IMG/VR virus record: IMGVR_UViG_3300031873_001030
Source of the DNA: a virus
Taxonomy: Duplodnaviria > Heunggongvirae > Uroviricota > Caudoviricetes
Direction: 5' to 3' (one strand)
Length of the DNA stretch: 18,824 nt
How positions within the stretch are numbered: the stretch's first letter is position 1; each line of letters opens with the position of its first letter. The notes under the pieces are model-generated. The model saw nothing but the letters and a program-made list of their open reading frames with translations. It made no database searches and was not told the DNA's origin. Positions 1 through 18,824 of this stretch are shown one piece after another. The position numbers and the translations under genes were made by a program.

Positions 1-1
1 T

Positions 2-3000
2 CAGACTTGGGTTACAGCGATAACAAATCCACTTTATTACAATATGACAAACAACACATTCAACTATATGGCAAATACATCACTTCAGACAATAGAAAAC
101 CAGACTGTGAATCAGTGGTTATATAATCAAACTACTCCAGCTATAGATTGGGTTACAGCTCAAAATTACACTACTAGTAATTTCACATGGAACCAGTCAT
201 TAGCTGATACACTCTATTATTGGATAACAAATCCAGATAACTTCATAAACACGACTTACAACTCTACGTATGATACTTATGCATATAATCAGACAACTCC
301 AGCTATAGATTACATACTTTCAAATCCTTATGGCTGGCTTAATACGAGTTATAACTCAACATATGACACTTATGCATATAACCAGACACAACCAGCAATA
401 GACTGGGTAACAGCACAAGGGTACATTAGTCAAGAATCAGAATATAATTCCAATCCTCTTGGTTACATAAATGATACTTCTTGGAACATAACTGCATGGA
501 ATGGTACATTAGCATTTAATAATACTCTTGCAACTTATGACACATGGGCTTATAACCAGACACAACCTGCAATAGACTGGGTAACAGCACAAGGATATTC
601 AGTTGGAAATTCTTCATGGAACCAATCATTAACTGATACTTTATACTACAGCATTTCAAATCCTTATGGTTTCTTGAATAGTTCTTACAACTCTACTTAT
701 AATACTTGGGCGTACAACCAAACTACACCAGCTATAGATTACATACTGTCAAATCCATATAATTGGATAAATACAACTGCAGTAGATACAGAACCATTAT
801 GGTCTGGTAATTATAGTTTGTATAATGACACATGGAGTTCTACTTACAATTCAACCTATGATACTTATGCTTACAACCAGACAATAGAAGCAATAGATTA
901 CATCCTATCTAACCCATATAACTGGGTGAATACTACTTATAATTCGACATATGACCAATGGGCATATAACCAGACTACTGCAGCTATAGATTACATTCTA
1001 TCAAATCCATATGGATGGCTTAACAGTACTTATAATACTACATATGATACTTGGGCATATAACCAGACCACATCAGCTATAGATTACATACTTAGTAATC
1101 CATACAACTGGGTAAATTCAACTTATAATTCAACATACAATACATGGGCATATAACCAGACAATAGCGGCTATCGATTACATCTTATCTAACCCATACAA
1201 TTGGGTCAATACAACTTACAACTCGACATATGATACTTGGGCATATAACCAGACACTTCCAGCAATAACATATGCTAATTCACAATTCATAAATATGACA
1301 AATACCTCATGGGCATTGACGCAAGCTGCAGCGAATGCTCAATTTATCAACATGTCCAATGCCACAATAAACCAGTGGCTATACAATCAGACCACACCAG
1401 CTATAACTTATGCCGATAGTTTATTGGTTACAACATTTTACAATGCAAGTGAGATTAAAGCAATAAGAGGAATTGCTATAGGAACTATAGGCAATATTAC
1501 AGCTTATGATTGGAAGAGTGTCAATGTGACTGAAGAGGCAGGAGCTACTGGAATAGATTTCAGGATTAATTTTACCAATGTCAATTCCTTGAATCAGATA
1601 GTACTAAGATATCATTCAACATCTGGAGAATCTCATACTTCAGATTTGCAGTTATGGGATTATACTGAAGATGGTTGGGAAAGTTATGCTAATTTTGGAA
1701 ATGTTGTAAATTTCCAAATATATACAATAGGTGTATTCGATAATTCGTCGCATATAGGAACTGATGGAAATGTGACAATGAGATTTGTATCTACTGCAAA
1801 TGGAAATACAGGGCATGTGCACTATTTTGATTGGACAACAATATCTAAAGGTATAGCCATACCTTCAAGTACAGAAGTGGACCCATGGTCAGTATATAGA
1901 GACGGTAGCACACCTCTGACTGATAATTGGAATGCTGGAAACTTTAATATCACAGCTAGTTGGTTCTTTGGAATGATGAATGGCACAAACATAACAGGAC
2001 TTACAAATTCAAGCTTGAAAAGTGATTTCACAATCTTATGGGGAAATGTCACTGATAAAGTCATATACAATGCAACTTATGAATATCAACAAAATGCTAC
2101 TTTGAATCAGTGGTTGTATAATCAAACTTTATCAGCTATCAATTATGCAAATAGTAAGTTTATAAACATGACCAATCAGACTTGGGTGACAGTTATAACA
2201 AATCCTTACTACATTAATATGACCAATCAAACTTGGGTTACAGTAATCACAAATCCTTACTACATAAATATGTCAAATGCTACAGTGAACCAATATCTTG
2301 TCAATCAGACCATACTTGCTTGGACATATGGGAATACATTCTATCAGAATATGACTAATCAAAGTTGGGTTACTGCAATCACAAATCCTTATTACATAAA
2401 CATGAGTAATGCAACAGTAAATCAATATTTATACAATCAGACTTTACCAGCGATAACATATGCTAATTCACAATTTGTGAATATGAGTAATGCTACATTA
2501 AACCAGTATCTTGTAAATCAAACTATACTTGCTTGGACATATGGGAATACATTCAGACAAAATATGACTAATCAGACATGGGTGACAGCTATAACAAATC
2601 CTTATTACATCAACATGACAAACACATCTTGGGCAGTGTTAGCTGGTAACTCTACATTGCAACTCACAACTAATAACACATGGGCAGTATTGGTTAGCAA
2701 TTCAACATTGCAACTTACAACAAATAACACTTGGGCTGTTCTAGCTAGTAATTCCACTTTACAGCTTACTACTAACACTACTTTACAGCAATGGTTATAT
2801 AATCAGACACTTCCAGCTATCACTTATGCAAATAGTCAGTTCATAAACATGACTAATACTTCTTGGGCATTGACACAAGCTGCAGCAAATACACAATTCT
2901 ACAACATGACCAATAACACTTTCAATTATATGATTAATCAGACATTGCAGACAACTTTAAATAATACTTGGGCAGTTTTAGCTGGTAACTCTACATTACA

Positions 3001-3556
3001 ATTAACTACTAATAATACATGGGCTGTATTAGCTGGTAACTCAACACTGCAATTAACTACAAATTCATCATGGGCAGTATTGGCTGGCAACTCTACATTA
3101 CAGTTAACTACAAATAATACTTGGGCAGTACTAGCAGGTAATTCTACATTGCAACTTATTACTAATACAACATTACAACAGTGGTTATACAATCAGACTA
3201 CACCAGCTATCAATTATGCCAATAGCAAGTTTATAAACATGACAAATACTTCTTGGGCAGTATTATCTAGTAACTCTACATTACAACTCACAACCAATAA
3301 TACATGGGCAGTATTAGCTGGCAACTCTACCTTACAACTTACAACAAATAACACTTGGGTGACAAAGATAACAAATCCTTATTACATAAATATGACAAAT
3401 AGTTCTATTGTTACAAATCTTGCTACTGTTACTGGTTGGATAAATAGTTCAACTATGAATGCAAGTACAAAAATTATCTCACCTACTCATTGCTTTACAG
3501 AATTATGTACCAAGAATATCACATTCAATGGAACAAATATTATAATTTATGGCTGA
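2..3556 (+). CDS. Large repeat-rich N/T/Y glycoprotein, probable tail fibre/filament (5'-truncated)
   Basis: The frame is open from base 2 (QTWVTAITNPLYYN precedes the ATG at 44), so the true start is upstream of the window. It has 31-, 27- and 17-aa repeats full of N-x-S/T sequons. A central non-repetitive beta-rich domain (~1430-2060) carries a fibre-like DGSTPLTDNWNAG motif. Cys-containing C-terminus (HCFTELC). Confidence 0.75.
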   Translation, partial: QTWVTAITNPLYYNMTNNTFNYMANTSLQTIENQTVNQWLYNQTTPAIDWVTAQNYTTSNFTWNQSLADTLYYWITNPDNFINTTYNSTYDTYAYNQTTPAIDYILSNPYGWLNTSYNSTYDTYAYNQTQPAIDWVTAQGYISQESEYNSNPLGYINDTSWNITAWNGTLAFNNTLATYDTWAYNQTQPAIDWVTAQGYSVGNSSWNQSLTDTLYYSISNPYGFLNSSYNSTYNTWAYNQTTPAIDYILSNPYNWINTTAVDTEPLWSGNYSLYNDTWSSTYNSTYDTYAYNQTIEAIDYILSNPYNWVNTTYNSTYDQWAYNQTTAAIDYILSNPYGWLNSTYNTTYDTWAYNQTTSAIDYILSNPYNWVNSTYNSTYNTWAYNQTIAAIDYILSNPYNWVNTTYNSTYDTWAYNQTLPAITYANSQFINMTNTSWALTQAAANAQFINMSNATINQWLYNQTTPAITYADSLLVTTFYNASEIKAIRGIAIGTIGNITAYDWKSVNVTEEAGATGIDFRINFTNVNSLNQIVLRYHSTSGESHTSDLQLWDYTEDGWESYANFGNVVNFQIYTIGVFDNSSHIGTDGNVTMRFVSTANGNTGHVHYFDWTTISKGIAIPSSTEVDPWSVYRDGSTPLTDNWNAGNFNITASWFFGMMNGTNITGLTNSSLKSDFTILWGNVTDKVIYNATYEYQQNATLNQWLYNQTLSAINYANSKFINMTNQTWVTVITNPYYINMTNQTWVTVITNPYYINMSNATVNQYLVNQTILAWTYGNTFYQNMTNQSWVTAITNPYYINMSNATVNQYLYNQTLPAITYANSQFVNMSNATLNQYLVNQTILAWTYGNTFRQNMTNQTWVTAITNPYYINMTNTSWAVLAGNSTLQLTTNNTWAVLVSNSTLQLTTNNTWAVLASNSTLQLTTNTTLQQWLYNQTLPAITYANSQFINMTNTSWALTQAAANTQFYNMTNNTFNYMINQTLQTTLNNTWAVLAGNSTLQLTTNNTWAVLAGNSTLQLTTNSSWAVLAGNSTLQLTTNNTWAVLAGNSTLQLITNTTLQQWLYNQTTPAINYANSKFINMTNTSWAVLSSNSTLQLTTNNTWAVLAGNSTLQLTTNNTWVTKITNPYYINMTNSSIVTNLATVTGWINSSTMNASTKIISPTHCFTELCTKNITFNGTNIIIYG
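838..1260 (+). repeat. Coding tandem repeat, 93 bp / 31 aa, about 5 copies (N-T-T-Y-N-S-T-Y-D-T-W-A-Y-N-Q-T-x-x-A-I-D-Y-I-L-S-N-P-Y-N-W-V)
   Basis: The AACCAG (NQ) anchor falls at 875, 968, 1061, 1154 and 1247, an exact 93-nt period. Further dispersed copies lie at ~245-400 and ~675-780. Confidence 0.95.
2165..3400 (+). repeat. Coding mosaic of 51-bp/17-aa repeats (NMTNQTWVTxITNPYYI; NNTWAVLAGNSTLQLTT) and 27-aa units (NMSNATVNQYLYNQTLPAITYANSQFV)
   Basis: A 51-nt period is seen at 2165/2216 and at 2960/3011/3062/3113/3164. Units are interleaved in varying order. Confidence 0.92.
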
Positions 3557-3566
3557 GGGATAATCC

Positions 3567-6500
3567 ATGATGATTAGGAAAGCGACAGTGAAATATTCTC
3601 TGATAGTCTCTGTATCTATCTTATTTCTAGGAGTGATGTTCTACTTTGTACAACCTGCATTTTCAGGAGATGAAGGACCTTTTACAATAAGTGAAAGAAC
3701 TGAGTATGGAATAATAGAAAATACAGTTTATCTTACTTTTACTGATACTAGCGATAAGGCTCAATACATAGACAATATAACATTCACATTCATGGATAGT
3801 GATAGGACAAGAACAGTAACGATAAAGGATTTTCTACTAAATCAAAGTGTTGTTATAGATGATTATGGATATGTCAATAAATCAATAGGTAAATACGAGA
3901 CAAGCAAAAATATTACAATAGGTGAAGGAGAAAATAGCACATGGTACATGAAATATTATGATAATGATGAAAATGAAATGTCATGTGTTTATGTATTGCT
4001 TGATAAGTCATGCATGGTAGGAATTTATAAAGTCATTGAAAATCATATTGAATATCAATTTTTAGATACTCCAAATACAAAAGAAAAAATAGTAACAAAT
4101 GGTCTGAAGATAGAACAGAAAGTCAGTGGAAGTGTGCCATTGACAAAATTAGGAAATGCAGAGATAAAAATTACAATGCCGCATATATTGTTTTTCAATC
4201 TTGATATTCCTTATAATGAAAATAAATACAACATAACAGCTTGTTCACAATATGGTTGTTCAGAATTAGACCCTACTTGGTGGAATTCAAGTTTCAAATA
4301 TAATGCAAGTATTTCATCAAATCAGATAGCTAATAGAAATGAATCAATAACATTTTTTATGAGCAATATATCTGGTTGGGCTAGGACACAAGTATTAAGT
4401 AATTGTAATGACATAAGGATAGTGAATGCTTCAAATAATGAACAATTGGATTACTTTGTAGATATTTGTAATTCAACAAATATTCGTGTAGGATTTTTGA
4501 ACAAGTATAATGTTTCTGGGGTTATAGCAAATGTTTATTGGAATTCTTCTACAGCAGAAGCACAGAATAAATCAATGAGAATGTTCTATGATGATTTCAA
4601 TGACAATTCAATAGATTTAAACAATTGGGCTTGGACAGTAGGTTGTGTCAATACAAATAGAGTAATTGAAGAGAATGGTGTTTTGAATGCTACATATGGT
4701 CTTGTTGCTCAGTGTGCGTTAATATGGAAAGGTAATACAACTGCATTGCAATATGAATCAGTTATGAATAAATTATGGTATAACTACGACTACGATTATA
4801 ATTATGCTGGTGGTGCTGGAATGTTCATAAATGCATCTTTATATAATGGTCATTACCTTGCACGAGCATATCAAGATGCAACAAAAATAGAAATTGAACA
4901 TGATAACCAAGATAGAGGTGATTTTAAAATTGCGGCAAATATGCAACCCAACACTTGGTTTTGGATGTATATGAAAACAAATGCTACTGCCTATATAGGC
5001 AGCAAGTGGAATGTAACTAATGAAAACTCAACCCAAAATAAAACTGTATGGGCAACTGATAATATCCCAGGTAAAGAATATCGTGGGTTAGCGATACCAA
5101 GTGACGCTACTGTCGGTAGATATGTCCTTTTTGATGACTTTCAAGTATGGGCTCAAACTTACACTCCAAGTTGGTATAGTACAGCATCAACAATAACATT
5201 AGGTGCTGCAACAATGGGAGAAGTAGCACCAACGTATACAGATTTTGGTGCAACAATTACAAATAATACAGGAATAAGTATAGGTCAATCTATAACTTAT
5301 TATGCAAAATGGAATGATGATACAACTTTAGACAAGTGCATGAATTCTTCAAAAATAAATACTACTACAGGAATTGGAAATTGGTGGAATTCTAGCTTTA
5401 TTGCTAGAGCTAATATATCTTCAAATCAGGTAGCTAATAGAAATGAATCTATAACATTTTACATGAGTAATATATCTGGTTGGAGTAGAAATCAAGTATT
5501 ATCAAATTGTAATGATATAAGAGTTTTGAATAGCAGTGGTAATGAACAATTGGATTACTTTATAGACATATGTAACTCAACAGATATTAGAATTGGATTT
5601 CTAAATAAATATAATGTTTCAGGAACAATAGCTACGATATACTGGAATTATTCTACAGCAGAAGCTCAGAATAAAAGTATGAGATTATTCTATGATGATT
5701 TTAATGATAATTCAGTAAATTGGAATAATTGGAATTTTACTCAAGGATGTACTACTCCTGGTACAACAATAACAGAACAAAATGGAGTATTAAATCATAC
5801 TACTAGCACAGGTGGTCAATGTTCTCTTGTATGGTATAGTAATGCAAGTATACTTCAATATGAAACGGTAATGGCTAAAGTTAAATATAGTTCTACTTCA
5901 AATTATCTTTATCTTGGTATAGGAGCATTTCAAAATACTACAACATATAATGGTATTCATTTAGCTCAAGCGTATACTCATGTTGAATCAATAGAAATAG
6001 AGCATGATAATGCAGATAGAGGAGATGGATATGTTAATGCAAGTCTTACAAATAATGTTTGGTTTTGGTTTATGCAATCAAATGATGCTTCAAAAACTAG
6101 AGGTTATACATGGAAAGCTGATACTGAAAATTCTATTCAAAATATAAAGTGTCTTAGTTCTGATGTTGGATATAAATATCGTTTTGGTATAGAGTGGACT
6201 GGTAATCCTGCAAATTCTTATGTTATTTATGATGATTTTCAAGTATGGGCAGCAGGTTATGACCCAACATTTTATGCAACAAGTTCAACACTCACAATTA
6301 CAACAAAAGAAGATTATGGTGGTACGTCATCATCATGGGTCAATGGGACTTGGGCATCAGCAGGAACAGGTAACTGGACTAACTACACAGTAAAATTTCC
6401 AGCAGAAGTAGGAAGCAACTATACAGTAAAAATATACTGCAATGACACTAGTGGAAATATGAATGTAACAGGAACTTTATTCTGGTGGAATGCAATTTCA

Positions 6501-7949
6501 CCAATAGTAACAATATTTTCACCTACAAATTCTACTTATGTGAAAGGAGATATCTGGTCAAATATAACATTGGACAAAGCAGGTTCTTGGTGTGGTGCAA
6601 GTTTTGATGGTGGTTCTAATGTTACTATGACAAATTCAACTGGAAATTGGAACTATAAAAATACAACTGTAGATATAGGAACTCATAATGTAAGATTCTG
6701 GTGTAATGATACAAACAACAATTGGAATGCATCTGCTAACAATATAGTCTATTATACAATTGACAATGCAGTTCCAACATATACAAACTTTGGAAGCAGT
6801 ATTGTAAATAACACAGCAGTAAATACACTTATTTCAGACAATTATTATAATCTCTCGATAAATGATACATTTTCTGGAAATTCAATCGATACTACTCAAT
6901 GGAAAGTATATAACACGACGCTTTTCACTTCTGAAACCGGCAGGTTGTATCAATATGGAACCGTGACTTTAATAGCAGATTCAACTTATCTCACTTCAAT
7001 AACAGGAAACTATTCAGATTTTACAATGAGTGTGACATATAACCAGATTTCAGGTTCTGGTACTGTTTTTTGGTATGACACTCGATCAGGATTTTTATTC
7101 AGGGCTAACAATTATAGTTATACAGGACAACATATTTTTGCAGGAAGTGGTTATGAAGTATCAGTTGCAAGAAGAGATGTCAACCACGCTGGCGCATCTA
7201 TAATAAGCATACTAAGATATAACAACAATGGACTATATACAGAATTGAATTATTCTGCAATAACAATAACTCAAGCAACAAATTATACTCTCAATGTCAC
7301 AGTTCTTGGAAACAACATAACAGTTTATTGGAATGGTAATTTCATAGCAAATGCTACTGACAATACTTATAATGCTGGTAACATATCAATTATGGAAGTT
7401 CTAGGTGATGGGGGAGGAGTGGGAACAATAAACAATTCGTGGAGCAATTTTTTATTATATAGTCAATCTGGTCAAGTAAACACGCTAACTTATTATGCAC
7501 AATGGTCTGACAATATTCAATTAGACAAATGTATGAATTCAAGTAAAATAAATACTTCTGGAACTTGGACTAATGGAACTTGGGCATCAGTTAGTACAGG
7601 TAACTGGACTAATTATACGATAGCATTTCCAGTAGAACAAGGTAGTAACTTGACAGTAAAAATCTATTGCAATGATACATCTGGCAATATGAATGTAACA
7701 GGAACTTTATTCTGGTGGAATGTTACAAATATAGTGACAGATTCATGCACATATCCAGGTAGTGGGACTTGGTCAATAAATTGTGCTGACAATTGTGTGA
7801 TAACTGCGAATACAAACATGAATGGAAATGCAATCACATTTTATGGAACTGGAAACGCATATTTGAATGCAAACATAGTGAACATATCTCAAAGGACATT
7901 TGTTCCTAATTGTCCAGTGGTGATAGGAACTGGAAAGTTGTTTGGATAA
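3567..7949 (+). CDS. 1460-aa secreted/anchored multidomain adhesin-like glycoprotein (two DUF2341-like + lectin-like modules, Ig-like domains, C-terminal Cys motif); probable receptor-binding protein
   Basis: N-terminal hydrophobic segment. A duplicated WWNSS...NCNDIR...LDYF.DIC...FYDDFND module resembles DUF2341 followed by a ConA-like fold. An Ig-like P-x-V-T-I-F-S-P-T-N-S-T-Y...WCNDT unit follows. C-terminal DSCTY...WSINCADNC. Preceded by GAGGGA. Confidence 0.75.
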   Translation: MMIRKATVKYSLIVSVSILFLGVMFYFVQPAFSGDEGPFTISERTEYGIIENTVYLTFTDTSDKAQYIDNITFTFMDSDRTRTVTIKDFLLNQSVVIDDYGYVNKSIGKYETSKNITIGEGENSTWYMKYYDNDENEMSCVYVLLDKSCMVGIYKVIENHIEYQFLDTPNTKEKIVTNGLKIEQKVSGSVPLTKLGNAEIKITMPHILFFNLDIPYNENKYNITACSQYGCSELDPTWWNSSFKYNASISSNQIANRNESITFFMSNISGWARTQVLSNCNDIRIVNASNNEQLDYFVDICNSTNIRVGFLNKYNVSGVIANVYWNSSTAEAQNKSMRMFYDDFNDNSIDLNNWAWTVGCVNTNRVIEENGVLNATYGLVAQCALIWKGNTTALQYESVMNKLWYNYDYDYNYAGGAGMFINASLYNGHYLARAYQDATKIEIEHDNQDRGDFKIAANMQPNTWFWMYMKTNATAYIGSKWNVTNENSTQNKTVWATDNIPGKEYRGLAIPSDATVGRYVLFDDFQVWAQTYTPSWYSTASTITLGAATMGEVAPTYTDFGATITNNTGISIGQSITYYAKWNDDTTLDKCMNSSKINTTTGIGNWWNSSFIARANISSNQVANRNESITFYMSNISGWSRNQVLSNCNDIRVLNSSGNEQLDYFIDICNSTDIRIGFLNKYNVSGTIATIYWNYSTAEAQNKSMRLFYDDFNDNSVNWNNWNFTQGCTTPGTTITEQNGVLNHTTSTGGQCSLVWYSNASILQYETVMAKVKYSSTSNYLYLGIGAFQNTTTYNGIHLAQAYTHVESIEIEHDNADRGDGYVNASLTNNVWFWFMQSNDASKTRGYTWKADTENSIQNIKCLSSDVGYKYRFGIEWTGNPANSYVIYDDFQVWAAGYDPTFYATSSTLTITTKEDYGGTSSSWVNGTWASAGTGNWTNYTVKFPAEVGSNYTVKIYCNDTSGNMNVTGTLFWWNAISPIVTIFSPTNSTYVKGDIWSNITLDKAGSWCGASFDGGSNVTMTNSTGNWNYKNTTVDIGTHNVRFWCNDTNNNWNASANNIVYYTIDNAVPTYTNFGSSIVNNTAVNTLISDNYYNLSINDTFSGNSIDTTQWKVYNTTLFTSETGRLYQYGTVTLIADSTYLTSITGNYSDFTMSVTYNQISGSGTVFWYDTRSGFLFRANNYSYTGQHIFAGSGYEVSVARRDVNHAGASIISILRYNNNGLYTELNYSAITITQATNYTLNVTVLGNNITVYWNGNFIANATDNTYNAGNISIMEVLGDGGGVGTINNSWSNFLLYSQSGQVNTLTYYAQWSDNIQLDKCMNSSKINTSGTWTNGTWASVSTGNWTNYTIAFPVEQGSNLTVKIYCNDTSGNMNVTGTLFWWNVTNIVTDSCTYPGSGTWSINCADNCVITANTNMNGNAITFYGTGNAYLNANIVNISQRTFVPNCPVVIGTGKLFG
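4278..6300 (+). repeat. Internal duplication of a ~310-aa DUF2341-like/lectin module (copy 1 ~4278-5200, copy 2 ~5382-6300)
   Basis: The WWNSS starts at 4278 and 5382 (offset 1104 nt). N-terminal halves are near-identical (SSNQ.ANRNESITF.MSNISGW), while the lectin-like halves are more divergent. Confidence 0.9.
6456..7722 (+). repeat. 37-bp exact direct repeat (6456-6492 and 7686-7722) within duplicated Ig-like segments
   Basis: aatatgaatgtaacaggaactttattctggtggaatg is identical at both sites, offset 1230 nt. Confidence 0.92.
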
Positions 7950-8017
7950 TGTTCTATGGAGTCTGATGTATATGTTGAGACGGTAGCTTTCTTACCTATA
8001 CTTCCTAAACTATTCAT

Positions 8018-8251
8018 ATGGCAAAAAAGAAAAGAAAGGGTTTTGCTGATAATCTAGTTGGATTTTTCATCGGAATTATGGTAGTAGTCATAATTGCCGT
8101 ATCAGTTGTAATTCCAACAATCCAGACTCAAGTTACTGCATACGCTGCAAGTGCTAATTCGTCAGTTACAGTGGTAACACTATTGAACTTGATACCATTG
8201 TTCATAGTATTGGCAATCTTGGTTCTGGTAGTCGGTTTGATGAGATTCTAA
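8018..8251 (+). CDS. Spindle-shaped-virus major capsid protein (SSV1 VP1/VP3-like hydrophobic helical hairpin)
   Basis: 77 aa with a basic N-terminus and two hydrophobic helices. VVIPTIQTQV and TLLNLIPLFIVLAIL match my recollection of mature SSV1 VP1 (LLPVIVSQV...TLLNLVPLFYILVLI). Confidence 0.82.
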   Translation: MAKKKRKGFADNLVGFFIGIMVVVIIAVSVVIPTIQTQVTAYAASANSSVTVVTLLNLIPLFIVLAILVLVVGLMRF

Positions 8252-8311
8252 ATAACGGAATCTTAAGAACCTGATTATTAGGAAAGCTCTCTAAAAGAGA
8301 AAAATATTTTG

Positions 8312-8344
8312 AAAAACTTTCAGAGATATCTACAAAGTTTTTTT
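8312..8344 (+). terminator. Dyad AAAAACTTT-N13-AAAGTTTTT ending in a T7 run, downstream of the capsid gene: candidate terminator or protein-binding site
   Basis: 9-bp perfect arms at 8312-8320 and 8334-8342, with a T-run at 8338-8344. Oligo-T tracts act as archaeal terminators. Confidence 0.45.
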
Positions 8345-8376
8345 ATGTAGATATATTATTACACTTAGGAATAAAA

Positions 8377-8534
8377 ATGCAGGTGATAATATCAACAATA
8401 TAACAATAGATGAAGCATTGAAAGAAGGTCAAGAGGCTTACAATAGGGTGAGGAATAACAATCCGCTTGCCACAAAGAAAGTGTCGGAGAATTTTCTTCA
8501 AGAGAAAGTTCATAAAGAGTGGGTTGGAAAATAA
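8377..8534 (+). pseudogene. Start-less or frameshifted ~52-aa ORF (M)AGDNINNITIDEALKEGQEAYNRVRNNNPLATKKVSENFLQEKVHKEWVGK
   Basis: The reading frame is open from 8313 to 8534 with no in-frame ATG. The ATG at 8377 is out of frame; one extra G (ATG GCA GGT) would restore it. The stop sits just before the next gene's SD. Confidence 0.45.
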
Positions 8535-8546
8535 AAGGAGGATTTG

Positions 8547-8651
8547 ATGGCAGAAAAAGTATACAAAATGAAGACTAAAATTGGCGTAAGATATTATGTA
8601 AAAGAGAAAAGTGGAAGGTATAGGTTCGTCAAGAATCCTAATAAAAAATAG
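8547..8651 (+). CDS. 34-aa basic microprotein (MAEKVYKMKTKIGVRYYVKEKSGRYRFVKNPNKK), probable nucleic-acid binding
   Basis: Not in the ORF track. GGAGG SD at 8537-8541. Rich in K/R and Y. Confidence 0.7.
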   Translation: MAEKVYKMKTKIGVRYYVKEKSGRYRFVKNPNKK

Positions 8652-8698
8652 GAGCAATGAATATGGCAAAAAAGAAAAAGAAATAGGAATGGATATAT

Positions 8699-8857
8699 AT
8701 GGCAGATAAATGCAAGACTTGTGTTAAACTTTCCTGTAAAGGATGCAAAGTTAGTGGGTTGATGGACAGTCTTCCAGAAACTGCGACTATTTACGGACTT
8801 AACCAATTTCCAAAAGTCAAAGACCTTGAAGGTAAATTGTCTAGAAGCAAAAAATAA
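8699..8857 (+). CDS. 52-aa Cys4 zinc-finger microprotein (CKTC-x4-CKGC)
   Basis: Manual translation: MADKCKTCVKLSCKGCKVSGLMDSLPETATIYGLNQFPKVKDLEGKLSRSKK. The stop directly abuts the next ORF. Confidence 0.7.
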   Translation: MADKCKTCVKLSCKGCKVSGLMDSLPETATIYGLNQFPKVKDLEGKLSRSKK

Positions 8858-9049
8858 TTGATAGTGTTTAAAATGCCAAATTTGAATGGAAAAGAGAAAT
8901 GGTCACTGTTCGGAGGAGATAAATCAGAGAGTGAAACATATCTTGAAGGACTATCTTCGCATCTTAATGATATGGTTTATGGAGAAAAACCCAAGCCTAT
9001 AGAGCCTGCAGAAATTGCTAAGCAGGAATTGAAAAAAAAACGGAGGTAA
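8858..9049 (+). CDS. Small hypothetical protein with a basic C-terminus (start may be ATG 8873)
   Basis: ORF track. It fills the gap between flanking genes, and its 3' end carries the SD of the next gene. Confidence 0.6.
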   Translation: MIVFKMPNLNGKEKWSLFGGDKSESETYLEGLSSHLNDMVYGEKPKPIEPAEIAKQELKKKRR

Positions 9050-9055
9050 GTTAAA

Positions 9056-9196
9056 TTGGCAAAAATGACAGAAAAGGGAAAAAAATATTTCTCAAAAAAG
9101 CTGAAGACATTGCTGAAAGAGGGATATTCAAAGAAACAAGCCCTTGCAATAGATTACTCCATGTTGAGAAAAAAAGGATACAAGGCAAAAAGATAG
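9056..9196 (+). CDS. 46-aa basic helical microprotein (MAKMTEKGKKYFSKKLKTLLKEGYSKKQALAIDYSMLRKKGYKAKR), probable virion DNA-binding protein
   Basis: TTG start 8 nt after GGAGGT. The EGYSKKQALAI motif resembles the EG.S/P.KQA.AIA small basic proteins of viruses. Confidence 0.72.
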   Translation: MAKMTEKGKKYFSKKLKTLLKEGYSKKQALAIDYSMLRKKGYKAKR

Positions 9197-9207
9197 ACTT
9201 ATACCGT

Positions 9208-9220
9208 GATAAACTTATAT
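9208..9220 (+). promoter_or_regulatory. Archaeal BRE/TATA-like element (GATAAACTTATAT), probably giving a leaderless transcript for 9244
   Basis: The TTATAT core lies ~25 nt upstream of the ATG, and there is no SD. Confidence 0.5.
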
Positions 9221-9243
9221 TCACTCATGACTATTCTTATGTT

Positions 9244-9726
9244 ATGTTAAAAAAGATTATTCCTTTCTTTATAGGATTATTTCTTATAATTTCTCCAGCA
9301 CTTGCATTAGATAGGAATTGCACGACAAATGACACATTGCGTCAGTATTTTGTTTATACTGTTAATGGAGCAAATGTGACAGGCACTCAGGATTTGCATT
9401 GTACATTTGGTTGTGATTTTACAACAGACCAATGCAAGGGAGGCAATCTTCTTAATATATGGATGCTTGGAGCGATGGTTGGAGTTGCTGCTTATCTGAT
9501 GTTTGGAAGGAAGGATGCGATATTGAATATATTAGGTGCGTTGTTTATTGCAATTGTCGGTGCTTATATGATAACTTCTGGTGTGTTAATTGGATTTACA
9601 AATACACAAAGTGATAGTTTCCTTATGAAGGATTATTTTACAAATGCTCTTGGAATATTGTTCATCTGCATTGCGATATACAAGCTTGCAATGGGATGGA
9701 TACATATGAATGATGCTAGCGGATAA
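9244..9726 (+). CDS. Membrane protein: signal peptide, small Cys4 extracellular domain with sequons, 3 TM helices
   Basis: MLKK+hydrophobic+ALA signal, then C-x27-C-x3-C-x6-C with NCT/NDT/NVT sequons and three hydrophobic segments. Confidence 0.75.
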   Translation: MLKKIIPFFIGLFLIISPALALDRNCTTNDTLRQYFVYTVNGANVTGTQDLHCTFGCDFTTDQCKGGNLLNIWMLGAMVGVAAYLMFGRKDAILNILGALFIAIVGAYMITSGVLIGFTNTQSDSFLMKDYFTNALGILFICIAIYKLAMGWIHMNDASG

Positions 9727-9740
9727 GAGGTGAGAAAAAA

Positions 9741-9815
9741 ATGGCAAAAAAAGGAAAAGAAGAAAAGCAGGAGAAGGGTAGAAATCCATGGTCAGCTCCA
9801 AAAGACTGGAAATGA
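9741..9815 (+). CDS. 24-aa charged microprotein (MAKKGKEEKQEKGRNPWSAPKDWK)
   Basis: Strong SD GAGGTGA at 9727-9733. The TGA overlaps the ATG at 9812. Confidence 0.55.
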   Translation: MAKKGKEEKQEKGRNPWSAPKDWK

Positions 9816-9997
9816 ATAACATGTTAACAAAAAAGAATTCACCAATAGAAAAAATTATAGAAAGATGGAAGGACGAGGAGAATCCTAAGACTGCCTTGAA
9901 GAATGAATATAAAGCATTCCACGAATTTGATAGAAGAAATGGGATAGATAAAAAACATTTGAGATGGATGTATGGTAATAAAAAAAGTAAAAGGTAG
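9812..9997 (+). CDS. Small basic hypothetical protein (ORF-track start 9788 probably too early)
   Basis: The ATGA overlap with the upstream micro-ORF suggests a start at 9812 (or 9821). Confidence 0.55.
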   Translation: MNNMLTKKNSPIEKIIERWKDEENPKTALKNEYKAFHEFDRRNGIDKKHLRWMYGNKKSKR

Positions 9998-10310
9998 ATA
10001 CATCCTTTATTCAAGGACAAGTGGAAGGAGATTGAGCAAGCCATTGCCATCAAGAGCAGCTGCATTGAAACGCGAACGCCAGGTTCAATATTGGAAGAGA
10101 ATAAAAGGATTTGAATTTCCGATACCAATTGAACTTCTTCTTATTGTGATGATTACTGTGATACTTGGAGTAAGTGTTTTGATTCCTATATTGCAAAATG
10201 CAATCGCATCAGAACAGAATGTAGCAATACAGGGAATGTATGGTTTGATAATCTTGTTTTCAGTATTGTTTGATGTTGTAATCATAATGGCATGGTTGAA
10301 AATTTCGTAA
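9972..10310 (+). CDS. Fusion protein: basic N-terminal domain + diverged capsid-like hydrophobic hairpin (minor capsid protein candidate)
   Basis: aa 1-46 are R/K-rich (KGRYILYSRTSGRRL...ALKRERQVQYWK). aa 47-112 carry VSVLIPILQNAI...GLIILFSVL, which parallel VSVVIPTIQTQV...NLIPLFIVL of the 8018 protein. Confidence 0.7.
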   Translation: MVIKKVKGRYILYSRTSGRRLSKPLPSRAAALKRERQVQYWKRIKGFEFPIPIELLLIVMITVILGVSVLIPILQNAIASEQNVAIQGMYGLIILFSVLFDVVIIMAWLKIS

Positions 10311-10329
10311 AATAAATCTTCCAGAATAT

Positions 10330-10342
10330 AAATTTATTTAAG
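10330..10342 (+). promoter_or_regulatory. TATA-like element (AAATTTATTTAAG) upstream of speD-like gene
   Basis: AT-rich intergenic box resembling the archaeal TTTAWATA consensus, ~40 nt before the start. Confidence 0.45.
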
Positions 10343-10379
10343 TAATGAAAACAAAATGATATGATACAATTAAAATGAA

Positions 10380-10784
10380 ATGATAGAAAAAGGAACACAG
10401 GCTTGCATTGATTTGTTTGGTTGTAATGAGAATATATTAAATGATTCTATATTCTTGAAAAATCTGATTGCGAAAGCTGTGATAGATTCTGATTTTGTGC
10501 TTGTTGAAAAGATAAAGATGCATCAGTTCACTCCATATGGAGTGACTGGTTATGCATTGCTTGCTTCCTCACATATAGCAATCCATACATGGCCAGAATA
10601 TAACTTCGCATCGATAGATATTTTTGCATGCGACTCAAGAAAAAAAGTCAATACTGCTATCAAGACAATCATAAATGGACTGAATCCTAAGAAAGTGAAA
10701 TCGTTGATATTTAGCAGGGGGTTTATATGTCAGAATGTGAACATGAATGGATTGGTTCTAGAACCTGTCGCAAATGCGGCATAA
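10380..10784 (+). CDS. speD: S-adenosylmethionine decarboxylase proenzyme family (class 1B, pyruvoyl-dependent)
   Basis: Motifs DLFGC, HQFTPYGVTG, LLAS|SHIAIHTWPEY and ASIDIFAC match the prokaryotic AdoMetDC signature. Actual substrate is uncertain. Confidence 0.92.
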   Translation: MIEKGTQACIDLFGCNENILNDSIFLKNLIAKAVIDSDFVLVEKIKMHQFTPYGVTGYALLASSHIAIHTWPEYNFASIDIFACDSRKKVNTAIKTIINGLNPKKVKSLIFSRGFICQNVNMNGLVLEPVANAA

Positions 10785-10811
10785 CAGATAAGTATGCAGA
10801 AGAGATGATTA

Positions 10812-10994
10812 GTGATGATTTTTGCGCCGAGAAAAGAGAAAATAGATTATGACTATATTGAAATCTATAAAGGAAGAATCCATAGGATAAGGCATCTTTT
10901 TTCAGACTCTATTTCTGGTGATAAATATATAAAAATCAAAAGTCTAATGTATATGAGAAAAAATGATTTCACATATCAACCGAGATTGTTTTAG
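10812..10994 (+). CDS. Small hypothetical protein
   Basis: 60-aa ORF whose TAG abuts the ATG at 10995. Confidence 0.5.
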   Translation: MMIFAPRKEKIDYDYIEIYKGRIHRIRHLFSDSISGDKYIKIKSLMYMRKNDFTYQPRLF

Positions 10995-11168
10995 ATGAAA
11001 AGAAAGAACTTCGATAATGCTATTGAAAGTGGGCATAACATGCTGATAATGATAATGCTATTCATAGGGTTGGATGTCGGACTTAAGGCTTATGAAATTG
11101 TAGTATGGATTTTTCCACTTATTGCAAATATAATGAGAAGGATTGGCAAGATGAGGTTCTTAGAATGA
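10995..11168 (+). CDS. 57-aa membrane-associated microprotein (MKRKNFDNAIESGHNMLIMIMLFIGLDVGLKAYEIVVWIFPLIANIMRRIGKMRFLE)
   Basis: Manual translation, coupled to both neighbours (TAGATG and ATGA). Confidence 0.6.
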   Translation: MKRKNFDNAIESGHNMLIMIMLFIGLDVGLKAYEIVVWIFPLIANIMRRIGKMRFLE

Positions 11169-11347
11169 AAACGAAAAAATTACAAAGAGCGCATTGTCCA
11201 AATTGTGTATTGAGTTATGACTTGAGCAAGTTTGCATCAAAAAAAATTGAGAAAAAGAAATTTGGCAAGCAATTGTATTGGCGCTGGCTGATATTTTCCA
11301 TATGGATTACATCAATTTTGTTAATAATTTTTGGATTATATTGTTGA
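11165..11347 (+). CDS. 60-aa protein with a CPNC knuckle and C-terminal TM helix (track start 11105 probably too early)
   Basis: ATGA overlap at 11165. Basic middle region, hydrophobic C-terminus. Confidence 0.6.
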   Translation: MKTKKLQRAHCPNCVLSYDLSKFASKKIEKKKFGKQLYWRWLIFSIWITSILLIIFGLYC

Positions 11348-11357
11348 AAGTATATTT
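11346..11357 (+). promoter_or_regulatory. BRE/TATA-like element (GAAAGTATATTT), probable leaderless start for 11382
   Basis: TATATT lies ~27 nt upstream of the ATG, and there is no SD. Confidence 0.45.
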
Positions 11358-11381
11358 TATGACAAATACTTAGCTTTATAA

Positions 11382-11936
11382 ATGTCTGGAGTCTCATATA
11401 TATTTATGTCAGCTGACGGTTCTATATCTAATACACCTCAAAGTGGAGTTGGAGGAAATATTTCTCCTCAACCTCCAACTCCTATCTATTCTCAACCGCC
11501 AAGAGAATGGGAAAATTATGAGGGTTCAAGGACTCAGGGAATAATGAAAACTGAGTTTGACCAGAAGGTATATCTTGTCGATGTTGACAAGAGGCTTGAT
11601 TTTACAAATCTGATTTCACTCGTGACAAAGGAATTGGATACTTCTTTTATAAATGACCAGGACTTGAAGATTTTCTATCAGATAAATTTTGAGAATGTCT
11701 TGGAATGGGCAGCTATGGGACTTATTGATTTGGCAAAAATCAGGCTTGCAAACTTATTTTCCCAACTCAAATTAGAAAAATCAGTAGGTGGATTTGAAAG
11801 GATTCTGCAAGGAGCCACACTTACTGGAACAGTCGTCGCACCTCTTCCTTCAAAGAAGAGCTTATGGCCAGTCGAATTCATGAAGAAACAGGAAGGTCCA
11901 AGGACTATAGCACAAAGAATCGGGGAAATAGGATAA
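11382..11936 (+). CDS. Hypothetical protein with a Pro/Ser/Gly-rich N-terminus and a helical domain (LKLEKSVGGFERILQ)
   Basis: 184-aa ORF in the operon orientation. Confidence 0.75.
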   Translation: MSGVSYIFMSADGSISNTPQSGVGGNISPQPPTPIYSQPPREWENYEGSRTQGIMKTEFDQKVYLVDVDKRLDFTNLISLVTKELDTSFINDQDLKIFYQINFENVLEWAAMGLIDLAKIRLANLFSQLKLEKSVGGFERILQGATLTGTVVAPLPSKKSLWPVEFMKKQEGPRTIAQRIGEIG

Positions 11937-11955
11937 TAAAAAAGGAGTGATAAAT

Positions 11956-12075
11956 ATGAAAAAGAAAGAATTCAGTAAAGAAAAAAAGGAACCAATTACA
12001 TGGCATGATTTCATGGGACAGGTACATGATGATGTTATCAGGCCAGAAAGGATGAGACCAGAGGTATTGGATTGA
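11956..12075 (+). CDS. 39-aa charged microprotein (MKKKEFSKEKKEPITWHDFMGQVHDDVIRPERMRPEVLD)
   Basis: SD GGAGTGA at 11944-11950. The TGA overlaps the TTG of the next gene. Confidence 0.65.
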   Translation: MKKKEFSKEKKEPITWHDFMGQVHDDVIRPERMRPEVLD

Positions 12076-12299
12076 AAATAATACTAAAGTCCTTTCCTGA
12101 AAATTGGGAAAAGGAAAAATCAATGGTAAAGCCATGCACAGTAAGAAGATTGGATGGCAGGGATACCATAGAGATAATCAATACTGAAACTGGTGAGAAG
12201 ATAGAGAAACACATAACAGATATTTCAGTATGGAAAAATGATATAATAATTTCATTCTCCATGTGGCCAGATGGATTTGTAAAGAGAGGTAAAAAATAA
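12072..12299 (+). CDS. Short ASCH/PUA-like domain protein
   Basis: LKSFPENWEKEKSMVKPCTVRRLD resembles the ASCH-family LK..P..F......K...E/T.R..D motif. TTG start. Confidence 0.5.
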   Translation: MKIILKSFPENWEKEKSMVKPCTVRRLDGRDTIEIINTETGEKIEKHITDISVWKNDIIISFSMWPDGFVKRGKK

Positions 12300-13298
12300 A
12301 TGGCAACTGACATGCTGCCGATGTATTTCATGTCGGCAATGGGTGTATTGGTTCTTGGTATTTTTTTCCTTCTTCTAAGAAAAAAGAAGAAAAAGGAAAA
12401 ATTAAAGCTTACTAGTGCATTGCCAAAACCTATCGAACAACCTGTATCTGTATGGACACCACCAATTGGTTTTGGCATGGGCATGACACAACAGCAAGTT
12501 ATAGCAGAACCAGTAGCTTTAAGTGACTTGGGAAAGACCAGCATATTCAACAGAGTAAAAATATCGATGGACGCGCTGATATTTGCATGTGTATTTGTAG
12601 GTTTCCTTTCTGTATTGATTTTTTATCTGAGTAAAGCGGCTTTTATCGCAGCACTTATAAGCGGCATGATGTTCATACCTATTGGTGTTATAATCGGTGC
12701 GATGTTTGCTTCTAATTTTAGAGTCAAAATAATGAGAAGGTTGACAAGAAAGAATTATGGAATGGTAAAGTTCATACATTCAAACAAGCTGATAAAACCA
12801 GTCATCGCTAATCTTGACAGTGATATAGTAAGATTTGCAGATGGTGTATACATACTTGACAAGCAGACAATAAAGAGAGAAGGTACAGAAACTCCATCTT
12901 CAGATATCATACAGGAAAATGTGATAAAATTTGAGGAAGGCATTCCTACAATCTATTATGACTTGACTGACATAATGCCAGTAGATTTTACAAGCAGCGT
13001 GAAAAAAATAGAAGGAGAACCTGACAGGTTCAGGCTGCCATCTCAAGTATCAGCTACTTTGAACAAGGAGATAGCAGTTGAGAAAGCCAAGATAATGAAG
13101 GCATTCAGGACAAGACAATCCATGTTCATGCTGATAATAATAGCATTGATAGTTATCAATGTCTATTTCAGTTACAGCACATATACAAACAACAAGAACA
13201 TGATGATAAAAATGGATAATGTAAACAGTGGTATGAATGCATTAAGAGGCTTGATACCATCGCAGCCTGTTGCAACTGCCACAACAGGAGGAGGATAA
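12300..13298 (+). CDS. 332-aa multi-pass membrane protein with a central soluble domain; putative virion assembly/egress factor
   Basis: TM1, poly-K, TM pair, soluble domain (EGIPTIYYDL..IMPVDF), C-terminal TM and a short coil. SD GAGGT upstream. Confidence 0.75.
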   Translation: MATDMLPMYFMSAMGVLVLGIFFLLLRKKKKKEKLKLTSALPKPIEQPVSVWTPPIGFGMGMTQQQVIAEPVALSDLGKTSIFNRVKISMDALIFACVFVGFLSVLIFYLSKAAFIAALISGMMFIPIGVIIGAMFASNFRVKIMRRLTRKNYGMVKFIHSNKLIKPVIANLDSDIVRFADGVYILDKQTIKREGTETPSSDIIQENVIKFEEGIPTIYYDLTDIMPVDFTSSVKKIEGEPDRFRLPSQVSATLNKEIAVEKAKIMKAFRTRQSMFMLIIIALIVINVYFSYSTYTNNKNMMIKMDNVNSGMNALRGLIPSQPVATATTGGG

Positions 13299-13300
13299 TA

Positions 13301-13567
13301 ATGTTGACAAATATACTGATGACAAATGATGGAATGAAACATGGGATAAAATGGGGATTGATAATTGTAGCTGTAATATTAGGAATGACATCATTGGCAA
13401 AGATTATGTCATTTGTGATGGACAACGAATTGATAAAAATAATTTTCAATTCCATCTTTGCAGGAGTAGGGATAACGATAGGAACTTACTTTGCAAATAA
13501 GATGCTTATCGACAGGATGGAAAAGTTAAAGCTGATAGGCAAGAAAAAGGAGGCAACAAAATCATGA
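13301..13567 (+). CDS. Small two-TM membrane protein with a basic C-terminal tail
   Basis: Two hydrophobic helices. GGAGGA SD upstream. Confidence 0.75.
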   Translation: MLTNILMTNDGMKHGIKWGLIIVAVILGMTSLAKIMSFVMDNELIKIIFNSIFAGVGITIGTYFANKMLIDRMEKLKLIGKKKEATKS

Positions 13568-13692
13568 GTGAAGCAGTGGTATATAATGACGACTTATCAA
13601 TGGATAAGGTCATACAAATCATAGGAAATGAGATGGTCATTTTCAATGACAATCTGGAACTTGAAAAAATAATACAATTGAGGGATGACTGA
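13564..13692 (+). CDS. 42-aa acidic microprotein with an internal duplication (MSEAVVYNDDLSMDKVIQIIGNEMVIFNDNLELEKIIQLRDD)
   Basis: Fits exactly between ATGA and TGATG overlaps. AAGGAGG SD upstream. Confidence 0.7.
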   Translation: MSEAVVYNDDLSMDKVIQIIGNEMVIFNDNLELEKIIQLRDD

Positions 13693-14156
13693 TGGCAGAT
13701 GACCAAGTAGTCAGAATGTACAATGTTCTGCCAGCAATAGAACAGACTAAGATATTGATAATAGAAAGGTTGAAAATATTGTTCGATGGCATAAATATTT
13801 TGTTCCAAAACAAGCTGATGTCAAAGAAAGATGAAGAGATTATAGCGCTTGTAAAAGCTACTTCAATATCCATATATCTTATGCTGAAACCTAAGATAGT
13901 AGAATATGTTGAACAGAGGATTAGAATAAGACCAGATGCTCTCCAATCAGACATGATGATAAAGGAATTGACAAAAATGATTACCAAGATAGAAAGTTCT
14001 ATAGCAAATCCTAGCGCAATGACAATAGAAGATGCATTGTACTATTCGGATGTCATAAATATATTCTGTCATGATTATGGAATAACAAGAATAACATACT
14101 TCTCAGGCACTGTCAGTGTGCCAGATGAGAAGTCAATATACAACGTGAAAGTATGA
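13692..14156 (+). CDS. 154-aa alpha-helical hypothetical protein (C-terminal YGITRI motif)
   Basis: ORF track, translationally coupled on both sides. Confidence 0.75.
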   Translation: MADDQVVRMYNVLPAIEQTKILIIERLKILFDGINILFQNKLMSKKDEEIIALVKATSISIYLMLKPKIVEYVEQRIRIRPDALQSDMMIKELTKMITKIESSIANPSAMTIEDALYYSDVINIFCHDYGITRITYFSGTVSVPDEKSIYNVKV

Positions 14157-14788
14157 AAAAAGAAATAATCCCATCATTAATGATGGGATTTGCAATGGTA
14201 TTGGCACTAGCATATGTAGGAATAGCTAGTGCTGACACTTGCGTACCTTTGGATGACATAAACAACCTTACAACAAATACATCAGTAAATCTGACATCTA
14301 TATTCATAAGCTTATGTGACAAGATTGCCTCACTGAACACCAGCTACAATAATCTGAATGCAAACTATAGCAATCTAAGCACAAACTACAATGGATTGAA
14401 TATAAAATACATTAGCTTGCTAAATAACATAACAAGCAACAGCACATCAGCAATCATGCTTGGAAATGTCTCATACATATATTACAACATGAATGTGACT
14501 GACCATTACAACAAATTGTCAGTCTACAATTCATCGATATCAAATGCATTATACAGCATGAACTCTGCAGTTGCAAATCTTCCAAATGTCTATCTGAAAC
14601 TTTCAGACTATACTGCATATGCTGCCAGTACAGCAGTGGCTATCGCTAATACAAATATAAAGATAGATTCTGTAAATGCAAGCATAATAGGCATAGATGA
14701 CAGGATTCCAAAAGATTACAACATTTACTTCATGATGGGATTTGTTGTATTGCTCTTAGTAATTGCAGCATTAGTATTCATTAAATAA
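14153..14788 (+). CDS. Membrane-anchored coiled-coil glycoprotein (signal peptide, N-rich heptads, C-terminal TM)
   Basis: Signal ending ASA, then LNTSYNNLNANYSNLSTNYNGLN heptads with many sequons and a C-terminal hydrophobic anchor. Confidence 0.75.
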   Translation: MKKEIIPSLMMGFAMVLALAYVGIASADTCVPLDDINNLTTNTSVNLTSIFISLCDKIASLNTSYNNLNANYSNLSTNYNGLNIKYISLLNNITSNSTSAIMLGNVSYIYYNMNVTDHYNKLSVYNSSISNALYSMNSAVANLPNVYLKLSDYTAYAASTAVAIANTNIKIDSVNASIIGIDDRIPKDYNIYFMMGFVVLLLVIAALVFIK

Positions 14789-14813
14789 CCTTCCTATACG
14801 GTAAGGTGTTAGG

Positions 14814-15185
14814 ATGGTAGAGAAATTCAGAGACGAAGTAAGTGGTGAAGAAATGGTCAGGATAAAGTGTAATATATGCAAGGAAAGCAAGAACTTGAAA
14901 TCTGAGACTTATCAGAAAATGCTCAAGCGTTTCAGCTTCACAAGGTCTTTCCTTTTTGGTATGACCCATGGTATAGAAGCTGTCCTTACCAACAAGCCTA
15001 TACAGGCGACATTATCCAAAGAAGAAATGGAAAGGGCATTTCAAAATGTCTATGTATGCAAGGAATGTAAAAACAACAAGGAAGAGACACTGAAGATAAC
15101 AGAATCCATATCCAGAATTTTGAATCTTCCAATCATACCTAAGGACATTGATAAAGAACGTGGTAATAATGAAAGTAAAAAATAA
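14814..15185 (+). CDS. Zinc-binding protein (CNIC...CKEC)
   Basis: Two CxxC pairs about 60 aa apart. Confidence 0.7.
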   Translation: MVEKFRDEVSGEEMVRIKCNICKESKNLKSETYQKMLKRFSFTRSFLFGMTHGIEAVLTNKPIQATLSKEEMERAFQNVYVCKECKNNKEETLKITESISRILNLPIIPKDIDKERGNNESKK

Positions 15186-15220
15186 GATAGAACTTATAAA
15201 AAAGGCATGGGTGGAACTAG

Positions 15221-15640
15221 ATGCCGATTGACCAACTAGCAATGAACGCAACTGGCACAACTGTACTAAATACTTTGGTGATAGGAGGTCCATTGTTGAT
15301 ATGCATAGCTGTAATAGTCTTTATTGCAATCTTCATATCGATACCATTCATCTATAGAAGAGTGATAAGGATATTCGGCTGGCTAGGAATGACATTCGTA
15401 TATTTCCTGAAAGGACTTGCTGGATTGCTTTCTTTAACTTTGATATATATTGCACTGAAAGGAGGAGCTGAAAATGCCACAAGCATCTTGACAGTCTTGA
15501 AATGGATAGGCATAGCTATCATCTGTTATGCAGCAATAGCAAGCGCAGGCTACATGCTTACATATGCCTGGAAAAAGTTATGGAGACTTTCTGGAAATGA
15601 CAAGTTCCAGAAACGACCAAAGGGAGAAAGAAAGAAATGA
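15221..15640 (+). CDS. Three-TM membrane protein
   Basis: Three long hydrophobic segments and a basic tail. Confidence 0.75.
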   Translation: MPIDQLAMNATGTTVLNTLVIGGPLLICIAVIVFIAIFISIPFIYRRVIRIFGWLGMTFVYFLKGLAGLLSLTLIYIALKGGAENATSILTVLKWIGIAIICYAAIASAGYMLTYAWKKLWRLSGNDKFQKRPKGERKK

Positions 15641-15789
15641 TTATAATACCGCAACCATGGGCAGACATACTATCTTATGGAGTAATAGTGCTTGCAGTAG
15701 GAATAATGGCATGGTTCATTTGGCAGCAACCAATCTGCTTCAGGACAGAAGAAAAGGAAAAGGAAAAGGGGAGAAGTGATAAGAAATGA
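15637..15789 (+). CDS. 50-aa single-TM microprotein (MIIIPQPWADILSYGVIVLAVGIMAWFIWQQPICFRTEEKEKEKGRSDKK)
   Basis: ATGA overlaps at both ends. It replaces the shadow ORF 15564..15779. Confidence 0.7.
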   Translation: MIIIPQPWADILSYGVIVLAVGIMAWFIWQQPICFRTEEKEKEKGRSDKK

Positions 15790-16316
15790 GCAAAACACTA
15801 TTCATAATAGCATTGCTTGTAGCGATTAGCATCATACCAATAGGAGCTATCTTCCAGAACACATGGCTTGACATAGGACTTGGAGCATTCGCAATGCTTC
15901 TTTTTATAATCCACATGAAGACAAAGAGCAATTCAGAATACGAATCAAGGGAGAAAGAACCGACTTATGAACAGGAAGGCAATGTCATAGAACAACCAGA
16001 AGAGCCAGAAGTGCTAGGCATAAGGAAAAGGACAAAAGCAAAAGTAAGAAAGAAAGAAGAAGAAAGTGGAGGAAGCGGATTTCCTTTCATAGGTACTTTC
16101 ATAGGAGTAGCTGTAGCTATCATAGTAGGTGTGGGTGTTGTAATACCAGTCATAAACAACCAGGTGACAAACATGACAAATTCAGTGGAATTAGGCAATT
16201 CTACTAGTATAACTTCATCAGTAAGTACTTTACTAAGTATTGTTCCAATCTTGATGGTATTGGCTATAATAATATCTGTAGTAGGAATGGTTGGTAGGTT
16301 TGGAAGTGGTGTATAA
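15786..16316 (+). CDS. Fusion protein: N-terminal TM hairpin + charged linker + C-terminal capsid-like hairpin (aa 99-176)
   Basis: The C-terminal VVIPVINNQV...TLLSIVPILMVLAII closely parallels the 8018 capsid protein. The linker is E/P-rich, then K/R-rich. Confidence 0.78.
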   Translation: MSKTLFIIALLVAISIIPIGAIFQNTWLDIGLGAFAMLLFIIHMKTKSNSEYESREKEPTYEQEGNVIEQPEEPEVLGIRKRTKAKVRKKEEESGGSGFPFIGTFIGVAVAIIVGVGVVIPVINNQVTNMTNSVELGNSTSITSSVSTLLSIVPILMVLAIIISVVGMVGRFGSGV

Positions 16317-16492
16317 TGCGTTATTGGATTTACAAAGGTACAAGGAACGGTATGGAAGTGTTCAGATGCAACGGATGCGGTTTTGAAAAATGCATAATGC
16401 ATGCAGCAAGCGGAAGAAGAAGACCCAAGAAAGACGGTTCACCAACTGTATTTCATTGTCCAATGTGCAAAGAAGAAATAAACTATAGGTAA
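16316..16492 (+). CDS. 58-aa zinc-ribbon protein (CNGC...CPMC)
   Basis: Manual translation: MRYWIYKGTRNGMEVFRCNGCGFEKCIMHAASGRRRPKKDGSPTVFHCPMCKEEINYR. TAATG overlap. Confidence 0.75.
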   Translation: MRYWIYKGTRNGMEVFRCNGCGFEKCIMHAASGRRRPKKDGSPTVFHCPMCKEEINYR

Positions 16493-16495
16493 TCC

Positions 16496-16864
16496 ATGTT
16501 ACAAAAGTTCGATTGGAGAGGCTTGCCATATGTTCTCCCTCTGATTTTCTTAATTGCAATATCAATACCTGGGGTGATATTTGTTGGAGGAATATTCCAT
16601 GAATGGCTTCATAGTCAGGATTTTGAGACTGAATCCGTATGTATCGACTATACTAACAACTCTTTCATGTACATTACCAGTGCCTACATATACCTTGGCA
16701 ATGAGACCAACAATCACACAAATTTTGACGAAAGAAGCCTTTCCGTATCCAGACATTTCGAGGTATATGCCCTTGAAGGAATAGTAATCGGGATATTATT
16801 TACGCTAATCCTACTATCTTCATTGCTATTGACCAGATTCATAGTGACAAAACATGTGATATGA
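16496..16864 (+). CDS. Small membrane protein with a HExxH motif; putative membrane zinc metalloprotease (M50-like/zincin, minimal)
   Basis: HEWLH (16598-16612) at the end of TM1. HFEVYALE precedes TM2. Confidence 0.55.
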   Translation: MLQKFDWRGLPYVLPLIFLIAISIPGVIFVGGIFHEWLHSQDFETESVCIDYTNNSFMYITSAYIYLGNETNNHTNFDERSLSVSRHFEVYALEGIVIGILFTLILLSSLLLTRFIVTKHVI

Positions 16865-17568
16865 TGCTAAAGACAAACAAGTTGAAACTTGAAAGAATCC
16901 CAATCTGGAAAATAAAAACATCCAACTTCAATATACGAGCCAAGATAGAACCAGACCAAAACCTAAAAAGAAATCTTTATGAAAAAGGACAAATAAACCC
17001 TCTGATAACTCTGAATGACTATACACTGATTTCAGGGTACAGAAGATATGCCGAATTGAAAAGGTTACGTGCAAGAAAAGTGTGGATACTGAAAGTATCA
17101 TATTTGAAAAAGTCAAACGTATTGGAATATCAATTATCTGAAATATTGCATTCAAAAGATATCAATCCTATGGACAAAGGGCGTGCATTCAAGAGACTTA
17201 TGGATTTGAAGAAATTATCAGTACAAAAGCTTTCAAAAATCCTGAACATCCCAAAACACACATTAGAATGGCATCTGAAACTGTTAAAACTTCCAAAAGC
17301 CATCAAGTCAGACATATCTGAAGGAAGGCTCAAGCCATATGGGATAAGGATGCATAGACTATATGGAAAGAAGAGGATACGGACAAGGAGTGACTTCATA
17401 CTATCTTCAAATGATATTCTCTTCGATTCATTCCTGAAAAGGATAGCTGCAATGCGGACCTTGATACCGCAAATCGAATATACAGAAAACCAAAGCAAAG
17501 AGGCAAAAATACTTATTAAGGAACTGCTAACTATCATTGAAAAGAACGGAGGTGCAAATCATGTTTAG
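16861..17568 (+). CDS. parB: ParB/Spo0J-like protein (ParB-N domain + HTH)
   Basis: N-I-R, GQINPL (box I), LISGYRR (GxxR box II), KDINPMD and the HTH-like LSVQKLSKILNIPKHTLEWHLKLL. Confidence 0.82.
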   Translation: MMLKTNKLKLERIPIWKIKTSNFNIRAKIEPDQNLKRNLYEKGQINPLITLNDYTLISGYRRYAELKRLRARKVWILKVSYLKKSNVLEYQLSEILHSKDINPMDKGRAFKRLMDLKKLSVQKLSKILNIPKHTLEWHLKLLKLPKAIKSDISEGRLKPYGIRMHRLYGKKRIRTRSDFILSSNDILFDSFLKRIAAMRTLIPQIEYTENQSKEAKILIKELLTIIEKNGGANHV

Positions 17569-17680
17569 CCAATTAGCCAGAAAGGGAACAATCTCATTCT
17601 CACTGAAGAAGATTGTAGTCCTGATAATATTATTTGCAATAGCTATAATCGCATATCTGATAATTACAAAGAAGAAATAA
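17561..17680 (+). CDS. 39-aa single-TM microprotein (MFSQLARKGTISFSLKKIVVLIILFAIAIIAYLIITKKK)
   Basis: SD GGAGGTG at 17548-17554. One hydrophobic helix flanked by lysines. Confidence 0.7.
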   Translation: MFSQLARKGTISFSLKKIVVLIILFAIAIIAYLIITKKK

Positions 17681-17702
17681 GATATCAAAAACAAGGTATT
17701 AC

Positions 17703-18824
17703 ATGACAAGAAGCGATTTCCTAAAAATACTAGAGCCGTCTGAAGAGAAAGAAGAAAAACCAGAGAAACAACCAGAGGAAACTATCATCCAAAAACCCGA
17801 AGAAGATGTTAATGAGGAAAAAAAAGATGAAATAGAGGAACAACCATCTCCAAGTCCAATTCCTGAAGTAACCATAGAGCTAATAGAAGACACAAGCAAA
17901 ATAGAAAAGTACAAACCTATAATTGAAGACATGGTGATAAAAAAAAGCGACTTGAAACAAGTCGATGAAGTTACCTTAGAAGACAAACTGATAAGCAAGA
18001 AACAACCAGACTGGAAACTAGCCGCCGAAGCTGCAAAAACTGTGCATGTAGAGCTTTCTGAAGACGAACTTGACAGACTATCCATGTCTCTTTCCGAGCA
18101 AACCAAGGAAGATTTGATGAACACTATACGCAGCCTAAACATAACCGACGTCCGCATTGAACTAGACTCGCGTGCAATCAAAATAATGACCAACATAGTC
18201 AACAAATGCAAAGAACTAAACGTCGACTGGTTCATAGCCATAGTGGGAGGTGAAGGCGTAGGCAAGTCAACCCTAGCCTTAAACTTATTCGCCCTCGTCT
18301 GCAAAATGAATAATGTAAATCCAATAGAGATACTTTTAAGAACATTGATATATGATGAAGACGAACTGTTAAGATTCATATCCTCCGTAGACCCGAGAGA
18401 GAAGTTTCTTGCATTAGACCTAGATGAAGGAGCCAACGTCCTGTTCAATCGTGAAAGCATGCAAACCAAGCGAAGCTACATACTAAAATTCTTCAACGTC
18501 ATGAGATTCCTAAATGCAATAGTCTTCATACCAACCCCAAACATCAAATTCCTTGATAAGAATGTAAAAGCCCACAGAATAAAGTCCATATTCTATATAC
18601 CAAGCAGAGGAACATATTGGTTTTACGATAAAGAACAAGTAGACCGAATGCTAGCCAACGAGACAAGCAAGAAATGGTATTGGGTCGAACCCAAAGCAGT
18701 AGGGTCATTCTCCGTAAACAAGGAACTAGAATCAATCGTAAACCTAATCAAGGAAAACTATATACGAATGTTCAGCGAAAAAGTGAAAACCTTCCTCCAA
18801 TCCGAAGAAAAAAAGAAATACAAA
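17703..18824 (+). CDS. P-loop ATPase with an acidic N-terminal extension (3'-truncated); putative packaging/assembly ATPase
   Basis: The frame is open from ATG 17703 to the window end (374 codons). Walker A AIVGGEGVGKST (GGEGVGKST at 18246-18272) and Walker B FLALDLDEG (18405-18431), followed by IPTPNIKFLD. Confidence 0.9.
   Translation, partial: MTRSDFLKILEPSEEKEEKPEKQPEETIIQKPEEDVNEEKKDEIEEQPSPSPIPEVTIELIEDTSKIEKYKPIIEDMVIKKSDLKQVDEVTLEDKLISKKQPDWKLAAEAAKTVHVELSEDELDRLSMSLSEQTKEDLMNTIRSLNITDVRIELDSRAIKIMTNIVNKCKELNVDWFIAIVGGEGVGKSTLALNLFALVCKMNNVNPIEILLRTLIYDEDELLRFISSVDPREKFLALDLDEGANVLFNRESMQTKRSYILKFFNVMRFLNAIVFIPTPNIKFLDKNVKAHRIKSIFYIPSRGTYWFYDKEQVDRMLANETSKKWYWVEPKAVGSFSVNKELESIVNLIKENYIRMFSEKVKTFLQSEEKKKYK

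Follow-up and report, generated by a model that had tools for sequence, protein, structure and literature searches.

The stretch of DNA analysed here (18,824 nt; hereafter the window, to which all positions refer) has a GC content of 31–38% and holds 26 plausible genes, every one on the + strand, in line with the many small co-oriented genes described in the first-pass annotation. The features discussed below are listed in order, with identities given for homologues in relatives (L numbers):

2–3556, + strand: giant repeat fibre protein, 1184 aa within the window, open at its 5′ end (start upstream)
3567–7949, + strand: giant fibre/adhesin with an N-terminal signal/TM segment and lectin-type domains, 1460 aa
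8018–8251, + strand: major capsid protein (MCP), an alpha-helical hairpin of the SSV1 VP1 / His1 VP21 type, 77 aa
9244–9726, + strand: membrane protein; of its four hydrophobic segments, the first is probably a signal peptide
9972–10310, + strand: 46-aa basic protein fused to a capsid-type hairpin, 112 aa
10380–10784, + strand: S-adenosylmethionine decarboxylase (SpeD), an auxiliary metabolic gene
11382–11936, + strand: soluble core protein p184, 47–74% identical in L005, L003, L008 and L012
12300–13298, + strand: core membrane protein p332, 39–58% identical in L005, L003, L008 and L012
13692–14156, + strand: soluble core protein p154, 46–70% identical in L005, L003, L008, L009 and L012
14153–14788, + strand: predicted type-I-like membrane glycoprotein p211, with a signal/TM segment, 12 sequons and a C-terminal TM segment
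14814–15185, + strand: zinc-ribbon-like p123 with two CxxC pairs (four Cys), 33–65% identical in L005, L003 and L008
15786–16316, + strand: hairpin of the capsid type preceded by a two-TM N-terminal module and a charged linker, 176 aa (p176)
16861–17568, + strand: ParB-like protein, 235 aa
17703–18824, + strand: P-loop ATPase of the SSV1 B251 type with an acidic low-complexity N-terminus, about five codons being lost at the window/contig end

True homology links the 77-aa protein to the capsid hairpin of SSV1 VP1 and His1 VP21, as the first-pass annotation had suspected when it called this hairpin SSV1-VP1-like. The profile of its family matched SSV19 VP1 in the PDB (7xdi_A) at E 2.6e-8, with the next match at E 0.15; hhalign against His1 VP21 gave 92.6%, and at ~1e-9 the MCP HMM detects His1 VP21 as well as the precursor of SSV1 VP1. 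Pfam His1_capsid (PF25665) was hit by the single protein at E 3.6e-5, just below the curated cut-off, and by 17 of 20 family members, and the protein also matches phrog_11172 (‘virion structural protein’). The annotation had staked its reading on this protein modelling as an SSV-type hairpin; the AF2 model (pLDDT 89) is such a hairpin, with helices at residues 7–43 and 50–76, and its top Foldseek match is again 7xdi_A (probability 0.99, TM 0.67/0.74, rmsd 1.9 Å). A small (about 70–90 aa) MCP with two hydrophobic helices and homology to VP1/VP21—a trait of spindle viruses—is hence present.

Hairpins of the same type form the C-termini of two longer proteins. That of the 112-aa protein is 30% identical to the MCP (MCP HMM, E 8e-24), and the N-terminal 46 aa of this protein correspond to a 46-aa gene standing by itself in L005, L001 and L002, whose product ends exactly at ...KG. 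The hairpin of p176 is 50% identical to the MCP (MCP HMM, E 9e-24); the protein further matches phrog_11172 (E 7.5e-8) and, weakly, SSV1 VP3 and His1 VP21 in hhalign. As judged by alignment, the junction in these capsid-protein fusions is a conserved KG|F, which stands opposite the SSV1 ‘KG|E’ (alignment A4), and mature SSV1 VP1 begins with Glu (PMC5748691). The extended hairpin copies would be pro-proteins cut at this junction, the aligned counterpart of the site where SSV1 VP1 is matured.

The gene at 17703 had been annotated as a Walker-motif ATPase, and both its Walker A (GGEGVGKST) and Walker B (LDEG) motifs are invariant across 19 relatives. Profile comparisons establish it as a homologue of SSV1 B251 (hhalign, 92% probability, E 6e-7, 184 columns; HMM, E 3e-6). 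While phmmer against the PDB returned nothing, the structural model (pLDDT 86) matched the Zot N-domain (2r2a, E 2e-5) and then AAA+ proteins in the PDB, as well as, in BFVD, ATV ORF286 (E 1.3e-6) and a protein of NSV, the Zot and ATV ORF286 matches having TM-scores of ~0.45–0.57. Pfam Zot was weakly matched by 17 of 19 family members, below its cut-offs. Since PHROG labels the protein ‘DnaA-like replication initiation’, a role in replication may apply. With both hallmark genes, hairpin and ATPase, present and passing homology tests, the spindle-virus interpretation is supported.

Upstream of the capsid gene lie what the first-pass annotation had termed two giant glycoproteins. Their size and an excess of N-x-S/T sequons stand: 113 against ~44 expected from composition in the 1184-aa protein, which is N/T-rich with only 1.4% K+R, and 75 against ~36 in the 1460-aa protein, which has a TM segment at aa 6–35 and 23 Cys. 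On this basis, both giants may well be glycosylated. The DUF2341/Ig-type adhesin assignment held in part. A ConA-like lectin domain is clear in the 1460-aa protein (PF06439, aa ~1102–1269, E 2e-7, above cut-off), DUF2341 stayed sub-threshold on a fragment of it (aa ~279–345; E 0.01, 16.7 bits vs a cut-off of 23.4), and no Ig-type family was detected. Atlas look-up of this protein was uninformative (scores <0.9). DUF2341/LamG giants occupy the same position in relatives, yet the giants of the window are unrelated to these fibres in sequence, and BLASTP of the 1460-aa protein against a relative’s DUF2341 giant found no similarity.

Both fibre genes vary between strains, in a comparison that did not score stretches without contig cover in other runs as absent. 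The first (2–3556) contains tandem 93-nt and 51-nt units, and an in-frame deletion of a 153-nt repeat separates strains; in the second, 6489–7749 is replaced in frame in other strains. Nearby, the membrane protein at 9244–9726 is 35% identical over 168 aa to the C-terminus of a 2423-aa LamG protein of L005 (E 2.5e-24) and also resembles the giants of L001 and L003 at their ends, matching it to the C-terminal anchor module of the relatives’ giant fibres.

By protein identity, a core of p184, p332, p154, p123 and the ATPase is kept among relatives. In L005, L003, L008 and L012, p184 always lies upstream of the p332 homologue, whose window version has TM segments at ~4–29, 85–143 and 268–297. No lead emerged for p184 from Pfam, PHROG, NCBIfam or Atlas (Atlas scores <0.9), nor a family for p154 from Pfam, NCBIfam or Atlas (scores <0.9), and p211 had no homologue in the relatives examined. 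The ASCH domain of the first-pass annotation was not recovered: the ORF at 12072–12299 has no such match (Pfam, E up to 5; NCBIfam, 0.01), and none was found among the other Pfam-scanned ORFs of the window (E up to 0.01), a set that left out several small ORFs.

The window is part of a much larger genome. The contig carrying its SpeD gene measures 92,011 bp, and relatives are sediment-metagenome contigs of 31 to 106 kb (agreeing with the earlier expectation of a genome larger than those of typical fuselloviruses), the 106-kb one being CAYGRS010000001.1 of assembly GCA_964352345.1. These contigs recur across sediment samples with a core conserved at ~98%, and MCP and ATPase share one contig in both L003 and L012. 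At their ends, the relatives’ contigs run into GT-rich repeats without an inverted copy, and a search of the 31-kb relative’s opposite end found no terminal inverted repeat. A contig break lies ~100 nt beyond the ATPase gene, where a GT-rich repeat array or a true DNA end may follow. Pfam and PHROG scans found no polymerase in the window, a bacterial promoter scan stayed at background level, a 14-bp palindrome was no more frequent in the window than chance predicts, and no RNA holders of the stretch were listed. An archaeal Hjc gene adjoins the ATPase gene in L005.

Taken together, we read the window as the structural arm of a large dsDNA archaeal virus belonging to the spindle-shaped group with an SSV1/His1-type capsid protein, a reading to which we assign a probability of roughly 85%. 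According to a recent preprint (bioRxiv 10.1101/2025.02.15.638363), an MCP together with an AAA+ ATPase is the signature module of spindle-shaped viruses. We infer the spindle shape from these two genes. Counting against the reading, only 2 of the 13 window proteins tested by hhalign match SSV1 or His1 proteins, and the 11 others gave no match to either virus. To our knowledge, spindle-shaped viruses are archaea-specific.

Fuselloviridae (SSV1, SSV19) share with the window virus the homologous MCP hairpin (7xdi_A), the B251 ATPase and the possession of MCP paralogues (VP1/VP3). Their VP1 precursor is cut just ahead of the first helix, they carry a terminal fibre protein, and sequons occur in their capsid proteins. 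Their circular genomes span 14–24 kb vs the 92-kb contig here, whereas the window comes from mesophilic sediment, has 33% GC and is without an SSV-type integrase; MCP and ATPase alone match SSV1 (13 window vs 19 SSV1 proteins, hhalign). Contig size and gene content place the virus outside Fuselloviridae sensu stricto. Halspiviridae (His1) and Thaspiviridae (NSV1–3) resemble it in their VP21-type MCP and non-thermophilic setting, and the NSV protein among the ATPase’s fold matches is thaspiviral; their genomes, however, are linear with inverted terminal repeats, 14–29 kb long and encode a protein-primed PolB, which the window lacks, and His1 ORF16 matches the ATPase weakly (39%, hhalign). The Itzamnaviridae and Tepeuviridae of ANME-1 (PMC9894754) are similar in sediment origin and large genome size: their genomes split into structural and enzymatic arms, related genomes are very unequal in size, and itzamnaviruses have two MCP genes. 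Compared by description only, they reach a maximum of 72.6 kb vs 92 kb here (PMC9894754). Wyrdviridae, nanohaloarchaeal DNSVs and Huangdivirus are metagenomic spindle viruses likewise defined by MCP paralogues and an AAA+ ATPase; their genomes have ~20 kb, and the descriptions consulted mention neither giant fibres nor MCP fusions. Spindle viruses go unmentioned in the VIPR preprint. As for the ATPase domain, its best structural matches are Zot / pI, the filamentous-phage assembly ATPase, and ATV ORF286, but pI has a TM/periplasmic domain that the window ATPase is without. Our verdict is a spindle-shaped archaeal virus that is new at the level of the family, with Itzamnaviridae and Tepeuviridae compared by description only, and whose genome is of apparent record size. 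The lineage is new and previously undescribed, but it belongs to a virus type already known and does not represent a new kind of system.

Could the hallmark genes sit in something other than a virus? Small satellites and plasmids may bear the same MCP and ATPase pair, and pSSVx, SRCEs and pL6 plasmids bear the spindle-virus ATPase and/or MCP, as stated in bioRxiv 10.1101/2025.02.15.638363. A large plasmid-like or satellite element might therefore have captured a spindle-virus morphogenetic module and depend on a helper virus or vesicles, and ParB is a typical plasmid gene. The known satellites described in that preprint, however, are 2.7–9 kb and without fibres, whereas the window has a full set of MCP with its paralogues, giant fibres, membrane proteins and the ATPase, which relatives retain as one block. 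Such an element is therefore improbable. Even less credit goes to the idea that a low-GC (DPANN-type) archaeal chromosome contains the window as a provirus, whether integrated or decayed, or as an island of surface-protein genes. One 3-kb relative contig was binned into an Aenigmatarchaeota MAG (a thin host lead), and small-celled archaea and CPR bacteria often have DUF2341/LamG giants. Yet integrase, att site, tRNA and housekeeping genes were all absent from the window (Pfam and tRNA scans) and from ~60 kb of flanks of three relatives; ordinary chromosomal DNA, which the first-pass annotation had named as the finding that would overturn it, is not what these flanks hold, consisting instead of tiny ORFans and four N6/N4 DNA methyltransferases. 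The single ATPase sequence, and then profiles of ATPase and MCP, retrieved zero relatives from IMG/VR and from the 185,579 GTDB species genomes, and the 31–106-kb contigs recur across samples as described above.

A cellular origin of the capsid-like protein itself is largely refuted, and we give it hardly any weight. The 77-aa protein would then be a type IV pre-pilin bearing a class III signal (KKG|F), with the giants as pilus-tip adhesins; its N-terminus does look like a pilin leader, and the MCP family profile weakly matches geopilin and a fimbrial protein (E 0.15–1.8). However, the protein has a second hydrophobic helix and no globular domain, its sole significant PDB match and best fold match is SSV19 VP1, and the ATPase is of the B251 type rather than the PilB/FlaI type.

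For the virus favoured here, a working model can be outlined. The hairpins would build a lemon-shaped shell as in SSV19, and cutting at KG|F would release the 46-aa basic protein and the two-TM module. The sequon-rich giants could form terminal fibres, glycosylated and host-binding, that diversify through domain swaps, with the 9244–9726 membrane protein anchoring them in the virion, and the ATPase, with p332, p184 and p154, may power either assembly or the loading of DNA at the host membrane. More speculatively—and we would sooner bet against this proposal than for it—the virus would combine the largest genome of the SSV1/His1 lineage (92 kb; at least 106 kb in a relative) with a shell of at least three hairpin paralogues, all matured at one KG|F junction, possibly by a host prepilin-type peptidase, and releasing their fused cargo, a DNA-binding basic protein of 46 aa and a two-TM module. 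The largest spindle viruses that we know of have ~76 kb. If true, cargo release at KG|F would reveal the logic by which spindle-virus capsid proteins mature, which has long been sought.

These data bear on the open question of how a 70-aa hairpin capsid scales to large genomes: a sediment lineage with genomes of 31 to >100 kb on the same hairpin and ATPase widens the size range, and in its naturally fused MCPs the junction falls at the site where SSV1 VP1 is matured. The cassettes that strains exchange in their giant lectin-type fibres offer a way to study how viruses of uncultured archaea recognise their hosts. Since IMG/VR and INPHARED yielded no relatives (for INPHARED, by tblastn of MCP, p176 and ATPase), the conserved core genes can be used as recovery markers.

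Two accessory genes proposed by the first-pass annotation were both confirmed. SpeD (PF02675, E 1e-29; TIGR03330, 105.8 bits vs a cut-off of 75.65) might contribute to polyamine supply, and a homologue (P0055, 54% identical) probably shares one 6,121-bp contig with an ATPase relative (P0034). The ParB-like protein (HTH_ParB, E 2e-7; ParB_N, E 0.004; TIGR00180, E 5e-13; PHROG ParB families) could act in genome partition or condensation, and 16973–17225 of its gene is replaced in other strains.

All 26 plausible genes of the window lie on the + strand, with a GC content of 31–38%; the ORFs on the minus strand are shadows of these genes, and no tRNA gene was found in the window. The features on which the analysis turns are as follows:

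2–3556, + strand: giant ORF1, open at its 5′ end
3567–7949, + strand: giant ORF2
8018–8251, + strand: gene for a 77-aa capsid protein (MCP), followed by about 450 nt holding micro-ORFs only
16861–17568, + strand: ParB gene, the last in a run of small genes
17703–18824, + strand: ATPase gene, reaching the window end

The micro-ORFs behind the capsid gene (8252–8698) possess strong GGAGG-type ribosome sites, an example being a basic 34-aa ORF at 8548–8652. Eighteen nt at the capsid gene start are duplicated exactly (8016–8033 and 8661–8678), and the copy opens a 7-codon ORF. Further downstream, 16496–16864 encodes a small protein with two transmembrane segments and an HEWLH motif, proposed in the first-pass annotation as a candidate maturation protease; it had no family match and no homologue among the relatives fetched.

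That same annotation had staked its reading on the 8018 protein modeling as an SSV-type helical hairpin, and this is what we found. Its AlphaFold model is a hairpin (helices 7–43 and 50–76; pLDDT 89.3), whose best Foldseek match in the PDB is SSV19 VP1 (7xdi_A; probability 0.99, TM 0.67/0.74, 29% identity, rmsd 1.9 Å across 65 columns); owing to the small size of the protein, the E-value of this match is weak (0.15). In the AlphaFold DB, the top cluster was a DUF1035 protein, which we take to represent the fusellovirus coat family. At the sequence level, the protein matched phrog_11172 ('virion structural protein') and, at E 3.6e-5, the Pfam family His1_capsid (24.1 bits; cut-off 27). We retrieved 22 metagenomic relatives (57–94% identity) and aligned 17 of them with the MCP and its two hairpin paralogues in the window; 17 of these 20 sequences matched His1_capsid, the best at E 4e-7. 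Searched against all PDB sequences, the profile of this alignment returned 7xdi_A as the sole significant chain (E 2.6e-8, 67/75 positions), followed by pilins at E 0.15 or worse. Likewise, an HMM of the family run over 639 ORFs recovered the SSV1 VP1 precursor ORF (E 1e-9) and His1 VP21 (E 2e-9), the latter also matched by hhalign (score 92.6%).

The two paralogues form the C-termini of longer products, of 176 aa (15786–16316; 50% identical to the MCP) and 112 aa (9972–10310; 30%). In L012, a locus from a more distant relative, a 78-aa MCP adjoins a 159-aa copy (6814–7293) with an insertion of ~80 aa in the inter-helix loop, which would let this capsid protein present an additional domain. 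Across the family alignment, K/S-G directly precedes the first helix in every copy (KG|F or SG|F), and the junction lies opposite 'KG|E' in the precursor of SSV1 VP1. Mature SSV1 VP1 starts at the conserved Glu once an unknown protease has removed the N-terminal extension (PMC5748691). Moreover, three relatives encode the counterpart of residues 1–46 of the 112-aa protein as a separate 46-aa gene, which in one of them (L005) ends right after ...KG. The fusion point thus coincides with the putative cleavage point, which supports, without proving, processing of the extended copies at KG|F.

The second gene linking the window to spindle-shaped viruses is the ATPase, which lacks only about five C-terminal residues at the window end. 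The Walker A and Walker B motifs do not vary among 19 relatives, and the profile aligned with SSV1 B251 over 184 columns (92% probability, E 6e-7), well beyond the P-loop; the corresponding HMM scored B251 at E 3e-6. Pfam gave weak matches only (Zot in 17 of 19 members, and various AAA families). In the PDB, the fold matches of the model (pLDDT 86) were led by the Zot N-terminal domain, then classical AAA+ proteins; those in BFVD were ATV ORF286 (E 1.3e-6), Zot proteins of inoviruses, a protein from a Nitrosopumilus spindle-shaped virus, and viral proteins without a name. An exhaustive profile search yielded 15 cluster representatives below 1e-30, 520 below 1e-10, and 1,859 below 1e-3. Assembly and replication are both candidate roles. 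In one ATPase relative (P0030, 454 aa), Hint and homing-endonuclease-associated Hint domains (E 7.6e-9) mark an intein within the ATPase.

Together with the ATPase, p184 (11382–11936), the membrane protein p332 (12300–13298), p154 (13692–14156), and p123 (14814–15185; two CxxC pairs) are kept at 33–78% identity in the related loci L005, L003, L008, and L012, except that p123 had no match in L012. These core genes are tightly packed in L008 and L003, and a single contig carries both MCP and ATPase in L003 and in L012. Core proteins other than the ATPase matched nothing in SSV1, His1, or the family libraries. Past the structural arm, L012 switches strand and continues with dozens of tiny ORFans. 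In a 31-kb relative, the region immediately upstream of the structural arm (L014:3140–9713, equal to L015:5586–12159) carries, on the opposite strand, four genes in a row for N6/N4 DNA methyltransferases together with an HTH gene; this relative also has further ORFans. On the 106,338-bp NCBI contig of L005, an archaeal-type Hjc gene follows the ATPase.

Of the giant proteins, ORF1 is rich in N and T, its 113 sequons exceed the roughly 44 expected, and it contains tandem units of 31 and 17 aa. ORF2 starts with a signal/TM segment and holds 75 sequons, 23 Cys, a PF06439 concanavalin-like domain (about aa 1102–1269, E 2e-7), and a sub-threshold DUF2341 signal (E 0.01). The corresponding position in relatives is occupied by giants of 1,077 to >3,460 aa, of which several contain DUF2341 or Laminin_G_3. 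BLASTP could not align the giants of relatives with ORF2; the 160-aa membrane protein at 9244–9726 is the counterpart of their C-terminal anchor. When contigs of other sediment runs were aligned to the window, two runs matched 7928–18824 at about 98% identity. Within the fibre genes of these two, 17 nt stand in place of 6489–7749 (in frame, net 1,242 nt, lectin domain gone), 153 nt of repeats are absent, and further segments are skipped, again in frame. This pattern fits host-recognition proteins diversifying by cassette exchange.

The spindle viruses described for ANME-1 from metagenomes are large as well, up to 72.6 kb, have two MCPs, and keep their structural and enzymatic arms separate (PMC9894754). 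MCP paralogues are also known from wyrdviruses, DNSVs, and Huangdivirus. By its genes, the virus in the window is therefore a new lineage, probably of family rank, within a known kind, and differs from known spindle viruses in genome size, fibre number and size, and MCP fusions. Its DNA turns up repeatedly in sediments: in addition to the probable source run, twelve runs contain at least 0.22 of the window's sampled words. The lineage was not found in IMG/VR, INPHARED, or GTDB species genomes. A 3-kb relative contig binned as Aenigmatarchaeota offers a weak lead to the host.

Among the accessory genes named earlier, SpeD was identified by NCBIfam as a class 1B AdoMet decarboxylase and ParB was likewise supported, whereas the ASCH domain was not. 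SpeD, recorded for the window on a 92,011-bp contig, may also be present in relatives: for a homologue with 54% identity (P0055) and for an ATPase relative (P0034), the longest contig listed has the same length, 6,121 bp, and the two are probably one contig. Other sediment strains carry a different sequence in place of 16973–17225, within the ParB gene, and a 36-nt insertion at 11103/11104, the surrounding core still being about 98% identical.

Five assemblies made independently, from the window strain and from two relatives, stop about 0–600 nt past the ATPase gene (window 18824; L003:18665–18752; L005:11994–12093; L006:4410–4509). Contigs from two other sediment runs (X2, X3) extend only about 100 nt beyond the window end, and L005 and L006 terminate at the identical base. 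Such coincident ends suggest a repeat array, or a physical end of the DNA, shortly beyond this point. The two relatives, whose ATPases are each only 59–78% identical to that of the window, share a conserved TACGTA palindrome pair, spaced 11–12 nt apart and 17–33 nt from the contig ends; searches of the window and of L001–L015 found it at no other site:

L003:18703–18719, TACGTA palindrome pair
L005:12059–12076, TACGTA palindrome pair
L006:4475–4492, TACGTA palindrome pair

At its opposite end (L015:1–130), the contig of the 31-kb relative begins inside a GT-rich tandem array of about 29-nt units, followed by GGGGTT repeats. The array is similar to VIPR-type GGY/NN guide arrays and may cause the assembly breaks.

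Follow-up and report, generated by a model that had tools for sequence, protein, structure and literature searches.

The stretch of DNA analysed here (18,824 nucleotides; hereafter, the window), which is best explained as the structural module of a large uncultured spindle-shaped archaeal virus of sediment origin (contig of 92 kb), holds three copies of a capsid-type hairpin, two of them behind N-terminal parts that are mutually unrelated. This raises the question of whether the hairpin serves as an address tag that builds other domains into the virion shell, as a preliminary description proposed, or whether the N-terminal parts are removed from the hairpins that they precede.

Three paralogues of the spindle-virus capsid hairpin

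An HMM made entirely from homologues that lie outside the window picked exactly three of the 174 six-frame window ORFs, namely P0001 (93 bits), P0003 (66 bits), and P0002 (22 bits), and the next-best window ORF scored 7 bits. These ORFs (8018-8251, 15786-16316, and 9972-10310, respectively; all on the + strand), whose hairpins begin at 8042, 16080, and 10110, are those in which the preliminary description had placed its three capsid hairpins. A family profile that included P0001 and P0003 matched one solved structure, PDB 7XDI_A, which is SSV19 VP1 (E = 1.5e-9), while 18 of 28 family members matched phrog_11172 and 8 of 28 matched His1_capsid. All three proteins comprise two long hydrophobic helices and a short loop, as judged from AF2 models for P0002 and P0003 and from the sequence layout for P0001; the mature form in this family measures about 65-85 aa. 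These comparisons establish the three hairpins, at the level of sequence, as true paralogues of the α-helical hairpin capsid protein of the SSV1/His1 type.

P0001 (8018..8251, + strand; 77 aa) is the stand-alone hairpin of the major-capsid type, identified by Pfam, phrog, HMM, and its orthologues, and consists of an 8-aa basic leader ending in Lys-Gly, a first helix with an I-P motif, an N-S-S loop, and a second helix with P-L-F. It matched phrog_11172 (E = 2.9e-6) and Pfam His1_capsid (E = 3.6e-5; 24.1 bits, which is below the cut-off of 27), and its orthologues, 64-94% identical, occur in 8 metagenome contigs. In a variant strain the protein is unchanged, the sole listed difference (8191 G>A) reading as a synonymous codon change. 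The hairpin of P0003 (residues 99-176; 16080..16313, + strand) is 48% identical to P0001 over about 70 aa, shares with it a C-terminal R-F motif, and matched phrog_11172 (E = 7.5e-8) and Pfam His1_capsid (E = 0.008).

The hairpin of P0002 (residues 47-112; 10110..10307, + strand), with AF2 helices at 53-79 and 84-111, is the divergent member and forms the longest terminal branch of the family tree (2.68). Among 28 aligned family members, a proline near the end of helix 1 and another near the start of helix 2 are invariant; P0001 and P0003 have both, whereas P0002 has only the first, with Ile replacing the second. Further, most family members carry an N-x-T/S sequon in the outward loop, as do P0001 (N-S-S) and P0003 (N-M-T and N-S-T), but not P0002. 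The motif that the preliminary description ascribed to all three copies is only partly present in P0002, where V-L-I-P-I-L-Q-N fits its first half and preserves the helix-1 I-P, whereas the second-helix proline and the L-A-I part are missing.

The relationship of P0002 to the family is nonetheless significant. Its BLASTP alignment with P0001 has an E value of 5e-6, and when sequences were shuffled within segments (leader, helix 1, loop, and helix 2), only 1 of 5000 shuffles scored as high as the real alignment (z = 5). Against a profile made from 36 non-window homologues, the P0002 hairpin scored 23.9 bits, and the best of 5000 segment-wise shuffles scored 17.5. The window, together with 18 related loci, supplied the natural decoys, and among these 1566 six-frame ORFs, 113 of which had at least two TM-like segments, the non-family maximum was 8.3 bits. 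P0002 matched no curated model, Pfam included, its family HMM match being at 22-24 bits, and BLASTP gave no alignment between P0002 and P0003. The concern, voiced in the preliminary description, that P0002 and P0003 might resemble P0001 no more than any two-TM protein would is thus dispelled by the shuffle and natural-decoy tests, together with the pairwise hairpin alignments to P0001.

Domain fusions and family modularity

The extension ahead of the hairpin has 8 aa in P0001, as against 46 in P0002 and 98 in P0003. P0002 (9972..10310, + strand; 112 aa) joins a small basic domain in frame to its divergent hairpin, an assignment based on BLASTP, HMM, and the variant strain. In the AF2 model (pLDDT about 95), the N-terminal domain (residues 1-46; 9972..10109, + strand) is a basic β-hairpin (strands 2-6 and 9-13) followed by a helix (28-46). 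It shows a weak fold likeness to integrase arm-binding domains, CedA, RalR, and YegP-like proteins (E ≥ 1.8, leads only). In four related, syntenic contigs, this domain is a free-standing gene of 45-47 aa (L003:1090-1227, L006:11065-11205, L009:2118-2252, and L014:7970-8110), and P0082 is a 46-aa homologue with 57% identity; in L009, the gene order is the capsid gene, a loop-insert paralogue, the 8699 and 9244 homologues, the basic gene, and AdoMetDC. The stand-alone protein of L014 ends in R-K-G-stop, with the same glycine that forms the P0002 joint, G46/F47 (10107..10112, + strand; context K-R-I-K-G/F-E-F), which aligns with that C-terminus and with G8/F9 of P0001 (8039-8044, + strand). The P0002 frame is also open in an independent strain, 97-98% identical, from other sediment samples, in which 16 substitutions cause only 5 residue changes, all conservative, alongside an in-frame 6-nt deletion at 10122; the hairpin itself differs by 2 substitutions in 201 nt. 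This substitution pattern indicates that purifying selection acts on the frame across the joint. Since the N-domain stands alone in relatives and the frame is kept in a second strain, P0002 is a real fusion, one that, by sequence, originated when a small basic protein joined a copy of the hairpin.

P0003 (15786..16316, + strand; 176 aa; HMM 66 bits, phrog, and AF2) consists of (i) a membrane anchor of two helices (residues 3-50; 15792..15935, + strand), (ii) a charged, disordered linker (residues 51-98; 15936..16079, + strand), and (iii) the hairpin, with the joint G98/F99 (16077..16082, + strand; S-G/F-P-F) lacking a basic residue at -2. AF2 placed helices at 3-19, 26-50, 100-134, and 143-174, and the pLDDT of residues 56-99 was 53-59. 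The linker runs from an S-E-Y-E-S-R motif through an acidic Pro-rich stretch and a basic patch to E-E-E-S-G-G-S-G, and a MAFFT alignment identified Y-E-x-x-R and E-P-E motifs common to it and to P0032, P0030, P0058, and P0078; pairwise BLAST of the P0003 N-terminal part with these proteins gave only E values of 0.09-0.9. At least eight further protein clusters (P0030, P0032, P0058, P0078, and P0083-P0086) share the form anchor, linker, and hairpin, their TM anchors having a single helix, as opposed to two in P0003. This shared architecture places P0003 in a recurrent class composed of membrane anchor, charged linker, and hairpin. In other viruses, P0003-like genes adjoin LemA and Band_7 membrane-organising genes.

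Both fusions claimed in the preliminary description are thus real genes with conserved frames or architecture, and similar fusions, for which it suggested a search of related viral contigs, occur in N-extended, loop-insert, C-extended, and tandem forms. The family comprises about 34 plain, 20 loop-insert, 22 N-extended, 4 C-extended, and 2 tandem forms, with extensions of at least 25 aa in about 22 of 83 representatives. Judged by these sequences, the capsid-hairpin family is modular, with passengers at the N-terminus, at the C-terminus, or in the loop. The N-extended P0004, P0008, P0009, and P0030 nest in a clade with plain capsid proteins of the P0001 type (support 94/92), and the tandem-hairpin proteins P0040 and P0067 carry a [KR]G motif ahead of each hairpin, in polyprotein-like fashion. 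Two adjacent paralogues, the arrangement that the preliminary description gave for SSV1, are not peculiar to that virus: close relatives of the window virus likewise have two adjacent capsid copies, of which one carries a loop insert.

Fate of the N-terminal parts

SSV1 VP1 is made with a 65-aa N-terminal extension that is later cut off, and such extensions range from 15 to 66 aa in SSV VP1 proteins; the five residues preceding the cut are essential, while the first mature residue, Glu, is universal in Fuselloviridae, yet SSV1 E66Q and E66A mutants are still infectious (PMC5748691). An N-terminal extension is hence an already known trait of this capsid family. Translation of the primers in Table 2 of that study gave P-K-L-T-K-G/E-A-T-N-I-G for SSV1 and a sequence ending in T-R-G for SSV9 (PMC5748691). 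The Gly/Phe joint ahead of all three window hairpins aligns with the SSV1 cut (Lys-Gly/Glu66) at equal spacing to helix 1, the distance to the conserved helix-1 glycine being about 10-11 residues, as in SSV1 and P0051. Consistent with this, the fusellovirus-type P0051 has R-R-G followed by Glu, with that glycine at +11, the same as from K-G/F9 to G19 in P0001. The motif [KR]x0-1G lies within 13 residues upstream of helix 1 in 46 of 79 hairpins; in the window, the [KR]-[GA] ahead of the joint reads K-G in P0001 and P0002, and its counterpart in P0003 is S-G, while the residue after the joint is in each case Phe, not Glu. Because the joint stands at the position of the SSV1 coat-precursor cut, the N-terminal extras of P0002 and P0003 may well be cut off and not built into the shell, their removal being at least as likely as their retention. 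Of the proposed address-tag system, the modularity is therefore borne out by the family, whereas the place of the N-terminal parts in the shell is called into question.

By analogy with SSV19, the hairpins would sit in the host membrane, their loop facing outward and their two ends in the cytoplasm, so that every N-terminal addition would lie on the side of the future virion interior. We favour, at about even probability, a reading in which the N-terminal parts are pro-regions cut at the conserved glycine ahead of helix 1, over the distinctly less probable one in which they are retained as cargo facing the genome. A membrane-associated peptidase, either a host prepilin-peptidase-like enzyme or a viral one, would cut at the glycine homologous to the SSV1 VP1 maturation site, after which a major hairpin would co-assemble with two minor ones, all about 66-79 aa long. 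Cutting would also free a basic, DNA-binding-like protein of 46 aa from P0002, equal in extent to the stand-alone orthologue, and a two-helix membrane fragment from P0003; before the cut, the extensions might keep their copies membrane-bound, slow or nucleate assembly, and bring the basic protein to the assembly site. Among the 18 larger window ORFs scanned, none matched Pfam Peptidase_A24.

Several sequence features count for cutting, namely (i) the positional homology of the joint to the SSV1 VP1 cut, along with the repetition of the motif in the tandem proteins, (ii) the stand-alone L014 protein, which ends exactly at the joint glycine of P0002, and (iii) the nesting of N-extended forms with plain capsid proteins. 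Counting against it are the Phe in place of the universal fusellovirus Glu and the S-G of P0003 in place of [KR]-G. Moreover, the P0058-group proteins conserve their N-extension more strongly than their hairpin, which speaks for a separate role of that part, in contrast to SSV leaders, whose conservation is poor, and the predicted folded domain of P0002 and two-TM extension of P0003 are unlike a short class III leader.

The strong conservation of the P0058-group N-extensions counts as well for the possibility, which we hold only tentatively, that the joints stay uncut and the hairpins are minor subunits of the capsid lattice, general-purpose carriers whose N-terminal parts line the shell from within. 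P0002 would then tether a DNA-binding domain, and with it the genome, to the shell, and P0003 would connect the shell with an anchor embedded in a membrane or associated with lipid, such as one at an end of the virion. The inner surface of SSV19 is made by the N-terminal end of helix 1, and the SSV19 authors regard the Arg-rich N-terminal tail as a DNA-contacting part of the virion; on their view, the basic residues before the glycine could be a retained DNA-binding or topology signal instead of a cleavage signal. The passengers of the loop-insert (about 20 clusters) and C-extended (4) members cannot leave by an N-terminal cut, and the hairpin therefore does act as a carrier within the family; the P0002 N-domain, basic, folded, and weakly like DNA-binding β-sheet-plus-helix domains, would suit such a role. 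The selection on the frame through its joint, however, is equally expected of a precursor, and the position of the joint, the untethered basic protein of four relatives ending at the same glycine, and the repeated [KR]G of the tandem hairpins all speak against retention. If the two proteins are uncut, built-in cargo would be a first among spindle-virus capsid subunits and would explain how an SSV1-type coat protein manages a genome of about 90 kb.

Less probable still is that P0002, and perhaps P0003, work outside the capsid, the hairpin being a plain membrane anchor that, during budding, keeps a DNA-binding domain, or else a factor for assembly or egress, attached to the host membrane. The loss of the second-helix proline and loop glycosylation sequon, the long branch, and the low score of P0002 relative to the other two copies would fit this, as would the LemA and Band_7 neighbours of P0003-like genes; against it, the P0003 hairpin has every family hallmark and its 48% identity to P0001, and that of P0002 is near-unchanged between strains, with its helix-1 I-P kept. 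That there is no real relationship at all, the hairpins sharing a generic two-TM hydrophobicity or the long ORFs being assembly artefacts, is very improbable and was rejected, despite the missing Pfam match and P0002-P0003 alignment, on the separation of P0002 from both kinds of decoys and on the same fused frames in independent contigs from other samples.

Comparison with known systems

Archaeal class III signal peptides (PibD/FlaK/EppA-type) resemble the joints in having basic residues, Gly at -1, and then a hydrophobic helix, and K-G-Q, the pattern of EppA substrates, occurs in many members of the hairpin family. P0001 fits the class III pattern save for 4-5 mixed residues after the glycine. 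P0002 and P0003 have the glycine, but their leaders, which hold a folded domain (46 aa) and two TM helices (98 aa), respectively, are far longer than any known; furthermore, pilins have no second TM helix, and here the helix starts 4-6 residues after the glycine. The literature searched contained no report linking a prepilin peptidase to spindle-virus capsid maturation.

Among spindle-shaped viruses, His1 VP21 of the Halspiviridae (PF25665) is the Pfam entry that P0001 and the P0003 hairpin match best, with equal length and two-TM layout, but P0001 falls short of the family cut-off, and halspiviruses have a single capsid protein per virus. Wyrdviridae and the nanohaloarchaeal DNSV spindle viruses, which have one or two paralogous capsid proteins, are uncultured, mesophilic, and metagenomic, and some have duplicated hairpin capsid genes, whereas their genomes are about 20 kb, and the description consulted mentions no fused or N-extended copies. 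SSV1 VP2, a small basic virion protein that binds DNA and whose gene lies near those for the capsid, may be a functional analogue of the P0002 N-domain and of its stand-alone orthologues, but to our knowledge no fusion joins VP2 to VP1 or VP3.

The fullest likeness is with VP1 and VP3 of the Fuselloviridae (SSV1 and SSV19; PF06281; 7XDI chain A), which share with the window proteins the two-helix hydrophobic hairpin, the presence of several paralogues per genome, and a variable N-terminal extension, which in VP1 is cut after [KR]-G/A just ahead of helix 1. P0001 and P0003 also share with them the conserved proline in each helix and an outer loop that is glycosylated in VP1 and VP3 and bears sequons here. 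The window virus differs in having three copies dispersed over 8 kb instead of two adjacent ones, Phe instead of Glu at the joint, and a low sequence identity to VP1 that only profiles pick up. Finally, P0002 is extended by a folded basic domain with a gene of its own in relatives, and P0003 by a two-helix membrane anchor with a charged linker of roughly 50 aa.

Relatedness of the three hairpins

The window has a G+C content of ~34% and carries almost every gene on the + strand; upstream of the three ORFs considered here, it starts with two very large Asn-x-Thr/Ser-rich proteins. Within the window, we counted three copies (more may lie elsewhere on the 92-kb contig) of the two-helix hairpin typical of SSV1/His1-type spindle-virus capsid proteins, namely the 77-aa ORF P0001 (8018-8251, + strand), the 112-aa ORF P0002 (9972-10310, +), and the 176-aa ORF P0003 (15786-16316, +; placed on a 92,011-bp contig by its protein-collection record). 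Two curated models, Pfam His1_capsid and phrog_11172 ("virion structural protein"), matched P0001, at E 3.6e-5 (24.1 bits, cut-off 27) and E 2.9e-6, respectively, and also the C-terminal 80 residues of P0003, at E 0.008 and E 7.5e-8. The curated Pfam and phrog models gave no match to P0002, and the N-terminal parts of P0002 and P0003, each run alone against Pfam, returned nothing significant. A word-indexed protein search with P0003 returned only the self-match, IMG/VR scans with P0001, P0003, and alignment A4 found no relatives, and tblastn against the phage records collection (INPHARED/GenBank) found no match.

Over ~70 residues, 48% of positions are identical between P0001 and the hairpin of P0003, among them the Gly-Phe ahead of helix 1, the helix-1 I-P, the T-L-L...P of helix 2, and a terminal R-F. 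P0002 is 30% identical to P0001 (BLASTP, E 5e-6), and BLASTP gave no alignment between P0002 and P0003. Because hydrophobic proteins align easily, we ran three controls. In the first, leader, helix 1, loop, and helix 2 were shuffled separately (n=5000); the P0001-P0003 score stood at z = 9.4 and the P0001-P0002 score at z = 5, the latter being reached by 1 of 5000 shuffles. In the second, we searched 1.84 billion representatives exhaustively with HMMER, using a profile of P0001 and P0003, and obtained 79 matches at E ≤ 0.001. Of the 174 six-frame ORFs in the window, an HMM built from 36 short outside matches, with no window sequence included, selected three and no others (93, 66, and 22 bits; next best, 7). 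The P0002 hairpin scored 23.9 bits against this HMM, compared with 17.5 bits for the best of 5000 segment-preserving shuffles. In the third, we applied the HMM to 1566 natural ORFs from the window and 18 related loci, 113 of which have at least two TM-like segments, and all scores above 9 bits belonged to recognisable family members. Since all three controls separate them, the three hairpins are related beyond the level of random two-TM proteins, as the preliminary description had proposed in calling them dispersed paralogues.

A 28-member family profile had SSV19 VP1 (7XDI_A; E 1.5e-9) as its sole solved-structure match, and 18 of the 28 members match phrog_11172, while 8 match His1_capsid. 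P0002 is the odd one out: its helix 2 is without the conserved Pro, its loop has no sequon, and its end branch is the longest in a hairpin tree whose too few columns leave 31 of 60 forks unresolved. Among structure comparisons, VIA-align against 48,161 PDB chains returned generic helical hairpins only (Z ≤ 7.9), with the N-domain barely covered, and the top row of Foldseek against the PDB was 7xdi_A, at E = 2.

Just upstream of P0003, a 139-aa three-TM protein (15221-15640, +) starts N-A-T-G-T-T-V-L-N-T-L...G-P-L-L and later reads E-N-A-T-S-I-L-T-V-L, both of which resemble the loop-plus-helix-2 consensus; at just 6.2 bits in the family HMM search, this protein is possibly a degenerate derivative of the hairpin, the fourth in the window. 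Two-TM proteins of 114-137 aa at related loci (L001:7044-7388 and L005:2224-2634), with I-I-P...N-A-T...F-L-P-F or F-M-P-I motifs and scores of 7.5-8.3 bits, may likewise form a very divergent further hairpin class.

Modularity of the family and the P0002 fusion

By our count of 83 family representatives, ~34 have the hairpin alone, 20 carry a large loop insert that is glycosylation-rich, 22 are extended N-terminally by at least 25 aa (types include basic, acidic, Cys-rich, and TM), 4 are extended C-terminally, and 2 have hairpins in tandem. The loop-insert paralogues carry 90-110 aa, rich in N-x-T/S, in the outward-facing loop, and usually directly follow a plain capsid gene, as they do in the close relatives L007 and L009-L013; we located them at L007:3686-4261, L009:535-1047, L010:4699-5214, L013:1173-1589, and L018:1555-2118. 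The window is without such a paralogue, its 8252-8698 interval containing tiny ORFs only. The Logan contig L014 is syntenic with window 3567-18824, sharing the giant protein, a basic 46-aa gene, the ATPase, and homologues of the window genes at 11382, 12300, 13692, 14153, 14814, 16316, and 16496, and has no capsid hairpin anywhere in its 15 kb. Because plain, loop-insert, N- and C-extended, and tandem forms occur, and because gene presence varies among relatives, the hairpin is a mobile, reusable module.

In L003, L006, L009, and L014, tblastn located a stand-alone gene of 45-47 aa that corresponds to P0002 residues 1-45, and each copy has a Lys-rich tail followed by a stop; P0082 is a further, 46-aa homologue. 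In L009, the capsid gene, the loop-insert paralogue, the homologues of window genes 8699 and 9244, the basic gene, and the S-adenosylmethionine decarboxylase gene follow in synteny, with no hairpin between the last two. The L014 basic protein ends in ...R-K-G-stop, its Gly aligning with P0002 G46. Judged by this stand-alone gene and by the L014 protein ending at the aligned Gly, P0002 is a lineage-specific in-frame join made exactly at the module boundary. The modularity of the hairpin and a true in-frame fusion, both part of the preliminary description, are thus borne out by the family census and by the relatives' separate basic gene.

An assembly error was ruled out as the source of P0002 by contigs from other sediment studies (runs X2, X3, and X4), which are 97-98% identical to the window over 7928-16400. 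Their listed P0002 differences, which leave the frame open, consist of 16 substitutions producing 5 conservative residue changes and a 6-nt in-frame deletion two codons past the joint. At the end of the N-domain, the variant strain of runs X2-X4 carries 10 substitutions within 27 nt (10071-10097), mostly synonymous and including Arg codon swaps, and at 11103/11104 a 36-nt insertion is present in runs X2, X3, and X5; this pattern suggests a patch of recombination. When the three joints were compared at the DNA level for signs of recombination, no shared tract was found beyond the codons themselves.

The AF2 model of the P0002 N-domain is a beta-hairpin plus helix (pLDDT ~95). Its Atlas structure neighbours (TM 0.8-0.9 over ~46 residues) include orphan proteins of ~45 aa, along with terminal domains from XkdF-type proteins, portals, and phage integrases. 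The Foldseek rows were all weak (E 1.8-8) and serve as leads only; they comprise lambda integrase in the PDB (E 5-8) and RalR, the ICEBs1 integrase N-terminus, CedA, and YegP-like UPF0339 among Swiss-Prot models (E 1.8-4), with the two integrases represented by their arm-binding domains. A DNA-binding role is a reasonable lead from these models. Nearby, a 34-aa very basic ORF (8548-8652, +; M-A-E-K-V-Y-K-M...) has a strand-like G-R-Y-R-F motif that recalls the start of this N-domain, and 10380-10784 (+), which matches Pfam AdoMet_dc at E 1e-29, encodes a viral S-adenosylmethionine decarboxylase whose counterpart, L009:2320-2730, is 71.5% identical and lies directly 3' of the basic-protein gene.

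In P0003, AF2 predicts two N-terminal helices, disorder over residues 56-99, and then the hairpin. A membrane anchor, a charged linker, and a hairpin follow one another likewise in P0030, P0032, P0058, and P0078, and P0083-P0086 were added to this class by a profile search. Conservation of the extension is high in the P0058 group, and P0003's own extension is only weakly similar to these others (E 0.09-0.9). Beside the genes of this class in other viruses, and beside the N-extended hairpin genes of L001, L002, L004, L005, and L016-L018, lie genes for the membrane-organising proteins LemA (PF04011) and Band_7 (PF01145), and sometimes an integrase. Two genes downstream of P0003, 16496-16864 (+) encodes a small membrane protein with an H-E-x-x-H motif right behind its first TM helix; it has no Pfam family match, retains motif and position in L014 (13187-13552), and has genes of matching size and order on the P0032 contig. 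This protein is a candidate viral maturation protease.

The joint and the fate of the N-terminal parts

In all three ORFs, a Gly/Phe joint (G8/F9, G46/F47, and G98/F99) lies shortly before helix 1. In SSV1, VP1 is first made with an extension of 65 aa, and the form present in virions starts at Glu66; neither this extension nor the five residues ahead of the cut can be dispensed with, and among SSVs the VP1 extension varies in length between 15 and 66 aa and shows poor conservation (PMC5748691). Translating the Table 2 primers of that study gave P-K-L-T-K-G/E-A-T-N-I-G in SSV1 and ...T-R-G in SSV9; SSV19 has R-R-A-E-G, and the fusellovirus-like P0051 has R-R-G-E-G at the joint. From the residue after this Gly to the conserved helix-1 Gly there are 11 positions in P0051 and 11 in P0001 (K-G/F9...G19). 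By spacing and Gly alignment, the three window joints are positionally homologous to the mapped SSV1 cut.

We regard the chance that the N-terminal parts are cut off at the joint as about even. Such a cut in P0002 would regenerate the free basic protein that relatives encode separately. This reading is favoured by a [KR]x0-1G motif that 46 of 79 hairpins carry in the 13-residue stretch ahead of helix 1, by the tandem proteins P0040 and P0067, in which a separate R-R-G or [KR]-G-Q motif stands in front of each hairpin, and by the nesting of the N-extended P0004, P0008, P0009, and P0030 among plain P0001-type capsid proteins (support 94/92). P0040 and P0067 look like natural polyproteins of two coat subunits. 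Against a cut, the P0003 joint is S-G rather than K-G, the +1 residue at the joints is Phe rather than Glu, some extensions are more conserved than the hairpin, and the P0002 N-domain is predicted to be a folded unit. Moreover, both SSV19 termini lie on the inner surface, and its Arg-rich N-tail is proposed to contact DNA (PMC9351363), so the basic-Gly patch before the joint could be a retained feature. Retention of the N-terminal parts as cargo is a somewhat less probable outcome; that the extended copies have become neofunctionalised anchors is improbable, and chance or artefact is hardly credible. The proposal that the hairpin is an address tag building other domains into the shell is rivalled, for N-terminal parts, by a cleavage model that has precedent. 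By topology, the N-terminal additions would face the cytoplasm, and so the future interior of the virion, whether they are later cut off or stay attached to such a tag. Since loop and C-terminal passengers are beyond the reach of an N-terminal cut, the hairpin certainly acts as a carrier in the loop-insert and C-extended forms.

Comparison with known spindle-shaped viruses

The literature searched describes spindle viruses with one or two capsid paralogues; we found in it neither a set of three dispersed hairpin copies, nor the fusion of a capsid hairpin to a basic protein that otherwise stands alone, nor a conserved class of TM-anchored hairpins. The window virus and its metagenomic relatives offer natural variants relevant to how spindle-shaped virions assemble, why the SSV1 coat protein needs its extension, and which protease takes it off: joints with very dissimilar stretches of 8, 46, or 98 residues in front of them, a fusion of two halves that sister viruses encode as separate genes, and tandem hairpins in which the joint is repeated. 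Should the extensions stay in place, the hairpin would be a natural display scaffold, both inside the shell, through its N- and C-termini, and outside it, through its loop.

What the first reader, a model, noticed from the sequence alone, without database searches (positions are those of the whole stretch)
9972..10310. Basic nucleic-acid-binding-like domain fused to a capsid hairpin: possible genome-to-shell tether
The first 46 aa resemble, from recall, small basic viral proteins of the I.K..G.Y.L.S...GR.LG......A.KRERQVQ(Y/F)FK type that are usually stand-alone or sit on head proteins. Here no stop or internal ATG separates them from a capsid-like hairpin. Inference: the protein anchors DNA to the inner capsid wall, or the basic domain is released on processing, as with the cleaved SSV1 VP1 leader.
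Basis: inference. Interest (0 to 1): 0.72.

Follow-up and report, generated by a model that had tools for sequence, protein, structure and literature searches.

The report
Basic leader on spindle-virus capsid paralogue
A lemon-shaped archaeal virus really does fuse a small, positively charged, widely shared viral protein to the front of a minor coat protein, but the join sits where such coat proteins are normally cut and a close relative has lost the domain, so it is more likely a cleavable passenger than an essential tether between genome and shell.

Summary
The fusion is real. Contigs from three other samples (another strain) keep it in frame, and a diverged relative (P0013) has it in the same gene order. 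Residues 47-112 are a divergent paralogue of this virus's SSV1/His1-type major capsid hairpin. Residues 1-46 belong to a widespread, unnamed beta-beta-alpha basic viral family that is mostly stand-alone, including in a related spindle virus. The junction K45-G46|F47 lies in register with the K-G|F kept by 21 of 22 capsid homologues and with the mapped SSV1 VP1 cut. One close relative deleted the domain cleanly, leaving a short K-G leader. Another homologue starts right at the cut. Best reading (about 45%): a precursor cut by the capsid-maturing, prepilin-type protease, releasing a basic protein on the lumen side. A permanent tether is second (about 25%); an essential one is unlikely. In large tailed-phage proteins the same domain is often flanked by T4-type protease motifs. 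DNA binding and cleavage are untested. The scan noted prepilin-type leaders on spindle capsids before, on other DNA.

The parts
9972..10109 (+). Basic beta-beta-alpha module, residues 1-46, net charge +14; member of a widespread unnamed viral microprotein family; predicted cytoplasmic/lumenal leader
   Evidence: (AF2 pLDDT 92)
9984..10097 (+). 114-nt (38-codon) stretch missing in relative L001; both ends of the domain (MVIK and RIKG) are left, so L001 is most simply a deletion; short A-rich repeats flank it
10104..10112 (+). Junction K45-G46|F47, putative class III (prepilin-type) processing site, 26 residues before the conserved Pro of helix 1 (24-27 in capsid homologues)
   Evidence: SSV1 site read from the primers in PMC5748691 Table 2
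10071..10097 (+). Tract with 10 substitutions in 27 nt against strain X2-X4, mostly silent; probable recombination patch in the domain's conserved helix
   Evidence: clustering p about 5e-5
10110..10310 (+). Two-helix hydrophobic hairpin, divergent paralogue of the spindle-virus major capsid protein (VP3-like minor capsid candidate); dN/dS 0.17-0.27
8018..8251 (+). Major capsid protein, 77 aa, short basic leader ending K-G|F
   Evidence: His1_capsid E 3.6e-5, below its cut-off; phrog_11172 E 2.9e-6; SSV19 VP1 7xdi_A E 4.1e-6; 22 homologues
9788..9997 (+). Upstream small ORF overlapping the first 26 nt of the fused gene; conserved in L001 (81% aa, dN/dS 0.17); an ORF with the same overlap exists in L085
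10380..10784 (+). S-adenosylmethionine decarboxylase, directly downstream in the window, L001 and L085; marks synteny
15786..16316 (+). Third capsid-hairpin paralogue behind a membrane anchor and charged linker; has S-G|F, not K-G|F

Best explanation
The gene encodes a precursor of a minor capsid protein whose leader is a folded basic microprotein. Shown: the fusion, the homology of both halves, and the position of K-G at the family's conserved leader end. Inferred: the hairpin inserts in the host membrane with its N-terminus in the cytoplasm; the protease that matures the major capsid protein (probably a host class III/prepilin peptidase) cuts after G46; this yields a 66-aa hairpin that joins the shell and a free 46-aa basic protein made at the assembly site, where it probably coats or neutralises DNA and may be packaged. 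The module is accessory and can be lost or encoded separately.
For: K-G sits 24-27 residues before the conserved Pro in 21 of 22 capsid homologues behind a variable short basic leader, and 26 before it in P0001, P0002 and P0013. Two further paralogues in related viruses also keep K-G (L168, L169). SSV1 VP1 is cut after TKG and the SSV9 leader ends TRG; the five residues before the cut are essential, the Glu after it is not (PMC5748691). Archaeal class III sites depend on positions -2 (basic), -1 and +1 (PMC3387779). The L001 deletion leaves an 8-residue basic leader ending K-G. P0006 has no leader and starts MDFP, exactly where cutting would leave FEFP or MEFP. A spindle virus whose capsid is 89% identical has the domain as a free 46-aa gene after the capsid gene (L166:11074-11214). 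64 of 83 hits end within 15 residues of the domain and none is followed by a membrane helix. In 10 of 14 distinct embedded copies the domain is flanked on both sides by [LVIM]-x-E (background 0.075 per side), like the T4 gp21 motif L/I-X-E (PMC9026906), which suggests the free domain is the working unit.
Against: No cleavage was measured and the protease is unidentified even for SSV1. K/R-G is common in the tails of free family members (20 of 49), so the K-G may be inherited. Position +2 is Glu, which fails the FlaFind pattern as I recall it (paper not held), and the hydrophobic stretch starts about 6 residues after the site. Only two independent fused genes are known. The embedded phage copies are not independent of each other. 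The leaderless P0006 shows that this paralogue needs no leader.
Confidence: 0.45

Rival explanations
1. Permanent tether: the protein stays whole, the hairpin sits in the shell, and the lumen-facing basic domain holds the DNA against the wall.
For: The SSV19 VP1 N-terminus forms the inner surface, and its Arg-rich end was proposed to contact DNA (PMC9351363). Net charge +14. Weak fold likeness to lambda integrase arm-binding and AP2 domains (Z about 4) and TM 0.92 to part of a predicted phage integrase model. The fusion persists in two lineages whose hairpins are 62% identical. Glu at +2 might block cleavage.
Against: The domain is lost in L001 with the hairpin still conserved (dN/dS 0.17-0.19), absent in P0006, and free in L166. 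The join is in register with the maturation motif. The best fold matches are UPF0339/YegP-type proteins (Z 5.4-5.6), at scores that may mean only a common arrangement.
Confidence: 0.25
2. Incidental gene fusion: a free basic gene landed in front of the hairpin gene, the stop was lost, and the domain is a tolerated passenger; the two parts need not work together.
For: P0013 keeps an in-frame ATG at the hairpin start behind a weak purine-rich stretch. Each fused domain is closer to free genes of other viruses (64%, 50%) than to the other fused one (37%). A recombination-like tract lies in the domain. SSV1's basic VP2 is patchy and dispensable (PMC9608457).
Against: The window and strain X2-X4 have TTT in place of that ATG, so their hairpin can only be made as the fusion. 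The domain is under purifying selection (dN/dS about 0.2 against L085, with near-saturated silent sites; mostly silent or conservative changes against X2-X4). One origin of the two fused domains is not rejected (p-AU 0.32).
Confidence: 0.17
3. The module is a protein-docking tag or scaffold that brings cargo or the minor capsid protein to the assembly site, not a DNA binder.
For: The conserved polar residues K33, R34, Q37, K42 lie on the helix, whereas integrase/AP2 domains read DNA with the sheet (own knowledge). In tailed phages free copies lie beside terminase, portal and head genes, and look-alikes are fused to portal and XkdF proteins.
Against: Most members are free 43-50-aa proteins with no cargo; median net charge +11. 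The family occurs with unrelated capsid types, which fits a shared ligand such as DNA better than a shared protein partner.
Confidence: 0.11
4. Assembly or sequencing error hiding a stop after YWK.
For: The protein is on record from one contig only; the laid data are contigs, not raw reads.
Against: Three other samples and the diverged P0013 keep the frame open.
Confidence: 0.02

Closest known systems
Fusellovirus VP1 precursor and paralogue VP3 (SSV1, SSV9, SSV19; PHROG 11172)
   Same: Two-helix hydrophobic hairpin; variable N-terminal leader ending K/R-G at the same distance from helix 1; more than one paralogue per genome; leaders exchangeable in SSV1 (PMC5748691).
   Different: Here the long leader is on a minor, divergent paralogue while the major capsid protein has a short one; the leader is a member of a free-standing folded family; the contig is 92 kb and from sediment; P0001 itself hits no library model.
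SSV1 VP2, small basic virion DNA-binding protein
   Same: Small, basic, patchily distributed, shared with unrelated viruses, dispensable (PMC9608457).
   Different: No sequence match was seen; VP2 is a separate gene. An analogy only.
Archaeal class III (prepilin/PibD/FlaK) signal peptides
   Same: Basic residue at -2, Gly at -1, Phe or Met at +1, then a hydrophobic helix.
   Different: Glu at +2; 46-residue folded leader; hairpin capsid fold, not a pilin; no paper found linking PibD to spindle-virus capsid processing.
UPF0339/YegP (DUF1508) and lambda integrase arm-binding/AP2 folds
   Same: Small beta-sheet plus helix; Z 5.6 (6q2z), 5.4 (3bid), 4.0 (1z1b), 3.8 (2gcc) over 44-47 residues.
   Different: 8-14% identity; scores in the range of common arrangements; no family match above cut-off.
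T4 gp21-processed internal head proteins and phage polyvalent proteins (PMC9026906, PMC5512222)
   Same: Embedded copies of the domain lie in large multi-enzyme phage proteins between [LVIM]-x-E motifs.
   Different: This virus has no HK97-type head and the junction here is K-G, not L-x-E; I did not confirm gp21 in those phage loci.

Membership tests
Spindle-shaped virus capsid proteins (SSV1 VP1/VP3, His1 VP21) | Two hydrophobic helices joined by a short polar loop | tested here: met
   AF2 helices 53-80 and 84-111, pLDDT about 89; only four rows support this part
Spindle-shaped virus capsid proteins (SSV1 VP1/VP3, His1 VP21) | Sequence homology to the family | tested here: met
   Indirect: hairpin to this virus's capsid family 94-96% by hhalign with shuffle control; that family to SSV19 VP1 E 4.1e-6. 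No direct library hit
Spindle-shaped virus capsid proteins (SSV1 VP1/VP3, His1 VP21) | Encoded in a spindle-virus structural module | tested here: met
   Capsid gene, P-loop ATPase-like ORF from 17703, giant Asn/Thr-rich proteins
Spindle-shaped virus capsid proteins (SSV1 VP1/VP3, His1 VP21) | Present in the virion shell | not testable with these tools
   No virions or proteome
Class III signal peptide substrates | Basic -2, Gly -1, permitted +1 | tested here: met
   K-G|F, K-G|F, K-G|M in P0001, P0002, P0013; rule from PMC3387779
Class III signal peptide substrates | Hydrophobic stretch right after the site; small or hydrophobic +2 | tested here: inconclusive
   +2 is Glu and the helix starts near +7; the +2 rule is recalled, source not held
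Class III signal peptide substrates | Cleaved by PibD/FlaK | not testable with these tools
   Needs an assay; host unknown
SSV1 VP2-like virion DNA-binding proteins | Sequence homology to VP2 | tested here: inconclusive
   No Pfam or PHROG hit to a VP2 model; no direct comparison made
SSV1 VP2-like virion DNA-binding proteins | Binds DNA | not testable with these tools
   Charge only: +14
DUF1508/YegP or DUF2188 | Profile match above the curated cut-off | tested here: not met
   Best: DUF2188 in 6 of 54 members, E 0.0028; none for P0001
Integrase arm-binding/AP2 DNA-binding domains | Three-stranded sheet plus helix with DNA-reading residues on the sheet | tested here: inconclusive
   Z about 4, rmsd about 3; conserved polar residues lie on the helix

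The most novel reading that the evidence does not exclude
One unnamed basic microprotein is delivered into unrelated virions as a cut-out cassette by each virus's own maturation protease: between L-x-E sites in large tailed-phage proteins, and as the K-G-ended leader of a capsid paralogue in an archaeal spindle virus, cut by the host prepilin peptidase. The fused, deleted and leaderless alleles would then be a natural series that names the long-unknown SSV1 VP1 protease.
Probability: 0.2. Interest if true: 0.75.

Novelty: new variant of a known kind. Interest (0 to 1): 0.48.

Why it matters
The protease that matures spindle-virus capsid proteins, the purpose of their variable leaders, and how the genome is held in a fluid shell are open questions (PMC5748691). 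This locus gives four natural states of one paralogue (two different folded leaders, an 8-residue remnant, no leader), which can be tested side by side for cleavage. It also points to a common, unnamed basic viral family with no assigned function. Its weight is limited: the domain is dispensable, the virus is uncultured, and basic capsid N-termini and cleaved leaders are already known.

Tried and rejected
No whole genome held. No RNA holder listed. Pattern scans for the whole protein, the hairpin, the capsid protein, the ATPase and the P0013 domain found no relative in IMG/VR; the hairpin found none in JGI metagenomes; the decarboxylase found none in GTDB genomes, so the host is unidentified. 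Proteins longer than 196 aa were not searched by word index for further fusions; the representative search had no length limit and showed none. P0003 is a repetitive chance hit. Foldseek on the whole model gave nothing significant; VIA hits for the hairpin are generic, SSV19 VP1 at Z 6.8, rank 32. The domain tree cannot decide one origin or two. The complex prediction of the hairpin with two capsid subunits gave no answer. Wang et al. 2022 and the FlaFind paper are not held. The block of SSV9 in a pibD mutant (PMC7217056) is explained there by pili and includes no genome replication, so it does not test capsid processing. Assembly error rejected.

Full report
Observation. The ORF at 9972-10310 is 112 aa, open, with no in-frame ATG between the start and residue 60. 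It lies on a 92-kb contig in the structural region of a spindle-shaped archaeal virus: the 77-aa ORF at 8018 matches His1_capsid (below its cut-off), the SSV VP1 PHROG and the solved SSV19 VP1. The host is unknown; the holders are mostly sediment metagenomes.

It is not an assembly error. Contigs of three other samples cross the junction in one piece. They come from a strain about 97% alike, read FFK for YWK, carry mostly silent changes and have an in-frame 6-nt deletion just after the join. Ten of the changes fall in 27 nt (10071-10097; p about 5e-5), which looks like a recombination patch. A diverged relative, P0013, has the same fusion with the same overlap upstream and the same decarboxylase downstream.

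The C-terminal half. Residues 47-112 model as two hydrophobic helices. They hit no library family, but match the virus's own capsid protein at 94% (E 1.4e-7), far above segment shuffles and other membrane ORFs, and the capsid family profile at 96%. It is a divergent paralogue, under purifying selection like its neighbours (dN/dS 0.17-0.27). That it enters the shell is inference.

The N-terminal half. Residues 1-46 belong to a widespread unnamed family. It folds as a small sheet plus a helix (pLDDT 92), with modest likeness to UPF0339/YegP proteins and to integrase arm-binding and AP2 domains. Median net charge is +11. Most copies end right after the domain and none is followed by a membrane helix. 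Free copies often lie beside terminase, portal and head genes (no background was computed). Embedded copies sit in large multi-enzyme phage proteins, and 10 of 14 are flanked on both sides by [LVIM]-x-E, like the T4 head protease motif (PMC9026906); these copies are partly related and gp21 was not confirmed in their loci. A spindle virus with an 89% identical capsid encodes the domain as a free gene after the capsid gene (L166). DNA binding was not shown.

Four states of one gene. The window and P0013 are fused, with domains only 37% identical while the hairpins are 62%; each domain is closer to free genes elsewhere, though one origin is not rejected. L001 lacks exactly 114 nt and keeps both ends of the domain, so it is most simply a deletion that leaves an 8-residue basic leader. 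P0006, from a different gene context, has no leader and starts MDFP. P0013 keeps Met at that place; the window has Phe. An essential tether is therefore unlikely.

The junction. K45-G46 lies 26 residues before the conserved Pro of helix 1 in all three leader-bearing alleles. In 21 of 22 capsid homologues K-G lies 24-27 residues before it, behind a short variable basic leader, and two further paralogues in related viruses keep it. The primers in PMC5748691 show that SSV1 VP1 is cut after TKG and that the SSV9 leader ends TRG; there the five residues before the cut are essential, the following Glu is not, leaders are exchangeable and the protease is unknown. This is the pattern of archaeal class III sites (PMC3387779). 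Against: K/R-G is present in 20 of 49 free tails, so it may be inherited; +2 is Glu; no paper links PibD to these capsids. I reached this reading before looking; the scan had noted such leaders on other spindle viruses, which is not independent support.

Mechanism. Shown: fusion, homologies, register, dispensability. Inferred: membrane insertion with the N-terminus on the cytoplasmic, later lumenal, side, as in SSV19 VP1 (PMC9351363); a cut after G46; release of a basic protein at the budding site, where it probably coats DNA; the hairpin joins the shell as a minor component. I put this at 0.45, a permanent tether at 0.25, an incidental fusion at 0.17, a docking tag at 0.11 and an error at 0.02.

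Verdict. A real and, as far as I could find, undescribed architecture, but a variant of the known leader-plus-hairpin plan of fusellovirus VP1. Its value lies in the allele series as a test of capsid processing and in the unnamed basic family. Interest 0.48.

Noticed in passing
window 8018-8050 and P0014-P0035: The major capsid family keeps K-G|F (some K-G|Q, one K-G|L) after a short variable leader in 21 of 22 homologues, a prepilin-type signature.
   Followed up: partly
L008, L012, L014, L018, L045, L051, L060, L065, L073, L076, near the match: The basic domain is embedded in large phage proteins between [LVIM]-x-E motifs, as if excised by a T4-type head protease.
   Followed up: partly
L086:555-1977: The closest relative of the viral AdoMet decarboxylase in the JGI scan (62%) lies beside an agmatinase-like ORF and what reads like a tRNA, as in a cellular archaeal contig; a possible pointer to the host. 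Neither neighbour was tested.
   Followed up: no
window 9056-9196; L166:11225-11380: A 46-aa basic protein (phrog_2423, E 1.1e-6) has an apparent homologue directly after the free basic-domain gene in L166, so the two microproteins recur together.
   Followed up: no
window 15786-16316; P0033: The third capsid paralogue and a look-alike have S-G or G-G, not K-G, before the hairpin, so they may be handled differently.
   Followed up: no
L168:3771-4265; L169:4246-4464: Further capsid paralogues in related viruses: one with a long loop insertion right after the capsid gene, one short and highly divergent; both keep K-G.
   Followed up: no
window 9785-10540 and 11103: Strain X2-X4 differs from the window almost only from 9785 on, with about 23 nt inserted near 9815 and 36 nt at 11103: a mosaic boundary.
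   Followed up: no
window 16861-17568 and 17703-18824: A ParB-like protein (Pfam HTH_ParB, E 2e-7) and a Walker A-bearing ORF with no Pfam match that runs off the window.
   Followed up: no

What the first reader, a model, noticed from the sequence alone, without database searches (positions are those of the whole stretch)
15786..16316. Membrane-anchored capsid-protein fusion: candidate assembly nucleator or virion-end protein
Architecture is TM-TM, then an acidic Pro-rich stretch, a basic stretch, EEESGGSG and a near-complete capsid hairpin that is closer to 8018 than the 9972 copy. A four-helix membrane protein with a flexible linker could seed or terminate helical capsid assembly at the membrane, or connect the shell to the tail. 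I do not recall this architecture being described.
Basis: inference. Interest (0 to 1): 0.75.

Follow-up and report, generated by a model that had tools for sequence, protein, structure and literature searches.

The report
Membrane-anchored capsid protein precursor, spindle virus
This gene encodes a second copy of a lemon-shaped archaeal virus's coat protein with an unusual membrane-spanning extension at its front end; the extension is most likely a removable leader, as in the known virus SSV1, rather than a special shell-end protein.

Summary
ORF 15786-16316 (+) encodes 176 aa: two N-terminal hydrophobic helices, a roughly 55-aa disordered linker (acidic, then basic, then EEESGGSG), and a complete alpha-helical hairpin of the spindle-virus capsid family. 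The hairpin matches SSV19 VP1 (E 8e-6; best Foldseek PDB hit, TM 0.77) and PHROG 11172. It is 42% identical to the 8018 capsid protein, far above composition-matched shuffles.

The fusion is neither an artefact nor unique. Of 22 relatives found in an exhaustive search, 11 have an N-terminal membrane helix, a charged linker, an acidic/Gly-Ser junction and the hairpin. Eight have soluble extensions and three have almost none. In five small virus-like contigs, the anchored form is the only full hairpin gene found. Close cousins with no extension start exactly at the junction. The experimentally known SSV1 VP1 cleavage site aligns inside the Gly/Ser junction.

My best reading (about 0.5) is a VP1-type precursor whose membrane-anchored pro-region is removed, releasing a minor capsid subunit.

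It is a new variant of a known kind. N-terminal extensions on spindle-virus capsid proteins are known; I found no description of membrane-spanning ones. Cleavage itself was not tested.

Earlier scan notes on this same contig had already called 8018 a capsid gene.

The parts
15786..16316 (+). Whole ORF, 176 aa (P0001): membrane-anchored extension plus capsid hairpin
   Evidence: intact with no indels in strain contigs
15768..15780 (+). Shine-Dalgarno-like GGGGAG..GTGAT before the ATG. The ATG overlaps the stop of the upstream 50-aa ORF (ATGA), suggesting translational coupling within an operon.
15795..15854 (+). Hydrophobic helix 1 of the extension (about residues 4-23). It is absent from all relatives and could be a first membrane span or a Sec-type signal-like segment.
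15867..15914 (+). Hydrophobic helix 2 of the extension (about residues 28-43). It aligns with the single N-terminal membrane helix of relatives and is followed by K45/K47, which predicts the cytoplasmic side.
15918..16013 (+). Acidic linker part, residues 45-76 (10 D/E, 3 Pro). Its start, SEYE.R, is shared with P0004.
16014..16055 (+). Basic linker part, residues 77-90 (LGIRKRTKAKVRKK)
16056..16079 (+). Acidic then Gly/Ser junction EEESGGSG (residues 91-98), the proposed processing site. The SSV1 VP1 cleavage site G|E aligns here, at G96|S97.
   Evidence: PMC5748691
16080..16313 (+). Capsid alpha-helical hairpin (residues 99-176): helix 100-136, loop, helix 143-173. Loop sequons are N129-M-T (16170-16178) and N138-S-T (16197-16205); N138 is invariant in the anchored subfamily.
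8018..8251 (+). 77-aa capsid protein paralogue with no extension (P0002), the presumed major capsid protein. It has no SD, sits just after the giant fibre genes and is followed by a 606-nt gap.
9972..10310 (+). 112-aa divergent paralogue with a basic soluble extension (P0003)
15637..15789 (+). 50-aa single-span membrane ORF whose stop overlaps the start of the finding's gene

Best explanation
The gene encodes a VP1-type precursor of a minor capsid protein of a large spindle-shaped archaeal virus.

Shown:
- The C-terminal 78 residues are a complete capsid hairpin, paralogous to the 8018 capsid protein.
- The N-terminal 99 residues are a membrane-spanning segment plus a disordered charged linker.
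- This layout recurs in about half of the detectable relatives.

Inferred mechanism:
1. The extension inserts into the host membrane with the linker on the cytoplasmic side. Basic residues follow the anchor helix.
2. The hairpin inserts with its N-glycosylation sequon loop outside and both ends inside. This is the orientation it has in the SSV19 shell, where the loop faces out and the termini face the DNA.
3. A protease cuts in or near the acidic/Gly-Ser junction (EEESGG|SGF) at the cytoplasmic face, as SSV1 VP1 is cut at the aligned position KLTKG|E.
4. The freed hairpin of about 8 kDa co-polymerises with the 8018 protein during assembly at the membrane.
5. Until it is cut, the pro-region keeps the subunit tethered and probably unable to assemble. 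This resembles in spirit the leader of filamentous-phage procoat and the 'scaffolding' role proposed for the SSV1 VP1 N-terminus.
For: Hairpin identity:
- phmmer against PDB hits only SSV19 VP1 (7xdi_A), E 8.1e-6, residues 98-164.
- PHROG 11172 'virion structural protein', E 7.5e-8. The match falls at profile positions 68-126 of 137, so that family itself carries an N-terminal extension.
- The AF2 hairpin has pLDDT 79-88, and its top Foldseek PDB hit is 7xdi_A: probability 0.99, TM 0.77, rmsd 2.8.
- The shuffle test gives 0 of 2000.

Recurrence of the fusion: the exhaustive phmmer search found 22 relatives. Eleven have a membrane helix, charged linker, acidic/Gly-Ser junction and hairpin. Eight have soluble extensions and three have almost none. 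The P0004 linker is collinear with this one at 33% identity.

Only capsid gene in small elements: in L001, L002, L003, L005 and L006 (6-14 kb held, some with an integrase), the anchored form is the only full hairpin ORF.

Junction matches a natural start: the stand-alone 76-93-aa cousins P0028-P0033 have stop codons just upstream. They begin M-IANLIGGF, exactly where the anchored P0009 and P0026 continue after ...GFN / ...GNFS.

Precedent (PMC5748691): all SSV VP1s have variable N-terminal extensions, and SSV1 VP1 is cleaved before E66. The extension and the 5 residues before the site are essential. MAFFT places a nearly invariant Gly at that site, inside the SGGSG of this protein.

Topology logic:
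- The SSV19 loop is outside and its termini inside (PMC9351363).
- SSV1 assembles at the membrane with no cytoplasmic capsids (PMC5021807).
- The sequon Asn138 is invariant in the anchored subfamily.

Strain variation: 95-97% identical contigs from other sediment metagenomes have no indel in the ORF. All 5 amino-acid changes lie in residues 2-49 and keep hydrophobicity. There is no substitution in residues 50-125, where 7.2 were expected.
Against: - Cleavage was not observed. There are no proteomic or N-terminal sequence data for this virus or any anchored relative.
- The SSV1 and PAV1 extensions are soluble, not membrane-spanning, so the precedent is only partial.
- The universally conserved Glu at P1' of fusellovirus VP1 has no exact counterpart. 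Here the Glu run lies 4-6 residues upstream of the aligned position.
- The linker is conserved with P0004 and invariant among strains. That fits a functional, possibly retained, segment as well as a recognition element. The absence of even synonymous changes could instead reflect a recent recombination tract.
- No candidate protease was identified in the window.
- The small relatives' contigs are incomplete, so 'only capsid gene' holds only for the DNA held.
- The virus already has an extension-free capsid protein (8018), so this paralogue may have taken on a different role.
Confidence: 0.5

Rival explanations
1. Uncleaved, specialised shell protein. The full-length four-helix protein stays tethered in the membrane and is present in a few copies. 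It would seed or terminate the helical strands, or mark the trailing end or budding neck. Its two extra hydrophobic helices would sit in the plane of the hairpin lattice, with the charged linker facing the DNA.
For: - The virus has three hairpin paralogues, including a plain one at 8018, so sub-functionalisation is plausible.
- This protein is the only one among the relatives with two hydrophobic helices in its extension.
- The linker is conserved with P0004 and invariant among strains.
- The gene lies in a block of membrane and glycoprotein genes, away from 8018.
- SSV1 lacking the minor paralogue VP3 makes misshapen virions (PMC5748691), so minor paralogues can control shape.
Against: - In five small relatives the anchored form is the only full hairpin gene, so the architecture as such is not an end-protein signature.
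- In SSV19 the strands start from ordinary VP1 stacked on the tailspike protein VP4, not from a special capsid paralogue (PMC9351363).
- An uncleaved form would put 99 extra residues, including hydrophobic helices, on the DNA-facing side.
Confidence: 0.2
2. Uncleaved general subunit. The extension is kept on every copy and lies inside the particle. The basic stretch would bind DNA, like the Arg-rich N-terminus of SSV19 VP1, and the hydrophobic helices would hold internal lipid.
For: - The basic stretch RKRTKAKVRKK resembles the basic N-termini of 8018 (MAKKKRKG) and of SSV19 VP1.
- SSV1 virions carry much host lipid whose location is unsettled (PMC9351363).
- The anchored form is the only hairpin gene found in the small relatives.
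Against: - Close cousins build the same hairpin with no extension at all, so the extension is dispensable for the lattice.
- The extensions are highly variable in kind (membrane-spanning, acidic or basic) and range from about 45 to 100 aa. That is typical of pro-regions rather than structural elements.
- The SSV1 precedent is cleavage.
Confidence: 0.15
3. Non-structural membrane protein derived from a capsid gene. It could be a tethered decoy that blocks assembly or entry of superinfecting relatives, or a regulator of assembly timing.
For: - Spindle viruses encode many membrane proteins of unknown role, for which superinfection exclusion has been suggested (PMC12934983).
- The gene is SD-led inside an operon rather than promoter-proximal like 8018.
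Against: - The hairpin is well conserved: 44-51% identity to the 8018-type clade.
- It keeps the invariant loop sequon and the helix Pro.
- The small relatives have no other capsid gene.
Confidence: 0.1
4. Artefact: two genes joined by a frameshift or assembly error, or a short capsid protein made from an internal start.
For: An in-frame GTG exists at V76 (16011). Starting there would give a product with a basic N-terminus like that of 8018.
Against: - The same fused layout occurs in 11 independent protein clusters.
- Strain contigs from four other runs keep the frame with no indel.
- No SD precedes the GTG, whereas most operon genes here have one.
Confidence: 0.03

Closest known systems
Fusellovirus VP1 precursor (SSV1 VP1, cleaved before Glu66; minor paralogue VP3 has no extension) - PMC5748691; SSV19 VP1 structure 7XDI - PMC9351363
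   Same: - Homologous two-helix hydrophobic hairpin (E 8e-6; Foldseek TM 0.77).
- An N-terminal extension of variable length and sequence precedes the hairpin.
- A paralogue pair exists, with and without the extension.
- The SSV1 cleavage site aligns inside this protein's Gly/Ser junction.
- The loop carries a glycosylation sequon.
   Different: - The SSV1 extension (about 65 aa) is soluble and amphipathic, with no membrane span. Here it has two hydrophobic helices and a strongly charged, disordered linker.
- The junction is acidic/Gly-Ser rather than K-L-T-K-G|E.
- Here the extension-free paralogue (8018), not the extended one, looks like the major protein.
- Cleavage is unproven here.
His1 VP21 / Halspiviridae-type capsid proteins (Pfam PF25665) and Wyrdviridae, Itzamnaviridae and nanohaloarchaeal spindle viruses with one or two capsid paralogues (bioRxiv 10.1101/2021.07.29.453957; PMC9894754; bioRxiv 10.1101/2025.02.15.638363)
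   Same: - Hairpins of about 80 aa with two predicted membrane spans.
- Large spindle viruses with coexisting divergent capsid genes of unknown division of labour.
- 8018 hits PF25665 at E 3.6e-5.
   Different: The described proteins are about 80 aa with no membrane-anchored extension. The texts I read do not mention such a fusion.
PAV1 ORF121 (Pyrococcus abyssi virus 1 capsid protein)
   Same: A hairpin preceded by an N-terminal extension of about 38 aa.
   Different: The extension is soluble, acidic and short. No detectable close sequence relation was computed here.
Filamentous-phage major coat procoat (M13 pVIII) - from general knowledge; works-like only
   Same: A small hydrophobic coat protein is made with an N-terminal hydrophobic leader, parked in the cell membrane and cut. 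It is then assembled at the membrane without lysis.
   Different: - It is unrelated in sequence.
- The procoat loop is translocated and the leader is cut on the outer face by signal peptidase I.
- Here the linker is predicted to be cytoplasmic, and the cut, if any, would be at the inner face.
Archaeal class III (prepilin-type) signal peptides cut by PibD/FlaK - from general knowledge
   Same: The proposed cut lies on the cytoplasmic face, after a Gly and directly before a long hydrophobic helix. 8018 (KRKG|F) and SSV1 VP1 (TKG|E) have K-G at -2/-1.
   Different: Here the -2 residue is Ser or Gly, not Lys/Arg. The 'leader' is 99 aa with its own membrane spans. No A24 peptidase gene was seen in the window.

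Membership tests
Spindle-virus alpha-helical hairpin capsid proteins (Fuselloviridae VP1/VP3, His1 VP21; PHROG 11172, Pfam PF06281/PF25665) | Two long hydrophobic alpha-helices joined by a short loop, about 70-80 aa | tested here: met
   Hydropathy segments 95-128 and 140-176. AF2 helices 100-136 and 143-173, pLDDT 79-88.
Spindle-virus alpha-helical hairpin capsid proteins (Fuselloviridae VP1/VP3, His1 VP21; PHROG 11172, Pfam PF06281/PF25665) | Significant sequence similarity to an experimentally established capsid protein | tested here: met
   7xdi_A SSV19 VP1, E 8.1e-6. PHROG 11172, E 7.5e-8. SSV1 VP1 ORF, E 5e-9 in a small local database. Shuffle control 0 of 2000 against the 8018 paralogue.
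Spindle-virus alpha-helical hairpin capsid proteins (Fuselloviridae VP1/VP3, His1 VP21; PHROG 11172, Pfam PF06281/PF25665) | Reaches the curated Pfam score of PF25665 or PF06281 | tested here: inconclusive
   No Pfam capsid hit for this protein at E<=1. The 8018 paralogue scores 24.1 bits on PF25665 against a cut-off of 27. This is a detection criterion for very short hydrophobic proteins, not a biological feature.
Spindle-virus alpha-helical hairpin capsid proteins (Fuselloviridae VP1/VP3, His1 VP21; PHROG 11172, Pfam PF06281/PF25665) | Fold matches a solved capsid hairpin | tested here: met
   Foldseek PDB rank 1 is 7xdi_A: probability 0.99, TM (target) 0.77, rmsd 2.8 A over 71 columns. E is only 0.22 because the protein is so short.
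Spindle-virus alpha-helical hairpin capsid proteins (Fuselloviridae VP1/VP3, His1 VP21; PHROG 11172, Pfam PF06281/PF25665) | Lies in a spindle-virus morphogenetic context (capsid paralogue, giant adhesin/fibre, SSV1 B251-like ATPase) | tested here: met
   8018 paralogue plus 1184+ aa and 1460-aa proteins upstream. The ATPase at 17703 weakly matches SSV1 B251, E 0.0016.
Spindle-virus alpha-helical hairpin capsid proteins (Fuselloviridae VP1/VP3, His1 VP21; PHROG 11172, Pfam PF06281/PF25665) | Protein is a component of virions | not testable with these tools
   Uncultured metagenomic virus; no proteomics.
VP1-type capsid precursor (N-terminal pro-region removed by proteolysis, as in SSV1) | N-terminal extension in the same reading frame before the hairpin | tested here: met
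   99 residues precede helix 1. The frame is kept in strain contigs.
VP1-type capsid precursor (N-terminal pro-region removed by proteolysis, as in SSV1) | Extension poorly conserved and of variable length among relatives, with a conserved patch next to the junction | tested here: met
   Extensions of 9-100 aa, membrane-spanning, acidic or basic. About three quarters of the 22 extension-bearing proteins tabulated (20 from the exhaustive search plus P0026 and P0027) have at least 2 acidic residues, and about three quarters at least 2 Gly/Ser, in the 14 residues before helix 1; these are hand counts. E93 is nearly invariant in the anchored subfamily.
VP1-type capsid precursor (N-terminal pro-region removed by proteolysis, as in SSV1) | Conserved Glu at the first residue of the mature protein | tested here: inconclusive
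   MAFFT aligns SSV1 G65|E66 with G96|S97. The Glu run E91-E93 lies 4-6 residues upstream, and gap placement is arbitrary.
VP1-type capsid precursor (N-terminal pro-region removed by proteolysis, as in SSV1) | Mature virion protein lacks the extension | not testable with these tools
   Needs N-terminal sequencing or mass spectrometry.
Archaeal class III (prepilin-type) signal-peptide substrates | Short basic leader directly before the hydrophobic helix, with K/R at -2 and G/A at -1 | tested here: not met
   The leader is 99 aa with its own hydrophobic helices. The residues before F99 are S97-G98, and before S97 are G95-G96. The 8018 paralogue (KRKG|F) does fit the motif.
Archaeal class III (prepilin-type) signal-peptide substrates | Cognate A24-family peptidase available | not testable with these tools
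   None was found among window proteins by Pfam. The host genome is unknown.

The most novel reading that the evidence does not exclude
Membrane-anchored 'pro-capsid' proteins define an undescribed maturation route in a widespread group of low-GC, sediment-dwelling spindle viruses. One sister clade is found in a Pacearchaeota (DPANN) MAG. In this route the coat subunit is parked in the host membrane by its own anchor and released by an intramembrane or juxtamembrane cut. In this 92-kb virus the paralogue has further specialised and stays uncleaved, acting as a lattice-edge, nucleating or terminating subunit.
Probability: 0.2. Interest if true: 0.7.

Novelty: new variant of a known kind. Interest (0 to 1): 0.45.

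Why it matters
How the very hydrophobic coat proteins of lemon-shaped archaeal viruses reach the membrane is still open. So is how they are kept from polymerising too early, and which protease matures them; the SSV1 VP1 protease is still unknown (PMC5748691).

A natural series of the same hairpin with no extension, a soluble extension or a membrane-anchored extension gives a comparative handle on these questions. The junction position is conserved across the series, and it yields simple constructs to test in a tractable archaeal host.

The finding also shows that large spindle viruses can carry three differently 'dressed' capsid paralogues. This bears on how shell size and shape are controlled.

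Tried and rejected
- Co-folding two copies of 8018 with the hairpin (residues 96-176) of this protein gave 'no answer' (score 0.00, chain pLDDT about 50). This is not evidence either way.
- Megablast and tblastn against the phage collection found no match.
- IMG/VR pattern scans with P0001 and P0002 found no confirmed relatives.
- The exact-sequence contig look-up for P0001 found nothing on record, and no whole genome is held for the window.
- The word-indexed homologue search found P0001 alone.
- No RNA holder was listed among the sequencing runs, so expression is untested.
- I tested whether the N-terminal hydrophobic pair is a degenerate third hairpin copy. Scores were at shuffle level, so I rejected this.
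- I rejected an internal start at GTG V76 because no SD precedes it.
- I rejected a frameshift or assembly artefact.
- I considered the HExxH membrane protein at 16496-16864 as the maturation protease. It has no family match. By the positive-inside rule and its sequons, the HEWLH motif lies on the outer face, while the proposed junction is cytoplasmic. I think this candidate unlikely, on inference only.
- A hairpin-only phylogeny was too poorly resolved to say whether the anchor arose once.
- Krupovic et al. 2014 and Quemin et al. 2015 were not held.

Full report
**1. The observation**

ORF 15786-16316 (+) is real and codes for 176 aa. It has an SD-like GGGGAG..GTGAT upstream, and its ATG overlaps the stop of a 50-aa single-span membrane ORF as ATGA. 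It is therefore an internal gene of a tightly packed plus-strand operon.

Hydropathy gives four hydrophobic segments: 1-28, 26-44, 95-128 and 140-176. An AlphaFold2 model built on 25 relatives (mean pLDDT 71.6) gives helices 2-15, 26-48, 100-136 and 143-173, and a low-confidence coil at 49-99.

The linker is acidic at 45-76 (10 D/E, only 3 Pro), then basic at 77-90, then EEESGGSG at 91-98. 'Pro-rich' is an overstatement, and the hairpin is complete rather than near-complete.

**2. The C-terminal domain is a capsid hairpin**

- phmmer against all PDB sequences hits only SSV19 VP1 (7xdi_A), E 8.1e-6, over residues 98-164.
- PHROG 11172 'virion structural protein' matches at E 7.5e-8.
- The model's best Foldseek PDB hit is the same chain: probability 0.99, TM 0.77, rmsd 2.8 A.
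- The 8018 protein (77 aa) gives the same hits, plus Pfam His1_capsid just under threshold.
- The hairpin of 15786 is 42% identical to 8018 (E 2e-7), whereas the 9972 copy is 29% identical (E 0.43).
- Hydrophobic proteins can align by composition alone, so I shuffled 8018 within its own segments. The observed score was 134 against 50.9 +/- 8.5, with 0 of 2000 shuffles reaching it.
- The N-terminal hydrophobic pair is not a decayed hairpin copy. Its scores are at shuffle level.

**3. Survey of the fusion**

An exhaustive phmmer search of 1.84 billion representatives gave 22 relatives at E<1e-3, 81-168 aa long. They fall into three groups:

| Group | Count | Members |
|---|---|---|
| N-terminal membrane helix, basic residues, charged linker, acidic/Gly-Ser junction, hairpin | 11 | P0004, P0007, P0008, P0009, P0014, P0015, P0017, P0018, P0021, P0022, P0025 |
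| Soluble acidic or basic extension of 45-90 aa | 8 | P0005, P0006, P0010-P0013, P0019, P0024 |
| Almost no extension | 3 | P0016, P0020, P0023 |

- The single helix of the anchored relatives aligns with the second helix of this protein. Two hydrophobic helices in the extension are unique to it.
- P0004, the nearest relative, is collinear through the whole linker: K/R after the anchor, SEYE.R, an acidic part, a basic R.K..VR.K part, an acidic part, then SGSG. Identity is 33%.
- No stand-alone homologue of the extension was found.

**4. Context of the relatives**

- Five anchored relatives lie on small, low-GC (30-33%) contigs packed with short co-oriented genes. Some have a tyrosine integrase and a large presumptive adhesin.
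- A hairpin HMM run on all six-frame ORFs of these loci finds the anchored gene as the only full hairpin in each. L005 has an extra half-hairpin. L006 covers 11.4 of 11.9 kb of its contig.
- A profile search also found 76-93-aa cousins of the same hairpin clade that start M-IANLIGGF. They have stop codons directly upstream, usually occur as tandem pairs, and sit beside a giant fibre gene.
- In the anchored P0009 and P0026, the same sequence follows ...GGRGFN and ...SLGNFS. The natural start of the stand-alone proteins therefore coincides with the junction of the fused ones.
- One such locus is in a Candidatus Pacearchaeota MAG, which points to DPANN-type hosts for that clade.

**5. Comparison with known systems**

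- In SSV1, virion VP1 starts at Glu66. All fusellovirus VP1 genes have N-terminal extensions of variable length and poor conservation.
- Deleting the SSV1 extension, or the five residues before the site, abolishes infectivity. The protease is unknown, and a scaffolding role has been suggested (PMC5748691).
- I read the SSV1 VP1 frame directly. The extension is soluble and the cut is KLTKG|EATNIG.
- MAFFT puts a nearly invariant Gly at that position across SSV1 VP1 and the present family. In this protein it falls at G96, inside SGGSG.
- PAV1 ORF121 has a soluble acidic extension of about 38 aa.
- In the SSV19 shell, the loop is outside and both termini are inside, with a basic N-terminus thought to touch DNA (PMC9351363).
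- SSV1 assembles at the membrane, with no cytoplasmic capsids (PMC5021807).
- Papers on Asgard, ANME-1, nanohaloarchaeal and Thermococcales spindle viruses describe hairpins of about 80 aa and one or two paralogues. They do not mention a membrane-anchored extension.

**6. Mechanism**

By the positive-inside rule, the basic residues after the anchor put the linker in the cytoplasm. The hairpin then has its loop outside, carrying the sequons (Asn138 is invariant in the anchored subfamily). This is the same polarity as in the virion.

The most economical reading is a pro-capsid protein. The anchor and linker form a pro-region that parks the subunit in the membrane and is cut at the acidic/Gly-Ser junction on the cytoplasmic face. 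The hairpin then joins the 8018 protein in the shell as a minor subunit, analogous to the VP1/VP3 pair.

What is shown is the domain identities, the recurrence of the fusion, the junction coincidence and the alignment with the SSV1 site. The topology, the cut and the co-assembly are inferred. I put this reading at about 0.5.

**7. Natural variation**

Near-identical DNA occurs in many sediment metagenomes. Contigs from four runs, 95-97% identical, were laid on 15200-16900.

- They have no indel in this ORF, while neighbouring regions do: a 2-nt deletion in the spacer before 16496, and +3 and +9 nt in the 16496 gene.
- In the two runs for which every difference is listed, all five amino-acid changes are in residues 2-49 (S2N, I14F, A34I, H43Y, N49D).
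- There is one synonymous change at Q126.
- There are no changes in residues 50-125, where 7.2 were expected (P about 7e-4).

The anchor therefore tolerates change, while the linker and first hairpin helix are held constant. Because synonymous sites are also unchanged, a recombination tract cannot be excluded.

**8. Rivals**

It is possible because this virus has three paralogues and this one alone has two anchor helices. It is unsupported by the relatives and by SSV19, where strands start from ordinary VP1 on VP4.
- Uncleaved general subunit with an internal DNA- or lipid-binding arm (about 0.15).
- Non-structural derivative (about 0.1).
- Artefact or internal start (about 0.03).

**9. Verdict**

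The feature is real and is a new variant of a known kind. It is of moderate interest as a comparative handle on capsid-protein membrane insertion and maturation in spindle viruses. The decisive data are protein-level: the size and N-terminus of the product, and its place in virions.

Earlier notes of this scan on the same contig had already read 8018 as a spindle-virus capsid gene and flagged the Gly-Phe junction. I re-tested both points here.

Noticed in passing
L002 3558-4124, L003 9411-10001, L005 1090-1545, L006 231-806: A LemA-family (PF04011) gene sits directly or one gene upstream of the membrane-anchored capsid gene in four small virus-like contigs. A Band_7 gene lies further upstream in two of them. 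This is a conserved but unexplained linkage.
   Followed up: no
L007 10001-10476; L008 9028-9549; L010 114-593: Extension-free capsid hairpins occur as tandem near-duplicate pairs. In L008, L009 and L010 they sit directly beside a 681-1549-aa repeat-rich, sequon-rich presumptive fibre. This is the same MCP-beside-fibre layout as at window 8018, but in the opposite order.
   Followed up: partly
L010 (JAUVLT010000015.1): A contig binned as a 'Mycoplasmatota bacterium' MAG carries archaeal spindle-virus-type capsid genes. This is probably a low-GC mis-binning. The sister locus L011 is in a Candidatus Pacearchaeota MAG.
   Followed up: no
L005 9538-9783: An 81-aa protein has a basic N-terminus and only the first capsid helix motif (IQNLVGGFIAIMVAG), with no second hydrophobic helix. 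It is a 'half hairpin' of unknown role.
   Followed up: no
window 16494-16495, 16707, 16851: Strain contigs differ by a 2-nt deletion in the spacer before the 16496 gene, and by in-frame +3 and +9 nt insertions inside that gene (the 122-aa HEWLH membrane protein). The capsid-fusion ORF has no indel.
   Followed up: partly
window 10380-10784: A clear S-adenosylmethionine decarboxylase (SpeD) homologue, Pfam PF02675 E 1e-29, lies in the structural region of the virus.
   Followed up: no
window 16861-17568 and 17703-18824: A ParB-like protein (HTH_ParB E 2e-7) is followed by a Walker-type ATPase. The ATPase weakly matches SSV1 B251, annotated as DnaA-like (E 0.0016 in a small local search). Together they form the likely conserved spindle-virus morphogenesis ATPase module.
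   Followed up: partly
window 12000-18800: Near-identical DNA is held by at least 14 sediment-metagenome runs from many studies (shares 0.2-0.62) besides the probable source run. The virus or close strains are therefore widespread in sediments.
   Followed up: partly
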